DNA of 64,000 nucleotides, taken from NCBI GenBank assembly GCA_010093995.1, contig ML992506.1:1505508-1569507 (forward strand), read 5' to 3'. This document shows, piece by piece, positions 1 to 64,000 of the stretch. Both the position numbers and the translations under genes were made by a program. The stretch comes from Elsinoe ampelina (Eukaryota). How positions within the stretch are numbered: position 1 is the first letter of the stretch; every line of letters begins with the position of its first letter. The notes beneath the pieces are model-generated. The model saw only the letters and a list, made by a program, of their open reading frames with translations, had not been told where the DNA came from and ran no database searches.

Positions 1-1350
1 TAAAGAGCTATAATATTAATAGTTCTCTAACTCTTAATACTAAGTAAGGTATTACTATAGAATAGCTTCTTATAAGGTTCTATAATTCTAGTAACCTTAT
101 ATCTATCCTTTATAGTATAATTATAGATGTAATTAGTTACTCTAGAATCTAGTATCTATAAGCTTAAGATGTTACTAGTAGCTAAAATAAATACTAAGTG
201 TAATCTAATAGTTATAGCTATGTTAATTAGCACTAGTAGAGTTAACTCCTTTTAATGTTATACTTCCTTAGTAAGGATAGCATTAATTCTCTCTTTAAGA
301 GTCTTATTATTTAGCCTCTATCTAACCTCCTTTATAGTCTACTAGTTTAGTGTCTATCTATCTAGCCTTATATACTTATTTAAGTAATAGTACTTACTTT
401 ACTTATACTAGCCTTAATATACATATTTAAGCTCTCTAATAGAACTAGGTTTCTTATAAAGAATATCCTTAGTAGCTATAGGGAAGGCCGTAGCTCCCTT
501 ACTAGTCTTTATGTTGTTATATAGCTTATAAAGTTTATAGAACTATCTAAATTTAGTAATTAGTTTAAGTATAGTTAGTAGAGTTAGTAAATCTAGATTA
601 ATAAGGTACTTATTAGCAAATGCTAGTTTAGTCTTAGAGATAGAGAGTAAGAAGTCTCTTTATAGCCTTAAGCCTTAAGCTTCTAGTAGATTATAGTTCC
701 TAGCCTTGTCTATAACCTCTTCCTATTACTAAAGCTAATAGTCTATGTTCTATAGGGAAGAACTAGAGAGTTGTTTCCTCTAGAGTACTTTAACCTCGAG
801 CTATATAGCTATATTAGATAGAGCAAATCTGTTCTTTAAGACTCGAAGGATAGCCTATAGATAAGGATCCTCTTCTAGCTAAATAATAGTAAGAACTTAT
901 AGTGTAATTAATAACTAAATAAGGCTAGCTAAATTAGCTAAGGCCTTATACTATTTATTATATTATACTTGTTCCTCCTTATATATCTAGAAGAGTACTA
1001 AGAAGTTGACATTTACTACTTCTAGCCTCTAAGGCTTAGAGAGCCCCTCTAGTTTAATAGTCTTCTAGGGATTAATAAGGTTCTATATCTTAGTATTTAA
1101 TGCTCTTATCTTAATAATATATAGCTAGCTAGCCTATTTAGCTAATGTAGCAAGAATAATAGGTGTTCTAGCTATTAAGGTGTTAGTATCTATAGTTGTT
1201 TATCCCTTTATTAACACCTGAATCCTATAGTTATAATTAAGGTAGTTCTTAATAGATTCTAATGCTTAAAAAGCAAGATAATAGAGAATTAACTAATAAA
1301 TAGAGTAGCTAAGTAACTAAGTGATATACTTGTGTAGGGGTAGTTATACC

Positions 1351-1361
1351 GGGCTTATAAC
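1351..1361 (-). promoter_or_regulatory. Primer-binding site of the copia element
   Basis: Minus strand reads ...AACA|GTTATAAGCCC, a RIP-mutated form of the (G)GTTATGAGCCC PBS typical of fungal copia elements, directly abutting the LTR end. Confidence 0.7.
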
Positions 1362-1621
1362 TGTTAACTTGTGTAGGGGAGGAAAAAGGATTAATTACTA
1401 CCTAATCTACTAAACTAAGGTAGATTATAACTACATAAATACTTAACCTGGTGTACTAAAAGATAGCTAAATCAAAAGAACTCCTTAATAGCAACAGATT
1501 AAGACAATAACTATCTAATTTGATCATAAATTGGTGGAGTGGTGGATAAGTGTTCAGTTCCACCAGGGGATAAACTGAATCAGGGTCCTTCTTGGCGCTC
1601 CAGCTTATACCTCGGTTGACA
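1362..1621 (-). repeat. 5' LTR (~260 bp) of the copia element
   Basis: Bounded by TG...CA and 7-bp terminal inverted repeats: TGTTAAC at 1362-1368 (RIP C>T of TGTCAAC) and GTTGACA at 1615-1621. The PBS follows immediately on the minus strand, and composition is normal after 1621. Confidence 0.75.
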
Positions 1622-1796
1622 CGCGGCCAAATTCGGTTGTTGAAAGGGTTGTCAGAGCGATGGGAAGGGTTTCAATACTTGGTGCTGTAGAAGTTGCGCC
1701 CGCAAATGCAAACGCATAAATATCCGTGGTGCTGCCCACTTTTTTTGACCCCGGCCCCTTTGGAAGATTCACCTTGCGCTAACACATAGCATTCCG

Positions 1797-3389
1797 ATGG
1801 TGATCAACGCAGACCGAGCCAGAGCAGAGGGGAGGGACAGGCTGGACAGAGATGACTGCATCTCGGCAATGAAAGGATTTTCCGTCCCTCCAGTCTTGGA
1901 TCCGGAGATTGCTCGTCTCTGCGTCATTCGTGGCATCAGATACCATGATGGATACGCTACCGAATTAATGGGCCATAGGCAAGAATTCACCCGGGCATTG
2001 AATGCCAGATCCATCATGAGCAACAGGGTTCCAGACATGGAGGACCCCTCAAAGGAATGTGCGTACTGCATTTGGCACCCCGACATCGCCAGAGAAGAGA
2101 CATATCGAGCGCTGGTCAAGCGCTATCCCAAAATGAAATACCAGGTCGGCCGCGCGTGTGCGGTTGGTGGCTACACTAAACTCTACGACGAGCTCGACCT
2201 CCTACCAGACGCATCCATCGCTGAAGAAGCTCGAGATAATGGTGTAACGGCCATCTTTGAGTCCATCATTGACCAGCCGGTGATCTATCGAGTACTTGAC
2301 GACTACTTCCGCAATGTGAATATCGAAGGACCTGCCGTTATGTGTGGACTGAATTGTGATACTGCAGTCCGATCCAGTCTCGACATCAAGCAACGGCTCG
2401 AGAATCTGGTTTCAACAAAGGATGACATAGACGACGACTTCGGAGTCTTTGACGATGAGCTGCCTTTATATCATGAGGGGTTCACGCCCCGAACATTCGA
2501 CATCACCGAAGATCAAGCCATCGACGAGCATGGGACCGACGACACTAGGACCTTCGACAGTATGGAAAGATTATTCTACTCGCCACTCCCACGACATCTA
2601 CCAAACCTGAAGAACAAGGAGGTCCTAATAGATCTGGCTGCAGCTGAAGGAAACATCGAGCGGTACACAAGATTGAGGCGGCCCTTTGGCAGGGGTGGCC
2701 CTCATGCACGTGCTGCTTTGATGAGAGGCATCTACCATCATCCCATGTTCGCGAGATGGTGTTCAAGCCAAACCGAGTTTCAAGCTGACCAGGGTGTCCA
2801 AAATGCCATAACGGCACGTTACATCATGTCTAATAATGTTTCGCGAGTCACGGAAGACACCTTCATCCCTCAAATCTGGTACCCGGACTGGGCTTTCTCA
2901 CTCACATACAAGGCAGTGCTCCGCAAAGCTCCCAAGATGAAACAGGTCGTCGCACGAGCAGCGATTGTGATCCGAAGCCAGGGTCTCTTCATCGAGGCTG
3001 ATCCGGACCCCACGGACAGGCTGCTAGGTATGGAGGCCGCCATGAGTCCCGACCCATGGTTTCTGCAGACATTGAAGAACAAGGCAGCGGCGGCCGGCCA
3101 AGAGATATCCACCAGACCGATGGAGGACGACTCTGTGCCCACCTGGGACCGAATGTTCCGTCCTCACAATGCGTTCATGGTTGCAACTGATCTGGACAGT
3201 ATCGAAACCGCAACACGTCCTTCTCATGGCTGGTTCAACTTCTACCACGGCAACGATTTTGACCTTGGCTTCGTCAACTGTAGCGTCGTCTGCTCGCCAG
3301 ACCTCAAGAAGCATGAGAGGCTGCGAAACTTTGAGTTTCAGAATCCGGACATGATTGCTGAGATGAATGACCCTTTGTGGAACGACTGA
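1797..3389 (+). CDS. Uncharacterised 530-aa protein with two internal homologous repeats
   Basis: Intronless 530-aa ATG ORF with normal composition and a TATA-like cataaata at ~1715. The motif series RGI..H / AR.IMSN / IW.PD.A...TY.A.....PKMK..V.RA occurs twice. Confidence 0.8.
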   Translation: MVINADRARAEGRDRLDRDDCISAMKGFSVPPVLDPEIARLCVIRGIRYHDGYATELMGHRQEFTRALNARSIMSNRVPDMEDPSKECAYCIWHPDIAREETYRALVKRYPKMKYQVGRACAVGGYTKLYDELDLLPDASIAEEARDNGVTAIFESIIDQPVIYRVLDDYFRNVNIEGPAVMCGLNCDTAVRSSLDIKQRLENLVSTKDDIDDDFGVFDDELPLYHEGFTPRTFDITEDQAIDEHGTDDTRTFDSMERLFYSPLPRHLPNLKNKEVLIDLAAAEGNIERYTRLRRPFGRGGPHARAALMRGIYHHPMFARWCSSQTEFQADQGVQNAITARYIMSNNVSRVTEDTFIPQIWYPDWAFSLTYKAVLRKAPKMKQVVARAAIVIRSQGLFIEADPDPTDRLLGMEAAMSPDPWFLQTLKNKAAAAGQEISTRPMEDDSVPTWDRMFRPHNAFMVATDLDSIETATRPSHGWFNFYHGNDFDLGFVNCSVVCSPDLKKHERLRNFEFQNPDMIAEMNDPLWND

Positions 3390-3821
3390 ACGAATGGAAT
3401 GGTCTTCGGTAGCGCTCACGCTCGGCACAAGTTTAATACACACGCGAGAAAGCCGACGGGAGCTATACAACATACCACCAGGCACAGTCCCTTGCTATCT
3501 GTGTATCTAGCTGGATCGTTACATAGCTGGTAGTACCCTCTATCATTCTACCAGGCCTGGAAGCACTTCTAGCTATATAAAAGGGATATGCCATTGTCAA
3601 GTTCTGGTAATTCTCGTGGTGTGTACCGCCTACTTGTCCCGAACGTGCACTTCAGGGATGATATTCTTGTGGTAGAGAAGGCGCAACGAAATGCAACGAC
3701 AATCACGACAAGCAAGGACTGCAAACAGGTCATTTCCAAATCGAATGTCATTACTTCATTCCCACCCTTCCCGTAAGTATCATACACACCCCCCTCTCTC
3801 CCCCTCTCCCCCTCTCCCCCT

Positions 3822-6800
3822 CTACCGCATACTCCCCAAACTGCCCCCACCAAACCTACTCGTCACCCCACTAAACCAACTCCCCCCGGACCCGCCACTC
3901 GACCAACTCGGCATACTAATCTTACTACTCCAACCACTACTCCCCGTCCCGCCCCCCAACCCAGTCTTCTCCTTATCCCCCCCACCAACCTTCCACTTCA
4001 GCCTCCCATCGACGATCATCTGCACAATATTAATCACACCAAACGCCCCGCTCCCGAGCGCCCGGAACAGCGCCAACCCCGCCACCGACCACAGGATGAT
4101 CTTCAGGTAGACGTTATTCGCGACGTCCCTGTTGCCGTACGCCTCGCTCACCGACATGGCCAGGATAGCGTTGGTGATCATCCACACGACGACCATGTAC
4201 GTCCTCACGGCGCGGTAGTAATCCTCCTGCATCTGGCTCTCCGACGGGCCGGGGGTAGCGACCTCAACGCGATCGCGGAGGTTGCGCAGCGCTTCGTCGT
4301 AGCCGCTGTCGATGTCGAGTTGCTCAGACGGCATGTCGAGCTCGACGGTGCCGGATTTGCCCGTCGCGGCGCCGAGGTCGGTGGAGACGACGTTGTCGCC
4401 TTTGGTACCCCAGGAGATGTCGTGGGCGTTGCAGAAGGCGTAGATTTGGAGGGTGCAGATGTACGAGGGGAGGAGGGCGAAGTATTGTGCGGAAGAGGTG
4501 AACATGTGCCAGGGGTCGAGGTAGAGGAAGGACATGAGGAAGTAGAGGCCGATGGTGGAGCTGGTGGAGACGATGAGGTTGGTGAAGATGTTGTTACCCA
4601 TTTGGAGGTTGGCGGGGGTTTGGAATTGTTTGACGACAATGTAGATGGAGCAGAAGGTGGTGTAGGCCATGATGATGGCGTAGGCGACGAAGGAGGAGAG
4701 GTACATCTTCTTTGCTCCTTGGGGTCGGTTACCCATGGAGAAGATGAATTGCATGGCGATGAGGAGGACGCATGTGTAGCGGAGGATGTAGAAGATGTAC
4801 TTGCAGAGGTTGGCCTTTCCGGTTGGGTCGATGGTCGGATCGGCGAGGGAGCCAGCGATGAAGTAGAAGGTAAGGTAGAAGTTGCCGAGGGAGAACCAGG
4901 TGAAGAGAAGAGAGATGAATTGGTAGACGAATTCGATGTGCAGGAGGACCTTGCGGGCGATGGTGTGGTCAGTGTACCAGATTTGCTTGAAGTGAAGGAG
5001 GGAGTAGACAGCGGCGAAGAACGCTCCATTCAGCCATCGACGACGCTGCGAGACAAATTCAGGTACAGAATCTAATGAAGGGTCAGTAATGTTCTCATGT
5101 CCTTTGAATTTATCAGACTGCTTACCTGGCACGTCAGTCTCTCCCGTTGCGCTCTTCACATATTTCAGGACCCATCTCTCATTCCTCTTCGCCACCAGTT
5201 CCCAGCACAGAATTCTGTCCTCGGCCAGATACATGTTCGCTGTGAAGACATCGGCATCTTGACCATGAAGCGTTTCACCCTTGAAGTACTGGCTGAGCGG
5301 GCCGTGGCCAGTCTCGTCGTTTTGAAGGGCATGGTACCGGTATGCTGACAAGGCACCAGGAAGCACGGTAATGTAACCAAATACCGACTCGAGTGGCTTG
5401 TCTAGAATGTTGCTCATCTTGTACTCAAAGTTCTGTGATGCCACCAGCGGATTGAGCAAACCGAGCCAGCCCTTGCCTTTACCAGCCTTGATCTCCCCAG
5501 CTGCTCCGGCAACGTTTGAGTCCGAGTCGAAAGCCTTCCAGAGATGGTACAGACTGGTGTTACCGGGCTTAGTACCAACATCCAGCAGGATACAGACGTT
5601 CGGATTGAGACTCTGACCAACTGCATTGAAAAACCATCGATGCGAGTTGAGCTTCTTCTGATTCTTCTCCTTCAGACAAAAGATCATCTGGCAAGGAACA
5701 ATACCCTTCTCAGCACCCTTGAATTTCAGGTCCGCATCCAGTGAGACCTGCGTTGTGTACTCGTATACGTGAGCCTGGACTTCCTTTTGATTGACCAGGT
5801 TCTTCGCGATGCCATTCTGGTAGCATCCCATGGCCGCCAAAGCGTCGAGAGTCCGCGGATGCACCTTCTTTCGTCCATCTGCGATAATGCAGACCACGAT
5901 CTTCTTCCAGCCGTCTTTGCCCCAGGTACGCGACTTTGTACGGCTGCAGAAATGGGCGATGTTGCGCATTACACCGTGCATTGTGCGAGTAAAGTCGATC
6001 TCGTTCTCGTTGTACATGGTCACACAGATCAGTAACTCGGTCTCGCGGGCCATACCAGGCATGTTCTGTCGCAGCTGGAAACCACGATCGACAAAATCGT
6101 CAGGATCGCATGTCACTGCTGTGTAGCGCATGTGTGTGAACTCGACATCATCGCGTCTCGGTAAGAAAGAGTACAAGATAGTGGGGATCTTGCACTCCAG
6201 TATCAGCTCTCCATTGACAAGTTTGACCTCCTTCTTCTTCATGAGGGCCTCGCGAGCACCTCTTCGTTCCTGCTTTCCGTCCGGCGCCTTTTCGTAATTG
6301 CCATAATCTTTCATGTCGTATTCATCCGTGAATGTGGAAGAAGAGATGAAGCTGTCGTTGCTGTTCATGGGTGGTCGCGAAGGGTCATCTCTGACGCCAA
6401 ACACATCATCTGGGTCGATTGGGATCGTCATGTTGTCCATGTTGTCATCCTCTTCTCGCGATACCATGGAAGCAGGGCGCCCCCCAGCGAAGAGTGGCGC
6501 AGGGGGTAGGGGCCGCTTTGGACTGCCTCCATACTGTGATGCTGGCGTGCCTGGTCTCGGACTGCCGTTGATGTCTGCCGGCTCGAAGGGTACTTTTGAT
6601 GGAGGAGGCCGGACATAGTCGTTCGATATCCGCGTTGGGGAGTGTGACGATCTTGATGAAGGGCGGAATGAGCTGTAGAAGGAGTCGCCAGTCTGTGGTG
6701 GTAGGATTTGTGGCGCATTGTCGAGGAAGCTCTGGCCTGATCTTGAGGATGGTCGCGATCCGTTGAGGCGCTGATGTGTGCGGTGCATAGGACTCGGCCT

Positions 6801-7195
6801 GTGGGTATCATAGAGTGAGTCAGGGTCTTCTGGGTATGCATGCGCGGGATACATTTTGCGCTTGTTTCTATTCTCATGCATGACCTGTGAAATGCGCGCA
6901 GAGGGTGGTGATTGAATGTGGTTCGCCATGTCGGCAGTGACATTCAACACCACACTCTCGGCAGATCAAGGAAGGAATGTGGAATGGTGTATGTGTATAA
7001 GGGTAGTAAAGGCCGTTGGAGTTTGATACAGGCAGAGATTGGGGCTACTAACGGTCTGAATGAGCTCTCCTCCGAAGTCAAAAGCCTCATGGTCGAACTG
7101 TTCCTGCCGGTAGGGGTGTCATCATCATTGGGGGCATAGCTTGATGGGCCAGAATAAGCCGGTGGCATTCCACCTGGCGTGCCCATGCCGGACAT
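3822..7195 (-). CDS. CHS2: Chitin synthase, class II (division 1), ~1021 aa; predicted exons 7195-7053, 6798-5126, 5071-3822
   Basis: Contains QRRRW, LAEDRIL, TMYNE and SWGTKG motifs and a C-terminal multi-TM region; [21 protein letters not shown] is typical of class II. A 54-nt in-frame intron lies at 5072-5125 (GTAAG...CTGAC...TAG). First intron 7052-6799 is inferred from GTTAGT...CTGAC...CAG with matching phase. The start codon is less certain. Confidence 0.93.
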
Positions 7196-8227
7196 TTGTG
7201 ATGGGTAACGACTGTAACGTTTATGCTGCGGAATGCTGTTGGGGGCAAGTGTGTCGTCCACCAGCACCTGGATGAATGATGGTGTAGATTCAGAGAGTGG
7301 TCATATCAACGGTCTCTCGGATGGATATCGAATGTGTGCGACCAGATAATGAGAGGATAATGGTATGCGGTCTTGTGTCTTGAGATTTGACGTCGAAACG
7401 TCGTTTGAGGGGAGCATGTTTTATTTTCGGCGCGTCGACCCAGCAACCGCGCATATCTCCGCGAAGATCCGCGCGTGTTTCAATAGATGCTGCAACTCCA
7501 CCTTTGTGCATGATATTATTAAATCCTTTGCAGGATGTTTAAACTGTCGTCAAGGCGATTCGAGACCCACCAAACACTGCATGCGTCGGAAGTGTTTGTG
7601 ATGGCCGCGAATGGGCCGGAGACCCGCCGGCAATAAGATCTTGGTGAGAAGCATGGCCTTGCTCGACTTGGACACTCTTGAGGGGACCAATCCGCTTCAT
7701 GTCGTCGTCAATTGCTCTCCGAACTTTACTGCTCTTCCGCATCCCGCCATGCTGTGACAAGGTATGGAAGAGGTGAAGTGAAATAAGACGGGCCCTTGAC
7801 GTCTTACCGTTGACGCGAGCAGGAACGGCAGCATGATCAGCATTGTTGCAGTCGAGGACTACCAGCCATTTCTGCCTCGCTTGTTCTCTCTGCCTTCAAT
7901 CATGACACGCAGCGTTGCTACTACAGTTATACCACAGTCATTGCTCCCGTCTGCGACGACCGTTGAAGTATGACGCAACAAGAGACCCTCGCCCTCAAAC
8001 CAACGTTCAAAGATCTGCAAGTACGCCATGTGACACTGTGAGACAGCTCAACTCGAACGCAGCTGTATAAGATAAGTACTGCTTCCTTCCTATCCTCAAC
8101 AAGACCCAGCCAATTTCCAAATCCACTCCGTCGAAACATCAGTCACAATTAATTCCACACCTCCACCACCAGGACAGCCAATCCAAGTCCTTATAGCATC
8201 GACAACCATATACCCTCCACAATCAAC

Positions 8228-8746
8228 ATGCAACTCCCCACCACCCTCCTCACCCTCTGCACCCTCCTCCTCACCCCTCCCTCTCTCGCCCTCAACATCC
8301 CCCGCGCCGGCGCCCCACCCTACACCCCCCTCCCACCCACCTGCACACTCACCTCCCCCCTCCCCCCACCCGCCACAAACTACAGCACCCCGCTCCTCGT
8401 CCCCTCGGCCTCCGTCCGCGCCTCCTCCCTGCTCTACCAAACCTACTTCGCCCTCCCAGACACCACATCCATGGCCGAGCGCTGGGAAGGGTGCGTCCAG
8501 CAATGCAATGGACTCGCGGGGTGCAAGGCGGCGTTCATGGCGGACGGGGTGAAGACGCCGAAGAAATGGTACGGGACGACGGGGGGGAAGAAGGGGAGGG
8601 GATGTCTTTTGTTTGACAGGGAGTTGGGGGCAGGGGATTTTGTGGAGAAGAAGGGGGTGGAGGGCGGGACGGCGGGGAATTTGGAGTGTGGTTCGTCTGA
8701 GGAGGAGGGGGACGGGGAGAGGGAGGAGGACGGAGAGGGCCGGTGA
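8228..8746 (+). CDS. Small secreted cysteine-containing protein (PAN/apple-like C-x3-C-x5-C spacing)
   Basis: Signal-peptide-like N-terminus MQLPTTLLTLCTLLLTPPSLA and the motif CVQQCNGLAGCKAAF...GCLLFD; 172 aa. Confidence 0.7.
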   Translation: MQLPTTLLTLCTLLLTPPSLALNIPRAGAPPYTPLPPTCTLTSPLPPPATNYSTPLLVPSASVRASSLLYQTYFALPDTTSMAERWEGCVQQCNGLAGCKAAFMADGVKTPKKWYGTTGGKKGRGCLLFDRELGAGDFVEKKGVEGGTAGNLECGSSEEEGDGEREEDGEGR

Positions 8747-8862
8747 TGGAGGTGGGAGGTCGGCGTAGGTTGTCCTGAGGCGAAGTGGCATGGCCAGGGA
8801 TGTACACAAGAAATTACACGAATGATACGGTACATGACATGAACAACACTTCCCACCCGCGT

Positions 8863-11145
8863 TCACCTAGTCGAACGTCTCCTCCTATTCGTATACCTCC
8901 GCCCCAGCCTCGCCTGCTCCGCTCTAGCCTGCTCCCTCCTAGCCTGCTCCAGCTGCTGCTCCTCAATCACCCTTTCCATCATAATCATCTGCTCCTCCAG
9001 GGTCTGCCTAATCTCCCGATCCGTCCTGTCCATCCGCTCCCTGCACTTCTCCCGACAAAACGTCACAAAGTTGTAGTGCCGCGACGTCCACGAGGGCAAC
9101 GGAAACGCCGGCAACCGCCCATAGCAGGCCCCGCAGTACTCCTTGAAAAACACCTCCCCGAGCGGGTGCCGCGCCGATACCTCCAGGCCTCTCCCGATGG
9201 CTTTGGTGGGGAACTGCTTCGGAATGACAGGGCTCTTGGGGCCGACCCGTCTATGGTGTCCGATGACTTCGGCTATGAACAGCAGCGTGTCAGGGAGGGT
9301 GTCGACTTCGGCGTTGATCTCGTCTACCAGACGAGCCGCCGTGGCGCCTACGTCCTTGCTCTCGTTGAGCTCGCGGTACTTGGCTTCGTGGAGACGCTCG
9401 GCCTTGCCGGGCGCGAGGCGTACGAGTCGTTTCTGCATGGCTTTTCTGGCAGCAGGGTCGTTCCATGAGCTCATCATGGCGTTCCAGCCTGTCTTCCAGC
9501 TGTCGACGTCGTTTGGCGGACCGTTAGGAAAGGTCGTGCTGGTGAGAAAGGACTCGAAGGGTCTGAGCTGCTGCACGATCTGCCGGGCGCCGTCGCCGAG
9601 CGTGGATGGCTCATCTATGAGACCGTAAACGATGTGAAGCCAGATGCGCAACTGGTCAATGAGGAGCACACTGCGTGAGAGGGATACGATGCGTGCCGAG
9701 ATATCGCCGATGATGAGGAATTGAGTGATTATGTCGGTGTTGTCGGGCGCTTGCGTCCAACCCAAGATGGCCATATGATGCTCCTCAATAGTCTCTTTCT
9801 CGGCTTTTGCACGAGGGAGTGCATATGTAGCTAGCATGTCGAGGAATTTCAGACGAATCTCGCGCAATCGATTGAGCTTGTAGAGGTTGACCTTCTTCGC
9901 CACATACAGACACATGGCAATACCAGTCTCCTTGATGAATTCGTTCTTGGATGCGAAGAATTTGGGCATAAACGCCTCGGTGAAGTGTGTAGGCGTAGGA
10001 GCTTGCTCCCACCTGGCAGGGTCAGTGTGTCATCTTTGTATGCAATCAGCAACTTACGTGTCAGCGATATCAGGCTTTTCCCGAATAGCAGCACGCTCAG
10101 CACCCAAGACATCACTAGAGTATGTTGCAAAGACATCATCGCCTTGCAATAAACACAGACAATTCACCTGTGCATCAAAGTCGAGCCATAGCCCCCAGAA
10201 TACTACCGTCCGTGTCAGCTATAGCACTCGCATGTTCCAAGAAGAGCTCATACCTCTCGAAGCCGTAGCCGCGCGTTCCATCCATCCTTTCCCTTGAAAG
10301 ATCCGAAGCATGGTCGTGATCTGCGTGGTAATCTCTGCGTGGCTTGCCTGAAGCTCTAGTTCTTGCAGAGTGACATCGGAAATGGCTTTCTCTCGGATAG
10401 GTTGTGGTCTGTGATCCTCCACGGTCAAGCTGTCCATCCGGGCAGCCAAAGCCGGAGTCCCGTCGTCCAGACGGTCAGCTTCCTCCACATTGGCGCGTTG
10501 GGGTTCTGTCGCTGGAGGACCCCTGCTCGGAGTAGGCCTCGGCACAGCTCTGACCGAAGGATGTACTCTTACAGGCAGAGCAAGCAGGCTGGTCAGGAGT
10601 CCATTGACGAGTAAACAAAAATTCACTCCGAATTCTGCGCGAGGAATGTGTAGGACGTCTCGAGCTAGGCTTCGTAATGTGCTCTGACAGTCGCTCCACT
10701 CTTGCTCCGACATGGCCTCAAAACCGTACCAGATAGCAGTAGCCGTGCCGGTTTGATCATTCTCATCCCACACCTCGGCATTACTCAGCTCAATCAACTT
10801 CGCCCAGACCTCCTGAAGCGATCGCTTGATCCGGTAATCGTCATCTTCGCCGGTGCTGATTCGATGCACGGCGTAGCCAAGCAGACTGGTGAAGACAATG
10901 TGGCTTCTGAAAGCCTCGGCCGATCTGTAAGAATGCAAGAGTGAAGTCCGTAGTTTGATAGACTCTCGCAATTGGTCGAGCAGTAGTTCTCCCTGCCTGC
11001 GTTTCACTGGTTTCACGCTGTCCAATAGTCCCTGAATGCCCTTTTGCTCGAAGCCATCACCGAAGGCTCTGGGAAATATGTTTTTCTCAATCGTCTTGAA
11101 TCTGGTGTAAGTTGTATCGTTTGATCTCGAGTACCTGCGAGACAT
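8863..11145 (-). CDS. Hypothetical ~728-aa protein; the ORF-track 308-aa and 368-aa ORFs join via exons 11145-10254, 10202-10058, 10012-8863
   Basis: Two introns with canonical signals (10253-10203 GTATG..CTGAC..TAG; 10057-10013 GTAAG..CTGAC..CAG) give a continuous frame through an open middle exon (VFWGLWLDFDAQV...). The C-terminus has CxxC...CxxxC and a coiled coil. A further 5' exon is possible. Confidence 0.75.
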
Positions 11146-11604
11146 ACTGAAAGTCGGCTATCAAAAACGATAGCTACATCTCGAGCCGGACGGGGAAATA
11201 ATCAATAATGACTTGCAATAGTACAAAGGAAAGTGGTCGAGCCATTACCTGTTCTTTACCCATAATCACGTGCTTTGTTTCTGTTTTGGCGGCCGGGTGA
11301 GCAACAGTGCACAACGAGGCCGCCAAGCTGAGCTCTGGACAAAGCTGCTGGTGAGTCAATTGACAGAGGCGCCGAAAGGCCAATGATGATGTTAGGTGGA
11401 GGGAAAGCAAAGAAATGAAGAAAGAAAACCATTCAAAGGAGCTGTCGTCAGCCACCACCCAAACGCTAAGCCTTTTTCGGACGAGCAAGAAACGCGAGCA
11501 GCTTTGTTCACCTCCTTGACGGCAAGACCATTATTATTGATATTGATGAATAAATCTAAGAGTCGTAAAAAGTCTCATTGAAGCCATGGCGAGCGGCAGA
11601 AATT

Positions 11605-14600
11605 CTACATATCAGCGACGGGCGCTTTTTGTACAGGTTCGTCGGATTTGCTCTCCAGGGGCTGTTCCTCAGTCATTACCGCCTCTGCTGGTTTTGCGTC
11701 CTCTCCATTCGTCTCGGACTTTGCCTCTGCGATGCTGTCACCAGTAGCGCTGACAGGGCTAGCTATCGCTTCTTCTTTGATCTCCTTTGCCAAAGCCGAC
11801 GGGTTCGAGGTCTCGCCACCTAACGATTCGCGCGCTTTGCTCCGCTTTGTGTAATCCGATAGGCTCATCTTCTTTCGGACAGGACTTGGGCTGACTGCAG
11901 CGTTGACATTCGGCGAAAAAAGAGGTGCTGTCAAGGGGGCGGAAGCTGGACCTGGCGTCACAGCAGTCGGCGATTGTATGAAAGATAACGAAGGCGTTCC
12001 GGCTATCGCTGAAGAAGGTTGCATGGCTGCGAAATTGGTTGGAGGTGGCATCTCCAGATGCATCGGAGGTATTCGTGATCCCGTTTCTGCAGGCTTCGGT
12101 TGCTCTGGTGAAGGTGATGGCTCCTTTGCAGGCTCAGGCTGTGTCTGATCCTGTATCGGCGGGGGCGCCTGCTCGTCCACTATGGGATTCGAGGTGATCT
12201 GGGAACCGCCGTCTGTGACTGATGGACTTGAATTTGGAGGGGAGATGGGCGTTGCCTGCTTATCTGCAGGTGACTCTGTCTTGACTTTTGTCATCAGCTC
12301 TGCATCAGGCATTACTGTGTCGATGTCATCTGCTAAAGGCACGAGTCGCGGCGAAGTATATGGTATTTCTGGCTCGACGGGGGCCTCTTCCAGTGCATCT
12401 GCTGGACCTGGTGGAGTCGATTTGTGAGGTGGCGATTTGGGGTCAACATCCATGGCGTCAAGTGTTGATTCTGCAGGTGGCGAAGGCTGCTGCTGGGTAC
12501 TCGTGTTTTTCTTGAAGTTGTTTGAGAAGCATCGCTTGAGCAGGCGTTGCGAGACGGAGACGTATCGTTTTCGAGGTCGAGGAGGCGTCTTTTGGGGTGA
12601 CTCATCGGTATCCATATCGCACTGTATCGAGAGATCTACGTAGGTCGATGTGGTCGAGCGAGGTGGTACAGCAGACTCTTTTCGTGGTGGTTTCGCCGTT
12701 CCAGCTTTCCGTTTGCTGCTTGAATTTCGTGAATGGAGTTGCGGTCGACTTGAGGTCCCAGCATCTGTATATCTCGAGCCAGTTCCGTTCGGTTTCTGCT
12801 GCACGCACTTAGCATTGCCATGTGAAATCGATGTGAAGTTGGGACGCACCGAAGATGCTGCGCCTTGGGGAGTGAGCGCAGAGCCACCACTGTGTCGTTT
12901 CTTCTTCGCTCGACCACTTTCAACCTCCTGACGACGGAACATTTCCTCTTCACGCATCAATTTCTTCTTCTCGCGCTCAGACAATTCCGATATGCCGTTC
13001 ATGGTCGGTACATTCCCGGAGTAGTGTGTGTTTGGTGTGATGTCGCGGCTCGCCGAAGCTTGTGATTCAGAAGCAGATCGCGATTCGGTGCCCTCGTCGT
13101 CTTGATCGGTCTTCCGGACTTCGCTTGCCGATCTGCTACGGTTGATGGACCCAGTGTCGAGTGCAGGTAGCTTCTTTCTTCTTGTGCTAGGCTTTGTGGG
13201 CTGGAGGGGCGGAGAAACGCCACGGCGATCGTAGTGCGCCATGAGACAGTTGGTGGAACCATTGTGTCGGTACGCGTCACAAGCACAAGGTCCACAGTTG
13301 GCCAACACATTGGAGACCCACGTCGAGATGTACTCTCTGGTTTTTGGCTGGAAGTTGCTAGATGTAGCCAAACTCGAATTGATGCGCTCTCGTATAGTTT
13401 GGGGCACTTGCCAGGCGATGGTGATTTCGTCCTCGGGCATGATTTCGGTCTTGGCCATGAAACAGAAGTGGTATGAGGTCTGATCCGTGATAATGGTCTG
13501 AAGCTCGGCGTTGGGTTGACAGCTCCGGCGGACGAATCGGAATCGAGAACCTTCCTGGCGCGCATCGATGCATATCGGTAATTGAGTGTGGAAGAAGACC
13601 ATGGGTTCCGGGTGATGTAACAACGACCATCTGTTTTCCACTTCTTGGATGTACTCATCTTGAAGGCTGATACGACCTCTCAGCTCGCCGATGAAAGTTC
13701 CTGCCGCGACATGATCTTTTGCGACAAGACGTGGCCATCGAGCAGAGCCGGTCTCGTTGGTGACCCGCTGATCCTCAACCCACTCGACGGTCGTTGGTGG
13801 GCGCCCAGGTATTTCCTCTATTCGGCCATCCCATCTCTTGAAGATTTCTGCCTGTGTGAGACCGCCTGTCGCTCTGCTTACAGCTTCAGGATCCGTAAGC
13901 CAGTCTGAAAGGTGAGCAGTCACGGTAATGTTGTTCATCAGATTGGTTTGCATCTCCACTTCTGGCGACTCCGGGCTGAAGGTATTGAGGAACTCTTCCG
14001 AGTAGAGTGGAATGAAGGTGGAAGTATCGAGTTCTGGCGACTTCGAAGGGCTCCTGGCAGTAGAGGCATTGGCGGTACCTGCTCGCTTTCGCGATGATTG
14101 ACTGATCGAATTGGACGACCTGTGCGAGGTCTTTGGCTTCTTCGCGGGTGGAGGCTGATCTCGTGGGCTGGCACTCTTGCGATCATGGTTGTGGATGTGA
14201 TTGTGTCGATCTGACCAGCCGTTCGCTTGAGCTGTCAACGAAGGTGACTCCTTGGCCTTTTTCTTTGGTGCTTTCGCAGGTGGACGCTTGACTCCATTTA
14301 TGCCGTTCCGTTGTTCGTACGCTCGTCGTTGACGTTCGGTAGCCTTTCTCGCATCAAGGTCGTCTTGTGGGACGCACTCCGTGCAGTAGTGCTTCTGGTC
14401 GTCTCCGGGTACTTCCTTTGGGGGAGGATAGTAACACGAGATGTGCTGCCATCTCAGACACTTGTCACACTGTACCGTGGCACCATCGTCGCCCGTATAC
14501 GCGCATATACAAGCGATTTCTCCATCATCGTCATCAGCAGTCTCCTCACTCGTGAGGGCTATGGGAGCGGACTGATGGTGAAAGTGCTCGAATGTAGGTA

Positions 14601-14661
14601 CAGGACCAAGCGGCTGGAGATTGGCAGCTGTCGGTGTCGCTAGCGACAGGGCTTCTGTCAT
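11605..14661 (-). CDS. SET3: Set3/Set4-like PHD-finger and SET-domain protein (Set3C HDAC complex subunit)
   Basis: PHD finger CIC...QCDKCLRWQHISC...HYCTEC. The degenerate SET domain has RRSCQPNA in place of NHSC, typical of the Set3 family. Probable 51-nt in-frame intron at 12799-12849. Confidence 0.88.
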   Translation of the reverse strand: MTEALSLATPTAANLQPLGPVPTFEHFHHQSAPIALTSEETADDDDGEIACICAYTGDDGATVQCDKCLRWQHISCYYPPPKEVPGDDQKHYCTECVPQDDLDARKATERQRRAYEQRNGINGVKRPPAKAPKKKAKESPSLTAQANGWSDRHNHIHNHDRKSASPRDQPPPAKKPKTSHRSSNSISQSSRKRAGTANASTARSPSKSPELDTSTFIPLYSEEFLNTFSPESPEVEMQTNLMNNITVTAHLSDWLTDPEAVSRATGGLTQAEIFKRWDGRIEEIPGRPPTTVEWVEDQRVTNETGSARWPRLVAKDHVAAGTFIGELRGRISLQDEYIQEVENRWSLLHHPEPMVFFHTQLPICIDARQEGSRFRFVRRSCQPNAELQTIITDQTSYHFCFMAKTEIMPEDEITIAWQVPQTIRERINSSLATSSNFQPKTREYISTWVSNVLANCGPCACDAYRHNGSTNCLMAHYDRRGVSPPLQPTKPSTRRKKLPALDTGSINRSRSASEVRKTDQDDEGTESRSASESQASASRDITPNTHYSGNVPTMNGISELSEREKKKLMREEEMFRRQEVESGRAKKKRHSGGSALTPQGAASSVRPNFTSISHGNAKCVQQKPNGTGSRYTDAGTSSRPQLHSRNSSSKRKAGTAKPPRKESAVPPRSTTSTYVDLSIQCDMDTDESPQKTPPRPRKRYVSVSQRLLKRCFSNNFKKNTSTQQQPSPPAESTLDAMDVDPKSPPHKSTPPGPADALEEAPVEPEIPYTSPRLVPLADDIDTVMPDAELMTKVKTESPADKQATPISPPNSSPSVTDGGSQITSNPIVDEQAPPPIQDQTQPEPAKEPSPSPEQPKPAETGSRIPPMHLEMPPPTNFAAMQPSSAIAGTPSLSFIQSPTAVTPGPASAPLTAPLFSPNVNAAVSPSPVRKKMSLSDYTKRSKARESLGGETSNPSALAKEIKEEAIASPVSATGDSIAEAKSETNGEDAKPAEAVMTEEQPLESKSDEPVQKAPVADM

Positions 14662-15807
14662 GCTAGATGATCCGACAGCGTCAGACTCAGCAGATCGATC
14701 TATGTTGCTTGGAAATCAGCGATTCTGCGTCGCATGACGAGTAGACGAGTCTATCGGCAAGATTGGCGAAGTTGACTGCTGCAGAGGACCGTCATCCAAG
14801 GACTGATGGACCGTTTCGTGCTGAAGACCTCGGTGATGAGGGGGTTCGATCACACTCTTCAGCGCGTGTTTCTGGACAATCTTTGGCGACAGAGATGTTC
14901 GAGAGTGTATTCCTTGCTCTTTCCGAACAGTTTCTGGCCAGAGCCGTACCTGACAGAAGTGAAACGTTCCTTGTACGTGCAGATTCTTGATCAGAAGGTG
15001 GGCGCGGGAGAGAAGGTGTGCCTTGTGGGTATCGAATGAATGCGCTTCGCTTGTAAATCGTTAATTTGCGGCTTCGACAGGTCGATAGATGATAAGATAG
15101 TCGTATGAGGCATGCAAAAGGCGGTATCGAGTGAGAAGGGATTGACAAAAGAGCCTCCCAGAGAGGACTTCCTGCAGAAAGGGAACCAAGGCACCTTGTT
15201 TCTCATTGGTCAGCGCGAAGAAGAACGATCACGTGACAGGTCCAAGCGCACGACGCGAATTTGGCGGCTGCCGTCGCCCAGGTAGTGCCGAAACACATGC
15301 GTAGAATGTCCTGTCGCCATCGTTATGCATGGCTCTGCACATCCTCTTACTCCAGCCTGATGGGAATACCCTTTCGATGAACGAAGATATTTTGATGATC
15401 GGACTGTTCTTTACATGAGTAGAATGCGCCCGTGGGAAGATAACAGTTCAGAACGGGAAGCCATTGTCTCACCAGTCCGTTTTGGGCAAGGTCCGGCCAC
15501 TAGCGCCATGAGATGTGAAGATCCAACTTTCTGACTGTTCGTTCTCCTCTCTTCCCTGCACACCCTTCCTTCCAAGACCCTCTCAATTCCTTAGCGCTCC
15601 ATTCACGACACCGACTCGATTAGCAGCCATATCTCTGGCGCTGGCTACGCTTCGGTCCCGATATGTCAATGCGTATTCTGTCTCTCTTACCCGACATTAC
15701 GCAGTTGGTGTGTTCCTGGAGCTTTCAAAGCGCTTTAGCGGGCACTTGCACTTTAGAGGTCGCTACATAGACTAAATGGACCTCCTTTGCGATAACCAGG
15801 TTGCGTT

Positions 15808-15840
15808 GAAGTGGGAAAGAGCAGGAAGTGGGAAAGAGCA
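15808..15840 (+). repeat. Short tandem duplication (16 bp x2)
   Basis: GAAGTGGGAAAGAGCA at 15808-15823 and 15825-15840. Confidence 0.8.
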
Positions 15841-16771
15841 AGAACAAGTGCAAGCCGGCCAACTGCCATGGATCCTGTTCACATCTTAATCATGAGCAAA
15901 TGTGACCCGGCAAGATGTCCATGATTGTGTTTCGCCCTCCGGTTCTGGATGCAGGTTTCCCCGGATTAGTCGTCCACTGTCTGAGTCGCGATGATGGCTA
16001 GTAATCTGCTTGGAAAGCGATGATACTCGTGTCAGATGTAGGTGTTATGAACGTCCATCGCCCGTGATCTTTACAGTCCTACAACGAGGTTTGCGGCGTA
16101 AGGGAGATCGAAATTCGATGCGGAATGGCTTCTGCAGAAGGTATCTGATGAGACAATGGAGGTACGCAAAGACTTGAAGGCGCACTGGGTAGATTGACCC
16201 TGTCTGGGCGCCAGGAAGGAGTCACGGAAGGTGTACAGAGATTGTGTAGTGAAAACGAATTCTCCGACTCCATAGTCCATGTTTATACTCATGCCTGCAC
16301 ATGTCAAGACCATGTGGCGGAGCGAGAACCGTTTGAAGAATGAACAATTTCGGTTCGGCGGAGGTGAGGAACCAGTACAGGGTTACCAGCAAAGGGACGT
16401 CCGGACCGAAGGCGAAGGGCACGTCCAGCCAAAGTGTCTCGTGATTGCTCAAGCCCTTTTCCGCTACGGAGCGCACGTCTCTCCGATACCTGACAGCCAA
16501 TCTCCCACCCGTTATACATATCGATCTAAACGTTTGCACTTTTTTGAAACGCATAGCATGTGCCGCTCACACTTTCCGAGGCAGGCATCTGGACCGCCGA
16601 CCATAGAAGAATAGTCTCAGTCCTTCTCCGTCAGAATCACGACGCACATGAGACATACAAACATGCGACTCACACCAGTATAAACGCCCGCTTCTTCTTG
16701 CGTCACTCTTTTAGACACTCTCGACGTGTCGCCTGTAGGCGTCTCCCCTTAGAGAAGCGCCAGCAGTGATC

Positions 16772-17725
16772 ATGGCCGACCAAGAGCATGGAATGGGAGA
16801 GGTGGCTGGGTCTGACAACAAGACATGTCCAAAGGCACCTAATCCTTGCGCGGATGCAAGACTGGAAGCCGAGGAGAAGGCGCAGGGCACAGCAGACTCA
16901 ATGCTGGTGGTGGACGGCGAAGAGTGGGATTTTGCGCTAGCTACAGCGACGGGAGCAGTCAAGCTGTTGATCACAGCTGTATCTGCTCTGGCGGAGATCA
17001 CTGGTGATGTACCTCCAACACCACCCGCTTCACGCCCAACGACACCTTCGGAGAAAGCCTTTGAGTCGAAACAAGAGAAACGGAGCGAGCCCCGCTATCC
17101 CATGTCACCTGTCTCTCCAGTGTCTCCAGCTTCCAACAATGGGACGGCCATCCTTCCGGTCGCTATGCCCAGTCCGGAAGCGCATCGAGATGAGCCAATA
17201 CCAGAGGTTGGAGTCGGAGCCCAAGCCGAGACTCGTGTAATTCAGCAGATGGCCATATCTCGGCGCTTCTTCTTGAAGACGGTGCCGCCATTCACGCTGT
17301 CACAATATCTGTTACGACTACACCAATACTGCCCTCACAGCCCTGGTGTGTACTTGACAGCGGCAGCGTATGTGCATCGCCTATGCGTTACGGATACGCT
17401 GGTGCCTGCTACGAACAAGACTATTCATCGCGTCTGCCTGGCGGCGATCAGAGTAGCAAGTAAGGCACTCGAAGATCACAAGTGGTCACAAGACAGGGTT
17501 GCAAAGGTCGGCGGTGTGAGTCGGAAGGAGCTCAAGAGTCTGGAAGTCAACCTTTGCTTCCTCCTCGACTTTGACCTCTTTGTCAGGGAAGCCGAGCTGA
17601 AGAGGCGTGTCTACGAGCTCCAGGAGGCTGCAAAGCAAGGCATTTCGATCAAGAAGAGATTGAGCATCAGTTTCGGCTCGCGTCTGCCTGTTCGCACCAT
17701 CTCCGAAGCTACGGAAGTGGGATGA
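16772..17725 (+). CDS. Pho80/Pcl7-like cyclin (Pho85 cyclin)
   Basis: Cyclin box PPFTLSQYLLRLHQYCPHSPGVYL...TIHRVCLAAIRVASKALED...AKVGGVSRKELKSLEVNLCFLLDFDL. First ATG is at 16772. Confidence 0.88.
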   Translation: MADQEHGMGEVAGSDNKTCPKAPNPCADARLEAEEKAQGTADSMLVVDGEEWDFALATATGAVKLLITAVSALAEITGDVPPTPPASRPTTPSEKAFESKQEKRSEPRYPMSPVSPVSPASNNGTAILPVAMPSPEAHRDEPIPEVGVGAQAETRVIQQMAISRRFFLKTVPPFTLSQYLLRLHQYCPHSPGVYLTAAAYVHRLCVTDTLVPATNKTIHRVCLAAIRVASKALEDHKWSQDRVAKVGGVSRKELKSLEVNLCFLLDFDLFVREAELKRRVYELQEAAKQGISIKKRLSISFGSRLPVRTISEATEVG

Positions 17726-19650
17726 AAAAGATTGATCAAGAGACGGAAACAACGCAATTAGCACCACGGAAAGGCGCCTTCGGCATCGTTAATCGCTTGG
17801 GTAATTCACAGCACCGCCAGATGACAGAGCACGTCCGGGATCTCATTTGTACGTCAGTGCAGCCAGAATCTTCCATCCGACAGAAGAGGAGCCCCAGCAT
17901 CAGCCAGCCACATCATGTACATTGGTGTGCATTGGCACACAGCGATCCCAGTGATGGGAGGAGGATCGACGTGCATGAAGACGAGAGCTGGACCTACTAC
18001 TGAAGAGTAGGCAACTGCTAGAGGCAGCCACAGCTCGGCAGGGACTGGGGAGGGCCACTTTGTTGGTATTTGGTCTACTTTAACCAATGACAAAATTTTC
18101 GACACCTTGTCCTTCGATGTTTCTGACGGATCTGCCATGGTCAGGCATGTCATGCGTGGCTGGTGACTTGTGGCATCACAGTCTGCAGCACGCTCCTTGA
18201 ATGAGGCCGAGTTGACGGTGGGCGCGTAATTGAGGCTTGTCGGCGGCACGGTGCTTGCCTGAATTCCTGAATACTGTACCTGTCCTCGAATGCCCCCACG
18301 ACGACGCGTCGTCTCTGGAAGAGGGATTATTGAGTCACACAGGTCATGCGTGGGATTGAACAAGAGCCTGCAATTGATTCGGATTCCAACCGCCACGACT
18401 CCGTAAAAAGACCAATTGCTTTCATGGTATGGTATGGTATTGAAGTCATAAAGAAGCAGATAAATGCTGTGGAGGGGTCGATCAAGGGCTCTGTCCTTGG
18501 ACTCCGCCTCAAGCCATCGCCAACGGGAAGAATAGACCAACTCTGCCGTCGCAGAATCCATCCATGACATCCTAACAACATCGATTCTTCCCCTTGAAAC
18601 GCTTACCTGGTGCGTGCGTGCATCTCACGGCAGCTGAAGTGGTTGGCACAGACCAGAATGCTTGAATTTCTTTCTCTGGGTGCCATGGAAATCACTGCTT
18701 CGCACCGTTCCGGTGACCAAAACTCTGCCCCAACAAGCTTCTGTCCAGACGTCTACAATTCATCACCGGCCACCAATGTATACACTCACATGAACTGCTG
18801 TCATCGCCGGCCCGTGGGCGTAGGTCGTCCCGCCGTGCGCTCGAGGATGGCCGTCGCGCGGGGCTCTGTTCTGCTCAGCGCACCGCCGTCTTCACCACGG
18901 CTTGATGGCTGTGCAAGCCTTTACTCTGTAAGCCAACGGATCTCTGAAACGTTCGTCATTGCTATTTGAGCTGCTTATACAGTAGCATTCGGATCTTCAC
19001 CAGCTATCTTCGCAGGATCCAGCTGCGTAAAACTATTGCTCTGAATGACCCTTCTCTAGGCTCCAATATCGTGCCTCAGGTGTCGAGTCCACGTACCCTC
19101 AGGACCGACTTTCACACAACTAATCGACATTAACCACAGATTTCCCCCTCTTTTGTTCTTTCCTTATTCACAATCACAACCAATTCCTCGTCGACTACAC
19201 ATATCCTGCTTTTCAAAAGATCAATCGCAGACACCTCGTCGTCGACCCATCCTTTCTGTCCTACAGCTCGCGTCCCCCTACCCAATCAACGTCACTAGCG
19301 CCACCCATCTCCGGGTCTAGTCCCGACATCCTCCTTGGCCCATCTATTACTCACACTACTCCAACTCCACTCAGGCAATACTCGACCTCATTCGCCAACC
19401 TAGACACGACTACTATATTGTGTCGATCAGCAATTCCTTGGTCTTTGCTTCTTTCACATCACTACACCACTTGCTATCACGCCGTCGGTGCATGTGCGTT
19501 ATACACATCACCCACACTGTATACGAGAATGGTCTTCGGATACCGCAACAAGCAAGACATCCTTGTCAGGAACTGATTTCTGGTAGACGCTGTCGAGGTC
19601 TGAGATATACAGCGACAGAAGAACACGTTCAGACCCAGCGACCCGCAACA

Positions 19651-21270
19651 ATGCCATCGTCTTCCACCTCTGGCTCTCGAAGGGGAAGCAGGTCCGAGGC
19701 GGGAAGGTCCTCTACCGGCTCGACGTCTTCCAGGAGGAGCAGCTGGTTAGATCGCTTCAGAGAACCTTCTCATGTCGTGGTCACTCATCGTCACAGGCGG
19801 AACCCCTCAAATGTCGTCCACCAGGTCGAACGACCAACATCTTCCCAAGGCAGCCATGCCGAGTCTTCAGCGACGTCAGAAGCCGCTCCAACTTATCGGA
19901 CCGTGAACATGCGACCATCAGGTGCGACACCACCAACATCTCCTCGACGACCGGAACCACCGCGAAGTGATGCTACAGCACCAACGACTACCTCGTCAAC
20001 GTCACGTCTCTACCAGGCCGCTACCACTTCGTCGACACCAAGCCGTCGACATGCCCACCTCGAGCCCCGCTCTGCAGGTTCAGGCCGCACTAGGACCAAT
20101 TTGAATCAAGAGGACCAATCTCCCCCCCGCCGCTCTGGGGGTTCGTCTCGCACTATCATCCACGACCCTGACCCTAGATCCCGTGACTCCACCTCGTCGC
20201 GTCACAGTACTACTTCTCCAACTTCGACCCGTCCCTTACCTCCTTCTCCTTCCTCTCACCCCCGCACATCAACCAGCAGTCCATCCCCATACTCCGCCCA
20301 TCGATCATCACCCCAACCACCTCGGACCCCACCACCATCATCAAATATCGTTCACGATTCCCAATCCACCATGCGTACCGCCACTCGTCACTCCCTTCCA
20401 CCGAACACCATCCTGGTCCCTGCCCATTCCACATCTCGCCACAGTCGCATCGTCTCTACACCCGGCCTCAGTACCCTCGACTCCACTCGTCGCCCTCACC
20501 GTGACTCAGGCTACCTCTCCTCGCCTCACTACACCCCGTCAGGGAGCGATGCCTCCCACCCAGCAAGCACATACTACACTGCCGCACCTGCCGCCAATGG
20601 TCCAACGACCCACTCCCGCCACACTTCCCACACATCCACATCCAGCGCCCCTTCCGGTGACTGGGGCTTCGGCCCCCGCGACCTCCCTCTCCGCCGCCTC
20701 GACACCGACTTCCGTCGCGGCTCCGACTCAGGCTTCGGCTCCGAGCGCAGACCAAGCGATAGTCCCGTCGTGCCCATCTCAGGCTCCGCCACTCTCGGCC
20801 AGCAGGGGACGAGGCACCGTCAACCCTACGCCGAAACAGTAGCGGACAGTGAAGCCGGTGGATCAGGCTCTCGGTCTCACCACTCCCGGTCCCACTCTAC
20901 CACTCATTCCAACCCCCACGATCGCAATCGCGATCGCCCGACCCTCGAAGCAACCGACAGGAGTCCAGGACGAACCACAGCCGCCGCAACCCACGGCTCC
21001 TCCACCCGTCCCCCACGCGCGGCCAGCGTCTCACGTAGCCGTCGGGACGAACCCTGGCTCGACGACCGCAGACCCATCCGAGGAGAGCGACGCGCCGTGG
21101 TCGAAGGGGAGAGGGACGAATGGGAAGACCGGAGACTAAGTCGAGGGGATGAAGCGAGGGCGTATATGGAGCGCACAGAGAGGGAGGGGGAGAGCGATGC
21201 GCAGAGAGGGGCGTGGAGGGATGTTGGGTGGGGGAGGGAAAGGGGGAGTAGGAGGAGCGGTGGTCGTTGA
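19651..21270 (+). CDS. Ser/Thr/Pro/Arg-rich low-complexity hypothetical protein
   Basis: Long open frame (~540 aa from ATG at 19651) preceded by a pyrimidine-rich leader; no recognisable domain. Confidence 0.55.
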   Translation: MPSSSTSGSRRGSRSEAGRSSTGSTSSRRSSWLDRFREPSHVVVTHRHRRNPSNVVHQVERPTSSQGSHAESSATSEAAPTYRTVNMRPSGATPPTSPRRPEPPRSDATAPTTTSSTSRLYQAATTSSTPSRRHAHLEPRSAGSGRTRTNLNQEDQSPPRRSGGSSRTIIHDPDPRSRDSTSSRHSTTSPTSTRPLPPSPSSHPRTSTSSPSPYSAHRSSPQPPRTPPPSSNIVHDSQSTMRTATRHSLPPNTILVPAHSTSRHSRIVSTPGLSTLDSTRRPHRDSGYLSSPHYTPSGSDASHPASTYYTAAPAANGPTTHSRHTSHTSTSSAPSGDWGFGPRDLPLRRLDTDFRRGSDSGFGSERRPSDSPVVPISGSATLGQQGTRHRQPYAETVADSEAGGSGSRSHHSRSHSTTHSNPHDRNRDRPTLEATDRSPGRTTAAATHGSSTRPPRAASVSRSRRDEPWLDDRRPIRGERRAVVEGERDEWEDRRLSRGDEARAYMERTEREGESDAQRGAWRDVGWGRERGSRRSGGR

Positions 21271-21705
21271 GACACTTGAACGCATTCACGGCACAGGATT
21301 GGTCGTGGGAAGTGGTTTCTGCGGGAACAGGAACGAGGACGAAAGGGATGGCGTTGGATTGAGGGGCTATTTTGGTTGCACCCTGCATTGCATTGATGAT
21401 TCAACGGATGGTGGGGGGGGGCACGTCGACGGGAGCAGCAGGGGAAAGGGAAGCGTTGCTTTGTTTGATACCCCTGGTGGGGCTGGGCAGGGCATACATG
21501 GTCATTAAATGCTGTACTATAGACGAGAAGATACCCGAATGTTACGCTACTCTTGGTAGATTATATAAACTTCCTCTTCCTCCCAAAATGCTTGCTCCAT
21601 GTCCACGATTCCGGTGTCTGGTAGGAGCAACGGGCGTTCTGTGAACCGCTCTTGCGCAAGATTGTGATCCGTCTAACTGCACCAAATATGGCTCTCTCGG
21701 TCTGT

Positions 21706-23802
21706 TCATAGCGCAAATACCGCAAGCGCAATCGTGAGAGCAGCCAAAGACACCGCGAGCCAACCAGAAAGCCTGATGGGTCCATCCGCGCCGCTCTTGG
21801 TGCTCGTAGTCGGCCCCGTGGCCCCATCGGTGGCTGATAGGGCATCACCAGCGACAGACGGACCGTGTCCCGTCGCGCCTACACTCGTCGGAGGACCAAG
21901 ATGTCCAGCGGATATCCTCGCTCCCGTTGTGGGGGAGCCAACTCGTTGTGTCCCTATTCTAGCTGCGGCAGTTTGGCCACCAGAGTCGCCTGCCGGCTCC
22001 CCGCCCCGCGTCGCCTCCGCCAGATCTGGACCTGAGGTCGTGCCTGCTGGCCGAGCAGCTGCTGGCACGTCCAGTCCTGAGTTGTCTGTCACCTCCGCGC
22101 TGGTGGCTGCACTGGCGCGGGCTGGGTCCCCTGCTGCTGCTTGGGATAAGTCTTGACGTATGTATTCTGCGGGTGGGTCTCCTGATGAGCCTGAAGGTGA
22201 GGATGTGTCGGCTGCTGCTAGCCTCGCAATTTCGATGACTTCGCCGGCTATTCTGTTGCCGACTGGTTGTGCCGGGTTGTCAGGAGGAGATGAGTCAACA
22301 TAGTCGTCGTTGTCGGGAGGGGAAGCTGCTTGATTGTTGGAGTTGCGCTGTTTTGGGTCGTCTGGCGGTTCAGAACTAGGGTTACTGCCACCCTGCGCGG
22401 AAATATCTGGTCCTGGTTGACTTGTGCCTGTGTTTGAAGGAGGCTCGAATGCAGCATGGAACGTCGAAGATGGATAAGCAGTCGCCGCTGTTTCTTGAAC
22501 CGTGGTAGGCATAGTCGGTGCCGGTATCGCACGCTGAGTCGTCCTCAGTATGTCACTAGTCGTTTGCGCAGACCGCGTGGGCACCTGAAAAGTTCCTTGG
22601 GTTTGTAGTATAATGGGCGGATCGAGTAAGCCCCAGTACGCGAACTGACATGTCGACCATAGCGGATCGAGTCCTCGAAGGCCAGGTGGAACAGCCAGTT
22701 GAGGGCGGAATTCGTGCTCTTTGATCACCGTACAGCCTGAATCGCCACGAGGTCCTGCACACATGGCTTGACCGTTCCATGCTGACCAGGGAATTGGCGA
22801 ATTAAAGTCTGCGTAGGACACCGGGTAGCCCTTCTGGATTTTGCTTTCCTGGAACCATTGCGTGAAGTCTTGCTTGTAGCGGATGCTTAGCACAGACTCT
22901 GGCTTCAAGGCGACTACGACGTCATGGATGTTGGGGCCGATATGCTGGCCACACCGATTCTTTGCGTACACCGTGCCGATTGACACGTATGCAGTGTTGG
23001 AGGTGAAGGTATGTCCATTCGCAACAGCTGTCACGGCGTCCGGGTCAGGCGTGCCAGTGTGCGACTTCCCGGTATATATGTCCAGAGGGGCGGCATCCAT
23101 ATTAATAGATGTGATGGTGGCGGTAGGCGTCGATGCACACATATCTCTAGATGCAGTGGTCGGAAAGAAGACCAATTGTACATGATCACCCATCAAGGTG
23201 CATGAGCCGCAGGTACCCATCGAAGCCAGGAGCGACGAGTAAGAACTGTATGCGGTATCATTCATGCATGGTGGCGTGAAGAGTGGCGCAACGCCGGGTA
23301 TCTTCAAAGTAGCTGACGCCTTGGTCATCGAATAGCTGCTCCACAATGGGTTACAATCCGACGGCTGGATCGTGCAATAAGGAGAGGGTCGATAGAAACC
23401 GTCATCATTGGTGACGACTCCAGTGACATACGATATAGGTCCTTCCCAGCTACGAGTATAGCCCGAAGATATAGGCATGAGCGTCGTCGGACCAGTGACG
23501 CGAGGGTAGCCGTCGCATAGAGTGGTGGCGTTCTTGTACCATGTCATCCATCGATACTGTAACCCGCCGACTTGGCTGGTGTACGTCGATTCGGTCCTAT
23601 TTGCGCTTGTCCAGGACCATGCGGCCGAGCTGTAGTCCAAATAGGACGACTGGCAGTCTGCGGCGAACGCAGCTCCGGTGCTGATTGTGGGTGGTGCGGT
23701 CACCGTGCCAGTCTGAGCGCGAACCGCGATCACATAGCAGAGGGCGATGAGCAGTATACTCCAGAGCCAGCCTATGCGAGTCGATGATTGTCGAGCAGTC
23801 AT
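21706..23802 (-). CDS. Secreted, probably GPI-anchored cell-surface protein with a Cys-containing globular domain and Ser/Thr/Pro-rich stalk
   Basis: Hydrophobic signal WLWSILLIALCYVIAVRA, a Cys-rich region, a low-complexity stalk, and C-terminal SGA...LSGWLAVSLAALTIALAVFAL (GPI-signal-like). Confidence 0.75.
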   Translation of the reverse strand: MTARQSSTRIGWLWSILLIALCYVIAVRAQTGTVTAPPTISTGAAFAADCQSSYLDYSSAAWSWTSANRTESTYTSQVGGLQYRWMTWYKNATTLCDGYPRVTGPTTLMPISSGYTRSWEGPISYVTGVVTNDDGFYRPSPYCTIQPSDCNPLWSSYSMTKASATLKIPGVAPLFTPPCMNDTAYSSYSSLLASMGTCGSCTLMGDHVQLVFFPTTASRDMCASTPTATITSINMDAAPLDIYTGKSHTGTPDPDAVTAVANGHTFTSNTAYVSIGTVYAKNRCGQHIGPNIHDVVVALKPESVLSIRYKQDFTQWFQESKIQKGYPVSYADFNSPIPWSAWNGQAMCAGPRGDSGCTVIKEHEFRPQLAVPPGLRGLDPLWSTCQFAYWGLLDPPIILQTQGTFQVPTRSAQTTSDILRTTQRAIPAPTMPTTVQETAATAYPSSTFHAAFEPPSNTGTSQPGPDISAQGGSNPSSEPPDDPKQRNSNNQAASPPDNDDYVDSSPPDNPAQPVGNRIAGEVIEIARLAAADTSSPSGSSGDPPAEYIRQDLSQAAAGDPARASAATSAEVTDNSGLDVPAAARPAGTTSGPDLAEATRGGEPAGDSGGQTAAARIGTQRVGSPTTGARISAGHLGPPTSVGATGHGPSVAGDALSATDGATGPTTSTKSGADGPIRLSGWLAVSLAALTIALAVFAL

Positions 23803-24203
23803 TCGGACATGGTCAAAGCAGTGCTGTGCCACTTCGCATCCTTTCGGAGAGAGGTGGAGGAATTTTTGGAGGTTTCATTCGAAACGGCGTGACGGGTGCC
23901 CTTTTGATCTGGTTGTCTGTCTAGGTTTGATGCAACGGCTGCTGACCTTGATACGGATCGTAATCTTACCCGTTACATCGCCGTCACGTGACAGCCCTGG
24001 TAAAATGTCCCCGCGTTTAGGGCATCATACACCGCGACCAAACCTCAACCTGTCATTACCTGCCGTCTTCTACGCCACCTGCTCCTCAAATCAAGCCAAC
24101 CCAATTGTTTTGGGCGAGTCACACATGATATCAAGACCCTCACGCCAATACGACGGGCCGTAGCAAATGCTCATAAATATTTCTCATAGGTATCGCCACA
24201 ATG

Positions 24204-26144
24204 TCATCGCCACGGACTACTCCCACCACTGATACTCGCGCTATCAAACTCCAACGCCGCCTGGTCTATCTGCTTGAACTTGTCCCTCGCAGCCTGCAAC
24301 TCCTTGCTCAAGCTCTCACCGTCCTCATCATCACTTCCTTGCTCCTCATTTTGATCTCTCCGACTTCGGCCGTAGGTCTTGCTGGACACTTTTGGTGCTT
24401 TAGAGCCCTGAGTCTTCCGCTTGGCCTTGCTAGGGTCTACTACATCTCCTTCGGCGTTCTCCTTCTCTTCTCCTCTCATCGTCCGTGTAGGTTTCGTCTT
24501 GCCTGAAGTGCGGCCAGTGCTGAGCTTCATGATCTTCTTTCCCTTTGCCTCGCTGAGAACTCTTCTGGAGGTCTTCTTTGCAGGTCGATTGTCGTCATCG
24601 CTTTCTATGCCGCTAACATCGAAGGTCTCGTCCCGTTTCACGAGCCGTCGAGGTAGTAATGACCTGAGCATTGCGCTTGTTATTTTTTTTTCCTGCTCAG
24701 GCTTAGGAGCTGCCGCGCCTCTCCGCTTCTTCGGTGACGGTATGATTTCCACTTCGTCCGAGACGGAGCTGTCGCTTCTCGGGTCCGCATAGACGTCGCT
24801 ATCGAGGTCGTTGTGGCGGGGTGTGCTACTGCGGCCACTACTCTCTGCATCGAAGAGTGGAAGGCTGGCTGAGCGGGCGGGCGACAGATCCGATGATGAT
24901 CCAGATCGCGCTGTACCTCGTCCTCGACGTGGCGGCTCTGGCGCAGGCGGACTGGAACGCATGACTTCCACCGCTGCACCTCCTGTCGTTCGCTGTGTCG
25001 CATGGTCTTGCGTGCCCTGCACAACAGCGCTCTCATGAGCCGAGCTGATTTCGTCACTCTTGCGCTTCGTCCCTCGCTTCTTACGTGGAGAGACCACATA
25101 GAGATCTTCGTCATCGTCGTAGAGACTCTTTCGTCTCTCCGCTTCAGTCATGGTGGGCTCAAAGCGGCTGGGCAGTGGTGTACCCTCTAAATCCGGCCGG
25201 AAGGCTTCGTCGTCCATAGTCATGTCTCCCAGCTCTTCCCCCAAGTCTAAAGCAGGGCCGCCGCTGTCCTCGTTCACCTCGGGGTCCGGCACTTGACCCG
25301 CGGTGTCCCTCGCCTCAGTCGTGCCCGTCACGTCGGCAGTCGTATCCAGCGCACTGGTTCCTAGCTCATCTGTCCCCTCCATAAACGAGTCCGTCTGATC
25401 GAGCACACTGGTGTCCAGGATGCCGCCTCTGACTGCAGTCAATATTGAATTCTGCCTCGGCCTCATCCGGAACATCTGTAGTGCCTGTACCGAGGAGTCC
25501 CCTGCCAGCGGCGTGAAGCCTATCTTCTTCGCACTTTTGGCCGCTGATCGAGGCGTGCTTGTGATCTTTCCTGCCCCTTCTGTCTTTCTTGTGCTGCTCT
25601 TGGCCGGCGTGTGTGTCTTCCGTTGCGCAGCTGGCGTTTTGGCGATACTGCTCCTCTCCTCTCCCGTGGTCTTGCTCTTGCTCACAGTGGTAGCCATCTC
25701 CCCTTGCGAGCCAGGCACGTCAAATTCGTCCCTTTCATCTCGCTGGTCTGTCCCTGCCTGCCGTCTTCTTGCTTCCAAAGCTCCAGACACTCTCGCGATG
25801 GGATCTTGCCGCGCTCTCCTCGAAGGCGCATTGCGCACTAGTCCACCCGTAACATCCTCATCCTCATCCTGCCCTTCGTCCTCGTTGTCAATCTCACTTG
25901 CGGTTTTCCGTCCTCGAGCAGGTCGTGTCTTCGGAACGATTTCTGGCGAAGTCTTCTGGCCAAGCTGCTTGCTCTTCGTCGCACTCTTCGCCGCCACCTT
26001 TTTCTTCGGCTTCGCGACTAAGGGCGCATCCTCTGCCTCCGTGTTCGCGGCGGCGCGACGCGCTGTTCTTCCTCCTGGTTCCGGAGTGGTCTTCGCGGGT
26101 TGCGGTGCTGGCGCGGCGGCCGCTCTCGTCCGTCTCGGCGGCAT
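24204..26144 (-). CDS. Largely disordered nuclear protein, candidate Sororin (Sor1)-like cohesin regulator
   Basis: 646-aa intronless ORF with NLS-like SPRKKR and SPKKRR, KEN (24456-24464), KTYGR (24366-24380) and C-terminal ELQAARDKFKQIDQAALEFD. The gene itself is well supported; the Sororin identity is inferred. Confidence 0.7.
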   Translation of the reverse strand: MPPRRTRAAAAPAPQPAKTTPEPGGRTARRAAANTEAEDAPLVAKPKKKVAAKSATKSKQLGQKTSPEIVPKTRPARGRKTASEIDNEDEGQDEDEDVTGGLVRNAPSRRARQDPIARVSGALEARRRQAGTDQRDERDEFDVPGSQGEMATTVSKSKTTGEERSSIAKTPAAQRKTHTPAKSSTRKTEGAGKITSTPRSAAKSAKKIGFTPLAGDSSVQALQMFRMRPRQNSILTAVRGGILDTSVLDQTDSFMEGTDELGTSALDTTADVTGTTEARDTAGQVPDPEVNEDSGGPALDLGEELGDMTMDDEAFRPDLEGTPLPSRFEPTMTEAERRKSLYDDDEDLYVVSPRKKRGTKRKSDEISSAHESAVVQGTQDHATQRTTGGAAVEVMRSSPPAPEPPRRGRGTARSGSSSDLSPARSASLPLFDAESSGRSSTPRHNDLDSDVYADPRSDSSVSDEVEIIPSPKKRRGAAAPKPEQEKKITSAMLRSLLPRRLVKRDETFDVSGIESDDDNRPAKKTSRRVLSEAKGKKIMKLSTGRTSGKTKPTRTMRGEEKENAEGDVVDPSKAKRKTQGSKAPKVSSKTYGRSRRDQNEEQGSDDEDGESLSKELQAARDKFKQIDQAALEFDSASISGGSSPWR

Positions 26145-26273
26145 GTTTTCGACCGCTCGAATTGGATTGTCCTAGGTATGAGAGCGCAAACTACCGCATT
26201 GGTGTCTTTAGTGATTTGCTCGTGATGGTGTGAGATGAAAGAAAATGTGGTGACGTTGCGGGGAACGAAGAGA

Positions 26274-26289
26274 ACGCGTCTTGACGCGT
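26274..26289. promoter_or_regulatory. Tandem MCB (MluI cell-cycle box) elements
   Basis: ACGCGT at 26274-26279 and 26284-26289, 130-145 bp upstream of the ATG at 26144. Confidence 0.65.
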
Positions 26290-26474
26290 GGGGATGTTTG
26301 GCTGCGGTACGGAGGCATGCAGGCAGAGCTAGCAGGGGGTGCTTGACAGTTCATTTCATTGTGACAACGACATCTTTGCCAACTATGGAGGATTCATTAC
26401 TGAGTTGCATGTGACACTGCTTGTGGTAGATCACAGTTTCGGGACTATCTGGTCATCAAGCTGGCTACCTAACC

Positions 26475-28720
26475 TCACTTACCACTCCCGTACAGATCCT
26501 TCTCTACCATCCCTCTGCAGATAGGATGATAGAATTCCCTATGCTTTTCGAACGTCTTCTTCGCAAGCTCTTCATCGCAGGCTTTGAGGCCTCGGTATAA
26601 TGGCCGGACGAACTTCATCCTTCCTACACGGCCGAGCAGCTCCGCCGTAGGCTCATACACGCTCTTTGCCTTGGCCTTCAATCCCACAACAAAGAATCGA
26701 GAGACGAGCTCAACGTTGTTGCTTTTGGCGAAGCCATATGTCGAGCCCATCAAATCTACCAGCTTTGGATCGAGTGGCTTCTCAAAGGTCTGCACTTTCT
26801 CAAGAAAGACGACGGATTGATTTGCTTGCCATCCTTCGAGGTCTGATGACAAAGGCTTGAACTCTGCACCACTGGTGTTGAGTGCCGACCATTTGTCTGC
26901 GAGAGCGTAGCATGCGTCGACCATGCTCGTATCGTAGTCAGGCTTGGGCGGATAGCCTGGCTTGTAGAACCATGTGTCCCAGTCTAGATCATTGAGCTTT
27001 TTGCTAGCCTCCGAGTCACCGGAGAAGAAGTCGAGAAGCGTAGCCTTGAAGTCGTAGCTGTCAAGCGATTTTCGTTCGTATGTCTTGAAGTACTGTTGCA
27101 CGTCAGTGGGGACTTGATAGTCATGCAATTTGTGCTACATACGTGAGGGATGAATTTGTCCCACTTGTCCTTGCCGACCAGCTTCTCCAGGTTATACAAG
27201 AAGACGAATCCCTTCTCGTAGGGAATGCTGCTGAACGCATCATCAGGATCTTTGCCTTTGAGGTCAACGATCATCTTGGTGAACTCATGATCGGTCCCAA
27301 AATTCTCAATACTATCCGAGAGCGCTTTCCATCCGATGATGGCACTGAAGTCTCTATGCGGCTCGCCATGAACAGCGGCCTGGATTCGGCGCTCCAAGTA
27401 TGTCGTCCAGCCTTCGTTCAACCAAAAGTGTTCCCAAGAAGCATTCGATACCAAATTACCTGACCAAGAATGTGACAGCTCGTGAGCAATCACGTCAATG
27501 TTCTGACGGTCTCCAGAGATGATTGTTGGCGTAGCGAAGGTGTAGATCGGGTTCTCCATGCCACCGTAGGGAAACGAGCTCGGCAATACCAGCACATTAT
27601 AAGTGCCCCATCTGTATGGGAAGACAATATCCTCGGCTACTTTGATGAACTGCTCGGTGCCACCTTCAAGCTCCCACTTGGCGCCTTCAAGCTCGTCAGG
27701 GCCTGTCCAGACTGTGCTCCGAGGTCCGATGTCTGCTTTCGCAATGTCGCCACTGGCCAGAGCGAAGAGATAAGACGGGATCGGGACGGACTGCTTAAAG
27801 GTGTACACTTTCTTGCCAGGAGACGCATCTTTTGAGCTGTCGGGCAGTCCCGATGCAAGAACGGGCAACGGGGATGTGATGTTGAACGTGAAGGTCGACT
27901 TGACATCTGGTGTGTCCTGACAGGGAAAGATTGATCTAGCATGAATGGCCTGGCATTGAGAAACTGTACAGTGTCAGATTCTGTCACAATATCGATACTT
28001 CGTATGCACTGACACATGTATGGGTGCTTCTGATTCGAGGTTTGAGCCGCTGTCAGCCACTGCAGTGCTGTGCAATCCTTGGTAGTCGAGACATGGATCT
28101 GGCAATGGTTAGTTTTATCCCCCGCGGTGATCACAGTCCTTGCTGACCTCCACAGCTGCATTCCCAGATGTGCCCTCAGGCACATTGATTGTCAGAGGGC
28201 TGCCATATGGCTCATAACGTGATGCAAGATCCCACGTGGCTCTCGATCCGTCCACGGAGACTTCAGTGACATCCAAGAAGCTGTGATTAAGTCAGGACAT
28301 CCAACTATAAATGCTTTCGGTACTCCTATCGATTGCAATTTTCCAAAGGAGGACATCAAAAGTTTCATACCTTGTATCCAGAATAATCTTGTCAGCACTG
28401 TTATGTAGCTGCTTCATATCGAGCGTGACCCTTCCCGCCACCTTCTTGCCCTCAAAGTCGATATCAAGATCAGCGGTGACATGTTCGGTCCTCCAAGCAT
28501 TATAGTTCGAGAGTGTGTTGGGATCTCGTGGTTGGTGTATTGACGTGTCCCCGCCCACAGGCAGTTGCTGCACAGCTGCAGGAGCTTTATGCATGGTGGT
28601 CTGGTGGAAGCAATATTTTGGTACCCGGAATGGTGACGGTATCGAGCAGCTAGTACGCGGGACGAAGCGAACAGCCTTGGTATATGAGGCCAAGAGACTG
28701 TATCGAGCAAAAGCTCGCAT
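26475..28720 (-). CDS. LAP2: Leukotriene A4 hydrolase / leucine aminopeptidase 2 (M1 zinc peptidase), multi-exon
   Basis: Contains [26 protein letters not shown]...WLNEG (HExxH-x18-E), PYEKG and [10 protein letters not shown]. Frame changes coincide with GT-AG introns. Confidence 0.93.
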
Positions 28721-29110
28721 TGATTCAAGGCAGTATTCAATATTCAGTGCTGTATTTTGGGCCTAGGGTGACGAGCTGAAGTCTCTCGGTTTGGTGCGGA
28801 CCTTCCACTTTTGGACATCCGAGCATCAAGCACAGCGAAGTAATTGACTCCATCATCTCATGTTCACGACTCAAATAGATCGACAGATCGAAATCAAAGG
28901 TATACCTAGGTAGCATTACGCCGGAGTATCAGACTATATAAGCGCGCGCAGGTGTCCATAACCGTCCCAGAACTCTCTCGCCGAGAAGAAGCCAACCAGT
29001 CGTGAGTGGAAATATCATAACCCCTTCCATGTTTGTTCAAGCAGCTTCGAATCAGATATCGTATTGCAATCAAAAAGCCAGTGAGAAGGGTCAGAGAAGT
29101 AAATATAGGC

Positions 29111-31425
29111 TCAAGAGTAGGCCTTCTCGACCTCCTTCTTGTACTTCTCGAGGATGCCTCTGCGGTTGAGCTTCTGAGCTGACGTGACAAGACCCTAGTG
29201 TGGTGGTTAGCTGTGTGCTCTTATCGTGTATTGCTCTGTTGCAGCTCACATTCTGCGGTGTCCATTCCTCATCTGCCAGCACAACGCCATCGATGATTTC
29301 AGGTCCACCAAGACCACCCTTCTTTCCTTGCTCTTGCATAGCCTTCAAGACGGCATTGTTGATCTTCTCATCGTGCACGAGCTCCTCGAGGGATTTGCCA
29401 GAGGATCCCTGCTCCTTTGCAAGGTTCTGAAGTGCTGCTTCGTTAGGGAAGACAATGGCGATGGGCTTGACCTTGTCGCCCGATGCGTGGACGCAGATGT
29501 TGCCAACAACGGCGGTAGATCGGTAGATTGACTCGAGCTGTATAAGATGTCAGTAGATCGCTTCTTCTCATTAGTCGCGTGACTGACCTTCTCGAGCGCG
29601 ATGTACTCTCCGTTCAGCGTCTTGACCAGATTCTTCTTGCGATCTATGATCTTGAGGTTTCCGTCCTTGTCGAATTCGCCAATATCACCAGTCTTAAACC
29701 AGCCATCGTCGGTGAAGGATTCCTTGGTCTCTTCTGGTAGCTCGAGATAACCAGCGCTGATCGAGTCTCCACGGATCCAGACTTCACCCTGTGGTGGGTT
29801 ATTCTTTGCATAATAGCCAGCATCCGCGAAATCGACAAGCTTGACTTCTGTGGAAGCAGGCATTCCGCCCACTGCATTGTCGGTCCACGAGAGTGGATCC
29901 ATCAAGGCACCCATGCTATTTTTAATCAGTGGAGTCCACTACCATGACGTGGTTGCAACTTACGCGGCAGTCTCGGTCAGACCATAACCAATGATCATTG
30001 GGGCAATAGCCATCGAGATGAAGCGCTGAGTCTCCTTTGCAACAGGTCCACCACCCACCATACAAATCCTCAACTTTCCGCCAGTCGCCTCCTTGATCTT
30101 GCTGAATACGACGCTGTCCACGATGCTGGTGGCGGCGCTAGACCCTGGGAAACCACTGCTCATCATCATGCTCTTTGCACTCATGGCACCCCAAAACATG
30201 TGTCTCGCGATGACGCTTGCTTTTGAGACCTTTGTGAGGATACCCTTCTTGACGGTTTCCCAGACTGCGGGGACACCGACAAGGATACTTGGCTTGAGCT
30301 CGCGGATGTCACCGGCGCAGTTGCGCATACTGGCATCAGAGATGGTCTTGGGATGTCCATACCCCATGGTGCCTCCCCAGAAGATGCAGGCGTTTTCGAA
30401 TACATACTCGAGAATGTGGGCGGCGGGGAGGTAAGCGAGGAGAGCATCGCCCGGTCCGATGTACGGCCCGACAATGACGTTGACACCAGCAACTGGAGGG
30501 TATCAGCGGATGCCAAGTGGCATAAATTTGGGCACTTACTAGCTGCGAGCACATTGCGATGCTTGAGCAGGACACCTTTAGGTGCACCTGTACTGCCGGA
30601 AGTGTACATGATACAGCACAGATCCTCAGGTGTGGGAGGAACAGGATCTACGGTGTTCTCTTCGCCTTTCTTCACAAGCTCCTCGAAGCTAATGACCGTC
30701 AAGTTGGGGTGGGCGTCCTTGAGCTTCTGGACACCAGACTCGTCAAAGTCGGCGACATCAACGTTATAGATGACGTGTTGGATATCCTTGACTTCTTTGA
30801 GAGGCTTGATGAGCTTTGTGAGAAGTGTGCCGTCGAGGAAGATGGCTTTTGCGTGTGTCTGTTGCATGGAGTGCTTGAGGCCTTCCTCACCGAGTGTGTC
30901 ATAGGCAGTGACGATAGGCATCGATTGTGAGCCAGCGCCGTGTGCTGTAGCCATCCATTTCCTGCTCGTGGCGGCAAAGATCTGGACTCTATCGCCCTTT
31001 GTCATGCCCAAGGCCCTGAAACCCGACCCGACCTTGAGGGTGAGCTTCTCATACTCGGTAAAGGACATGAATTCGTAGGGACCAAGCTCGTAATACTGCC
31101 ATTCCTTGTCGACCTCGACATCTTGACCGTCGACCTTCTTCTTGATCTTCTTGACCTCTCTGTGTATCTTGATGATCTTGCGGGTACCGATGGCCTTTGC
31201 ATTTCCGAACTTCTGAGAGCTGCGCTTGACGAGGTCGAAGATGGTGTTGACTCCTTCTTCCGGGACTGAGATGAGCTTGTCCTTTGCTGTGGGATGTCTG
31301 CGTGGGATAGTCTCGCCTTCGACTTTCTGAAAGCCAGAAGCCTCAACGGAATATGGCGGCTTCTTGTAAGGCCGCGGCTGAGGCACCAGTGTCTTGAGGT
31401 CGGAGCGAGCCATAATATCTCCCAT
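29111..31425 (-). CDS. FAA1: Long-chain fatty acyl-CoA synthetase (Faa1/Faa4 type), multi-exon
   Basis: AMP-binding YTSGSTGAPKG, GYGLTET, GWFKTGDIG and IIDRKKNLVK. Last exon GLVTSAQKLNRR...KAYS* has its stop at 29113-29111. Confidence 0.92.
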
Positions 31426-31957
31426 GGTGAAGAGAAGCAGGAAGAGGGAGAGCCAAGTATATATGATGCAGCTGGGCCGTGAGACACTAGCAGATGGTAA
31501 CGGAAGCGAGAGGAAAGCTTGATGAGACGGGTGTGTGATTGCAGGCTGGCAGCGGCGTGAAGGGTGAGCAGTGGAGAGCTTGGATGGATGAGGTGGCTGC
31601 GGGACGTCATAGCTCAGGCTCCGTCCGCTGCTCGGATTGGCCCTCCGCTTTTCTCTGCGTTCGTTCCCCCAGCACGATTCAGACGAGAATATTGAGACAA
31701 ACACCAGCTTGGTCAGCCTTGGCGGCCCGAGCTCTTCTCCTGCACCAAGGGGACTTTTCCCCTTTGGTTCTTTTCAGATTGCCGCCCAGTTGTTGGCAAC
31801 GACCGCCTCAAAACCTTTGCATCCCTTTGGGAGCACTTGGTGGTCACATGGAACCGAGGCGACCATCTTCGTTCGTCCCTGTCTTGGATTCCATGACTAT
31901 CTGGCGGAATTCATGACCTTCAGGACCTCTCGACACGGCAAGGAGGGCGCAGCAGCA

Positions 31958-32874
31958 ATGCAGGAGGCTCTGCCCGCAATTTTCGCAAAATTTGCAGAGT
32001 CCGTCCAAGACCCATCAGAAGGTACAACTTCATCCTTCACGTTTTGCCTTGCATGGCTGCAGTACCAAAGTAGTGACAGGTAGGTACAGAAACCTTCTGG
32101 CTCTTCTCACAGAACAGGCATCAGCATGATTTAGGCATGATCGACCCTACTGCGGCGGAGATTACTGTCACCGTAGCCGAAAAGGATTTCACAATCAAGC
32201 AGTCACCTGGCCTGCTGACATCCTCACGTTCCGGCGGTACTACCGGTGCCGCTGTGTGGAGGACAACTCATCTGCTCGCCGAGTGGTTTGCGTCGTCTGA
32301 CAATGCACTCTTCCAATCAGGTCTCTTGGATGAAACTTCCACTCTGTTGGAATTAGGGTCCGGAGTTGCAGGGCTTCTGCCTTTAGCAATAGGTCAACGT
32401 ATCGGCCGCTACTTTGCTACTGATCAAGCATACGCATTGAAGCTTTTGCAAGAGAACATCGACGTCAACAGATCGACCAGACGAAGCAAGAAAGCAGTCG
32501 ACATATCAAGCAATATACATCTTACATCGCTTGACTGGGAGAATGATGATCTCTCGTACTTTTTGACCTCTCATGGTCTTTCACGGGGTGTAGACATGAT
32601 CATCGCCAGCGACTGCGTTTACAACTATCATCTGGTCCAGCCACTGGTCGAGACCTGTGCTAGCGTCGCAAGAGCTCGCAAGTCCCTCGAACGACCAACA
32701 CTATGTCTGGTAGCACAACAGCTTCGCGAACCCGATGTCTTCGACGACTGGCTCACCTCGTTTGCTCAACACTTTCAGACATATCGACTGACAGACCAGA
32801 CACTTGGACCGCAGCTCAACATACCCGCTGGCTATGTGGTTCATGTAGGCATTCTGAAGGACAGTCCTTCATGA
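31958..32874 (+). CDS. RKM5: Rkm5-like protein-lysine N-methyltransferase (Methyltransf_16), with one intron at ~32022-32089
   Basis: IKQSPGLLTSSRSGGTTGAAVW, LLELGSGVAG (SAM motif I), LDWE and IIASDCVYN. Confidence 0.8.
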
Positions 32875-33753
32875 GCATCCTTCCATGGAAGTCGTCTATC
32901 TGGCGGGACCGCTATGGATGACAGGGACCACTATCGCCTTGCGGGCGTCAAAGTAAACGTACGTCAACCCCTTCAACACTTTACCTTCCACAAGACCCAC
33001 TTGATGAATTCTATATCGTTGTTGAAACCCGAGTCTACTCGTGCAGACAAATTAGAGGCTTTTCCTGACCATTCCCTACACGCATCCCTGCCAATCACTC
33101 ATGTACTATATTTGGCAGCAAACTGATCTTCGTCACAGATCCTTCAGTACATTAAATACTCGATACATGATCCGCAATAGTGTGCAGCGCGTCTGAGCAA
33201 TTCCGAAACTGGCAATTCAGTGCGATTGTCGTCGGACCAACATCAATACTGCCGCTCCGAGTGTCAGATTATAGTCGATCTTCCGAGATGGGTGTTGGTA
33301 CCGCGTGGTTGGTCGACGATCATCGGGTCTCAAAATAGGCTGCCCAGACGGCCTGTCCCTGAGTTCTGGCCCGGGGTTGGAGCATTCAACGAGAGCATGA
33401 GAAACCTCCAGGTAAGTGTTGTATATTGCCGTCAACGTAGATAGCCAGGGGATTAATGCAACTGATCCTGATCACTTGGAATGACTTCACCACAAGAACC
33501 ACAATCTCTACGCTTCGTATGTTCGAATTCCGTGACCTTGAATCTACCGGCCCTGACAAGAATATGTGATGCTGAGCATCTTGTGACCTCGTGCGAACCT
33601 GTCGACTTCCATCAAAGCTGTTTATTCTTCAGATTTCATTCTTGCCCAGGCCATCTCGTCAGACCTCTTCTATCGCAGTCGTAGGTTTCCCATCATGTCG
33701 TAGATTCCTACTTCCCACCAGCGCAGCCTTCTCGACCACCACGCCCAGACACA

Positions 33754-34037
33754 ATGTCATCTCTCTGGTCGTAAGCCTCCCTCGTCCCTGCTCTCCCACC
33801 CGTATCCTAACACTGCCAAAAAGAAAATACCGCTCCCTCCCCGCCAGCACCCGCATCCTAATGGGCAGCGGCCTCGTCGCCTACGCTCTCGTCGCCCAGA
33901 CACTCTCCGACAAAGCGGAAGAACCACTCGGGCTCAAGGCGACGGAGGAAGAGAAGGAGGAGCTGTACAGGTATATGCCTAGGATCAGGACCGTGGGGAG
34001 GGGTGAGACGGGGAGGGGACGGGAGGAGCGGGGATGA
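33754..34037 (+). CDS. Small single-TM conserved-fungal-type protein (~76 aa); intron 33771-33823
   Basis: The spliced frame reads MSSLWSKYRSLPASTRILMGSGLVAYALVAQTLSDKAEEPLGLKATEEEK...; intron GTAAGC...CTAAC...AAG. Confidence 0.65.
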
Positions 34038-34640
34038 TTTAGTTGGGTAGTGGCAGGGCAGCAATGATATAGCGGGGCAGAGGGACTTTACTTTGACGGA
34101 GACGAGGAATCACGAGGGAAGGAATCTATGGGCAAAGATGTCAGGTCTGGGAGAAGACAGGACTACGAAGAAAGTCACTGGAACTTGCAAAGATACGCAA
34201 GCGGACTGGAGCAGTCGCATAGGCTGAGAGGGAAGGTGAAACTTGTTCGGGTCGCTGGTCCAGGATATACGATTTACACGAAGCTAGTCGAGTCGCACAC
34301 GAATCCCGGCAGGTCAAAGGACACATCCCACATGAACGGAGGGGATAGGGTAGGCTAGCCCAAAACCACGGGAACACACAGACTGGATGCAAAAAGGTTA
34401 TCAATACCTTTCTACCCACTATACCACTATTTATATAAGCTTTTGAGAACCACCCCTTTCGCTGCCTGGGTATCTCTGGAAACGCTTCTGCCCTTCGAAC
34501 GCTTCCTAAGAGCAAGGCGAAGTATCTCAAGATCCGCAGCCTGACGAGCGCACTACAGGTGTCCGTTTCGAATAATTTTTCTCTGATGGGCCCCGTCTCA
34601 CGAACAGCTTCCGGCGTGTCGACGCTGGCGTATCGGGATC

Positions 34641-35547
34641 CTAACCCTGGCTCATCCGCGCCCTCTTCCTGCCCGTCGTGACCGACTCGCTCTTCCCTGT
34701 TCTCTTCTCCTGCGCGTCCAGGACCATGCTGAGCACGTCGAAACCGAATTGTGGGTAGGAGAGACACATCTCGCGGAACTCCTTCTCGGCTTCGTGGCGG
34801 AGGACGTGGGACCGTGTGGCCCAGAACTGCGCGACTGGCTTGCGGATTTCCTTCTCCTCTTCTGAGGTGTGGCCGTAAACGTAGCGCGCGTATGCGATCT
34901 CACCCCTAGCAGTGGATTCGACGAGGTGGATCTTTCTATGTGCCAAAGTCGCAAGTTGAGGGAGGTTTAGGGCTTTGGCTAGCGTATAGACCCGAGCGTG
35001 TCGGAGGAGTGCTATGCCTGACGTGTCTGGCTTGGGTACAGTGGGGTCGTTCTCGAGGGACTGGTTTGTAGCAAGGGCCGGGAAGTAGTCGTTTCGATAG
35101 AGGAATTCGAGGGCTGAAGAGACAGCTGCCACGTCCTCGTCCAGTGAGATTATGCGATCACCCTAATCTTGTCAGAGCTACAATCCGGTAAAGCACTCCT
35201 TTCGCTTGTGATACCTGTTCAGATTCGCGACTTTGAATCAAGTCCCCGAGGAAACTAGATTTCTGCAACAATAGTTTATGCGAATAGAGCGAGATGGCTT
35301 CGTCGCCTTTGCCGACAACGATTTCGACGAGTGGGGATCGCAAGTAGCTGTCATCGTCAATACTTGCGCAAGTAGTCGCGTCCGGGCCAGCTTACTCTGC
35401 GAAGCTCTGAACGGCAGGCACTTCGGTCTCGATGTTCTCCAGTCCGCCCATAGTGTCGCCATTTTCCTCTGCACCATCCTCCCCAATCATCTCGACATCG
35501 TCTTCGCCGTTCGCGGAAGCGTCCACGACAACCTCAGGATCGGCCAT
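34641..35547 (-). CDS. BTB/POZ-domain protein, multi-exon
   Basis: SPLVEIVVG...HKLLLQKS (BTB start), LEFLYRNDY and HARVYTLAKAL...LAHRKI; acidic N-terminal exon from the ATG at 35547. Confidence 0.8.
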
Positions 35548-35956
35548 TGTAGACTTGAAGGCTCAATGGAGACGTCTACTCGCGTTGCGACAAACTTCAA
35601 AAGTTCAACTGCGCGAGACTGGCAAGGCGATGCGCGCGCGAAAAGTGCGGTCGCAAAGTGAGTGTGAACGTCGCGAAGACTTCGCGAGCTGTGTTGCGAT
35701 TGAATTTGGAACTCGCAAAGTGAATGTGGCTGTCAGTCCGGCGATGATGAGCTCGAGGAAGTGAGAGCTCCGAGTCAAGCTGCTGGTGAATTGGAGTTGG
35801 ATGCAGACGATTGGTCAAAGCTTTTTCGTTCCTGATCCAGCCACAAAAGACGTGCGCCACAGTGGCTGCAAAAGTTCGGCTCCATGTCAAGTTGAAGTAC
35901 AACCTTCATTCTGATCTTCACTTTGTAGGTACACCTCACAGCTCCATCACACCAAC

Positions 35957-36769
35957 ATGGCGGCACCCAGGTCTATCTTGAAGAGAAATCTCTCGCAGCC
36001 GCAGGTCACCGTGCCAGACGGAGTCAACATTCCTGCTCCCAAATCTGACGTGGAAGCTCGCAACCTGCGGACAGCTCTCATGCACGCCGAGCAGATTCGA
36101 TCACAGAAGGAGACATCACTTCACATCCTGTCATGCATCGAGACACTCTCCCTACTACCCTCGAAAATTCCCGCGCCGGCAGAAGAGGTCGCGCAATTCA
36201 AGACAGACGTCGCCCTCTTTCAACCATCAGATTACTCAGCCCTGCTTGAAGAACGTAATGTAAACGGCTTTTGCGGCTATACTTTATGCGACAACCCTCC
36301 AAAGCAGGCACAGAAGACAAAAGTGTGGCTGAAGCCTGAAGGCGAGCGGCGGTTCTGCGGTAAAGAGTGTGCCAGGAAAGCATTATATGTTAGGGCGCAA
36401 CTCGACGAAGTGCCCGCCTGGGAGCGAAGGGCTGGTCTGAACAATGAGATCAGACTAAAGGATGAGGTCGAGATTAGAGAGCTGGATCTGCCGATAAGAG
36501 TCAAGGAGAGCGCAGAGGAACGGGACACCAAAGCTCTGACAGAAGAACGCATAGGCAAACAGACCGGGAAGAAAGTCACACTGATCACGGATGAAATCAT
36601 GGAGAAGCAGCTCACTGGAACGTCAAGTGGCGGATATGTCAAATTCGAATTCGATCAGCTGGTGCACGACAGCATTGAGGGATATCGAGTGTCGAACAAG
36701 AAACTCATAAAGGGCAAGAAGAGATCCGAGGACGACGACGACGACGACAGTGACGAGGAACACGACTGA
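35957..36769 (+). CDS. RTR1: Rtr1/RPAP2-family RNA polymerase II CTD phosphatase
   Basis: FQPSDYSALLEERNVNGFCGYTLC...FCGKEC zinc motif, followed by QLDEVPAWER. Confidence 0.85.
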   Translation: MAAPRSILKRNLSQPQVTVPDGVNIPAPKSDVEARNLRTALMHAEQIRSQKETSLHILSCIETLSLLPSKIPAPAEEVAQFKTDVALFQPSDYSALLEERNVNGFCGYTLCDNPPKQAQKTKVWLKPEGERRFCGKECARKALYVRAQLDEVPAWERRAGLNNEIRLKDEVEIRELDLPIRVKESAEERDTKALTEERIGKQTGKKVTLITDEIMEKQLTGTSSGGYVKFEFDQLVHDSIEGYRVSNKKLIKGKKRSEDDDDDDSDEEHD

Positions 36770-36839
36770 AGCGAGCTTAATCATCAGATCTACATTCAGC
36801 TATGTACAAGTATGATACGACGACCGACAACGCAGCAAT

Positions 36840-38894
36840 CTATGATTCGTTGGCTGCCTTGTTCACCGGAAGCAGGCAGCCAGCGAAATAGTTGCCCAGG
36901 CCCTCCACATCCTCGAGCTCGCCAATGAATCCGGTGTAACCATCTGGACGGACAGCTACGACGCAGCCTCTGCTCGGGTCGACGCCATATCCCTGATAGG
37001 CATGACCATGGCCCTCATGGTAGCTCTCGTCATCCACAAAGACCTTGTTGTAATCCCAGCCCATGTCGTTTGGTCGTAGCGGGTGGAGAATGGCCGGGAA
37101 GTCATCGAGAAGTTCAACCTCCTTTCGCGGCGCAGAGTGGATGGTCAGGATTTCGATGACCGAGTCGATGGTAGCGTTGGATGGTGTGTATTTCTTCAAC
37201 CAGCTGTCGGACTTGTCTGCCTCTGCGCACCAAGCTTCCACCCTCTTCTTCTGCTCGGCTTGCTTGACATTGCCAGCGAACAGGATCACTCTGTATCGTC
37301 CATCGCTCTTCAACCACATCTGGAACGGCCATGGTCGTGCGCCAGACTGGTTCAGCACCTGGTGGCTGGGGAAGCGCATGCCTAGCGGCGCGTTCTTGCA
37401 CAGCGACTGCTTACTGACCGCCTTTGCTGCGGCGCTCTCGACGTCGGTACCATCACCCTGCTCCTTTGCGCTTCCTTCTTTGGCGACAAGCATGCTCTTT
37501 CCGTAGTCGACGCTCAAGCCGGAAGCAAACAGAGCGCCCTGCTTGAAGACCCTCTTAAACTCCTCCATGTCAACACCTGCCTCGTCTGCGGCGTCTTTTG
37601 CAGGTCGACCGCTGAACAGTCTGCTAAACTTGTGGTCGAAGTCGATGAGGTCCTTTGCGATTCTCCTCCGCTCGCTCTGGTAGGTCTTGAGGATACTCCG
37701 CGGAGCCTTGCCCTGTACGACGTGACCAATCTTCCAGGCCAAGTTGTAGGTATCCTGCATGCTGACGTTCATTCCTTGACCAGCCTTTGGCGAGTGTGTA
37801 TGTACCGCGTCTCCGGCGAGGAAGATCCTCTCACTCTGCGAAAAGTTGGTGCCGACTCGCTGTCCAATCTGATATGCCGTCCACCAGTGACAGTGCTTGT
37901 ACTCCAGCTTGTACGGCGCCAGTACCTTTTGCGCACTCTTGAGAATAAGATCTGGATTGATCTTGCTCCTGTCCGCCCTGCCACTCTCCGCATCTGGCTT
38001 GATTTCGTGCAATTGCACATACAGCCTGACCAGACTGTTCTCCCTCGGGATCACCATCAAACTCCCACTACTCTCCGAATGCACACTGCACCTATTCCTG
38101 ATATCGGGAAAATCCGTCACCGGCACAATATCCAAGACACCCCAGATATAATCCGTGGGCTCCCCCTCCAGCTTGAACCCCAACTGCTTCCTCGTCCAAC
38201 TATGCGCGCCATCACAGCCAATAACATACTTTGCTCTAATCGTCTCCTCCCTCCCCTCCATCCCGGACGTCTTCTTCACCAACTCATCCGTATCGTCGGG
38301 CGCCAGATTACTCCTAAACAACCCATCACTCACCCCCTGCCCACTCTTACTCTGCTCAGGACTCGCCTCATCCTCGGACAAATGCCTCACCACGACCTTG
38401 ACCGGATACGCATCCTTGTCCTCCACCTCCCCATGCTCCAACTCCATACTCAACGGCAAAACCCCCCTCTCAACCACGACCTCCTTCCCCTGCACCTCCC
38501 TCCCATACTTGGCCATATTATCCAGGAAAAACCTCTCAATCCGCCCCTGATGCAACACGCTCTCATGCCACCTACTAATCCCAACCGGCGTGTCAGGCAC
38601 CCTATCGTCCCGCCGCAACCTCCCCGTGGCCGGGTCCGGGTTCCACATGGAGAACTCGACCATGTGGTTCGCTTCTTTCCACACGCGGTCGGCGAAGCCC
38701 AGCGACTCGAAGATCTCGAGCGTGCGGCACTGCAGCCCGTCCGCTTGCCCCGTGAAGATTTTGGTCGAGCGTTTGTCGATGATGCGCACGCGCACGGGCA
38801 GGTGCGAGAGTTGCGTCGCGGCCATGAGGCCGGCGGGGCCGGCGCCGATGATCAGGACGTCGGTGGTGGAGTCGGGGGCGAGGGGGGCGGGCAT
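36840..38894 (-). CDS. FAD-dependent phenol 2-monooxygenase (PheA/TfdB family with C-terminal thioredoxin-like dimerisation domain)
   Basis: DVLIIGAGPAG, GQADGLQCRTLE, YVIGCDGAHS, FLAGDAVHTHSPKAGQGMN and VRPDGY. The likely ATG is at 38894. Confidence 0.92.
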   Translation of the reverse strand: MPAPLAPDSTTDVLIIGAGPAGLMAATQLSHLPVRVRIIDKRSTKIFTGQADGLQCRTLEIFESLGFADRVWKEANHMVEFSMWNPDPATGRLRRDDRVPDTPVGISRWHESVLHQGRIERFFLDNMAKYGREVQGKEVVVERGVLPLSMELEHGEVEDKDAYPVKVVVRHLSEDEASPEQSKSGQGVSDGLFRSNLAPDDTDELVKKTSGMEGREETIRAKYVIGCDGAHSWTRKQLGFKLEGEPTDYIWGVLDIVPVTDFPDIRNRCSVHSESSGSLMVIPRENSLVRLYVQLHEIKPDAESGRADRSKINPDLILKSAQKVLAPYKLEYKHCHWWTAYQIGQRVGTNFSQSERIFLAGDAVHTHSPKAGQGMNVSMQDTYNLAWKIGHVVQGKAPRSILKTYQSERRRIAKDLIDFDHKFSRLFSGRPAKDAADEAGVDMEEFKRVFKQGALFASGLSVDYGKSMLVAKEGSAKEQGDGTDVESAAAKAVSKQSLCKNAPLGMRFPSHQVLNQSGARPWPFQMWLKSDGRYRVILFAGNVKQAEQKKRVEAWCAEADKSDSWLKKYTPSNATIDSVIEILTIHSAPRKEVELLDDFPAILHPLRPNDMGWDYNKVFVDDESYHEGHGHAYQGYGVDPSRGCVVAVRPDGYTGFIGELEDVEGLGNYFAGCLLPVNKAANES

Positions 38895-39562
38895 GGTGGG
38901 CGGTTTGGTCGGGGGGGAGGGGGGATTGGTGGTGTGGGTGTGGTTGGTGGGTGGTATAAGGGTTGTGGTGGGTGAGGGTGTGGCGCGGGGTAGTCGGTCG
39001 TTATAAAGGCGGAGGAGTAAACGGTGTGTGTCTTGAAGTTGAAAGGGAAGAATTGACAAAACCTGACAGAGACTGAGACTGGTGGAGTTGAAGGTAGGGT
39101 TCCGTCGTCGATGTATACACCAGATCCCCTCGATTCTAAGCAATGACAAATGGATCGCAATCTGGTTATGACACAATGATCTCCGAAGCCCAAAGCGCCG
39201 AGTGGACGAGGGGTAATTTATCGATCGGTCGGGGCAAAGTGTCCGCTTTTTCGGACGACGACAGGGATAAGTAGGTGCTTGGTGATGTTCTGCTAATCAA
39301 GACAATTGCTCGCGGTTATATGTCACGGGAAGAGTAAAGTGATATAGCGGTATTTGTCCCGCGATTCGTAGATCTGGTAGCCGTGGAGTATGTACAAGAG
39401 GGGCTGGACAAACTCCACGCCTCGTTCCGGGGAGAGATCCGTTGGAGAAACGAGAGATCAGGGGTGGGGGTGATTATACATGTTTTGGTAAGCGTATAAT
39501 TACACCCTTTTTCATTCGGCGGCGTACTTTCTCTTTTTGTGAGGACGCGCCTCTTAGTGCCT

Positions 39563-41391
39563 CTATAATTTGGAGGCAGGCTGCCCAGCGTCGTGGAGAG
39601 TGAAGAGATTCCTCTTTGCCACGGCATCGTACGTCACCATCCCTCGTCGACCTATAGGTTCAACATCTTGACTTACCAACTCCTTTAATGTCCTGGCATC
39701 GCCATGGTTCGCAAGGAATCTCGCACCGTTGCTGACAAGCCGCCCGACCACATGACCCTTGCTGGGTTGACCTTTGCGGTCAAAGTCCGCCGTATACGTT
39801 TCGATGATAGCCTCTCCATTCGCCTCCTTGAACACCTCGGGGCATGGTAAGTCCAGTGGATCAGGAAGTACTGCTTGTCGTGGATAGGTCTTGCTATCAT
39901 CACGAGGGGCTGAAGAGAGTACAGCCACATGCTGGTAGGTCAAGACGCCCCCATTCGCTAGGACGAGTCCATGTCTTCGTCGTGATTTGTGCCCTCCTCG
40001 CAGTTGGCGTGTCATCTCTGCAAGAGCCTACTTAGGTCAGTTCCGAGCTTGATAGCTATTCTCTTGCCCGATACCCATTCAACTCACATGCATCGAGTAA
40101 TTGTTCCCTGCCCCTCCAAAGCTCGTCAGTCCACCCAACAGCGTGATCGGCTTCCGCTTATTCGAAAACTCCAGTCCAAGATGCTGACACGCCAGCTTCG
40201 GTACGATAGGAAAGCACGAGTAGAAGTCATGCAAATCGATATCCTCCGCCTTCAATCCAGCCACATCCAAAGCAGCATCCAGTGACCTCTCAATAGCAGG
40301 CGCGCGGTGGAAGGACGATCGCTTCCAGACTGTCCCCGTTAGCGTATCTACTTCATCCAACAGAAGAATGGACATACACTCAGCACTCTCACTCGTCCCC
40401 GCCGCCCCTCTTACATATACCCACTTCTCCTCCTCCACACCCAACTCCCTCGCCACATCCGTCGAAGCAACCACCACCGCAGCCGCAAGATTCACATTGT
40501 TAAACGCATTCATCAACAACGGATCTGTTCCGTATCAGCGTCCCTCACCCCACCCCTGCTCTCCCCAGAAAGACTCACAAGGCCAACAAACCATCCTATT
40601 CCCCCCTTTGCCGTCCGTAACAGTACCAATCTGCCCCCTCCCCCTCCCCCTCGCGTAATCCCACGCGTAAGCATTCCCCCCCGCCACCTCCGCGAACTCT
40701 GCGTACAACTCCGTGCTCTCCTCGTGATTACCCCTGATGGTCTGCTTGCGGTGTGCGCGAAACCCGTTCTCGTAGAGAGGGTATACCTGGATGGGCGCGC
40801 CGATGGAGTGGGACGCCGCGGTGGAAGGGGGGAGGGGGCGCGTGGTCGGGGAGAAGATCTGGGATATGGGGACCGAGGGGGAGGTCCAGGGGAGGGTGGA
40901 GAGGGGGGCTAGGGATTTGGCGAAGGTTGTTACTGGGGAGGTCAGGGACCCTGGGAGGATTGGGGGGGAGGGGACAGGGACGGCGAGGGGAGGGAAGGGA
41001 AGAGGGACGTACGGCTTGCGAGGGCTTCTCCGCCTGCGAGGACGACCACTTTACTCTCGCCTTTCATGATGCGGCGGCATGCTTCGTCGAGGCATTTGAC
41101 GGGTTGGTTGCCGCCGTGGTCGCTTTCTTTTCGGAGTGCTCCGGGGTGATTGGCAACCTGTACGCGATCTGAAACTAAGCCTGGTAGGTCGTCGTATGGC
41201 CACGTCCATGATTTGATGATGGTCAGGTCGTCGACTTGCTGTTTGAGATTGGTCAGGGCGGCAACGGAGAGGCCAGTGTCGGCGAGGGCGTTCGTGACGG
41301 CATTGGATATTAGGTCAAGTGGCTCTATTAGTCTATTCGTGCGGTTGATAATGTCTGCTACACCTATGATGACGGGCTCCGATGCGGACAT
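39563..41391 (-). CDS. Thiolase-like protein (TLP1 type with extra C-terminal domain), peroxisomal PTS1, multi-exon
   Basis: PVIIGVAD, HGGNQP, GGEALAS, DFYSCFP, GGLTSFGGAGNNYSMH, LANGG and IETYT; ends in -SKL. Confidence 0.85.
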
Positions 41392-42405
41392 GGTGATATC
41401 GAGGTGCTTAAGCTTGACCCAGACTCAAGATGAAGTAGGCATTAGTGAGAGGAATCCAGTGGTCGTATACGGAATGAAGGAATCTACATTACGAAAACAT
41501 TGTCTGTGCAGTAGTATTGCAGATTATACTCTCTACATGGTAGACATGGAGAGAGGGGGAATGCCTCGGCGTCGGAAACAACCTGAACGAGATCTGATCC
41601 TCAACACCGATGCAACCAAGTATCTTCAGCATCATCGCACGTAGAGTAAGATGTTCTCAAGTGTAGTGTGGTCGTGGGATGGAAGTGGTTGTCGCATACA
41701 AGGCACAGTGCTCTGCGCAAGGTGCGACGAGATCAAGAGCTCCATCACGGACACCAAGCAATCACCAATTCATCCGACGAAGAAGTATAGTTGTAACCAA
41801 TTCATTAATACTCAAGGAAAGGTATAGAGAGAGCGACTACTTGTACAGCTCTTTCCCGGTCCGCCAGCTAATCAACAATAAAGAAGACCATAATACACGG
41901 CATATCGACTCGGTACTAAAGACTTGCTCAACCAGCGCGCAAAAGGGTGTGAAAAAATTATCCTCTCCAACTTCTCCGACCTGGTCGACCGTGAGAGTGC
42001 GTGATTATGCGATGTTGTTGCGTAGTGTGTGTGTAAAGACAGTTTTGTGACGAATAGGAAAAATGTGGTATAGTGGTGTGAAGGTGCAATGTCGAGTAAA
42101 GGACGGATCGGCCAGTACGGGTTGAAGCATCGAGAGGATTGAGGGTATGTGTAGTGTGTGCAAGAAACAATTGTTCGAAGAGACTGCAGGCTCTTGGTGG
42201 GATATCAAGTTGGCATCGATTCCGAACCCTCCCCACTTGTTAGGACAGCAGGAAGAGGACGCAGCTCTGGATGCCGGTGCTGATTTCGTCGAATACTGTG
42301 CGCTCTCATGGCATGCAAATGTGTTGATTTTTTTTGTGAATTTGTGCTTTCATTCTGTATGTTCATGTGTATGACTCCCCTGCTCTTACTGCTCCAGGCA
42401 CACAT

Positions 42406-45400
42406 CTACTCCTCATCCTCGTCATCGCCAGCCTTGGCTGCCAACAACCACCTGTTCTCGCCAGTCTTGGCGTCTTGCTGGTGGGTGATGGCGAGCTTGC
42501 TGAGGTGGCCGATGATGTTCTCCATCTTGCTGTCGTGTACGGAACGCTGCTTACGGCCGAGGTTATCGAGGTAAGAGATCTTGTTGAGGAGATAGTAGAC
42601 AATGGCGATGACAATGGTGACACCGATGGAGTAGAGCCAGATGACGACAATGGTGACAATGTCGACCTGTCCGTTGGCGCGCTGGACGAAGCTGGAGGCC
42701 GGATCAGTCTCGACCGGAGTACCAGCCAACCAACCAAATGCAGCGAAGAGAGTAGCGAGGACATCGACACCGAAGATGGCACCAACGAGTTGCCACGATG
42801 GAAGAGTGGTACCACCGCGAGTAACGAAGATAAGCCAGTTCTCAGTAAGGGCGACCTCAAGGAAGAGAACTTCCTGGACAGAGGCGAAACGCTGAACAAT
42901 ACCACCAGACTCAAGGAAAAGAGCACCACGGATGATCCAGGTAGCCACGGCGAGAAGAACACCGAGAACCACGGAGATGACCCAGATCTTGGGGAGCTGC
43001 CATTCGACAGGACGGGGATCGGAGTGGGCGTTGTCGTAAGCGACGGCAACAGTGGCCAAATCGGCGAAGAGGGCGATGAAGACGATGAGCTCGGAGCGGA
43101 TGACCTCGTTGAGAGCGATGGCGGCGGTGACGAGGTAAATTTCCAAGTGCAAGCAGAGGGCGATACGGTACTGGATGTAAGCCTTCATGCGCTGGAAAAT
43201 CTGGCGAGAAGTCTTGATGGCCAGGACGATGGTGGAGAGACCGGGGGCGAGGAAGACGATATCGGCGGCAGCCTGGGCAGCCTCGGAGGAACCCTCGACA
43301 GCAATACCGCAATCGGCTTTCTTGAGAGATGGAGCATCGTTGACACCGTCACCAGTCATGGCGGTCAAGTGACCACGCTGCTGGAGCATCTCGACGACCT
43401 GGTACTTGTGCTCGGGGAAAACTTCGGCGAAACCATCGGCGCGCTCGACGAGATCGTGCTGAGTAGCACCGGAAAGACCACCGTGGATGAGCTTCTGAGA
43501 GTTGTAGACCTTGGTGCCGAGGGCAAGCATCTTGCAAGTTTCCTTTGCGATGGCAATAGCGTCACCAGTCAACATCTTGACGGGAACACCGAGCTGCTGA
43601 GCCTCGATGATAGTCTGGGCGGTGTCGTCACGGGGAGGGTCGAACATGGACAGCATACCGAGAAGGACCCATGGGCCGTCGTTCTTCTTGTAACCAACAC
43701 CGAGAGAGCGGAAACCACGGCGGGCGAATTCGGTAGCCTTGTTGCGGAAAAGGGCGGCCTCCTCCTCAGAGCAACCGGAGATGTTGAGAACGGCCTTGGG
43801 CGCACCCTTGGTGCACTCGTAGCGGTCGCCACGGAGAGTGCAGACGGCAACAATACGCTTGGAGACGGGGTCGAAGGGAGTGAATTTCTCAGTCTTCCAG
43901 TCGTCCTTGAGGATGTCACGGGCCTTGGGGTAGCGCTTGAGAGTAAGGATGGTGACCTTGTCGATGGGGTCGAGAGACTTGATGTTGTGGGAAGACGCAA
44001 GAGCGGCGACAGCCATCATCCAGTTGACGTCCTGACCCTCAGCGACGAAAGGCTCACGAATAGAAAGCTGGTTGGCAGTAAGAGTACCAGTCTTGTCGGA
44101 GCAGAGAATATCCACACCGGCAAGGGACTCAATGGCGGTGAGCTTCTGAACAATGGCCTGCTGCTTGGCGAGATAGGCGGCACCGACGGCCAATGTGGTG
44201 GTGGTGACAACGGGAAGACCGACGGGGACACCGATGATGAAAAGAATCAAGGCCTGCGAGAGGAGAGTCTCGGAAGAGTCGGTGGGGGTAGCAATCCTCT
44301 GGTTGCGGAAGAAGGCACCGATCCAGGCGACGAGAATCCAGAAGATGACCAAGACGAGAAGAGCTGTACCGATGGAGTTCATGATAGCCTTGAAGTGACC
44401 TTGATCCTTTGCGCCCTGCACGAGGGTGGCAGTGCGACCGACGAAAGAGTGCTTGGCGGAGGTGATGGCGACAGCGTAAGCCTTGCCACGCTTGCAACCA
44501 GTGGTGTAGTAGATGACATCGCCCATGAATTTGTCGACGGCCAAAGATTCACCGGTGATGGCGGACTGATCAGTGGCGATGATGGAGTGGCCCTGGTGTG
44601 CGATGCCCTCGCCATCATCTTCACCCTCCTTCTCTTCAGATCCAGCTGGATCCTCCTCTGGATTGAGCTGATGCTGTTCGCGAAGTTCCTTGTAGCGGGA
44701 GAATTCCTCGGGGGTGTCATAATCGCAGATGAGGCGAGCATCAGCTGGGACGGACTGGCCTTCCTCGACGATGATCTGAACTTTGTTAGAAAAAACTGTT
44801 GTGAAACGGAAATACATGGTCGAAGCTTACAATATCACCAGGAACGAGCTCGCGAGCGAGAATACCGATTTCTTGACCTTGACGGACGACAGTTGCCTTC
44901 ATGGCGATATCACCCTTGAGAGACGCGACGACATCGGCGGCTTGCTTTTCTTGGTACCAACCGACGACGGCGTTGAGCAGAAGAATACCAGCGATGACAC
45001 CGAAATCGATCCATCGCTGGAGACCGAGAGCCAAGACGGCAGCCAATTCCATGACTATCAAACATTGTTAGCAACATATCCTCGGAATAGATAACGATCC
45101 TCTGCCGTGTCTGGAGCTGGCTGGACGGTATTATTGGCGTGGTTGCGAGCTGTCGCTGCTTTGCGGGGTGCCAGGCAAATTTTCGGTGGATTCGATCGGC
45201 TCTTGGCCGGAAGCTTGGCCCGATTGGGATGGGAAGCTGTGCGGGCGTTGTTGTGACCGCTGCATGCGATGGCGTAGCACTGGCGTATTCCTGCAGCTCA
45301 TTTACGAGCGGGGAAGTTGAGAGCTGTGTCGTGCTCGAAAAAAAATAGTGCGAGCTTGTTGGGAATGGTAGATGAAGCGTCGCAGTCCATTGACGGCCCA

Positions 45401-45877
45401 GACCAGACGGGATCAGAGGTGGCAGGGATATAGATGAGACTTACCATAAAGAATAGGACCCTGGAAGAAACCCAAGAATTTCAAGAACAAGTTCTCCTTG
45501 TCCGTGGTGATTTCGTTGAAGCCATATCGCTTGCGACGGGCGTCAACGTCGGTGTTGGAGAGACCTTGCTTAATGTCGGTCTCAAGCCACTCGTCGGGAA
45601 CGACAGCGGCGTCAGCTCCAGTGCCATCGGAGCTCTTCTTGGAGCCGAACCATCCCTTCTTCTTGGGGGGAGCGGCGGCCTTGTTAGCTTGCTCCTCCTC
45701 GGCGGCGGCCTTGGGGTCGCGGTATGTCGAGATGTACTTCTGGAGCGCAGTGTACTCGTCGAGGTCCTCGATGTTGCCGGGCGCAGTCGACCACTTTCGC
45801 GACTGTGCGCGGGAAGTGGTGCCTGGCGCACCGTTCTCGAGGTCCTTCTCACCGAAGGACACCCGGGGAGCAGACAT
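42406..45877 (-). CDS. PMA1: Plasma-membrane H+-ATPase (P3A), ~1008 aa; exons 45877-45445, 45054-44831, 44775-42406
   Basis: TGES, DKTGTLT, KGAP, DPPR, MLTGD and GDGVNDAPSLK; strong codon bias. Introns at 45055-45444 (390 nt) and 44776-44830. Confidence 0.97.
45170..45219. promoter_or_regulatory. Cluster of three PacC/Rim101 consensus sites (GCCARG) in PMA1 intron 1
   Basis: GCCAGG at 45170-45175; CTTGGC at 45202-45207 and 45214-45219. Confidence 0.4.
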
Positions 45878-48800
45878 GGTGGGTGACGGTGAGGATGTGT
45901 CTCTGCTGGCGGGTGTAGGTTATTGTAAAAGCTGCCTACTAGCAGAGACGGGGGAATTGGGTGGAGTGGAGAGGTGAAGGAAGGAAGAAAATGTAAAGGA
46001 AAGCAGATCAACAAGGGGGCGAACAAATGGCTAGAGGTGGGAGGGATGATTGTTTTTATGGAAAAAGCTCGATGCTCTCTTGTCTCTGGCGGTGGATTGT
46101 GGATGCGACAGGCCGGCCGACACACTAGAGACTGCCTTTCGCACCGACAAGGTACCGTTGGTCGGTGCGTATGTTTGCAACTTTCAACGCAGACAAGAGG
46201 CGCAAATTGGTTCTCCCACTCGGTCTGCTCGCCCAAAAAAATGCCTCACTCTCGACAGATCTTCCACGCCCACGGGCCGCGACTGGAGCTTAATTTGCGC
46301 CGTCTTTGCCATTTGCCCTGTCATCATCTGTCCTGTCGCCGGCCCCGTTGCCAGACGCTCGACGATGCAAATTGCTTGCAGCGGAGCTGTTGCAACGTCT
46401 GACTGTAAGTTATGTGCTTGACACTATCTACGAGCCTACGAGTCCTCCGAGGGCCGGCTGTCGTGGTGCGATTATGTGCACCAACAAAGCAAGACAGATA
46501 CAGACCAAGACAAAGCAAGCCACTGCTTGACCCGGCCGTATCAGACAATCCCCAGCCAATCCCACGTGTGGCTTTCTGTCTGTCTCGTCCCTCATTACCT
46601 TTCTTGCGCTGGGAGAAGCAAGGGAGGGCAACAGAGCATGCAACTCTCCTTCCCCCATTTGGATTAGCTGCGATCAGCGAGTGACGTCGAAAGCAGGAAG
46701 CTCCCCATCAGCCCTGTGCGTGAGCATGATGGAAAGGCGCTGTTGTCTTTCACTGTGCATGAGTCGGAACGCCGGCTACGATACGGCCTGACCATAATGC
46801 GACTTCAAAAGGGCACGTTATCGTCGACGGTCATCGCTGGCTCATGGTCGCCCTCTCGCCTCGATAGAAAAATTCACAGCGATCCTCCGGGCGTCAGGGT
46901 AGGGCTAAAGGGTCCCCAATCAACATGGATCCTATCAAGTTGAAGCGCAGGTGATCCAGGGCAAGCATGTGGGTATCGCCTGGCTAGCTTTCCGTCATTT
47001 TTCTTTTCTCCCACCCTCCTCGGCCGCTAATGCCGACCGGCCTGCTGCTTGCAGCTAGAGAGGTCAAGCTTTGCTCTGCATTTCCGCCGTGGGTTTTCTC
47101 ACACAGATGTCTCTTTGAAAGCTGCAGCTCTGAGAGCCCTCAGCCAGGTCCCCCAAGCAGTCGACTCCGACTTGGCCCCAACCATTTTTGGGATTTACAC
47201 TTTGCGCGAAACTTCACTGGTTCCAGGCACGCCCCAGTGTGCCTTTTCCACGGCCGATTATTGCGGGTGTGCCCGTATCGCTGGCTGACAACGAAATTTG
47301 TTCGTCCACGCTGCCCCGGCAACGAGATTTCACAACCGACTTTGGCCAATCTTGAAGCCCATCTAGCGCCCCCGGAAATACTTTCTTGTCGAGCTATTGG
47401 CGGTCGCAGATGAGGCCATCGGCTGCGAATTGTCATTGCGATATCTGGACAGAACTGGAGAGAGTGGACTCGGTGGATGCGGGTTTGATTGCGCGCAATG
47501 TCGACGCCGAGAGAGGCCAGAAGCACGAGACAGACTTGCGAAACCACCACACTCGTTCATGGAGAAAAGTCGCCCCAGACAAATGGAATGCTATCCCGCC
47601 TAATGCTCTTCTCCCATAGGTTCAACCTTGTTGAGGGAACTACTGTAGCAGGATGCGAGACATGCCGGGACAAGCCTCTCGTACACCGCTTTACGCACCA
47701 AATGGATCCAGGACCAGACGTGAACAACATAGTCGCAAAGTCTGCCGATCGAAGCGGCTTGTCGTTGCAATGCTATTTTCTTTAGAGCTTCAATGTAGCA
47801 TACGTATCATTCTTGATCTGAATAGCCTACAGACTCTAGCAACCATGCGCTGGTGAAGGGCTGTGTCCAAGTTCCAACCAGGAACCAATTGGCAGCATTG
47901 CGCAATCCTCAGCATCGTCATCATGCCGCTGCTGCCGACTCGTGCTTCTGATCACAGCGATGGCGGCACAAGCTGCTCGTGCGAGACTCTTTCCCTCGAG
48001 CTACCAATTGTCGGTCTCCTCGGCGCCGCGACGGCATTAGAATTAACCGCGAGCGAGCTCTAAACGAATCAGAAATGTTTCTCGTTGGATAAAATCGAAA
48101 CGAGGTTTTGACAGGAATTGAGACCCGAGCGTCAACAGCCCGGGGGGGGGGTTTTGCGCCGCGACATGACGCTGTCCTCTCTGGAGTGACACCGTTCCCT
48201 TCCGCATCACACTCTGCGTAGTGGTCTCAGATCGGCCGCTAGCATGCTGCAGGGAACGGAGCGGCTACCTTGCCGTGACAGCAATGCGCGATTTGTTGGT
48301 CTTGAGTTACAGTCAGTAGAGGTTCTATTCCCGACATGAGACACGCATCCGGGCCGACAGGAAGTGCAGTATAGCGCGAGAAATCGTTCTCGGGTTCTAC
48401 GAATATTCGCAACCGTATAGGCACGACCAGACCTACAAGCCGTAGTCGTGTCAAATACAACCGGTTCGCGACATCCGATTTCAGGTACAGTAATGGTCTG
48501 GCTATGCGGCTCAAGAATCGTGGTCATATTCGACGTTGGCTACATCATCTACGTTGCAATTTGCAGGCCTTGCGCTTCTATCCGTCGGCAGGAAATACAG
48601 TAGCACGACAACCGGCATTCCATCAGGCACGTCTCCACAACGTTCTCATGGCTTTTGCTTGAACAACGCTCCAAGCTTGATCACTGGACTCTTCAATCTA
48701 CATCAAGTGTTCCCAGCACACTGGCCTTCGACTTTCCACCCACCATGTGAAGTTGCATTCGCAGACCTTGGATGATCGCCCTGCATCGCATGCAGGTGAC

Positions 48801-50155
48801 CTCCGAAATCGCTGGGCAACCCACCTTGGCGCCATCGAAGATCTAGCTCTCCCCAACCATTCTTGCATGACCGTCGCCGCTAAATATCCTTCTAGCGTAT
48901 TCTTCGCGCCTTCTGTGGATCCCACTGGAAAAATGATGAGCACTTGAAAATGCCTCATCCGGGGATACCCTGCCTTGACACCAAAAGCCGGCGTGGCAGG
49001 TGTGGAGGTGTGTGATCATCATCTACCCCACCAGTCCAGAGCTATCAACCACTCATACGGAGTAGCAAGACACTCAATTTTCGGTCAAGCAAGACCATGG
49101 AAGTTTTATCCCCGTCGGACCTCAACCGACCAGGGTCTTTGCCTCCACAGACATCTGCTAACCTCGCTGCTGACCGGAGAAGGCAGGAAGTGATGGATCG
49201 GCCAAGCAATGCAGGAGCTGTGGTCCGCCGACTGCATGGGACACTGCATGCCACCATCATCTCGCAGTCTCCCAGCCTCGACTGCGGGAACAATATGCAG
49301 CCACGTCGTTGTTTCAATGCAGGTCTGTGTTCATGTGCAAGTCGAACCGATATCGATGATAGTGGAGGTTGGACGATTTACAGAGCATATCATGCAGATT
49401 GCTTTTTGGCAGCCACTCGCAACCCTATGAAATCCAGGGTCTTTATCTCTCAGCCAAAGTCATCGTACAGTCCATCGAAGTCTCCAGATGACGGCATATA
49501 GAAGTGCAGATGGTTATGTAACTTAGCCTGCGTGCCATGTTGAACTCTGGATGATGAGTCTACGCTGAGTTCCGCAACAGCTAGGTTGCATTCATTTAGA
49601 TTCGTCACGAGTCTTACTCCACAGGAAGCATGTTTAACATGGACCATTCGCCTTCTGAGCAGCAGCATGCTTTGGTCCTTGAACAGAGTCTTTCTTCCTC
49701 ATAACATTAGATCACTGGTAACTTTCAGTGGAGGCTCGAGTCACCCTTCATGACCGCTGCCTGAATACCTCAGGGTAGTGGCAAACTAACGAGCAAAAGG
49801 CTGAGCGCTAGACGCTTGTGTGGAACACTCACAATCCCAACATATGGACAATTAGTCTCTGCACCACTTGTCGACGCTATGAATGCATCAATGAGTTGGT
49901 GCTCAAAATTGAGAGCTCGAGAGTGGCTCTGCAGGATGGTCTGGATCGCGGTGGATCGAGAAGATGACTAAGCACTGCCATTCTGGACTTCGAGGCTGAC
50001 GCGTATTCTGAAACCAAACCCGCAATACGAGTAGTACATTTTGCGTTGGAAAGAGGCATTGCAGGAATATGAGTGATCCTAGTTTCGAGTAGGTACTTAC
50101 ATTGGGCATCAGAAGGTCGATCATTGAGCGTACAGTTACGTGGACCGCAACCGTC

Positions 50156-51316
50156 ATGGGCTATCCACCACCCATCCCGCCACGTCCTTCAGGATGGGCA
50201 CCAACACCCCCTAATCTCCCTCCTAGAACTCAGGCATCTTCGAATGAGAATCACGTGAACCAGGATCCACAAGCTCAGTACTACCAGAGTGGATTAGGAC
50301 AAGGATCAGGACCACAACCGTACGGTGATCAGTATAATGTGCATCAGAATCAAGCGCAGTATAGCCAGCATTTTCCCCATCAGCAATCACAGTATCCTCA
50401 ATACTACACTGGACCACAGCAAGGACAAGCTCATCAGCCGCCTGTTCAGCAGCACTATCAACAGCCGCCACCACAGCAGCACTACCAACAGCCATCATTT
50501 CCATATCAGTCCCAGAACAATCAACCTCCAACTCACCACGCTCCTCCATCTCAGGGTCAAATCTGGCAACCTTCGGCGGGCACAACTTGGCAGTACGTCC
50601 TCGGCCACCGTATTAAACTGGACCATACCATCGAGCAGACCTCAGTCTGGATCATTGACCTCTTCGACACCACAGCAGACGACGTCGCCGAGTTACATCG
50701 ACGCGGGCGTAAAGTGATCGCCTACTTTTCAGCGGGTTCCTATGAGAACTGGCGGCCAGACGCCTCACGGTTCCCTACCTCCGACATGGGCAAGAAACTC
50801 GACGACTGGGAAGGGGAAAAATGGATTCGGACATCTTCACCCACCATCCGAGAGATCATGACCGCACGCATGGACTTGGCTGTGCAGAAGGGTTTCGACG
50901 GCATTGATCCCGACAACGTCGACGGGTACGACAACAAAAATGGCCTTGGTCTCACGAAGAACGATGCTGTGGACTACGTGCTCTGGCTCGCTCGAGAAGC
51001 TCACGGTCGAGGTCTGGCAGTGGGATTGAAGAACGCCAACGACATCATCCCGAGAGTGATCAGAGAGATGCAGTGGTGCGTGCAGGAGCAGTGCGTGCAA
51101 TACGGTGATGAAGAAGAGTATCTCCCATTCATCAGACAAGGAAAGCCAGTGTTCCATGTCGAGTATCCCAAGGGGGAAGACACGGACAGTAAGAGGTGTA
51201 ACAATGAGAAGGAGGTGACCGGTAAGCAACTGCAGAAGTGTGTTAGGGCGAGAGAGATGGGCTTCTCGACCATCATCAAAAATATCAATCTTGATCAGTG
51301 GATACAGAGGTGTTGA
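50156..51316 (+). CDS. GH114 endo-alpha-1,4-polygalactosaminidase-like protein with an N-terminal P/Q/Y-rich low-complexity region
   Basis: WQPSAGTTWQY, IDLFD, IAYFSAGSYENWRPD, KGFDGIDPDNVD, GLKNA and VQEQC; no hydrophobic leader. Confidence 0.88.
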   Translation: MGYPPPIPPRPSGWAPTPPNLPPRTQASSNENHVNQDPQAQYYQSGLGQGSGPQPYGDQYNVHQNQAQYSQHFPHQQSQYPQYYTGPQQGQAHQPPVQQHYQQPPPQQHYQQPSFPYQSQNNQPPTHHAPPSQGQIWQPSAGTTWQYVLGHRIKLDHTIEQTSVWIIDLFDTTADDVAELHRRGRKVIAYFSAGSYENWRPDASRFPTSDMGKKLDDWEGEKWIRTSSPTIREIMTARMDLAVQKGFDGIDPDNVDGYDNKNGLGLTKNDAVDYVLWLAREAHGRGLAVGLKNANDIIPRVIREMQWCVQEQCVQYGDEEEYLPFIRQGKPVFHVEYPKGEDTDSKRCNNEKEVTGKQLQKCVRAREMGFSTIIKNINLDQWIQRC

Positions 51317-51872
51317 ATCGTCCGGGAAGTAAGCAATGTAACATGGCAAAATCAACGATGAGTGGACTGGGCTATAGAAGTATTGTGACCATTTCCGTCC
51401 TTGATCGCTGCTCAGTCCAAGTCCACAAACCCGTGATGACTTCCTTCATGCCAGATTCACTTTCCCATTATTCGGCAATCAACGTCTTCTAGCCCTCGTG
51501 CGTGGCAACCGGCCACTACATTGGCCGTGCCGCACAGTCACTACGAAGACGAAGGCGCTGGGAATCCATGATCTAGAGGAAGGTGACGGGGAAAGTGAGG
51601 AGGGTGTGTTGGTGGGAGATTCGCTGCGGGAGATTAGAGTCGACAGGGACTTCACTGTCGAGGCTGCAGAGGAAGACAGAAGGAGCATGTACTAATCCAT
51701 CTTGTGTGTTCAGGCGTTTCAGGAACAGGCTGGCGAACGGGGAGACTGGTAGATACCCACTGCTTGGGAGGGAGACTTACTCTTTTTGTACTCTTCCATT
51801 ATGTCGTAATAACATCTTGCCAAACATTTCATGCTCGGTGGATTTGAGTCACGCGCAACGTCGTTCACACCC

Positions 51873-52877
51873 TCAAGAAGCACAGGTCATCTCGTCCAGT
51901 GCCTGCACCTCCCAATAATGCAGAACACCCAGTAGACCTCTCAGTCTCACGACTGCACCAAGGATAACCAGCACGTGCATGAGGTTGTGACTCTGTCCTA
52001 CCAAATCGAATGTCTTCGGATACCATCGCTCTGGTATTCTTGCGGCATATACAGCTGCTCCAGAGAAGTTGATGAGAGCGAGCCCGATAAAGTGGGAGAG
52101 GCTCATCCTGATATTGAGCAATTCCCAACCATACAGTTTCAAGCCGTGTATACATGGTGCGAACAAGCTCGAGCCCAAGAAACAGTACATCAGGAAGCGT
52201 ACCGTCCGGTAACTAGGCTGTCGAAAGGTTGGCTGAAGCGTGAACACTGCACATCCCAACGCAGTCGTCGTGATAGCCGCGATGTACGTATTCCGTAACG
52301 TTTGGTCGCAATAGAAGCCAAAGTAAGTACTGGATATACCGGAGCCCCACATGACTAGGACTATCCCGAGATGATCAAGCTCGTTGCCTAGCTTGTGCAC
52401 ATGAGGACTGTGGTCGGAGAATGTGTGGAAGAAGGTTGACAGGAGGAAGCAGACAACTACGCAGATGTAGTACAGACCCACTATTGTGGCATCCGCCGCT
52501 TTGATCAAGGGTCTATCAGCTACGGCTGACGTGTAGAAATGGACCAGACCAGCTATGAACCAGAGTGCACCGAGAAAGTGTGACCATATGTTGGTGGTCT
52601 CATTATGGACCGCCAGCATGCTTCTGAGTGAGCCGCTTGTAGAGTTCGATGCCGGCCGGTAGTTTGTGAGGATGTATTCATTGTCTCTAACAGTGGATGA
52701 GCGGTTTCGCATCAGTGTGGCGCACTCTGCTTACCTTTGCCACGGTGCTAGTAAGTCAGCTTGTCATTGCCCTGGCTTCATGTGCAGGACGTTTTGGCTT
52801 ACAGTACCGACTTGCTCGAAGGTCAACAGACCTTTTCGGCGATTGCCTTTGATAGTGTTTCTCTTGATAGTAGCCAT
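51873..52877 (-). CDS. PAQR/HlyIII (Izh-like) seven-TM protein with two short 5' introns
   Basis: Spliced LLTFEQVAPWQRDNEYILTNYRP, plus HNETTNIWSH, STFFHT, LDHLGI, ARIPERWYP and SHNLMH. Confidence 0.9.
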
Positions 52878-53307
52878 CTCCAGATGATGAGATATTAATG
52901 TTTCGAGTTGACAAGAGGCATGGGTCTGATACCCTTGACATAGAGATTGCCTTGAGGCTGGCGCTTAGCGGAAATCACCTTTACCAACCACGCCACATGA
53001 CTGTCACATACTTGGCGATATCCTGTTGCGAGAGCAATTTAGGCTCCATACAAAAGTATGGACAAGTGACATAGCAAGAAATCATGGAGTTGAGATGAGG
53101 ATAAGGCTTTATTTCCGAGAGCAGTCATGGAAGCTGCGATTGAGGAAGGCCATTCCTGCAGTCGGCAGGCGTTGCTTCCGCCCCCGATACTTGCCACCTT
53201 ATAGTTGTCTACCTACATCGCGACAGGCAATTTCCTCCTAGGGGGCGCGCCCCATCTCTGATGCCCAGCACAGTCCCTCCTTAAGTGCACTTACGCATCG
53301 CAAGCAT

Positions 53308-55561
53308 CTAAGACAGGCCCAACTCCCTGTAGAATGCCTCCGTACTCGGCTCTCTCCCAAGGAACTGCTTCAAAGTCTCCATTTCATCCTGACTACCTCC
53401 CTTCTCAAGCACCATGTGCCTGTACTTCCTGCCCTTTTCCTTGTTCATCGGGTCCTTGTGAAACATTGTGTAGAACATATCCGCCGAGTAGACCTGCGAG
53501 CTGAGGTAGCCGTAGTAGCCTGCATCGTATCCTACATGGTGTCAGCAGTCATTCACAAGCAATGACAATCGACAATACTTACCGCCGATAAGATGTCCAA
53601 ATGTGGCCTCGCCATTACCCCACTCATAGCCCTCACCTAGCACTTCTGGACCGTCGATCAAGCTGATGTCCTTTCTCAGCTTGTTGTACAGCTCGCCGAC
53701 TTTGAGATCCTCGATCTGCTTGTGGCTCTCGCCCTCGTGGACAGTCATGTCGAAGATACCAAAGTGTAGTTGGCGAAGGTTGAACAGGGCGTCGTTCACG
53801 TGACGAGTACGAATGATGCTGTCGACAAGATTGTCGGGAAGATGCTCGCTCGGCTGATCCTTCGTCGACTTGGATGATTCTAACCAAGCGGACTTGTAGC
53901 TATCGGAGAGGTAAGAGTAGTGCTTAGACAGCGAGCGGAGTTGTGACGGTGTCCAGCACCAGTTCTCCAGCATTTGCGAAGGAGCTTCGACAAAGTCACG
54001 GACAGTGTTTGTGCCGTGGAAGAGGGAGTATTGGGTCTTGGAGACAAGATCGTGGATGCCGTGGCCAAGCTCGTGGAACAGAGTGACCACTTCGTCGTGC
54101 TTGAGAAGAGATGGCTTCTTCGGAGTCGGCTTGGAGAAGTTGCAGACAAGTGCCGTTGCTGGGTATCGGCGGGTACCATTTGAGTCAATGTAGCCCGGTT
54201 GCAGGTTGAAGTTGGCAGCATGGCCATACTTGCCATCACGTGGATGCAGATCGAGGTAGAGGTATCCGACGAACCCATCTCCCTCCGAAGCATCGTCCCA
54301 CACCGAGAAGACCTGGACATCAGGATGCCAGATGATGTCGTCGCCCTTGCCTGTTGGCGAGACCTTCGCCCTGTCCTCACCGGTGATCTGCACGAAAACC
54401 AGGCCGAAGATCTCCTCGAAGATTTGGAGCATGCCGCGAATGGAAGTCTCGAGCGGGAACCATTCCGAGATGAGCTCCTGATCAAGCTGATAATCACGCT
54501 CGAGCATCAATGTGTTGTAATACCTGTGCAAGAATTAGCTGAAAGACCACTTTACAACCCGATGCGACGTACCTGTTATCCCACAAGTAGTAGTGACCAT
54601 CACTCTTCTCATTTCTTGACTTGAGGTCTTCCTCCTTTAGATCCTGTAGCTTCTTTATCTCGTCGCGACCACCAGGAGCAAGACGCTTCCTCAGATCACC
54701 CAAGAAGTCATCCACAGTCTTTGGCGTTTTTGCCATCTTATCCTCAATCACAAATGCGGCGTGGTTGGGGTATCCAAGCAAGCGAGCCGCTTCATCACGG
54801 AGAACGATAGCCTCTCTGAACAGCGGCACATTCTGGTTGCACTTGTTCTCGTTCTCAATGAAGATCTTCCTCCGCGTTTCCGGGTTCTTTGCATGCTTGA
54901 GAGCAGGGAACAGGTCCGGGTACTTGAACGTAAGGCGGACCTTGCCGTCGTTCTCTCCCTCTCCCTTCTGAAGGTTGCCCACTAGATCCTCTGGTAGCCC
55001 GTCCAGCTCTGCCGGTGTGAACCACAGCCCTCCTTGCTCTTCATTGAGATTCTTCTGGAAGGTAATGCTTAGCTCCGATAGCCGCTTCTTGATCGCCTTG
55101 AAGCGATCACGCTTAGGTCCGGCAGGTATATTGAGGCCCATCCGCACGTAGCCCTTGTGTGTCTTCTCCAGCAAGCGCTGAGATTCTGGGTCAAGCTTCT
55201 CTTTCTTGTCCAAGATACCCTGAAGCAATCCGAAGACATCCTCGCGCATGCTGCTCTCAATGCCAAAATCGTCAAGCAGCTTCTCGGCCTCAGTCGACGC
55301 ATCTCGTAGCTTAGCATCCGTTGAGACAGCTTGGTAGAAGCCGATGATATGCGACTCTGTAGCCATTGTGTTGTCATCCAGCGCCATGGGCAAGAGGACG
55401 TTCTTGAACGTAGCATCGGAAGCCTTGTACTGCGCGACAGCATCGTCTTGGACTTTCTTGCTCTGCGCAATCAAGCGCTTGGTATCAGCCACTAGCGAGT
55501 CGGGGGTAGCTGTGAAGACTGGCGGAGCCTGGGGAGGCTTCTGGTACTTGGAGGCAGCCAT
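53308..55561 (-). CDS. PRD1: M3A metallo-oligopeptidase (saccharolysin/thimet oligopeptidase, MepB-like), multi-exon
   Basis: FHELGHGIH (HExxH), RDFVEAPSQMLENW and FGHL..GYDAGYYGYL. First AUG is at 55561; a CUG-initiated extension from 55729 is possible. Confidence 0.93.
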
Positions 55562-56059
55562 GGTAGAGGTGAAGAGAGGGCGGGAGTACGAGGATCTGAA
55601 GGGGTTGATCTGAGCGCTGAATGCTCCCAGCCGCGCAGAGAAACGATTCAGAGCCACGGTGACAAGTGAGAGAAAGATGAAGATGATCAGCAGGGCGCGG
55701 AGCGAGCGGCGTGGGTCGAGGACAGCCAGGTTGGCGGTGAGCAGTCAGCGGCGGGGTTCTGAGGGGAAGAGGTCAATGCGGAAGACAGACAAAGTGGAAG
55801 TCTTGTCAAGATGTCGTTTATCTTCCAAGTAATAGATAGGAAGCGTGCTATATACACTGCGGTCTGCCAGCCCTAAAGCTGACGGGTCCAGACCATCATT
55901 GCGGGGCCTTGGCTGCTAATGCTCTTCTACACCAAAGGATGCCTTCTTGAACGTCGCCACATCGTACCATCGCTATTAGGTCACATGGCGATATCAGCTC
56001 ATGATGCTTGTGACAAGGACTTGTACATTCAGTCTACATATATCCATCAAAGATTGCAT

Positions 56060-57233
56060 TTAAAGCTTGCTCCGCGAAACAACCTTTGCGTTGTTGGAAG
56101 AGATGACTTGAACGGCCTGGTCGACCATCTCATCGATAATGACCTTTGCAGACTTCTTTTCGTTGGTGACAGCAGCGGCCTTGCCCATGAGGAACGGTCG
56201 GGCATTGTCCATTGTGTCGTCGTCAATGTCGTCACCCATTTTTTCGAGATCATGCTCCACTGGGATGATACCCTTGCCAGTCAAGTCCTTGATCTCTGCT
56301 TGTCTGTTCTCCTCCCAGTTCTCAATGTAAGGGTTCTTGCGAACACGCAGAGGCCGTCCAGTGAAGATGATTGTGCGAATGTTGTCGTCGAAGCCGGATG
56401 TACGGACCGCTTCCTGGTGAGCCTTGGGCGCGCCAGCCTCCTCAGACAGGACGAAGCGGGTTCCGACCCACACAGCAGAGGCACCAAGCGAGAGGGCAGC
56501 GGCGAGCGACTGACCGTTGAAGATACCTCCTGCAGCGATGACCTGCACAGGTTCGCCAGTCAGGGGTGACTTGTGTCCCTTAGCCAGTTCGACGACCGTG
56601 GGAATCAGGATTGTGGTTGGAACGTCGCCGGTGTGTCCACCTCCTTCTCCACCCTGCGCGCAGATGAGGTCCACGCCGAGATCGAGGCATTTCTTGACGT
56701 GCTTCGGGTGGCCGATCATGTTCATGTAGAGAATGCCAGCCTTGTGAAGCTTCTCGACCACATGCTTAGGGGGCACACCGACAGCGGAAACAAAGAGACG
56801 AGCCTTGGACTCGATGATGATATCGACTAGCTCGTCGAGCTTGCCCTTGGTGTAGTCGTAGCTGTGAGGTATGAGGGGCTGTTTCAGGGGCTGGATCTTG
56901 CGGACTTACTTGGTCTTGCGGGCTCCGGCACCAACCTGGGGAAGAAGAAGGTCAACACCGAATGGTGCATCCTTGTTCTTGAGGTATCCCTTCAGCTCGG
57001 CGATCTGCTCGCGGAGCATGTCTGGTGTGTATCCGACTCCTCCGATCACTCCGATACCTCCAGCATCTGATACAGCAGTATTTTTTGTCAGCAACATTCT
57101 TATATCCACGATAGGACAAGACTTATGCCGCGAGCCGAGGACCTGCCGCAACGTTCATTCCAGCCAGCATGATAGGGTGGTTGATCTTGAGGAGGTCCGT
57201 GGTGACGGTGCGGATCTGCTGAGGGGAGGCCAT
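56060..57233 (-). CDS. Nitronate monooxygenase / 2-nitropropane dioxygenase family FMN enzyme with PTS1, multi-exon
   Basis: LLAGMNVAAGP, FGVDLLLPQ, AQGGEGGGHTG, IAAGGI and VWVGTRF; ends in -SKL. Confidence 0.9.
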
Positions 57234-57720
57234 GGTTGAGCGGGTTTGGGAGGATCGAAACGGCTAAATCGTGTTTGTTGAACGTATAAAGGCTTCAGGA
57301 GACCAGGAAAAAACACAGTGGCTCGTCAATTCAAAGTTGAATGATTGAGAAAGAGAGATGAGTGATAGTTGGGTGAAGGTGTAGCAAGACGAAGTGCCTC
57401 GGCATAAACGGAGAGGGTCTGTCTCCATGGGGAAAAACGTGGCTCGTGCGCATTTTGCGGGGGAGCTCTCTTCCGAGGTTGTGAATTTTGCCTCACCTCG
57501 CCAATCACCGTCACATGCAAGATCCGGACGCCGACAATTGACTTGCCGTCGAACCATTGGTATGTGATCCTGCACCGAAACATGTGTATCCGTAGGAGCT
57601 ATCATTCGAAGTTCATCGTCATAGAGACAATAAAGATGTTCATACACGCATCGAGTGAGTCTGATCCATTTGCAGATAACGTCCGAGGCATTAGCGATAT
57701 CATGCTTGCTGCATTGTAAG

Positions 57721-59724
57721 ATGAGACTGCAGATATCTGCACGACCACTTTTCACATGTCCGGCTTCGACGACACAGCTCTGTAGCAGCTGGAGATCGGT
57801 CTCGAGATTGCACTACCAGCAAAAGCATGTGAGATTGCGTGCAGCCACTCATGTTCGACGGTCCATTTATTCGAGCCACCGCATCAGAACCACCAAGCTA
57901 GTTACTGCCAGACCATATTCGACTGCCCAAGAGCAACCATGGACGAAAGCGTATGTTGCGCTGGGCTCGAATCAAGGAGAACGTCTGGCGCTTATAGAAG
58001 CGGCATGCTGGACTCTGTTCAACCATGAGTCGATCAAATTACTTCGTACAAGTCTGCTCTACGAGACTGCACCAATGTACGTGGCTGACCAGGATCCATT
58101 CTTGAACGCAGCTTGCGAAGTAAGGCCCGAGTAAGGTCAGTCTGTCGAGCTCTCAGGCTGACTGTGACGATGTGCAGATCGAGACATGTCTCCCACCGAT
58201 GCAACTTCTTGATGAACTACAAGCAATCGAGCAGGCAATGGGTCGTGTAAAGACTATCGATAAGGGTCCAAGAAATATCGACCTCGATATCCTACTGTAT
58301 GGAGATGAAAAGGTGGCCACAGAGCGGCTGATCGTGCCTCATAAGCTAATGCACGAGCGCGAATTTGTGCTGAGGCCATTGGCTGAGTACGCTCTTATTT
58401 GAAGACTTTCTATTTGGTCACTTACGACGTTTTCAGCTTAATTCCGGAGAAAGTGATCACTGCATTAGATGCATCGAGACCGATCAAAGATTACTTAGCA
58501 GATCTATCTCCGTCAGATCCTCCGCTGTCGCCTATAGTCCCGTTCGGTCCAGGACAATTTCTCCGACCTCTCGATAGATCGAGGAAGACCATACTCATGT
58601 CCATCTTGAACGTCACGCCAGACTCCTTCTCCGATGGCGGCAGGTTTGTCACCAGTCTCACCGAAAAGAATGAAGGCAAATTCTGTATGACCAAAAAGTC
58701 GACGAAGCATGAACTTTCGATCCCGAACAAAGGTGATATTGTCACCGCTCGGCAGATTGTACTACAGAACGATCAACATCGACGACTCTTTCGCGCACTC
58801 GCTACTGCTGTGGCAGATGGCGGCGACATCCTAGATATCGGCGGCCAGTCATCCCGACCTGGTGCGGCGTCCATCACAGCAGAGCAGGAGATCGATCGTA
58901 TACGGCCTGCTATGGCCATCCGAGCCATGTTCTTTCCATCCATACCCACCAGTGTCGACACATATCGCGCCCAAGTAGCCAAAGCCACGCCTGAACTAGG
59001 CTACCAGTTCCCGGTAACCACTGAGAACAAGCAACCACACATCGAACCAGGAGCGCACATCGTCAACGACATCAGTGCCGGTCTACTTGATGGAAACATG
59101 CTGTCCACCGTCGCCAAACAACGACAGACCATTGTCCTGATGCACATGCGCGGCACCCCAGAGACGATGAACAAGCTCACCGACTACCCAGAGGGCGTCG
59201 TGAAGGGCGTAGCTGAAGAGCTTAAACAGCGCGTCGCCGAAGCCGAAGCAGCAGGCATTCCGAGATGGCGAATCGTCCTCGACCCAGGGATTGGATTTGC
59301 GAAGACTGCTGAACAGAATTGGGAGCTGCTGAGAAGTCTGAATATCCTGCGCGAGTGGGATGGTCTGAGGGGCCTCCCGTGGCTGGTGGGGACGTCGAGG
59401 AAGAGGTTCATGGGCGATGCGCTCGCGAAGGATGATGAGGTTGTACTTGGCAGGGCGGAGCAGATGGGGAGTGAGTCGGGTCTGACGGGAGCGCTGGAGG
59501 CGGAGTGGGCTGGGGTCGCGAATGAGGCGCGGGAGAAGATTGGTGCTGGGGAGAGGGAAGGAATGCATGATCCGAAGATTAGGCGGGTAGATCTGAGGGA
59601 CATCGGGACTGCAGCGACGGTCGCGGCGGCGGTGCAGGGAGGTGCGGATGTGGTGAGGGTACATGAGACGAGGATAGCGAGGGATGTGATTGCTGTTGCG
59701 GATGCGATTTGGAGAAGACCATGA
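57721..59724 (+). CDS. FOL1: Folate synthesis enzyme HPPK-DHPS with a mitochondrial-type presequence; exons 57721-58119, 58178-58386, 58437-59724
   Basis: HPPK motifs: YVALGSN, GPRNIDLDIL, PHKLMHEREFVL. DHPS motifs: ILNVTPDSFSDGG, DIGGQSSRPG, NDIS, LMHMRG, DPGIGF, SRKRF, VRVHE. Confidence 0.92.
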
Positions 59725-59902
59725 GAAAAAGGGCCACACGTTCAACACGGGTACCGGACAGCTTCTAGGATAGATATCCAGCTTTATCGACTTTTTAGAT
59801 ATGTCAATCCTATACACGCACGATCCATCATTCTGTAGCCTCGCCATACATCACGCCAATTCCACGATCTCCCCATTAGGCTCAATCCTCACTTCTCACC
59901 AT

Positions 59903-61010
59903 CTACTGCCCCTTCTTCCCCTCCCTCTCCGCCTTCCTCAACGCCCTCTTCCTAATCGCCTCATGAAACCCCCTATTCTGACTCACCACCACCCCTCTCA
60001 TCGTCCCCACCTGCAACAAAAACCAATGCATGACCCCATGGCTCCAATAAGGCGTGCTGGTCGCATACACTCCCTGAGCACCGCCACTCCTCCCGATCTT
60101 GCCCAGCGCAGCCCTGACAAACTCCTTCGGCGACGGGATCGTCATGCTCGCGCGTCGAATCTTGGACATCGCGCCCGTGACGAGGTAGGATTGGACGATT
60201 TGCACCTTCACTCCCGAGGGCGCGAGTTCCGATGCCAGGGCAGAGGACCAGTGTTGCAGGAAAGCTTTGGAGCCCGAGTAGGTGGCGAGGAGAGGCGTGG
60301 GGAGGATCCCGCCGAAGGAGGCCATGGTGAGGATCAAACCGCGCTTGCGTTGAGCCATGCCTGGTGCGACGAGCTGGGTGACGCGGAGGGTGGCGAGGCA
60401 GTTGATTTTGATGATGGATTCGAGTTCGGGGACGGGGGTGAGGGTGAAAGGGACGGGGATGGAGTGGGACTGGCCTACGTTGTTGATGAGGATGGCGATG
60501 TCGAGGGGGGCGATGAGGGTGGAGAGGGATTGGTAGGTGGATTCGGAGGGGGAGGAGAAGTCGATGGGGAAGACTTTGGTTTGGATCGAGGGGTGTTTGG
60601 TGGTGATTTCTGTGGCGACGGAGGTGAGTTTGGATTCGGTTCGGGAGAGCAGGAGGATGTTGAAGCCTTTGGCGGCGAGCTGGAGGGCATATTCTTTGCC
60701 GATGCCTTCGGAAGCGCCGGTTACGATGGCCCAGGAGCCTTTGCGGCCATACTTGGAGAGCTGGGTGGGTGGTCAGTGTGGTGTAGTCACTTGGTTCGGT
60801 GACCATGGCACGGGTGTGGAGGAGTCTCGGGAGTGTCCTGAAATGATAAAGAGGAGGAGAACTTACGGATTGTCCAGGCAAGATGAACAGACTGGCCATC
60901 ATCCGCCAGAAGCTGGCAATTTTCAAGCTGACATATAGAACGCCAATGAAGGTGAACAGGAAGGTCAGCGGCTTGCTAATAGCATCCTCGACCTGATCTA
61001 TGGCAGCCAT
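59903..61010 (-). CDS. IFA38: Very-long-chain 3-ketoacyl-CoA reductase (SDR), one intron at ~60761-60866
   Basis: N-terminal [25 protein letters not shown] (YxxxK) and a C-terminal KKxx ER-retrieval signal (KKGQ). Confidence 0.9.
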
Positions 61011-61325
61011 TTCGACGAATTATATCAATTGATACTCGAGCACACGTGAGATGAGGTTGAAGCCGGGGTTTCCTGTTCCTGAATGATCGACGTGGTGGAT
61101 CAAGATTTTGATGTGATGATGTGCGGCTCACCTCGGCTCAGCAAAAACGAGGTCGAAGCTCTGGGGAAGCTTGGATGCAATTGTTGGTGACGGCGAGCTC
61201 GGTCTCACCACTTCTTTGCTTACATCTCTCGCCCTTCATTCTCTCTCAACTAACACGATCGCCCGTCCCTGCCGATCCCTAACCCTTCTTTCACTCCCCT
61301 CATTGCTCAAACAACGCAACTCACC

Positions 61326-61838
61326 ATGTCCGCCCTCCTCACCTCCTTCCTCCCACAAGTAGAAGGCCTCCTCCCCAAATGGATCTTCCTCGTACCCACC
61401 CCCAACCCCTCCCTCAATCTCCTCCCTCTAACCTCCCTACAGGTCGGCACCATCTCCCTCCTCAACTCCATCCAAGCCTACGCCTCCCTCTCCGCCACGC
61501 GCCGCGTCTACGCCGGCCCCGCCCCGCCCTCCTCCTCCTCGGTACCACCAAACACACTCAAAGACTCGGGCTCCCCCGTCACACCCCTTAGCGCGCGCAC
61601 CTTCGGGACGTGGACCTTCATCACTGGTATTGTGAGGATATACGCGGCGCACAGGCTGAACGAGCCGGCGTGGTTTGAGATTGCGGCGTGGACTTTTGCG
61701 GTGGCTTGGGGGCATTTTGTGAGTGAGTGGTTGGTGTTTAGGAGTGTGAGGTTGAATGCCGGGTCGGCGGGGCCGTTTGGGGTGGCGACGGGGAGTTTGG
61801 TGTGGATGTTTTTGCAGAGGGGGTTTTATTTGAAGTGA
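61326..61838 (+). CDS. ERG28: Erg28 ergosterol-biosynthesis scaffold protein; in-frame intron 61392-61442
   Basis: GLLPKW, NSIQAY, VTPLSARTFGTWT and HFVSEWLVF. Confidence 0.92.
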   Translation: MSALLTSFLPQVEGLLPKWIFLVPTPNPSLNLLPLTSLQVGTISLLNSIQAYASLSATRRVYAGPAPPSSSSVPPNTLKDSGSPVTPLSARTFGTWTFITGIVRIYAAHRLNEPAWFEIAAWTFAVAWGHFVSEWLVFRSVRLNAGSAGPFGVATGSLVWMFLQRGFYLK

Positions 61839-62045
61839 GGGCAGAGGGTGGGAAAGGGAATAAGGTGGGCTGGAGATTGGTTGATGAAAGAGGAGGAGGA
61901 CACAGTGACGAAACATGGATGTGTTGAGCATATGTGCGGGCGATTGATACCCTTTTCTGATTTCAGAGCCGGCGACTATGCAAGCGGCGCATATCTACAG
62001 TCAAGTACGCTTCTATATACACCTGATTTTAGAGCGATCCTGTCG

Positions 62046-63548
<1,503 letters not shown>

Positions 63549-64000
63549 TTATTCGGGCGGGAAAGAGAATTTTCGGTATGGCATGACGTCTCTTTGGTAA
63601 AGTCGGTTGTATTTTCAGCGACGACATGGACTGCCCCGCATCGTGACCAGCGGCACGGAACTCTTCACCCCTAGCCTTGTTCTAAGAAGCAACATCACCC
63701 CACGCTCGGAGGGACTCTTTGGGTTCCTGCGAGCTCCGACTGGCGGTGGTTTGGTTGCCGGAATCACTAATGCCATCCTTTCAGCTGGAGCTATGCTGGA
63801 GCTGTCTCGGAGCTCATCCAACCACTCCTGATGTACTGTATTGTGGCTGATTCAACCAGCGGTCGCAAAGACTTCGATTGTTGATCAACCCACAGATCAC
63901 CCGTTGAGGGAAAGAGATGGTTCCTCTCGCACACGGTCCATGGACTGATCAATTCTTCCGGGAGGCGACATGCACGACAAGACATGACATGCGCTTCTCC

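Follow-up and report, generated by a model that had tools for sequence, protein, structure and literature searches.

The question raised by this locus is why, at ten places within the 64,000 nucleotides of Elsinoe ampelina DNA that were analysed (the window), the + strand turns from C-rich to G-rich over a short distance. GC skew on the + strand passes from negative to positive in all ten spans, from between -0.13 and -0.67 in the left arm to between +0.15 and +0.60 in the right arm, and it exceeds |0.36| in both arms of eight of them; the G+C content of the arms is 0.54-0.64 compared with about 0.53 for the window. When two adjoining 300-bp windows are compared (switch statistic D, threshold |D|>0.6), ten C-to-G switches are found at or near the points first picked out by eye, the largest with D = 1.34 at 8473, and 18 switches when both polarities are counted. 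Mononucleotide shuffles gave no such switches, shuffles of 30-bp blocks a mean of 0.32 and a maximum of 3, and shuffles of 100-bp blocks a mean of 7.25 and a maximum of 14, with 1.06 as the highest |D| across all shuffles. The C-rich-then-G-rich spans that an earlier note had described from the sequence are thus real, but its statement that the polarity is always C then G is not, since eight switches in the G-to-C direction also exceed this threshold. They mark where the units begin and end, and two of them (8843, D -1.04; 59734, D -1.12) match the best C-to-G switches for sharpness.

Segmentation with an HMM gave 27 skew blocks, which cover 16% of the window (the units and further blocks are described in Table 1). 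The flips are sharp and frequently take place inside about 40 nt. Units 3 (8850-9760) and 8 (58900-59720) each consist of one 3'-end block with a weak partner arm. The distribution of third-position skew is continuous, and no separate class of elements can be seen in it.

The skew is strongest where the protein is least affected, peaking at third and fourfold-degenerate codon positions. Fourfold sites are composed of C.64, A.14, G.12 and T.10 in the C arms (n=953) and of G.66, T.14, C.15 and A.05 in the G arms (n=492), which are roughly reverse complements with GC skews of -0.69 and +0.62, and of C.32, G.22, A.22 and T.24 elsewhere in the window (n=4684). The description of the arms as C/A-rich and then G/T-rich is right for silent sites, where the C-ending share of NNY codons is 87% in C arms vs 38% in G arms, the G-ending share of NNR codons 39% vs 91%, and the third-position T-minus-A skew goes from -0.24 to +0.61; over all sites it fails, as AT skew does not flip between the arms. 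The purine-ending two-fold codons of the C arms are shifted to A, with a G fraction of 0.39 vs 0.69 elsewhere. Introns and UTR-like flanks are skewed as well, from -0.34 to -0.74 within C arms and from +0.27 to +0.70 within G arms (except for the 56-nt DHPS 3' flank, 0.00), while 12 introns outside the arms range from -0.36 to +0.36; 15 introns are listed as joints in RNA contigs. Part of the skew is also found at codon positions 1 and 2, and the C arms are enriched in Pro/Ser/Thr/Leu and the G arms in Gly/Glu/Arg/Val/Trp. The earlier note was thus correct that the skew overrides synonymous choice and runs through introns and UTRs, and the data support that it is something other than ordinary codon bias. 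Given the skew of introns and flanks and the shift to A in the C-arm purine codons, the explanation belongs among the strand-asymmetric processes that act on the DNA itself or on the primary transcript.

The same note had considered the units to be independent of gene position and not an effect of transcription start sites or terminators, and here the result is the opposite. All ten C-to-G switches fall within a single coding span, whereas seven of the eight G-to-C switches fall outside coding spans and have a start or stop codon at a distance of 10-213 nt (Fisher p=2.5e-4 against C-to-G). For the unit edges, with start and stop codons standing for transcript ends, this is the tracking of TSS or polyA sites that the note itself had named as refuting its reading. 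With gene ends taken as start and stop codons on a hand-made gene map, in which several start codons are approximate, 19 of the 27 HMM blocks are a C-rich 5' end or a G-rich 3' end on the coding strand. Circular shifts gave 7.3 +/- 2.3 such assignments (P 0.006) and blocks with swapped sign 6, and no block of the 27 had the opposite assignment alone. Each of the nine unpaired blocks lies at a gene end and has the sign that the orientation of the gene predicts. The sample is 27 genes in one window, and in 24 of these the 3' zone exceeds the 5' zone in G skew, a polarity also kept by 14 of the 17 genes that lie outside the ten units (Wilcoxon p 0.008). Where the start codon is firm (five genes), the 5' blocks start 116-205 nt upstream of the ATG. 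By the rule used, eight of the 27 blocks are away from gene ends; three of these, at 4413-5019 (chitin synthase), 37962-38625 (phenol hydroxylase) and 40377-40734 (thiolase-like), are clearly internal and adjoin an end block. The unit genes 8228-8746, 8863-10029 and 19648-21270 are predicted ORFs with no Pfam match, and skewed DNA yields long ORFs by chance.

Table 1. Positions and gene context of the skew units and further blocks in the window.
Feature	Positions	Blocks	Gene context
Unit 1	3736..5019	C 3736-4092, G 4413-5019 (+ strand); switch ~4242	Last (inferred) exon of minus-strand chitin synthase gene; on coding strand an internal C block, then a 3'-end G block reaching 86 nt beyond stop 3822
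Unpaired block	6588..7045	G (+ strand)	C-rich 5' end of chitin synthase gene, ATG ~6929
Unit 2	8079..8802	C 8079-8470, G 8473-8802	Spans entire small predicted plus-strand ORF 8228-8746 with signal-peptide-like start
Unit 3 core	8805..9066	C (+ strand); partner arm to 9760 weak, +0.15	G-rich 3' end of minus-strand ORF 8863-10029
Block	19089..19470	C	Upstream of or at start of long C-rich plus-strand ORF; start codon uncertain
Unit 4	19928..21467	C 19928-21079, G 21080-21467	C block over body of Ser/Thr/Pro/Arg-rich plus-strand ORF; G block over last 190 nt of ORF and 197 nt past stop 21270
Unpaired block	24026..24347	C (+ strand)	G-rich 3' end of minus-strand ORF 24204-26171
Unpaired block	31426..31603	G (+ strand)	C-rich 5' end of minus-strand AMP-binding enzyme gene
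Unit 5	33627..34238	C 33627-33911, G 33915-34238	Spans entire 76-codon plus-strand gene 33754-34037 (intron 33771-33823 seen in RNA contigs); G block also over 3' end of convergent minus-strand transcript, with the wrong sign for that gene
Unit 6	37962..39099	C 37962-38625, G 38850-39099 (+ strand)	Minus-strand phenol hydroxylase gene, ATG 38894; G block is its C-rich promoter, 5'UTR and first codons; C block is internal G-rich block, +270 to +930 nt
Unit 7	40377..41391	Internal G block 40377-40734; HMM block 40736-41009	Minus-strand thiolase-like gene; coding strand C-rich from ATG 41391 to 40736; internal G block ends at intron 3; intron 1 C-rich, intron 2 G-rich
Block	41993..42201	G/T-rich (+ strand), ordinary G+C	C/A-rich downstream of minus-strand P-type ATPase stop; breaks the 3'-G rule
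Unpaired block	45878..46061	G (+ strand)	C-rich 5' end of P-type ATPase gene
Block	50375..50552	C	N-terminal, pre-domain part of plus-strand GH114 gene
Unpaired block	55495..55816	G (+ strand)	C-rich 5' end of minus-strand M3 peptidase gene
Unpaired block	57171..57432	G (+ strand)	C-rich 5' end of minus-strand nitronate monooxygenase gene (5' exon outside gene model)
Unit 8 core	59287..59733	G; partner C arm 58900-59189 weak	G-rich 3' end of plus-strand HPPK/DHPS gene, stop 59724
Unit 9	59734..60859	C 59734-60125, G 60238-60859	Spans entire minus-strand short-chain dehydrogenase gene: 3' end G-rich, 5' part C-rich
Unit 10	61204..61946	C 61204-61624, G 61626-61946	Spans entire plus-strand ERG28 gene, ATG 61327, stop 61838; C-rich intron 61393-61443 inferred from splice motifs

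The switch units are neither autonomous elements nor replication origins. We consider it very probable that they are a fungal skew anchored to genes, and only a little less so that two gene-end effects meeting inside one transcription unit explain the whole pattern: a 5'-end block of about 0.2-0.65 kb would make the coding strand C-rich and G-poor, and a 3'-end block of about 0.25-0.45 kb would make it G-rich and C-poor. As this order reads alike on both strands, an intragenic switch is C-to-G and an intergenic junction G-to-C on the + strand, and in short genes (0.6-1.1 kb) the end blocks touch, which gives the sharp flips in the middle of the gene. The most likely mechanism would be a substitution bias, blind to coding, that is tied to the points where RNA polymerase II transcription units begin and end; it would enrich G on the template strand close to the start and on the coding strand towards the end. 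The blocks are near mirror images at silent sites, and the simplest reading of this is one process acting in opposite orientation from each end of the gene. Given a gene-anchored skew, the scales tip slightly towards a transcription-linked asymmetry of mutation or repair as its cause. The usual transcription-linked model is cytosine deamination, and the raised GC3 of the blocks (0.76-0.81 vs 0.54; rho 0.29, p 1e-6) argues against this in its simple form. The three internal blocks fall outside what a simple two-ended model predicts, and switches this sharp are not obviously expected from two decaying end effects.

Skew at the ends of transcription units is known from other systems. Mammalian CpG-island promoters and terminators have GC skew and R-loops, and their coding strand is G-rich at both the 5' and the 3' end; the blocks described here are likewise tied to the ends of transcription units and share the G-rich coding strand at the 3' end, but at the 5' end the coding strand of the fungus is C-rich. 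The pattern is one that fungal genes are known to have, an intragenic polarity of GC skew, which in the window is strong and can be read in individual genes. The excerpted text of McLean & Tirosh (2011, BMC Genomics 12:638, PMC3315797) reports opposite skews, with 5' C-bias and 3' G-bias on the coding strand, for the majority of some 64 fungal species, filamentous ascomycetes among them, as mainly a G/C effect that reaches fourfold sites, amino-acid use, promoters, 5'UTR and 3'UTR. Elsinoe ampelina agrees with these excerpts in having 5'-C and 3'-G at fourfold sites, in amino-acid use and in flanks. They give species-wide averages, a similar effect at degenerate and non-degenerate positions and a flat AT skew, whereas we see discrete blocks in single genes with skews of 0.4-0.7 and switches within tens of bases, the strongest effect at fourfold sites and a flip of the third-position T-minus-A skew; raised GC3 and internal blocks beside end blocks are not described in them. 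Fujimori (2005, BMC Genomics 6:26, PMC555766), also in excerpt, reports that C exceeds G near the start sites of plants and of some fungi, and the coding strand is similarly C-rich and G-poor around gene starts here; that account concerns the start site alone and leaves the mirror-image 3' block and the mid-gene flips undescribed.

An explanation by protein composition plus the usual codon preferences of translation would agree with the skew at codon positions 1 and 2, to which the internal G region of the phenol hydroxylase gene adds G skew at both positions in orthologues, and with the P-type ATPase gene, which has a uniform C-ending codon preference of the classical kind. It is nevertheless hardly credible, as fourfold sites are the most skewed, introns and flanks are skewed too, C arms favour A-ending over G-ending purine codons, and codons flip within single genes (in ERG28 from TTC to TTT, CTC to TTG and TCC to AGT); the fourfold-site, purine-codon, intron and flank data refute it for the blocks. 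The earlier note's own proposal, that each switch is a fixed site of an outward bidirectional process, such as an efficient origin or a repair hotspot, is very improbable. C-to-G is the polarity expected at a bidirectional origin, and the skew jumps at bacterial oriC and in the skew N-domains of mammalian genomes also go from C-rich to G-rich along the + strand at neutral sites. The sharp flips, the directly abutting C and G blocks in five of the ten units and the similar size of the arms on both sides, averaging about 0.3-0.4 kb, would also fit. The arms of origin jumps are, however, kilobases to megabases long and not limited to single genes, while those of the window are 0.3-0.7 kb, every switch is confined to one coding span, the edges of the units follow start and stop codons, and the nine blocks without a partner arm all follow the gene-end rule. 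Fungal origins are moreover far sparser than ten sites per 58 kb. The skew is weaker at the centre (mean -0.37/+0.30 in the 100 nt nearest the switch) than at 100-300 nt (about 0.5), a motif search at the switch centres found none in common, and the switch of the thiolase-like gene moves between relatives, from about codon 200 to about codon 360.

Selection on the behaviour of the nucleic acid, and not mutation bias, could act through a G-poor 5' and C-poor 3' transcript that tunes R-loops, pausing and termination, or polymerase speed, or through G4, i-motif or fold-back structures as the earlier note had suggested. McLean & Tirosh discuss an adaptive hypothesis in the excerpted text (PMC3315797), from which the idea of CTP limitation, through polymerase speed, is taken. 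As many as 19 of the 21 four-run G4 motifs of the window are inside the blocks, strong 3' G blocks are commoner at convergent 3' ends (8/18) than at tandem ones (1/10; p 0.098), as might be expected if termination there has to be firm, and the position of the internal G bump of phenol hydroxylase is kept in orthologues although protein identity is only 75%. However, G-runs are rarer than composition predicts (z -7.1 for runs of 3, -6.4 for 4 and -4.8 for 5 or more), so that the G4 motifs follow from G-richness alone, and the fold-back search found only imperfect inverted matches of low complexity. The continuous third-position skew also points away from a distinct class of elements, and the amino-acid changes, with Gly/Trp/Arg-rich tails on conserved enzymes, are a cost. 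We therefore regard selection as unlikely; as the cause of a skew that is gene-anchored, selection on the transcript seems improbable, and recombination-linked biased repair somewhat less so. In the latter case, meiotic breaks in nucleosome-free DNA at gene starts and ends would be followed by strand-specific heteroduplex repair or GC-biased gene conversion on the 3' tails, which would enrich G there and yield a G-to-C polarity at the gene boundary with the C-to-G meeting point within the gene. By reasoning alone, the polarity deduced from 5'-to-3' resection agrees with the data; GC3-rich blocks fit biased gene conversion, unlike deamination; A is the most depleted base on the G-rich strand (0.05-0.10); and conversion and resection tracts resemble the blocks in length (0.2-0.7 kb). 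A sexual cycle, now or in the past, is suggested by AT-rich, RIP-like DNA at 1-1500. Resection is two-sided, whereas at many boundaries just one of the two sides carries a block (for example at the phenol hydroxylase promoter and the 3' ends of GalT, 21706 and G1). Chitin synthase and the small ORF are divergent, and their 5' blocks lie 1 kb from each other with no common centre; the internal blocks would require one-sided intragenic hotspots. Taken as a whole, a recombinational cause is unlikely too, if less so than selection.

The gene-anchored skew can be followed into relatives represented by metagenome contigs. Orthologues about 75% and 54% identical have third positions that run from C to G, and in those 22 kb all four blocks lie at or beside gene ends, with the predicted sign in the three that can be assigned to a gene.

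The stretches that turn from C-rich to G-rich are real and were well described in the earlier note. On the plus strand GC skew goes from negative to positive at all ten spans (left arms -0.13 to -0.67, right arms +0.15 to +0.60), and the G+C of the arms is elevated to 0.54-0.64. By a 300-bp two-window GC-skew switch statistic, D, ten C-to-G switches exceed 0.6 at the same places and eight G-to-C switches fall below -0.6, so that the rule of C always coming before G holds for the ten spans but not at that threshold for the window. Against these 18 switches, mononucleotide shuffles gave none, shuffles of 30-bp blocks a mean of 0.32 and of 100-bp blocks a mean of 7.25, and the largest |D| was 1.34 compared with 1.06 in the shuffles. 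A three-state HMM marked 27 skewed blocks, which are 178-1152 bp long and together take up 16.2% of the window; shuffles of 50-bp blocks produced 16-32 short segments, and since the segment count thus did not discriminate, D was used as the test against chance. The switches are sharp, and in five units the blocks abut directly. The mean profile at the ten switches is level at about 0.5 between 100 and 400 nt on each side and reaches just -0.37/+0.30 in the first 100 nt, and there is consequently no decay outward from the centre.

The window is intron-bearing fungal DNA with a G+C of 53%. Pfam matches on long ORFs gave a dense gene map across it (chitin synthase, SET/PHD protein, cyclin, leukotriene-A4 hydrolase, AMP-binding enzyme, phenol hydroxylase, thiolase-like protein, P-type ATPase, GH114, M3 peptidase, HPPK/DHPS, short-chain dehydrogenase, ERG28, GalT and others), and gene bodies in our map make up 70% of the window. 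Same-species contigs from three public runs are spliced, with 15 introns having GT..AG or CT..AC ends among the joints listed for 21450-41449; they carry no strand, start, end or level and were used for splice joints only, within the parts that they cover. One of the runs, X7, is identical to the window, and X12, from a relative with about 3% difference in exons, covers almost nothing of the arms. Intron 1 of the thiolase-like gene was placed from a loose contig end and the reading frame and intron 2 from the frame only, and the introns of ERG28 and chitin synthase were predicted from splice motifs.

Set against this map, and contrary to the earlier note, the switches are not independent of gene position. 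Every one of the ten C-to-G switch points, taken as the minimum of the G-minus-C walk, falls within one coding span, whereas seven of the eight G-to-C switches are in DNA outside such spans, with a start or stop codon 10-213 nt away (Fisher p 2.5e-4). Among the 27 HMM blocks there are eleven at 5' gene ends where the coding strand is rich in C and eight at 3' ends where it is rich in G, 19 in all, and no block could be assigned solely the opposite way. By comparison, circularly shifted block sets give 7.3 +/- 2.3 such blocks (P 0.006) and swapped signs give six. All nine blocks without a partner carry the sign predicted by gene orientation (p 0.002). Six of them are at 5' gene ends, among these chitin synthase, AMP-binding enzyme, P-type ATPase, M3 peptidase and nitronate monooxygenase, and three are at the 3' ends of DHPS and of two ORFs listed in the table; the GH114 block was classed as "other" and is not in this set. 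In the five genes whose start codon is firm, the outer block edge precedes the ATG by 116-205 nt, and at 3' ends it follows the stop codon by 9-201 nt, distances that fit UTR lengths. The tendency is also seen gene by gene, as skew is negative in the 5' zone (ATG +/-200) of 22 of 27 genes (mean -0.16), positive in the 3' zone of 22 of 27 (mean +0.15), and higher 3' than 5' in 24 of 27, including 14 of the 17 genes without a unit (Wilcoxon p 0.008). Third-position skew is continuously distributed across 281 windows of 40 codons, which makes the units the strong end of a general pattern and not a class of their own.

A gene with a C-rich 5' end and a G-rich 3' end on its coding strand reads C then G on the plus strand in either orientation, and all junctions between genes, be they tandem, convergent or divergent, read G then C, which explains why the polarity looked universal. 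In short genes (the small ORF in the table, a 76-codon gene, the dehydrogenase and ERG28) the 5' and 3' blocks meet, and this results in sharp flips in the middle of the gene. Three units, in chitin synthase, phenol hydroxylase and the thiolase-like gene, pair an internal block with an end block and are not accounted for by gene ends. The internal block of chitin synthase starts about 50 nt after a predicted intron, and the unit would thus be the last exon. The C/A-rich block downstream of the ATPase stop is likewise left unexplained by gene ends.

Coordinates of the features in the window and of the thiolase-like gene in two related metagenome loci (L003, L004)
Feature	Position	Strand	Observation
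AT-rich segment	1-1500		G+C 0.27-0.31; TpA/ApT 1.8-2.0 (0.5 in rest of window); (CpA+TpG)/(ApC+GpT) 0.19-0.47 (1.2-1.6 in rest of window)
Chitin synthase, end of predicted ORF	3822-4100	minus	Low-complexity Gly/Ser/Trp tail of ~60 residues, from the G-rich 3' block
Chitin synthase, internal block	4413-5019		Coding-strand C
Chitin synthase, predicted intron	5071-5124
Small ORF	8228-8746		5' and 3' blocks touch
Convergent pair, stops	8746-8863		Stops ~100-180 nt apart
ORF	ending 8863		Unpaired 3' block
Long ORF	ending 21270		C-rich body; G-rich only in last 190 nt and 3' flank
ORF	ending 24204		Unpaired 3' block
Convergent pair, stops	34037-34141		Stops ~100-180 nt apart
Ends of RNA contigs	34044-34060	minus (gene)	At most 25 nt from stop of the plus-strand gene
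Phenol hydroxylase, internal block	+270 to +930 nt		G
Thiolase-like gene	39563-41391		Tandem with phenol hydroxylase; four introns
Thiolase-like gene, internal block			G; ends at intron 3
Block downstream of ATPase stop	41993-42201		Coding strand C/A-rich
P-type ATPase	42406-46100	minus	Third-position skew -0.1 to -0.8 throughout (40-codon windows); no 3' G block
Segment with short ORFs only	46300-50000		~3.7 kb; ordinary composition
Convergent pair, stops	59724-59903		Stops ~100-180 nt apart
ERG28, codon flip	61604		TTC, CTC, TCC, CGC before; TTT, TTG, AGT, AGG after
Thiolase-like gene, L003	275-1813		Intronless; divergent from phenol hydroxylase
Thiolase-like gene, L004	683-2206		Intronless; divergent from phenol hydroxylase

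Neutral sites carry the skew most strongly, and here the earlier note was right that it overrides synonymous choice and runs through introns and UTR-like flanks. Silent sites were counted in coding segments of known frame only, sorted into C arms and G arms (coding strand) and the DNA elsewhere. Fourfold sites are C.64, A.14, G.12 and T.10 in C arms (n=953; skew -0.69), G.66, T.14, C.15 and A.05 in G arms (n=492; skew +0.62), and C.32, G.22, A.22 and T.24 elsewhere (n=4684); the arms were picked by skew, which makes the sign circular, but not the ranking of codon positions, the shifts in NNY and NNR codons or the flip of T and A. The share of NNY codons ending in C is 87% in C arms, 38% in G arms and 63% elsewhere, and that of NNR codons ending in G is 39%, 91% and 69%. 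Together with the fourfold sites this means that C arms shun G even where codons ending in G are the usual ones, and that G arms shun C and A. The two compositions are nearly reverse complements of each other, with higher GC3 in both. T-minus-A skew at third positions changes from -0.24 in C arms to +0.61 in G arms, although AT skew over all sites does not flip between them. Introns inside arms are skewed alike (thiolase-like intron 1 -0.64 and intron 2 +0.58, the intron of the 76-codon gene -0.53), and so are the flanks (5' -0.34 to -0.74; 3' +0.39 to +0.70, with one exception at 0.00), compared with -0.36 to +0.36 in the 12 introns measured outside arms. The proteins follow: C arms are richer than G arms in Pro (8.9 vs 3.2%), Ser (10.9 vs 6.3%) and Thr (9.0 vs 4.4%), and poorer in Gly (5.8 vs 12.0%), Glu (3.3 vs 9.2%), Arg (6.0 vs 10.4%) and Trp (1.2 vs 3.0%), a shift that fits the tail of chitin synthase and the Gly/Glu/Arg-rich C-termini of several proteins.

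Papers of 2005 and 2011 described a pattern of this kind in fungal genes, and the units are very probably a strong, block-like instance of it. An excess of C over G near start sites is described for plants and some fungi by Fujimori et al. 2005 (PMC555766). According to McLean & Tirosh 2011 (PMC3315797), most of some 64 fungal species, with Aspergillus, Neurospora, Fusarium and dermatophytes among them, have a coding strand that is C-biased 5' and G-biased 3'; the bias is found at fourfold sites, with matching amino-acid biases, and reaches into promoters and 3'UTRs while A and T change little, and its cause is given as unknown, with mutational as well as adaptive hypotheses discussed. The 5' C bias, the 3' G bias into the 3' flanks, the fourfold sites and the amino-acid shift are all alike here. 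In their description AT skew is about uniform along genes, and in our window it does not flip between arms over all sites but does so at third positions. The literature that was searched, with subscription journals outside it, gave no description of block-like sharp switches in single genes of filamentous fungi.

One scan of metagenome contigs gave five related loci, three of them perhaps close kin, and 22 kb of this DNA was examined. A full-length phenol hydroxylase orthologue (about 75% identity) is present in three of the five, and two of these three have a thiolase-like orthologue (about 54% identity) that is inverted relative to the window. In the phenol hydroxylase orthologues third-position skew starts at -0.4 to -0.6 (first 40 codons), rises to +0.2 to +0.4 around codons 80-160 and is about zero or below after that; the gene in the window has a like but stronger shape, reaching +0.5 to +0.8 between codons 80 and 280. 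C bias in the thiolase-like orthologues lasts until about codon 360 and then gives way to G bias, and the switch in the window is at about codon 200. All four HMM blocks in the 22 kb are at or beside gene ends. In this small sample, polarity is kept among the relatives and strength and switch position vary, and the organism of the window looks stronger in skew than they do. The tandem order of the thiolase-like gene and phenol hydroxylase is shared by the window and locus L001, and the contrast with L003 and L004 is, as read from the sequences, a local inversion together with an intron difference between relatives.

What causes the pattern is less clear. Its polarity is predicted by three models, a substitution bias at transcription-unit ends, strand-specific break repair at nucleosome-free gene ends and a process that works outward from a centre, and the data exclude only the last of these. 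At a replication origin the jump on the plus strand is also from C to G, but it is placed by replication rather than by gene structure and both arms are always present; all ten switches here are within genes, and nine arms have no partner where a centre-out process would leave none unpaired. With the gene anchoring and the missing decay from the centre, the origin or hotspot reading is not supported. Mammalian-type promoter R-loops, in which the coding strand is G-rich just downstream of the start site, do not match either, because the coding strand here is C-rich at 5' ends. The proposal of G4, i-motif or fold-back elements is contradicted by G-runs below the expectation from composition (397, 149 and 56 runs of at least 3, 4 and 5, against 486, 215 and 96; z -7.1, -6.4 and -4.8), even though 19 of 21 four-run G4 motifs are inside blocks, and by inverted matches that are imperfect (12-32 nt, 75-93% complementary, mostly C-runs against G-runs). 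Nor is there a motif at the switch centres, as the best 6-mer occurs in five of the ten compared with a control mean of 5.9 inside arms. With a CpG observed/expected ratio of 1.0 in blocks, deamination of 5-methylcytosine was rejected, and plain cytosine deamination does not fit well with their raised GC3 (rho 0.29, p 1e-6). Introns in G blocks have been kept and are G-rich, and cDNA-mediated conversion was for that reason rejected as a source of the 3' blocks. Convergent as opposed to tandem 3' ends as the cause of strong G blocks was not established (8/18 vs 1/10, p 0.098).

We favour a transcription-linked asymmetry, since the edges of the blocks follow transcript-like boundaries. Strand-specific repair beside recombination breaks in nucleosome-free gene ends is kept alive by the raised GC3, but two-sided breaks do not predict the many boundaries with a block on one side only, and we regard it as improbable. 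It is also conceivable, if rather unlikely, that both fungal gene-end skews are one discrete, G-enriching and strand-specific process, running inward from each transcription-unit end over about two to four nucleosomes and occasionally from conserved internal sites. Such a process might arise from initiation, sense at the promoter and antisense in the nucleosome-free region at the 3' end, or from heteroduplex repair of one strand beside breaks at gene ends. The near mirror-image composition of silent sites, the raised GC3, the sharp block edges and the internal G bump of phenol hydroxylase, which holds its position in the orthologues, are compatible with a single inward process. The consulted sections of McLean & Tirosh describe the pattern in averaged form, as three regimes with possibly different causes, and do not contain this reading.

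Gene-independent units resembling origins or hotspots would have been striking, and with that claim gone what is left is a known fungal pattern, seen clearly at one locus and of modest importance. In this fungus the effect flips synonymous choice in the middle of genes, colours introns, and gives proteins Pro/Ser/Thr-rich heads and Gly/Trp/Arg-rich tails. For gene prediction, skewed DNA yields long false ORFs, and at the same time skew marks the ends and orientation of genes; analyses of codon usage and selection are likewise affected. A species with such sharp blocks would be a good system for tracing the cause.

Some other features of the window can be mentioned. The segment with only short ORFs at 46300-50000 had no Pfam match at E<=0.001. 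With a uniform preference for codons ending in C, the P-type ATPase looks like a highly used gene under classical codon bias rather than a case of the block pattern. Three convergent pairs have closely spaced stops, and in one of them the 3' ends of the pair probably overlap, since RNA contigs from the gene on the minus strand terminate so near the opposite stop. In its dinucleotides the AT-rich segment at the left end looks as a degraded repeat would after repeat-induced point mutation.

What the first reader, a model, noticed from the sequence alone, without database searches (positions are those of the whole stretch)
24204..26144. Hidden Sororin-like cohesin regulator in a 'hypothetical' disordered protein
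Seen: the last ~90 residues contain, in order, a KEN box (EEKENAE, 24456-24464), SKTYGRSR (KTYGR at 24366-24380) and a terminal amphipathic segment ELQAARDKFKQIDQAALEFD. The rest is basic/acidic and disordered, with many S/T-P sites and NLS-like stretches. Established: KEN is an APC/C-Cdh1 degron; [KR]-[ST]-Y-[SG]-R is the Pds5-binding motif of Wapl, Sororin and Haspin/Hrk1; Sororin ends in a short F...L-x-[FV]-E cohesin-binding domain, and a fission-yeast Sororin-like protein (Sor1) has been described. Inference: this is a Pezizomycotina Sororin orthologue (Wapl antagonist) that ordinary annotation would leave as hypothetical.
Basis: partly seen in the sequence, partly recalled or inferred. 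Interest (0 to 1): 0.78.

Follow-up and report, generated by a model that had tools for sequence, protein, structure and literature searches.

The report
Elsinoe member of fungal Sororin family
This gene encodes a mostly disordered nuclear protein whose tail carries the marks of Sororin, the protein that stops Wapl from removing cohesin, and it belongs to a fungal family that the literature has already flagged as Sororin.

Summary
The ORF at 24204-26144 (-) encodes 646 aa. KEN (24456-24464), KTYGR (24366-24380) and a C-terminal helix lie in the stated order.

A profile from the Elsinoe clade finds 318 representative proteins at E<=1e-3 across Pezizomycotina. Almost all end in [KR]TYGR..SDKEN...SKELxAAxxKFxEVDxWEMEFES...SSPWR. 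The box matches the published animal Sororin-box consensus, exactly so in 17 Pleosporales-type members. AlphaFold2 gives one confident 23-residue helix there in an otherwise disordered protein. Spliced transcript contigs cover the ORF without an intron. Two MCB-like ACGCGT sites sit in the promoter.

The family is already flagged in print:
- a Pezizomycotina family found through Pyrenophora (2024);
- an Aspergillus fumigatus Sororin box modelled on Smc3:Scc1 (2023);
- Sordaria Sororin genetics (2025).

So this is a new member of a known kind.

Limits: there is no significant Pfam Sororin_C hit, and no cohesin sequences were available to model binding. The Elsinoe clade also lacks the second conserved aromatic of the box and has moved its KEN.

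Small new points: the TYGR-KEN tandem is family-wide, five more conserved motifs are unassigned, and a stored 510-aa model cuts off all three motifs.

The parts
24204..26144 (-). Coding sequence of 646 aa plus stop, with no intron. It is the Elsinoe member of the Pezizomycotina Sororin-like family.
   Evidence: ORF and translation. It is colinear with full-length orthologues of 629-648 aa. Transcript contig X1 record 2 bridges 24229-26226 with no joint.
26274..26289 (.). Two ACGCGT (MCB-like) sites 10 bp apart, 130-145 bp upstream of the ATG.
   Evidence: only 6 ACGCGT sites in 64 kb (about 12 expected), and 2 of them lie here. That ACGCGT marks G1/S (MBF) promoters is recalled knowledge; it was not tested.
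25431..25535 (-). Conserved block A, residues 204-238 (family consensus TP..E.S.LAL.NFKRRPRQPS.L.MV). Partner unknown.
   Evidence: The core F[KRQ][RKM]RP[RK] occurs in 224 of 349. Short helices at 218-223 and 234-239, pLDDT 64-78.
25173..25214 (-). Conserved block B, residues 311-324 (DDF.P..ESTPL). Partner unknown.
   Evidence: F.P..E[STG]TP occurs in 291 of 349.
25053..25082 (-). Basic cluster KKRGTKRKSD, residues 355-364 (NLS-like; RKRKSD is conserved).
   Evidence: The nuclear-import role is inferred.
24771..24800 (-). Conserved block D, residues 449-458 (S.TMA.P.SSSP in the family; SDVYADPRSD here).
24642..24677 (-). Conserved block E, residues 490-501 (TA.LQ.LLP.RR). It forms a short confident helix. 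Partner unknown.
   Evidence: L493, L497 and P498 are invariant in 81 sequences. L..LLP.R occurs in 284 of 349. Helix 490-495, pLDDT 73-86.
24603..24626 (-). Conserved block F, residues 507-514 (FD[IV].SS). The stored 510-aa model of this gene ends inside it, at codon 510 (24615-24617).
24456..24464 (-). KEN box, residues 561-563 (EEKENAE). Putative APC/C-Cdh1 degron. In this clade it lies 28 residues before TYGR rather than after it.
   Evidence: Kept in the clade. Clade-specific position.
24354..24419 (-). Basic stretch, residues 576-597, containing KTYGR.
   Evidence: [quoted passage not shown]
24366..24380 (-). KTYGR, residues 589-593. A YSR/YG[KR]-type motif and putative binder of the Pds5 APDAP loop.
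   Evidence: T590, Y591 and G592 are invariant in 7 sequences. T590 and Y591 are >=90% conserved in 81. Binding was not tested.
24309..24353 (-). Acidic/polar linker of 15 aa, residues 598-612. The ancestral KEN position (SDKEN in the family) falls here and has been lost.
24240..24308 (-). Sororin box, residues 613-635 (SKELQAARDKFKQIDQAALEFDS). Predicted helix 614-636.
   Evidence: F623 and D627 are invariant in 81 sequences. pLDDT 85-88. Consensus comparison.
24207..24239 (-). Family-specific tail, residues 636-646, ending SSPWR (an S-P-x-R site at the very C-terminus).
   Evidence: S642, S643, W645 and R646 are >=90% conserved in 81. 340 of 349 end in R and 184 end in ..WR.

Best explanation
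The gene encodes the Elsinoe orthologue of the Pezizomycotina Sororin family: a nuclear, intrinsically disordered protein that protects cohesive cohesin from Wapl.

Proposed mechanism (inferred from the literature on relatives, not shown here):
1. The C-terminal helix (residues 614-636), with F623, I626, D627, L631, F633 and D634, lies across the Smc3 neck / Scc1 N-terminal domain junction. It holds the DNA exit gate shut.
2. The basic patch with KTYGR (589-593) docks on the Pds5 APDAP loop, in competition with Wapl's own YG[KR]/TYxxxR motifs.
3. The KEN box (561-563) hands the protein to APC/C-Cdh1 after mitosis.
4. The two MCB-like sites in the promoter restore expression at G1/S.
5. The [ST]P sites, including the terminal SPWR, allow CDK control.

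Shown here: the motifs and their conservation, the family relationship, the predicted helix, and the unspliced transcript.
Inferred: every binding step and the cell-cycle regulation.
For: Orthologues and family:
- There are six hits in Elsinoe/Sphaceloma, one of them a truncated copy of this same gene (P0003), plus one distant Dothideomycete. The full-length ones keep all C-terminal features.
- A full-length profile of these 7 sequences finds 318 representatives at E<=1e-3 and 134 at E<=1e-10. Nearly all align up to their own C-terminus.
- Named members span Dothideo-, Eurotio-, Sordario-, Leotio-, Lecanoro- and Geoglossomycetes, and all are labelled hypothetical.

The box (n = 349 family proteins fetched):
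- 341 carry F..[hydrophobic][DE]...[hydrophobic].[hydrophobic][EDN] in the last 60 aa.
- 324 have an aromatic at +6.
- 17 fit the published animal core F.E[A/hydrophobic][ED].[FY]EL.[hydrophobic]E exactly, and 158 fit if W and M are allowed (consensus from PMC10656103 section 10).
- The 17 exact fits are Pleosporales-type; the named ones among them are Alternaria, Exserohilum, Parastagonospora and other Pleosporales. This is the order of Pyrenophora, where Prusen Mota et al. found their hit.
- Pfam Sororin_C aligns, below threshold, exactly on the box of one such member: P0054 residues 442-456, profile positions 7-21 of 24, E 0.0039 as a fragment and 0.024 full length.

Structure: AlphaFold2 with 81 sequences gives a disordered chain with one long helix, 614-636, at pLDDT 85-88. 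This fits the published 'six-turn helix'.

Architecture: a basic stretch, a 15-aa polar linker and then the box, as in the Methods of PMC11148194.

TY motif and KEN: of the 340 proteins with a box within 45 aa of the C-terminus (out of 349), 290 have a KEN and 288 have a TY motif within 160 aa upstream of the box.

Link to a characterised member: the reverse primer of the Sordaria Sororin-GFP fusion encodes the C-terminus SPVADAR. That is the tail type SPx(0-2)[DGE]AR found in 71 of 349 family members.

Transcript: spliced transcript contigs cover 24229-26226 without a joint.

Promoter: twin ACGCGT sites.
Against: - There is no statistically significant link to animal Sororin. Pfam Sororin_C gives 0 hits for this protein at E<=10. 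It hits only 1 of 81 and 0 of 72 relatives, below the gathering score.
- A profile search of the PDB found no Sororin chain.
- This protein and its clade have A or G where 328 of the 341 members with a box have W, F or Y. That position matches human F247 and S. pombe Y305, and Y305A inactivates Sor1. E at +2 and +7 of the animal consensus is also missing here.
- No FGF motif occurs in any of the 349 members.
- The published fungal accessions (XP_001941430.1, SMAC4_08091, the A. fumigatus protein) could not be fetched, so identity with them is inferred.
- The high box frequency is partly circular. Two of the three searches that built the set used profiles containing the C-terminus; the third used a single full-length member.
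Confidence: 0.8

Rival explanations
1. It is a true family member but with a weakened or re-purposed Sororin box. The Elsinoe clade lost the second key aromatic (W to A/G at +6) and moved its KEN. It may therefore act mainly through Pds5 docking or through the other conserved motifs, rather than as a gate lock.
For: In a 58-row tree, 9 clade members form one group (support 91), all with A or G at +6. The KEN lies before the TY motif, or the strict TY motif is missing. +6 corresponds to Sor1 Y305, whose alanine mutant is non-functional, and to human F247.
Against: The rest of the box stays under strong constraint in the clade. LSKELQAARDKF.QID is nearly identical from Elsinoe to Sphaceloma, and F623, D627 and F633 are invariant across those sequences. 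The helix is predicted with pLDDT 85-88. Only the double mutant F241A/F247A was tested in human cells.
Confidence: 0.1
2. It is a Pezizomycotina-specific disordered nuclear protein unrelated to cohesin. The box, the TYGR and the KEN resemble Sororin by convergence or chance.
For: No significant HMM match to Sororin_C. The motifs are short. Five further conserved blocks have no counterpart in animal Sororin.
Against: Three independent Sororin features recur in the published order and spacing across the family. 17 members fit the animal core exactly. The published HMM walk reached a Pezizomycotina family through a Pleosporales protein. The Sordaria Sororin's C-terminus is of the family's tail type. 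That protein opposes Wapl genetically.
Confidence: 0.07
3. It is a different known regulator: an Sld2-type replication factor (one UniRef cluster label) or another protein with a Pds5-interacting motif, such as Haspin or Wapl.
For: P0037's cluster carries the UniRef name 'DNA replication regulator SLD2'. YSR-type motifs also occur in Wapl and Haspin (for Wapl; Haspin recalled).
Against: None of the 153 members scanned matches an Sld2, kinase or Wapl Pfam family at E<=1. This protein has no Pfam hit at all.
Confidence: 0.03

Closest known systems
Pezizomycotina Sororin-like family. It is reported through Pyrenophora tritici-repentis XP_001941430.1 (PMC11148194, Methods) and an Aspergillus fumigatus Sororin modelled on Smc3:Scc1N (PMC10656103, section 10, f90).
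   Same: It is a Pezizomycotina-wide family of uncharacterised, mostly disordered proteins with the best conservation at the C-terminus. Pleosporales and Aspergillus members are in my hit lists (P0212-P0216, P0242, P0150, P0223). The box fits the Sororin consensus.
   Different: The published accessions could not be fetched, so identity is inferred. The Elsinoe clade has A/G instead of the aromatic at +6 and a relocated KEN.
Sordaria macrospora Sororin, SMAC4_08091, 701 aa (PMC12758814)
   Same: It is a long, unstructured Pezizomycotina protein with C-terminal Sororin boxes and no FGF. Its C-terminus, SPVADAR (decoded from the GFP-fusion primer), is the tail type seen in 71 of 349 family members. 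Its deletion delays Pds5/Rec8 loading on meiotic axes, and wapl deletion is epistatic.
   Different: That paper states that the Sordaria protein has no KEN box. Here a KEN is present, and 290 of the 340 members with a C-terminal box have one. I could not see the Sordaria sequence to check. The tail here is SSPWR, not ..DAR.
Schizosaccharomyces pombe Sor1 (SPAC9E9.05)
   Same: It has a C-terminal Sororin domain with F299, V302 and D303. These correspond to F623, I626 and D627 here. It associates with Pds5 and Psm3, and wpl1 deletion partly rescues the mutant.
   Different: Sor1 is 313 aa, has a putative FGF and no KEN. Its essential Y305 corresponds to A629 here.
Vertebrate Sororin (CDCA5) and Drosophila Dalmatian
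   Same: They have a KEN degron, a YSR-type Pds5 motif, a basic stretch and a C-terminal six-turn helix carrying the Sororin box. The box locks the RAD21-SMC3 gate.
   Different: Human Sororin is 252 aa (it ends at E252) and ends right at the box's last acidic residue, whereas the fungal proteins add about 11 residues ending SSPWR. FGF is absent here. In vertebrates the YSR motif is described next to FGF; here KEN lies next to TYGR. W233, F247 and E243 have no identical counterpart here. Sequence similarity is below significance.

Membership tests
Sororin (CDCA5 / Dalmatian / Sor1 / AtSORORIN) | A Sororin box at the extreme C-terminus: F-x-x-[A/hydrophobic]-[ED] ... L-x-[hydrophobic]-[ED]. | tested here: met
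   F623-K-Q-I626-D627-Q-A-A-L631-E-F633-D634 lies 12 residues from the end. F623 and D627 are invariant in 81 sequences. The consensus is taken from PMC10656103.
Sororin (CDCA5 / Dalmatian / Sor1 / AtSORORIN) | The second conserved aromatic of the box (human F247, Sor1 Y305). | tested here: not met
   A629 occupies this position. Among the 341 family members with a box, +6 is W in 276, F in 45, Y in 7, and G, A, V or L in 13, including the whole Elsinoe clade.
Sororin (CDCA5 / Dalmatian / Sor1 / AtSORORIN) | The box is predicted as a short (about six-turn) alpha helix in an otherwise unstructured protein. | tested here: met
   Helix 614-636, pLDDT 85-88. Mean pLDDT is 46.5, and 475 of 646 residues are below 50.
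Sororin (CDCA5 / Dalmatian / Sor1 / AtSORORIN) | A positively charged stretch and a polar linker of 10-20 aa before the box. | tested here: met
   Basic stretch 576-597, linker 598-612 (15 aa). The criterion comes from the Methods of PMC11148194.
Sororin (CDCA5 / Dalmatian / Sor1 / AtSORORIN) | A significant match to the curated profile (Pfam PF25220, Sororin_C). | tested here: not met
   0 hits at E<=10 for this protein. 1 of 27 fragments hit at E 0.0039. 1 of 81 and 0 of 72 full-length relatives hit. The one hit scores 15 bits against a cut-off of 27.4.
Sororin (CDCA5 / Dalmatian / Sor1 / AtSORORIN) | A YSR-type Pds5-interacting motif. | tested here: met
   KTYGR at 589-593. The motif [KR][TSI]Y.. 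occurs in 288 of 340 relatives upstream of the box. The fungal Wapl counterpart is ..YG[K/R]. Presence of the motif is shown; binding is not.
Sororin (CDCA5 / Dalmatian / Sor1 / AtSORORIN) | An FGF motif (vertebrates and Sor1; not universal). | tested here: not met
   No FGF in this protein or in any of the 349 family members. It is also reported absent from the plant and Sordaria proteins.
Sororin (CDCA5 / Dalmatian / Sor1 / AtSORORIN) | A KEN box (animals; not universal). | tested here: met
   KEN at 561-563. 290 of 340 relatives have a KEN within 160 aa upstream of the box. Degradation was not tested.
Sororin (CDCA5 / Dalmatian / Sor1 / AtSORORIN) | Physical binding to Smc3:Scc1N and Pds5, and genetic antagonism of Wapl. 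| not testable with these tools
   No whole genome is held for this window. No cohesin gene was found among the 18 long ORFs of the window that were scanned.
Pezizomycotina Sororin-like family (literature) | Significant homology to Pleosporales, Aspergillus and Sordariomycete members. | tested here: met
   The A2 profile, built from the Elsinoe clade plus one outgroup, hits P0054 (Pleosporales-type) at 2.4e-18 and A. clavatus P0150 at 1.1e-9. The A3 profile hits Alternaria, Exserohilum, A. fumigatus and Xylariales at 1e-10 to 1e-14.
Pezizomycotina Sororin-like family (literature) | Identity of my family with the published accessions (XP_001941430.1, SMAC4_08091). | tested here: inconclusive
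The only direct link is the Sordaria C-terminus SPVADAR decoded from a primer, which matches the family tail type.

The most novel reading that the evidence does not exclude
In Pezizomycotina Sororins the Pds5-docking TYGR and the KEN degron may form one composite switch. In 243 of the 250 proteins that have both, KEN follows the TY motif, 6-23 residues downstream (median 10). Under this reading, Pds5-bound Sororin is hidden from APC/C-Cdh1 and only free Sororin is destroyed. The Elsinoe clade has uncoupled the two: it gained a new KEN 28 residues upstream and lost the old one. On the same branch it lost the second aromatic of the gate-locking helix, which suggests a re-wired regulator. The five other conserved motifs (blocks A, B, D, E, F) and the terminal SPWR site would then be docking sites for partners not yet known for any Sororin.
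Probability: 0.15. Interest if true: 0.6.

Novelty: new member of a known kind. Interest (0 to 1): 0.35.

Why it matters
It gives a name and a testable mechanism to a gene that every named database entry seen here calls 'hypothetical'. A stored 510-aa model of the gene even lacks the functional tail.

For cohesin biology the family-wide view adds three modest points:
- Two papers report that fungal Sororins (Sor1, Sordaria) lack a KEN box. Yet a KEN next to the Pds5 motif is the rule in this family (290 of 340).
- Several further conserved short motifs and a conserved SSPWR terminus have no assigned partner.
- One clade tolerates loss of an aromatic residue that is essential in S. pombe.

None of this changes the known picture of Sororin as a Wapl antagonist.

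Tried and rejected
- Pfam on the whole protein gave nothing at E<=10.
- The ESM Atlas search on residues 575-646 gave only unnamed Ascomycota clusters at 0.76, below the useful range.
- PDB profile searches gave only Mn-superoxide dismutase at E>=0.5 with the C-terminal profile and Cse4 at E 0.6-0.7 with the full-length profile. I treat these as chance. No Sororin chain was found.
- The whole-genome search failed because no genome is held for this window.
- The supplement of PMC11148194 held no usable text: 67 characters, 0 occurrences of the fungal names. Its PDF supplements, including Supplementary Fig. 1 with the taxonomic tree, could not be read and may list this family.
- The third homologue search (query P0090) was meant to reach Sordaria or Neurospora. 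P0090 turned out to be from a lichen fungus, and neither appeared in the 120 rows listed of 461 hits.
- One literature search was badly framed and uninformative. 'Sororin' plus 'filamentous fungi' found 0 papers. 'Sororin' plus 'ascomycet' found 5 papers, of which 3 were listed, and none added a fungal Sororin.
- In the look-up of sequencing runs no listed holder is on record as RNA. The runs were laid anyway.
- The Sld2 label on one relative's cluster was rejected for lack of any Pfam support.
Full report
**1. What is in the sequence**

The minus strand from 26144 to 24204 is one open frame of 646 codons.
- KEN lies at residues 561-563 (window 24456-24464, in EEKENAE).
- KTYGR lies at residues 589-593 (24366-24380).
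- The protein ends LSKELQAARDKFKQIDQAALEFDSASISGGSSPWR.

The chain is rich in S, A, R, T, D, E and K. It has 13 [ST]P sites, 5 of them full [ST]Px[KR], and NLS-like clusters.

I shuffled its own last 110 residues 200,000 times. KEN appeared in 2.3% of shuffles, [KR][ST]Y[SG]R in 0.07% and the box pattern in 0.012%. All three never appeared together.

**2. Gene model and expression**

The database holds a 510-aa protein (P0003) that is exactly residues 1-510 of this ORF. That model ends inside a conserved block and lacks all three motifs.

The orthologues in other Elsinoe species and in Sphaceloma are full length (629-648 aa) and colinear to the last residue.

Four public runs from 2 studies were laid on 21500-29000. 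The tool labels their kind 'RNA?', a guess.
- In all four runs, the contigs over the neighbouring M1-peptidase gene skip four short stretches with CT..AC ends. These are GT..AG introns on the minus strand. I therefore take the runs as transcript-derived; this is an inference.
- In run X1 one contig covers 24229-26226 with no joint. It thus runs through codon 510 (24615-24617) and through the KEN, the TYGR and most of the box.
- The full-length unspliced reading is therefore the supported one.

Only 6 ACGCGT sites occur in the 64-kb window, where about 12 are expected. Two of them sit 10 bp apart at 26274-26289, 130-145 bp upstream of the ATG. From recalled knowledge, ACGCGT is the MCB element of G1/S (MBF) promoters. 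This fits an S-phase protein but was not tested.

**3. The family**

A word-indexed search found six close relatives, one of which (P0003) is a truncated copy of this same gene, plus one distant Dothideomycete. A full-length profile of seven sequences was then scored against 1.84 billion representatives. It gave 318 hits at E<=1e-3, 134 at E<=1e-10 and 14 at E<=1e-30, with typical lengths of 400-700 aa. Almost all align to the profile's end at their own C-terminus.

Named members:

| Class | Examples |
|---|---|
| Dothideomycetes | Botryosphaeria, Alternaria, Exserohilum, Parastagonospora, Venturia |
| Eurotiomycetes | Aspergillus fumigatus, A. clavatus |
| Sordariomycetes | Xylariales |
| Leotiomycetes | Cadophora, Rhynchosporium |
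| Lichen-forming classes | several |
| Geoglossomycetes | several |

Every name given is 'hypothetical' or 'uncharacterized'. The one exception is a UniRef cluster label 'SLD2' that no Pfam scan supports.

The family consensus of the last ~110 residues is [KR]TYGR, about 5 residues, SDKEN, an acidic/polar linker, then S.EL.AA..KF.EVD.WEMEFES, about 5 residues, and SSSPWR.

**4. Comparison with Sororin**

The published animal Sororin-box consensus is [W/F/Y]xxx(hydrophobic)NxxFxE[A/hydrophobic][E/D]x[F/Y]ELx(hydrophobic)E, a six-turn helix (PMC10656103, section 10, read). The family core KF.EVD.WEMEFE fits its second half position by position.

- 341 have the relaxed pattern in the last 60 aa.
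- 324 have an aromatic at +6.
- 158 fit the animal core if W and M are allowed.
- 17 fit the animal core exactly.

The 17 exact fits are Pleosporales-type; the named ones among them are all Pleosporales (Alternaria, Exserohilum, Parastagonospora and others). Prusen Mota et al. 2024 report the matching observation (Methods, read). [quoted passage not shown]

Pfam's Sororin_C model (PF25220, 24 positions) behaves the same way in my hands:
- It hits one Pleosporales-type member (P0054) exactly on the box, residues 442-456 against profile positions 7-21. The score is 15 bits against a cut-off of 27.4, with E 0.024 full length and 0.0039 as a fragment.
- It hits none of the other 152 members scanned.
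- It does not hit this protein, even at E<=10.

Membership in the wider Sororin family therefore rests on a transitive argument. The link from Elsinoe to Pleosporales members is significant. The link from Pleosporales to animal Sororin is by consensus and architecture only. It does not rest on a significant direct match. The literature says the same of all fungal and plant Sororins.

**5. Other published criteria**

- The protein has a positively charged stretch (576-597), a 15-aa polar linker (598-612) and then the conserved motif. This matches the Methods of PMC11148194, where linkers are 10-20 aa.
- AlphaFold2 with an 81-sequence alignment gives mean pLDDT 46.5, with 475 of 646 residues below 50. 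It shows one long helix at 614-636 (pLDDT 85-88) and short helices in blocks A and E.
- TYGR matches the YSR class. More closely, it matches the fungal Wapl motif ..YG[K/R], which is predicted to sit in the Pds5 APDAP loop (PMC10656103).
- No FGF occurs in any of the 349 members. The same is reported for the plant and Sordaria proteins.

**6. Link to a characterised member**

The Sordaria macrospora Sororin (SMAC4_08091, 701 aa) was deleted and GFP-tagged in PMC12758814.
- The mutant delays Pds5 and Rec8 loading on meiotic axes.
- Most of its asci abort.
- wapl deletion is epistatic (passages read).

I could not fetch its sequence. However, the reverse primer of the C-terminal GFP fusion (S1 Data) decodes to ...SPVADAR. 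71 of the 349 family members end in SPx(0-2)[DGE]AR, including Xylariales, Leotiomycetes and lichen fungi. This is short but specific evidence that the Sordaria protein belongs to the same family.

**7. What is particular to Elsinoe**

Of the 349, 340 have a box within 45 aa of the end. Among these 340:
- 290 have a KEN and 288 have a TY motif within 160 aa upstream of the box.
- 250 have both.
- In 243 of those 250, KEN follows the TY motif by 6-23 residues (median 10).
- The 7 exceptions are six members of the Elsinoe clade and one other protein (P0339).

In this clade the ancestral site has decayed (RDQNEEQ here) and a new KEN lies 28 residues upstream of TYGR.

The same clade has A or G at box position +6, where the 341 members with a box have W in 276, F in 45 and Y in 7.

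A FastTree of 58 of the 349 sequences puts the nine clade members in one group with support 91. The trait columns were not removed from that alignment. Both changes therefore map to one branch.

Position +6 corresponds to Sor1 Y305 (Y305A is non-functional) and to human F247. One defining residue is therefore not met in this protein. The rest of the box is nearly invariant within the clade.

**8. Further conserved features without an assignment**

- Block A, residues 204-238: LAL.NFKRRPRQPS.
- Block B, residues 311-324: DDF.P..ESTPL, in 291 of 349.
- RKRKSD, residues 359-364.
- Block D, residues 449-458.
- Block E, residues 490-501: TA.LQ.LLP.RR, in 284 of 349, helix at pLDDT up to 86.
- Block F, residues 507-514.
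- The terminal SSPWR, an S-P-x-R site.

PDB and Pfam give nothing for any of them.

**9. Verdict**

This is the Elsinoe member of the Pezizomycotina Sororin family. Its most likely mechanism is the published one: the box locks the Smc3:Scc1 gate, the TYGR motif docks on Pds5, and the KEN box directs APC/C turnover.

The binding steps are inferred.

The family is already flagged in print (2023, 2024, 2025), so this is a new member of a known kind and not a discovery of fungal Sororin.

The modest new points are:
- the family-wide TYGR-KEN tandem, at odds with statements that fungal Sororins lack KEN;
- the clade-specific rewiring;
- the unassigned motifs;
- the truncated stored model.

Noticed in passing
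window 24615-24617 (codon 510 of the ORF): The protein collection holds a 510-aa model (P0003) that is exactly residues 1-510 of this ORF. It cuts off the KEN, the TYGR and the Sororin box. A transcript contig runs through this point without a joint.
   Followed up: yes
window 26274-26289: Two of the window's six ACGCGT sites lie 10 bp apart in this gene's promoter. They look like MCB elements (G1/S), which is a recalled meaning and was not tested.
   Followed up: partly
window 26424-28729 (-): The neighbouring M1-peptidase (leukotriene A4 hydrolase-like) gene has four short introns: 27093-27142, 27964-28013, 28099-28147 and 28281-28370, all GT..AG on the minus strand. All four are seen as joints in contigs of all four runs.
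   Followed up: partly
family proteins P0004-P0350 (related proteins, not the window): A KEN box 6-23 residues after [KR]TYGR is the rule in the family (243 of the 250 proteins with both motifs). Two papers say fungal Sororins (Sor1, Sordaria) lack a KEN. The Sordaria sequence could not be checked.
   Followed up: partly
window 24642-24677, 25173-25214, 25431-25535 (-): Blocks E, B and A are conserved across Pezizomycotina as strongly as the Sororin box. They match no Pfam family and no PDB chain. They may be docking motifs for unknown partners.
   Followed up: partly
window 21706-23874 (-): A 700+-aa Ser/Thr/Pro-rich ORF has a hydrophobic N-terminus and C-terminus (secreted or GPI-like in appearance) and no Pfam match. 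It is covered by a separate transcript contig (21500-23940).
   Followed up: no
window 3822-6965 (-), 11605-14715 (-), 16739-17725 (+), 36840-39296 (-): Other genes in the window by Pfam: a chitin synthase, a PHD+SET-domain protein, a Pho80-type cyclin and a phenol hydroxylase. None of the 18 ORFs scanned is cohesin-related.
   Followed up: no
P0037 (relative, Cryomyces antarcticus): Its UniRef cluster is named 'DNA replication regulator SLD2'. None of the 153 family members scanned matches an Sld2 Pfam family, so this is probably a mislabel or a fused model.
   Followed up: partly
P0223 (Aspergillus fumigatus relative): This A. fumigatus model keeps the KEN and the box but shows no TYGR where A. 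clavatus (P0150) has RTYGS. This may be real loss or a gene-model problem.
   Followed up: no
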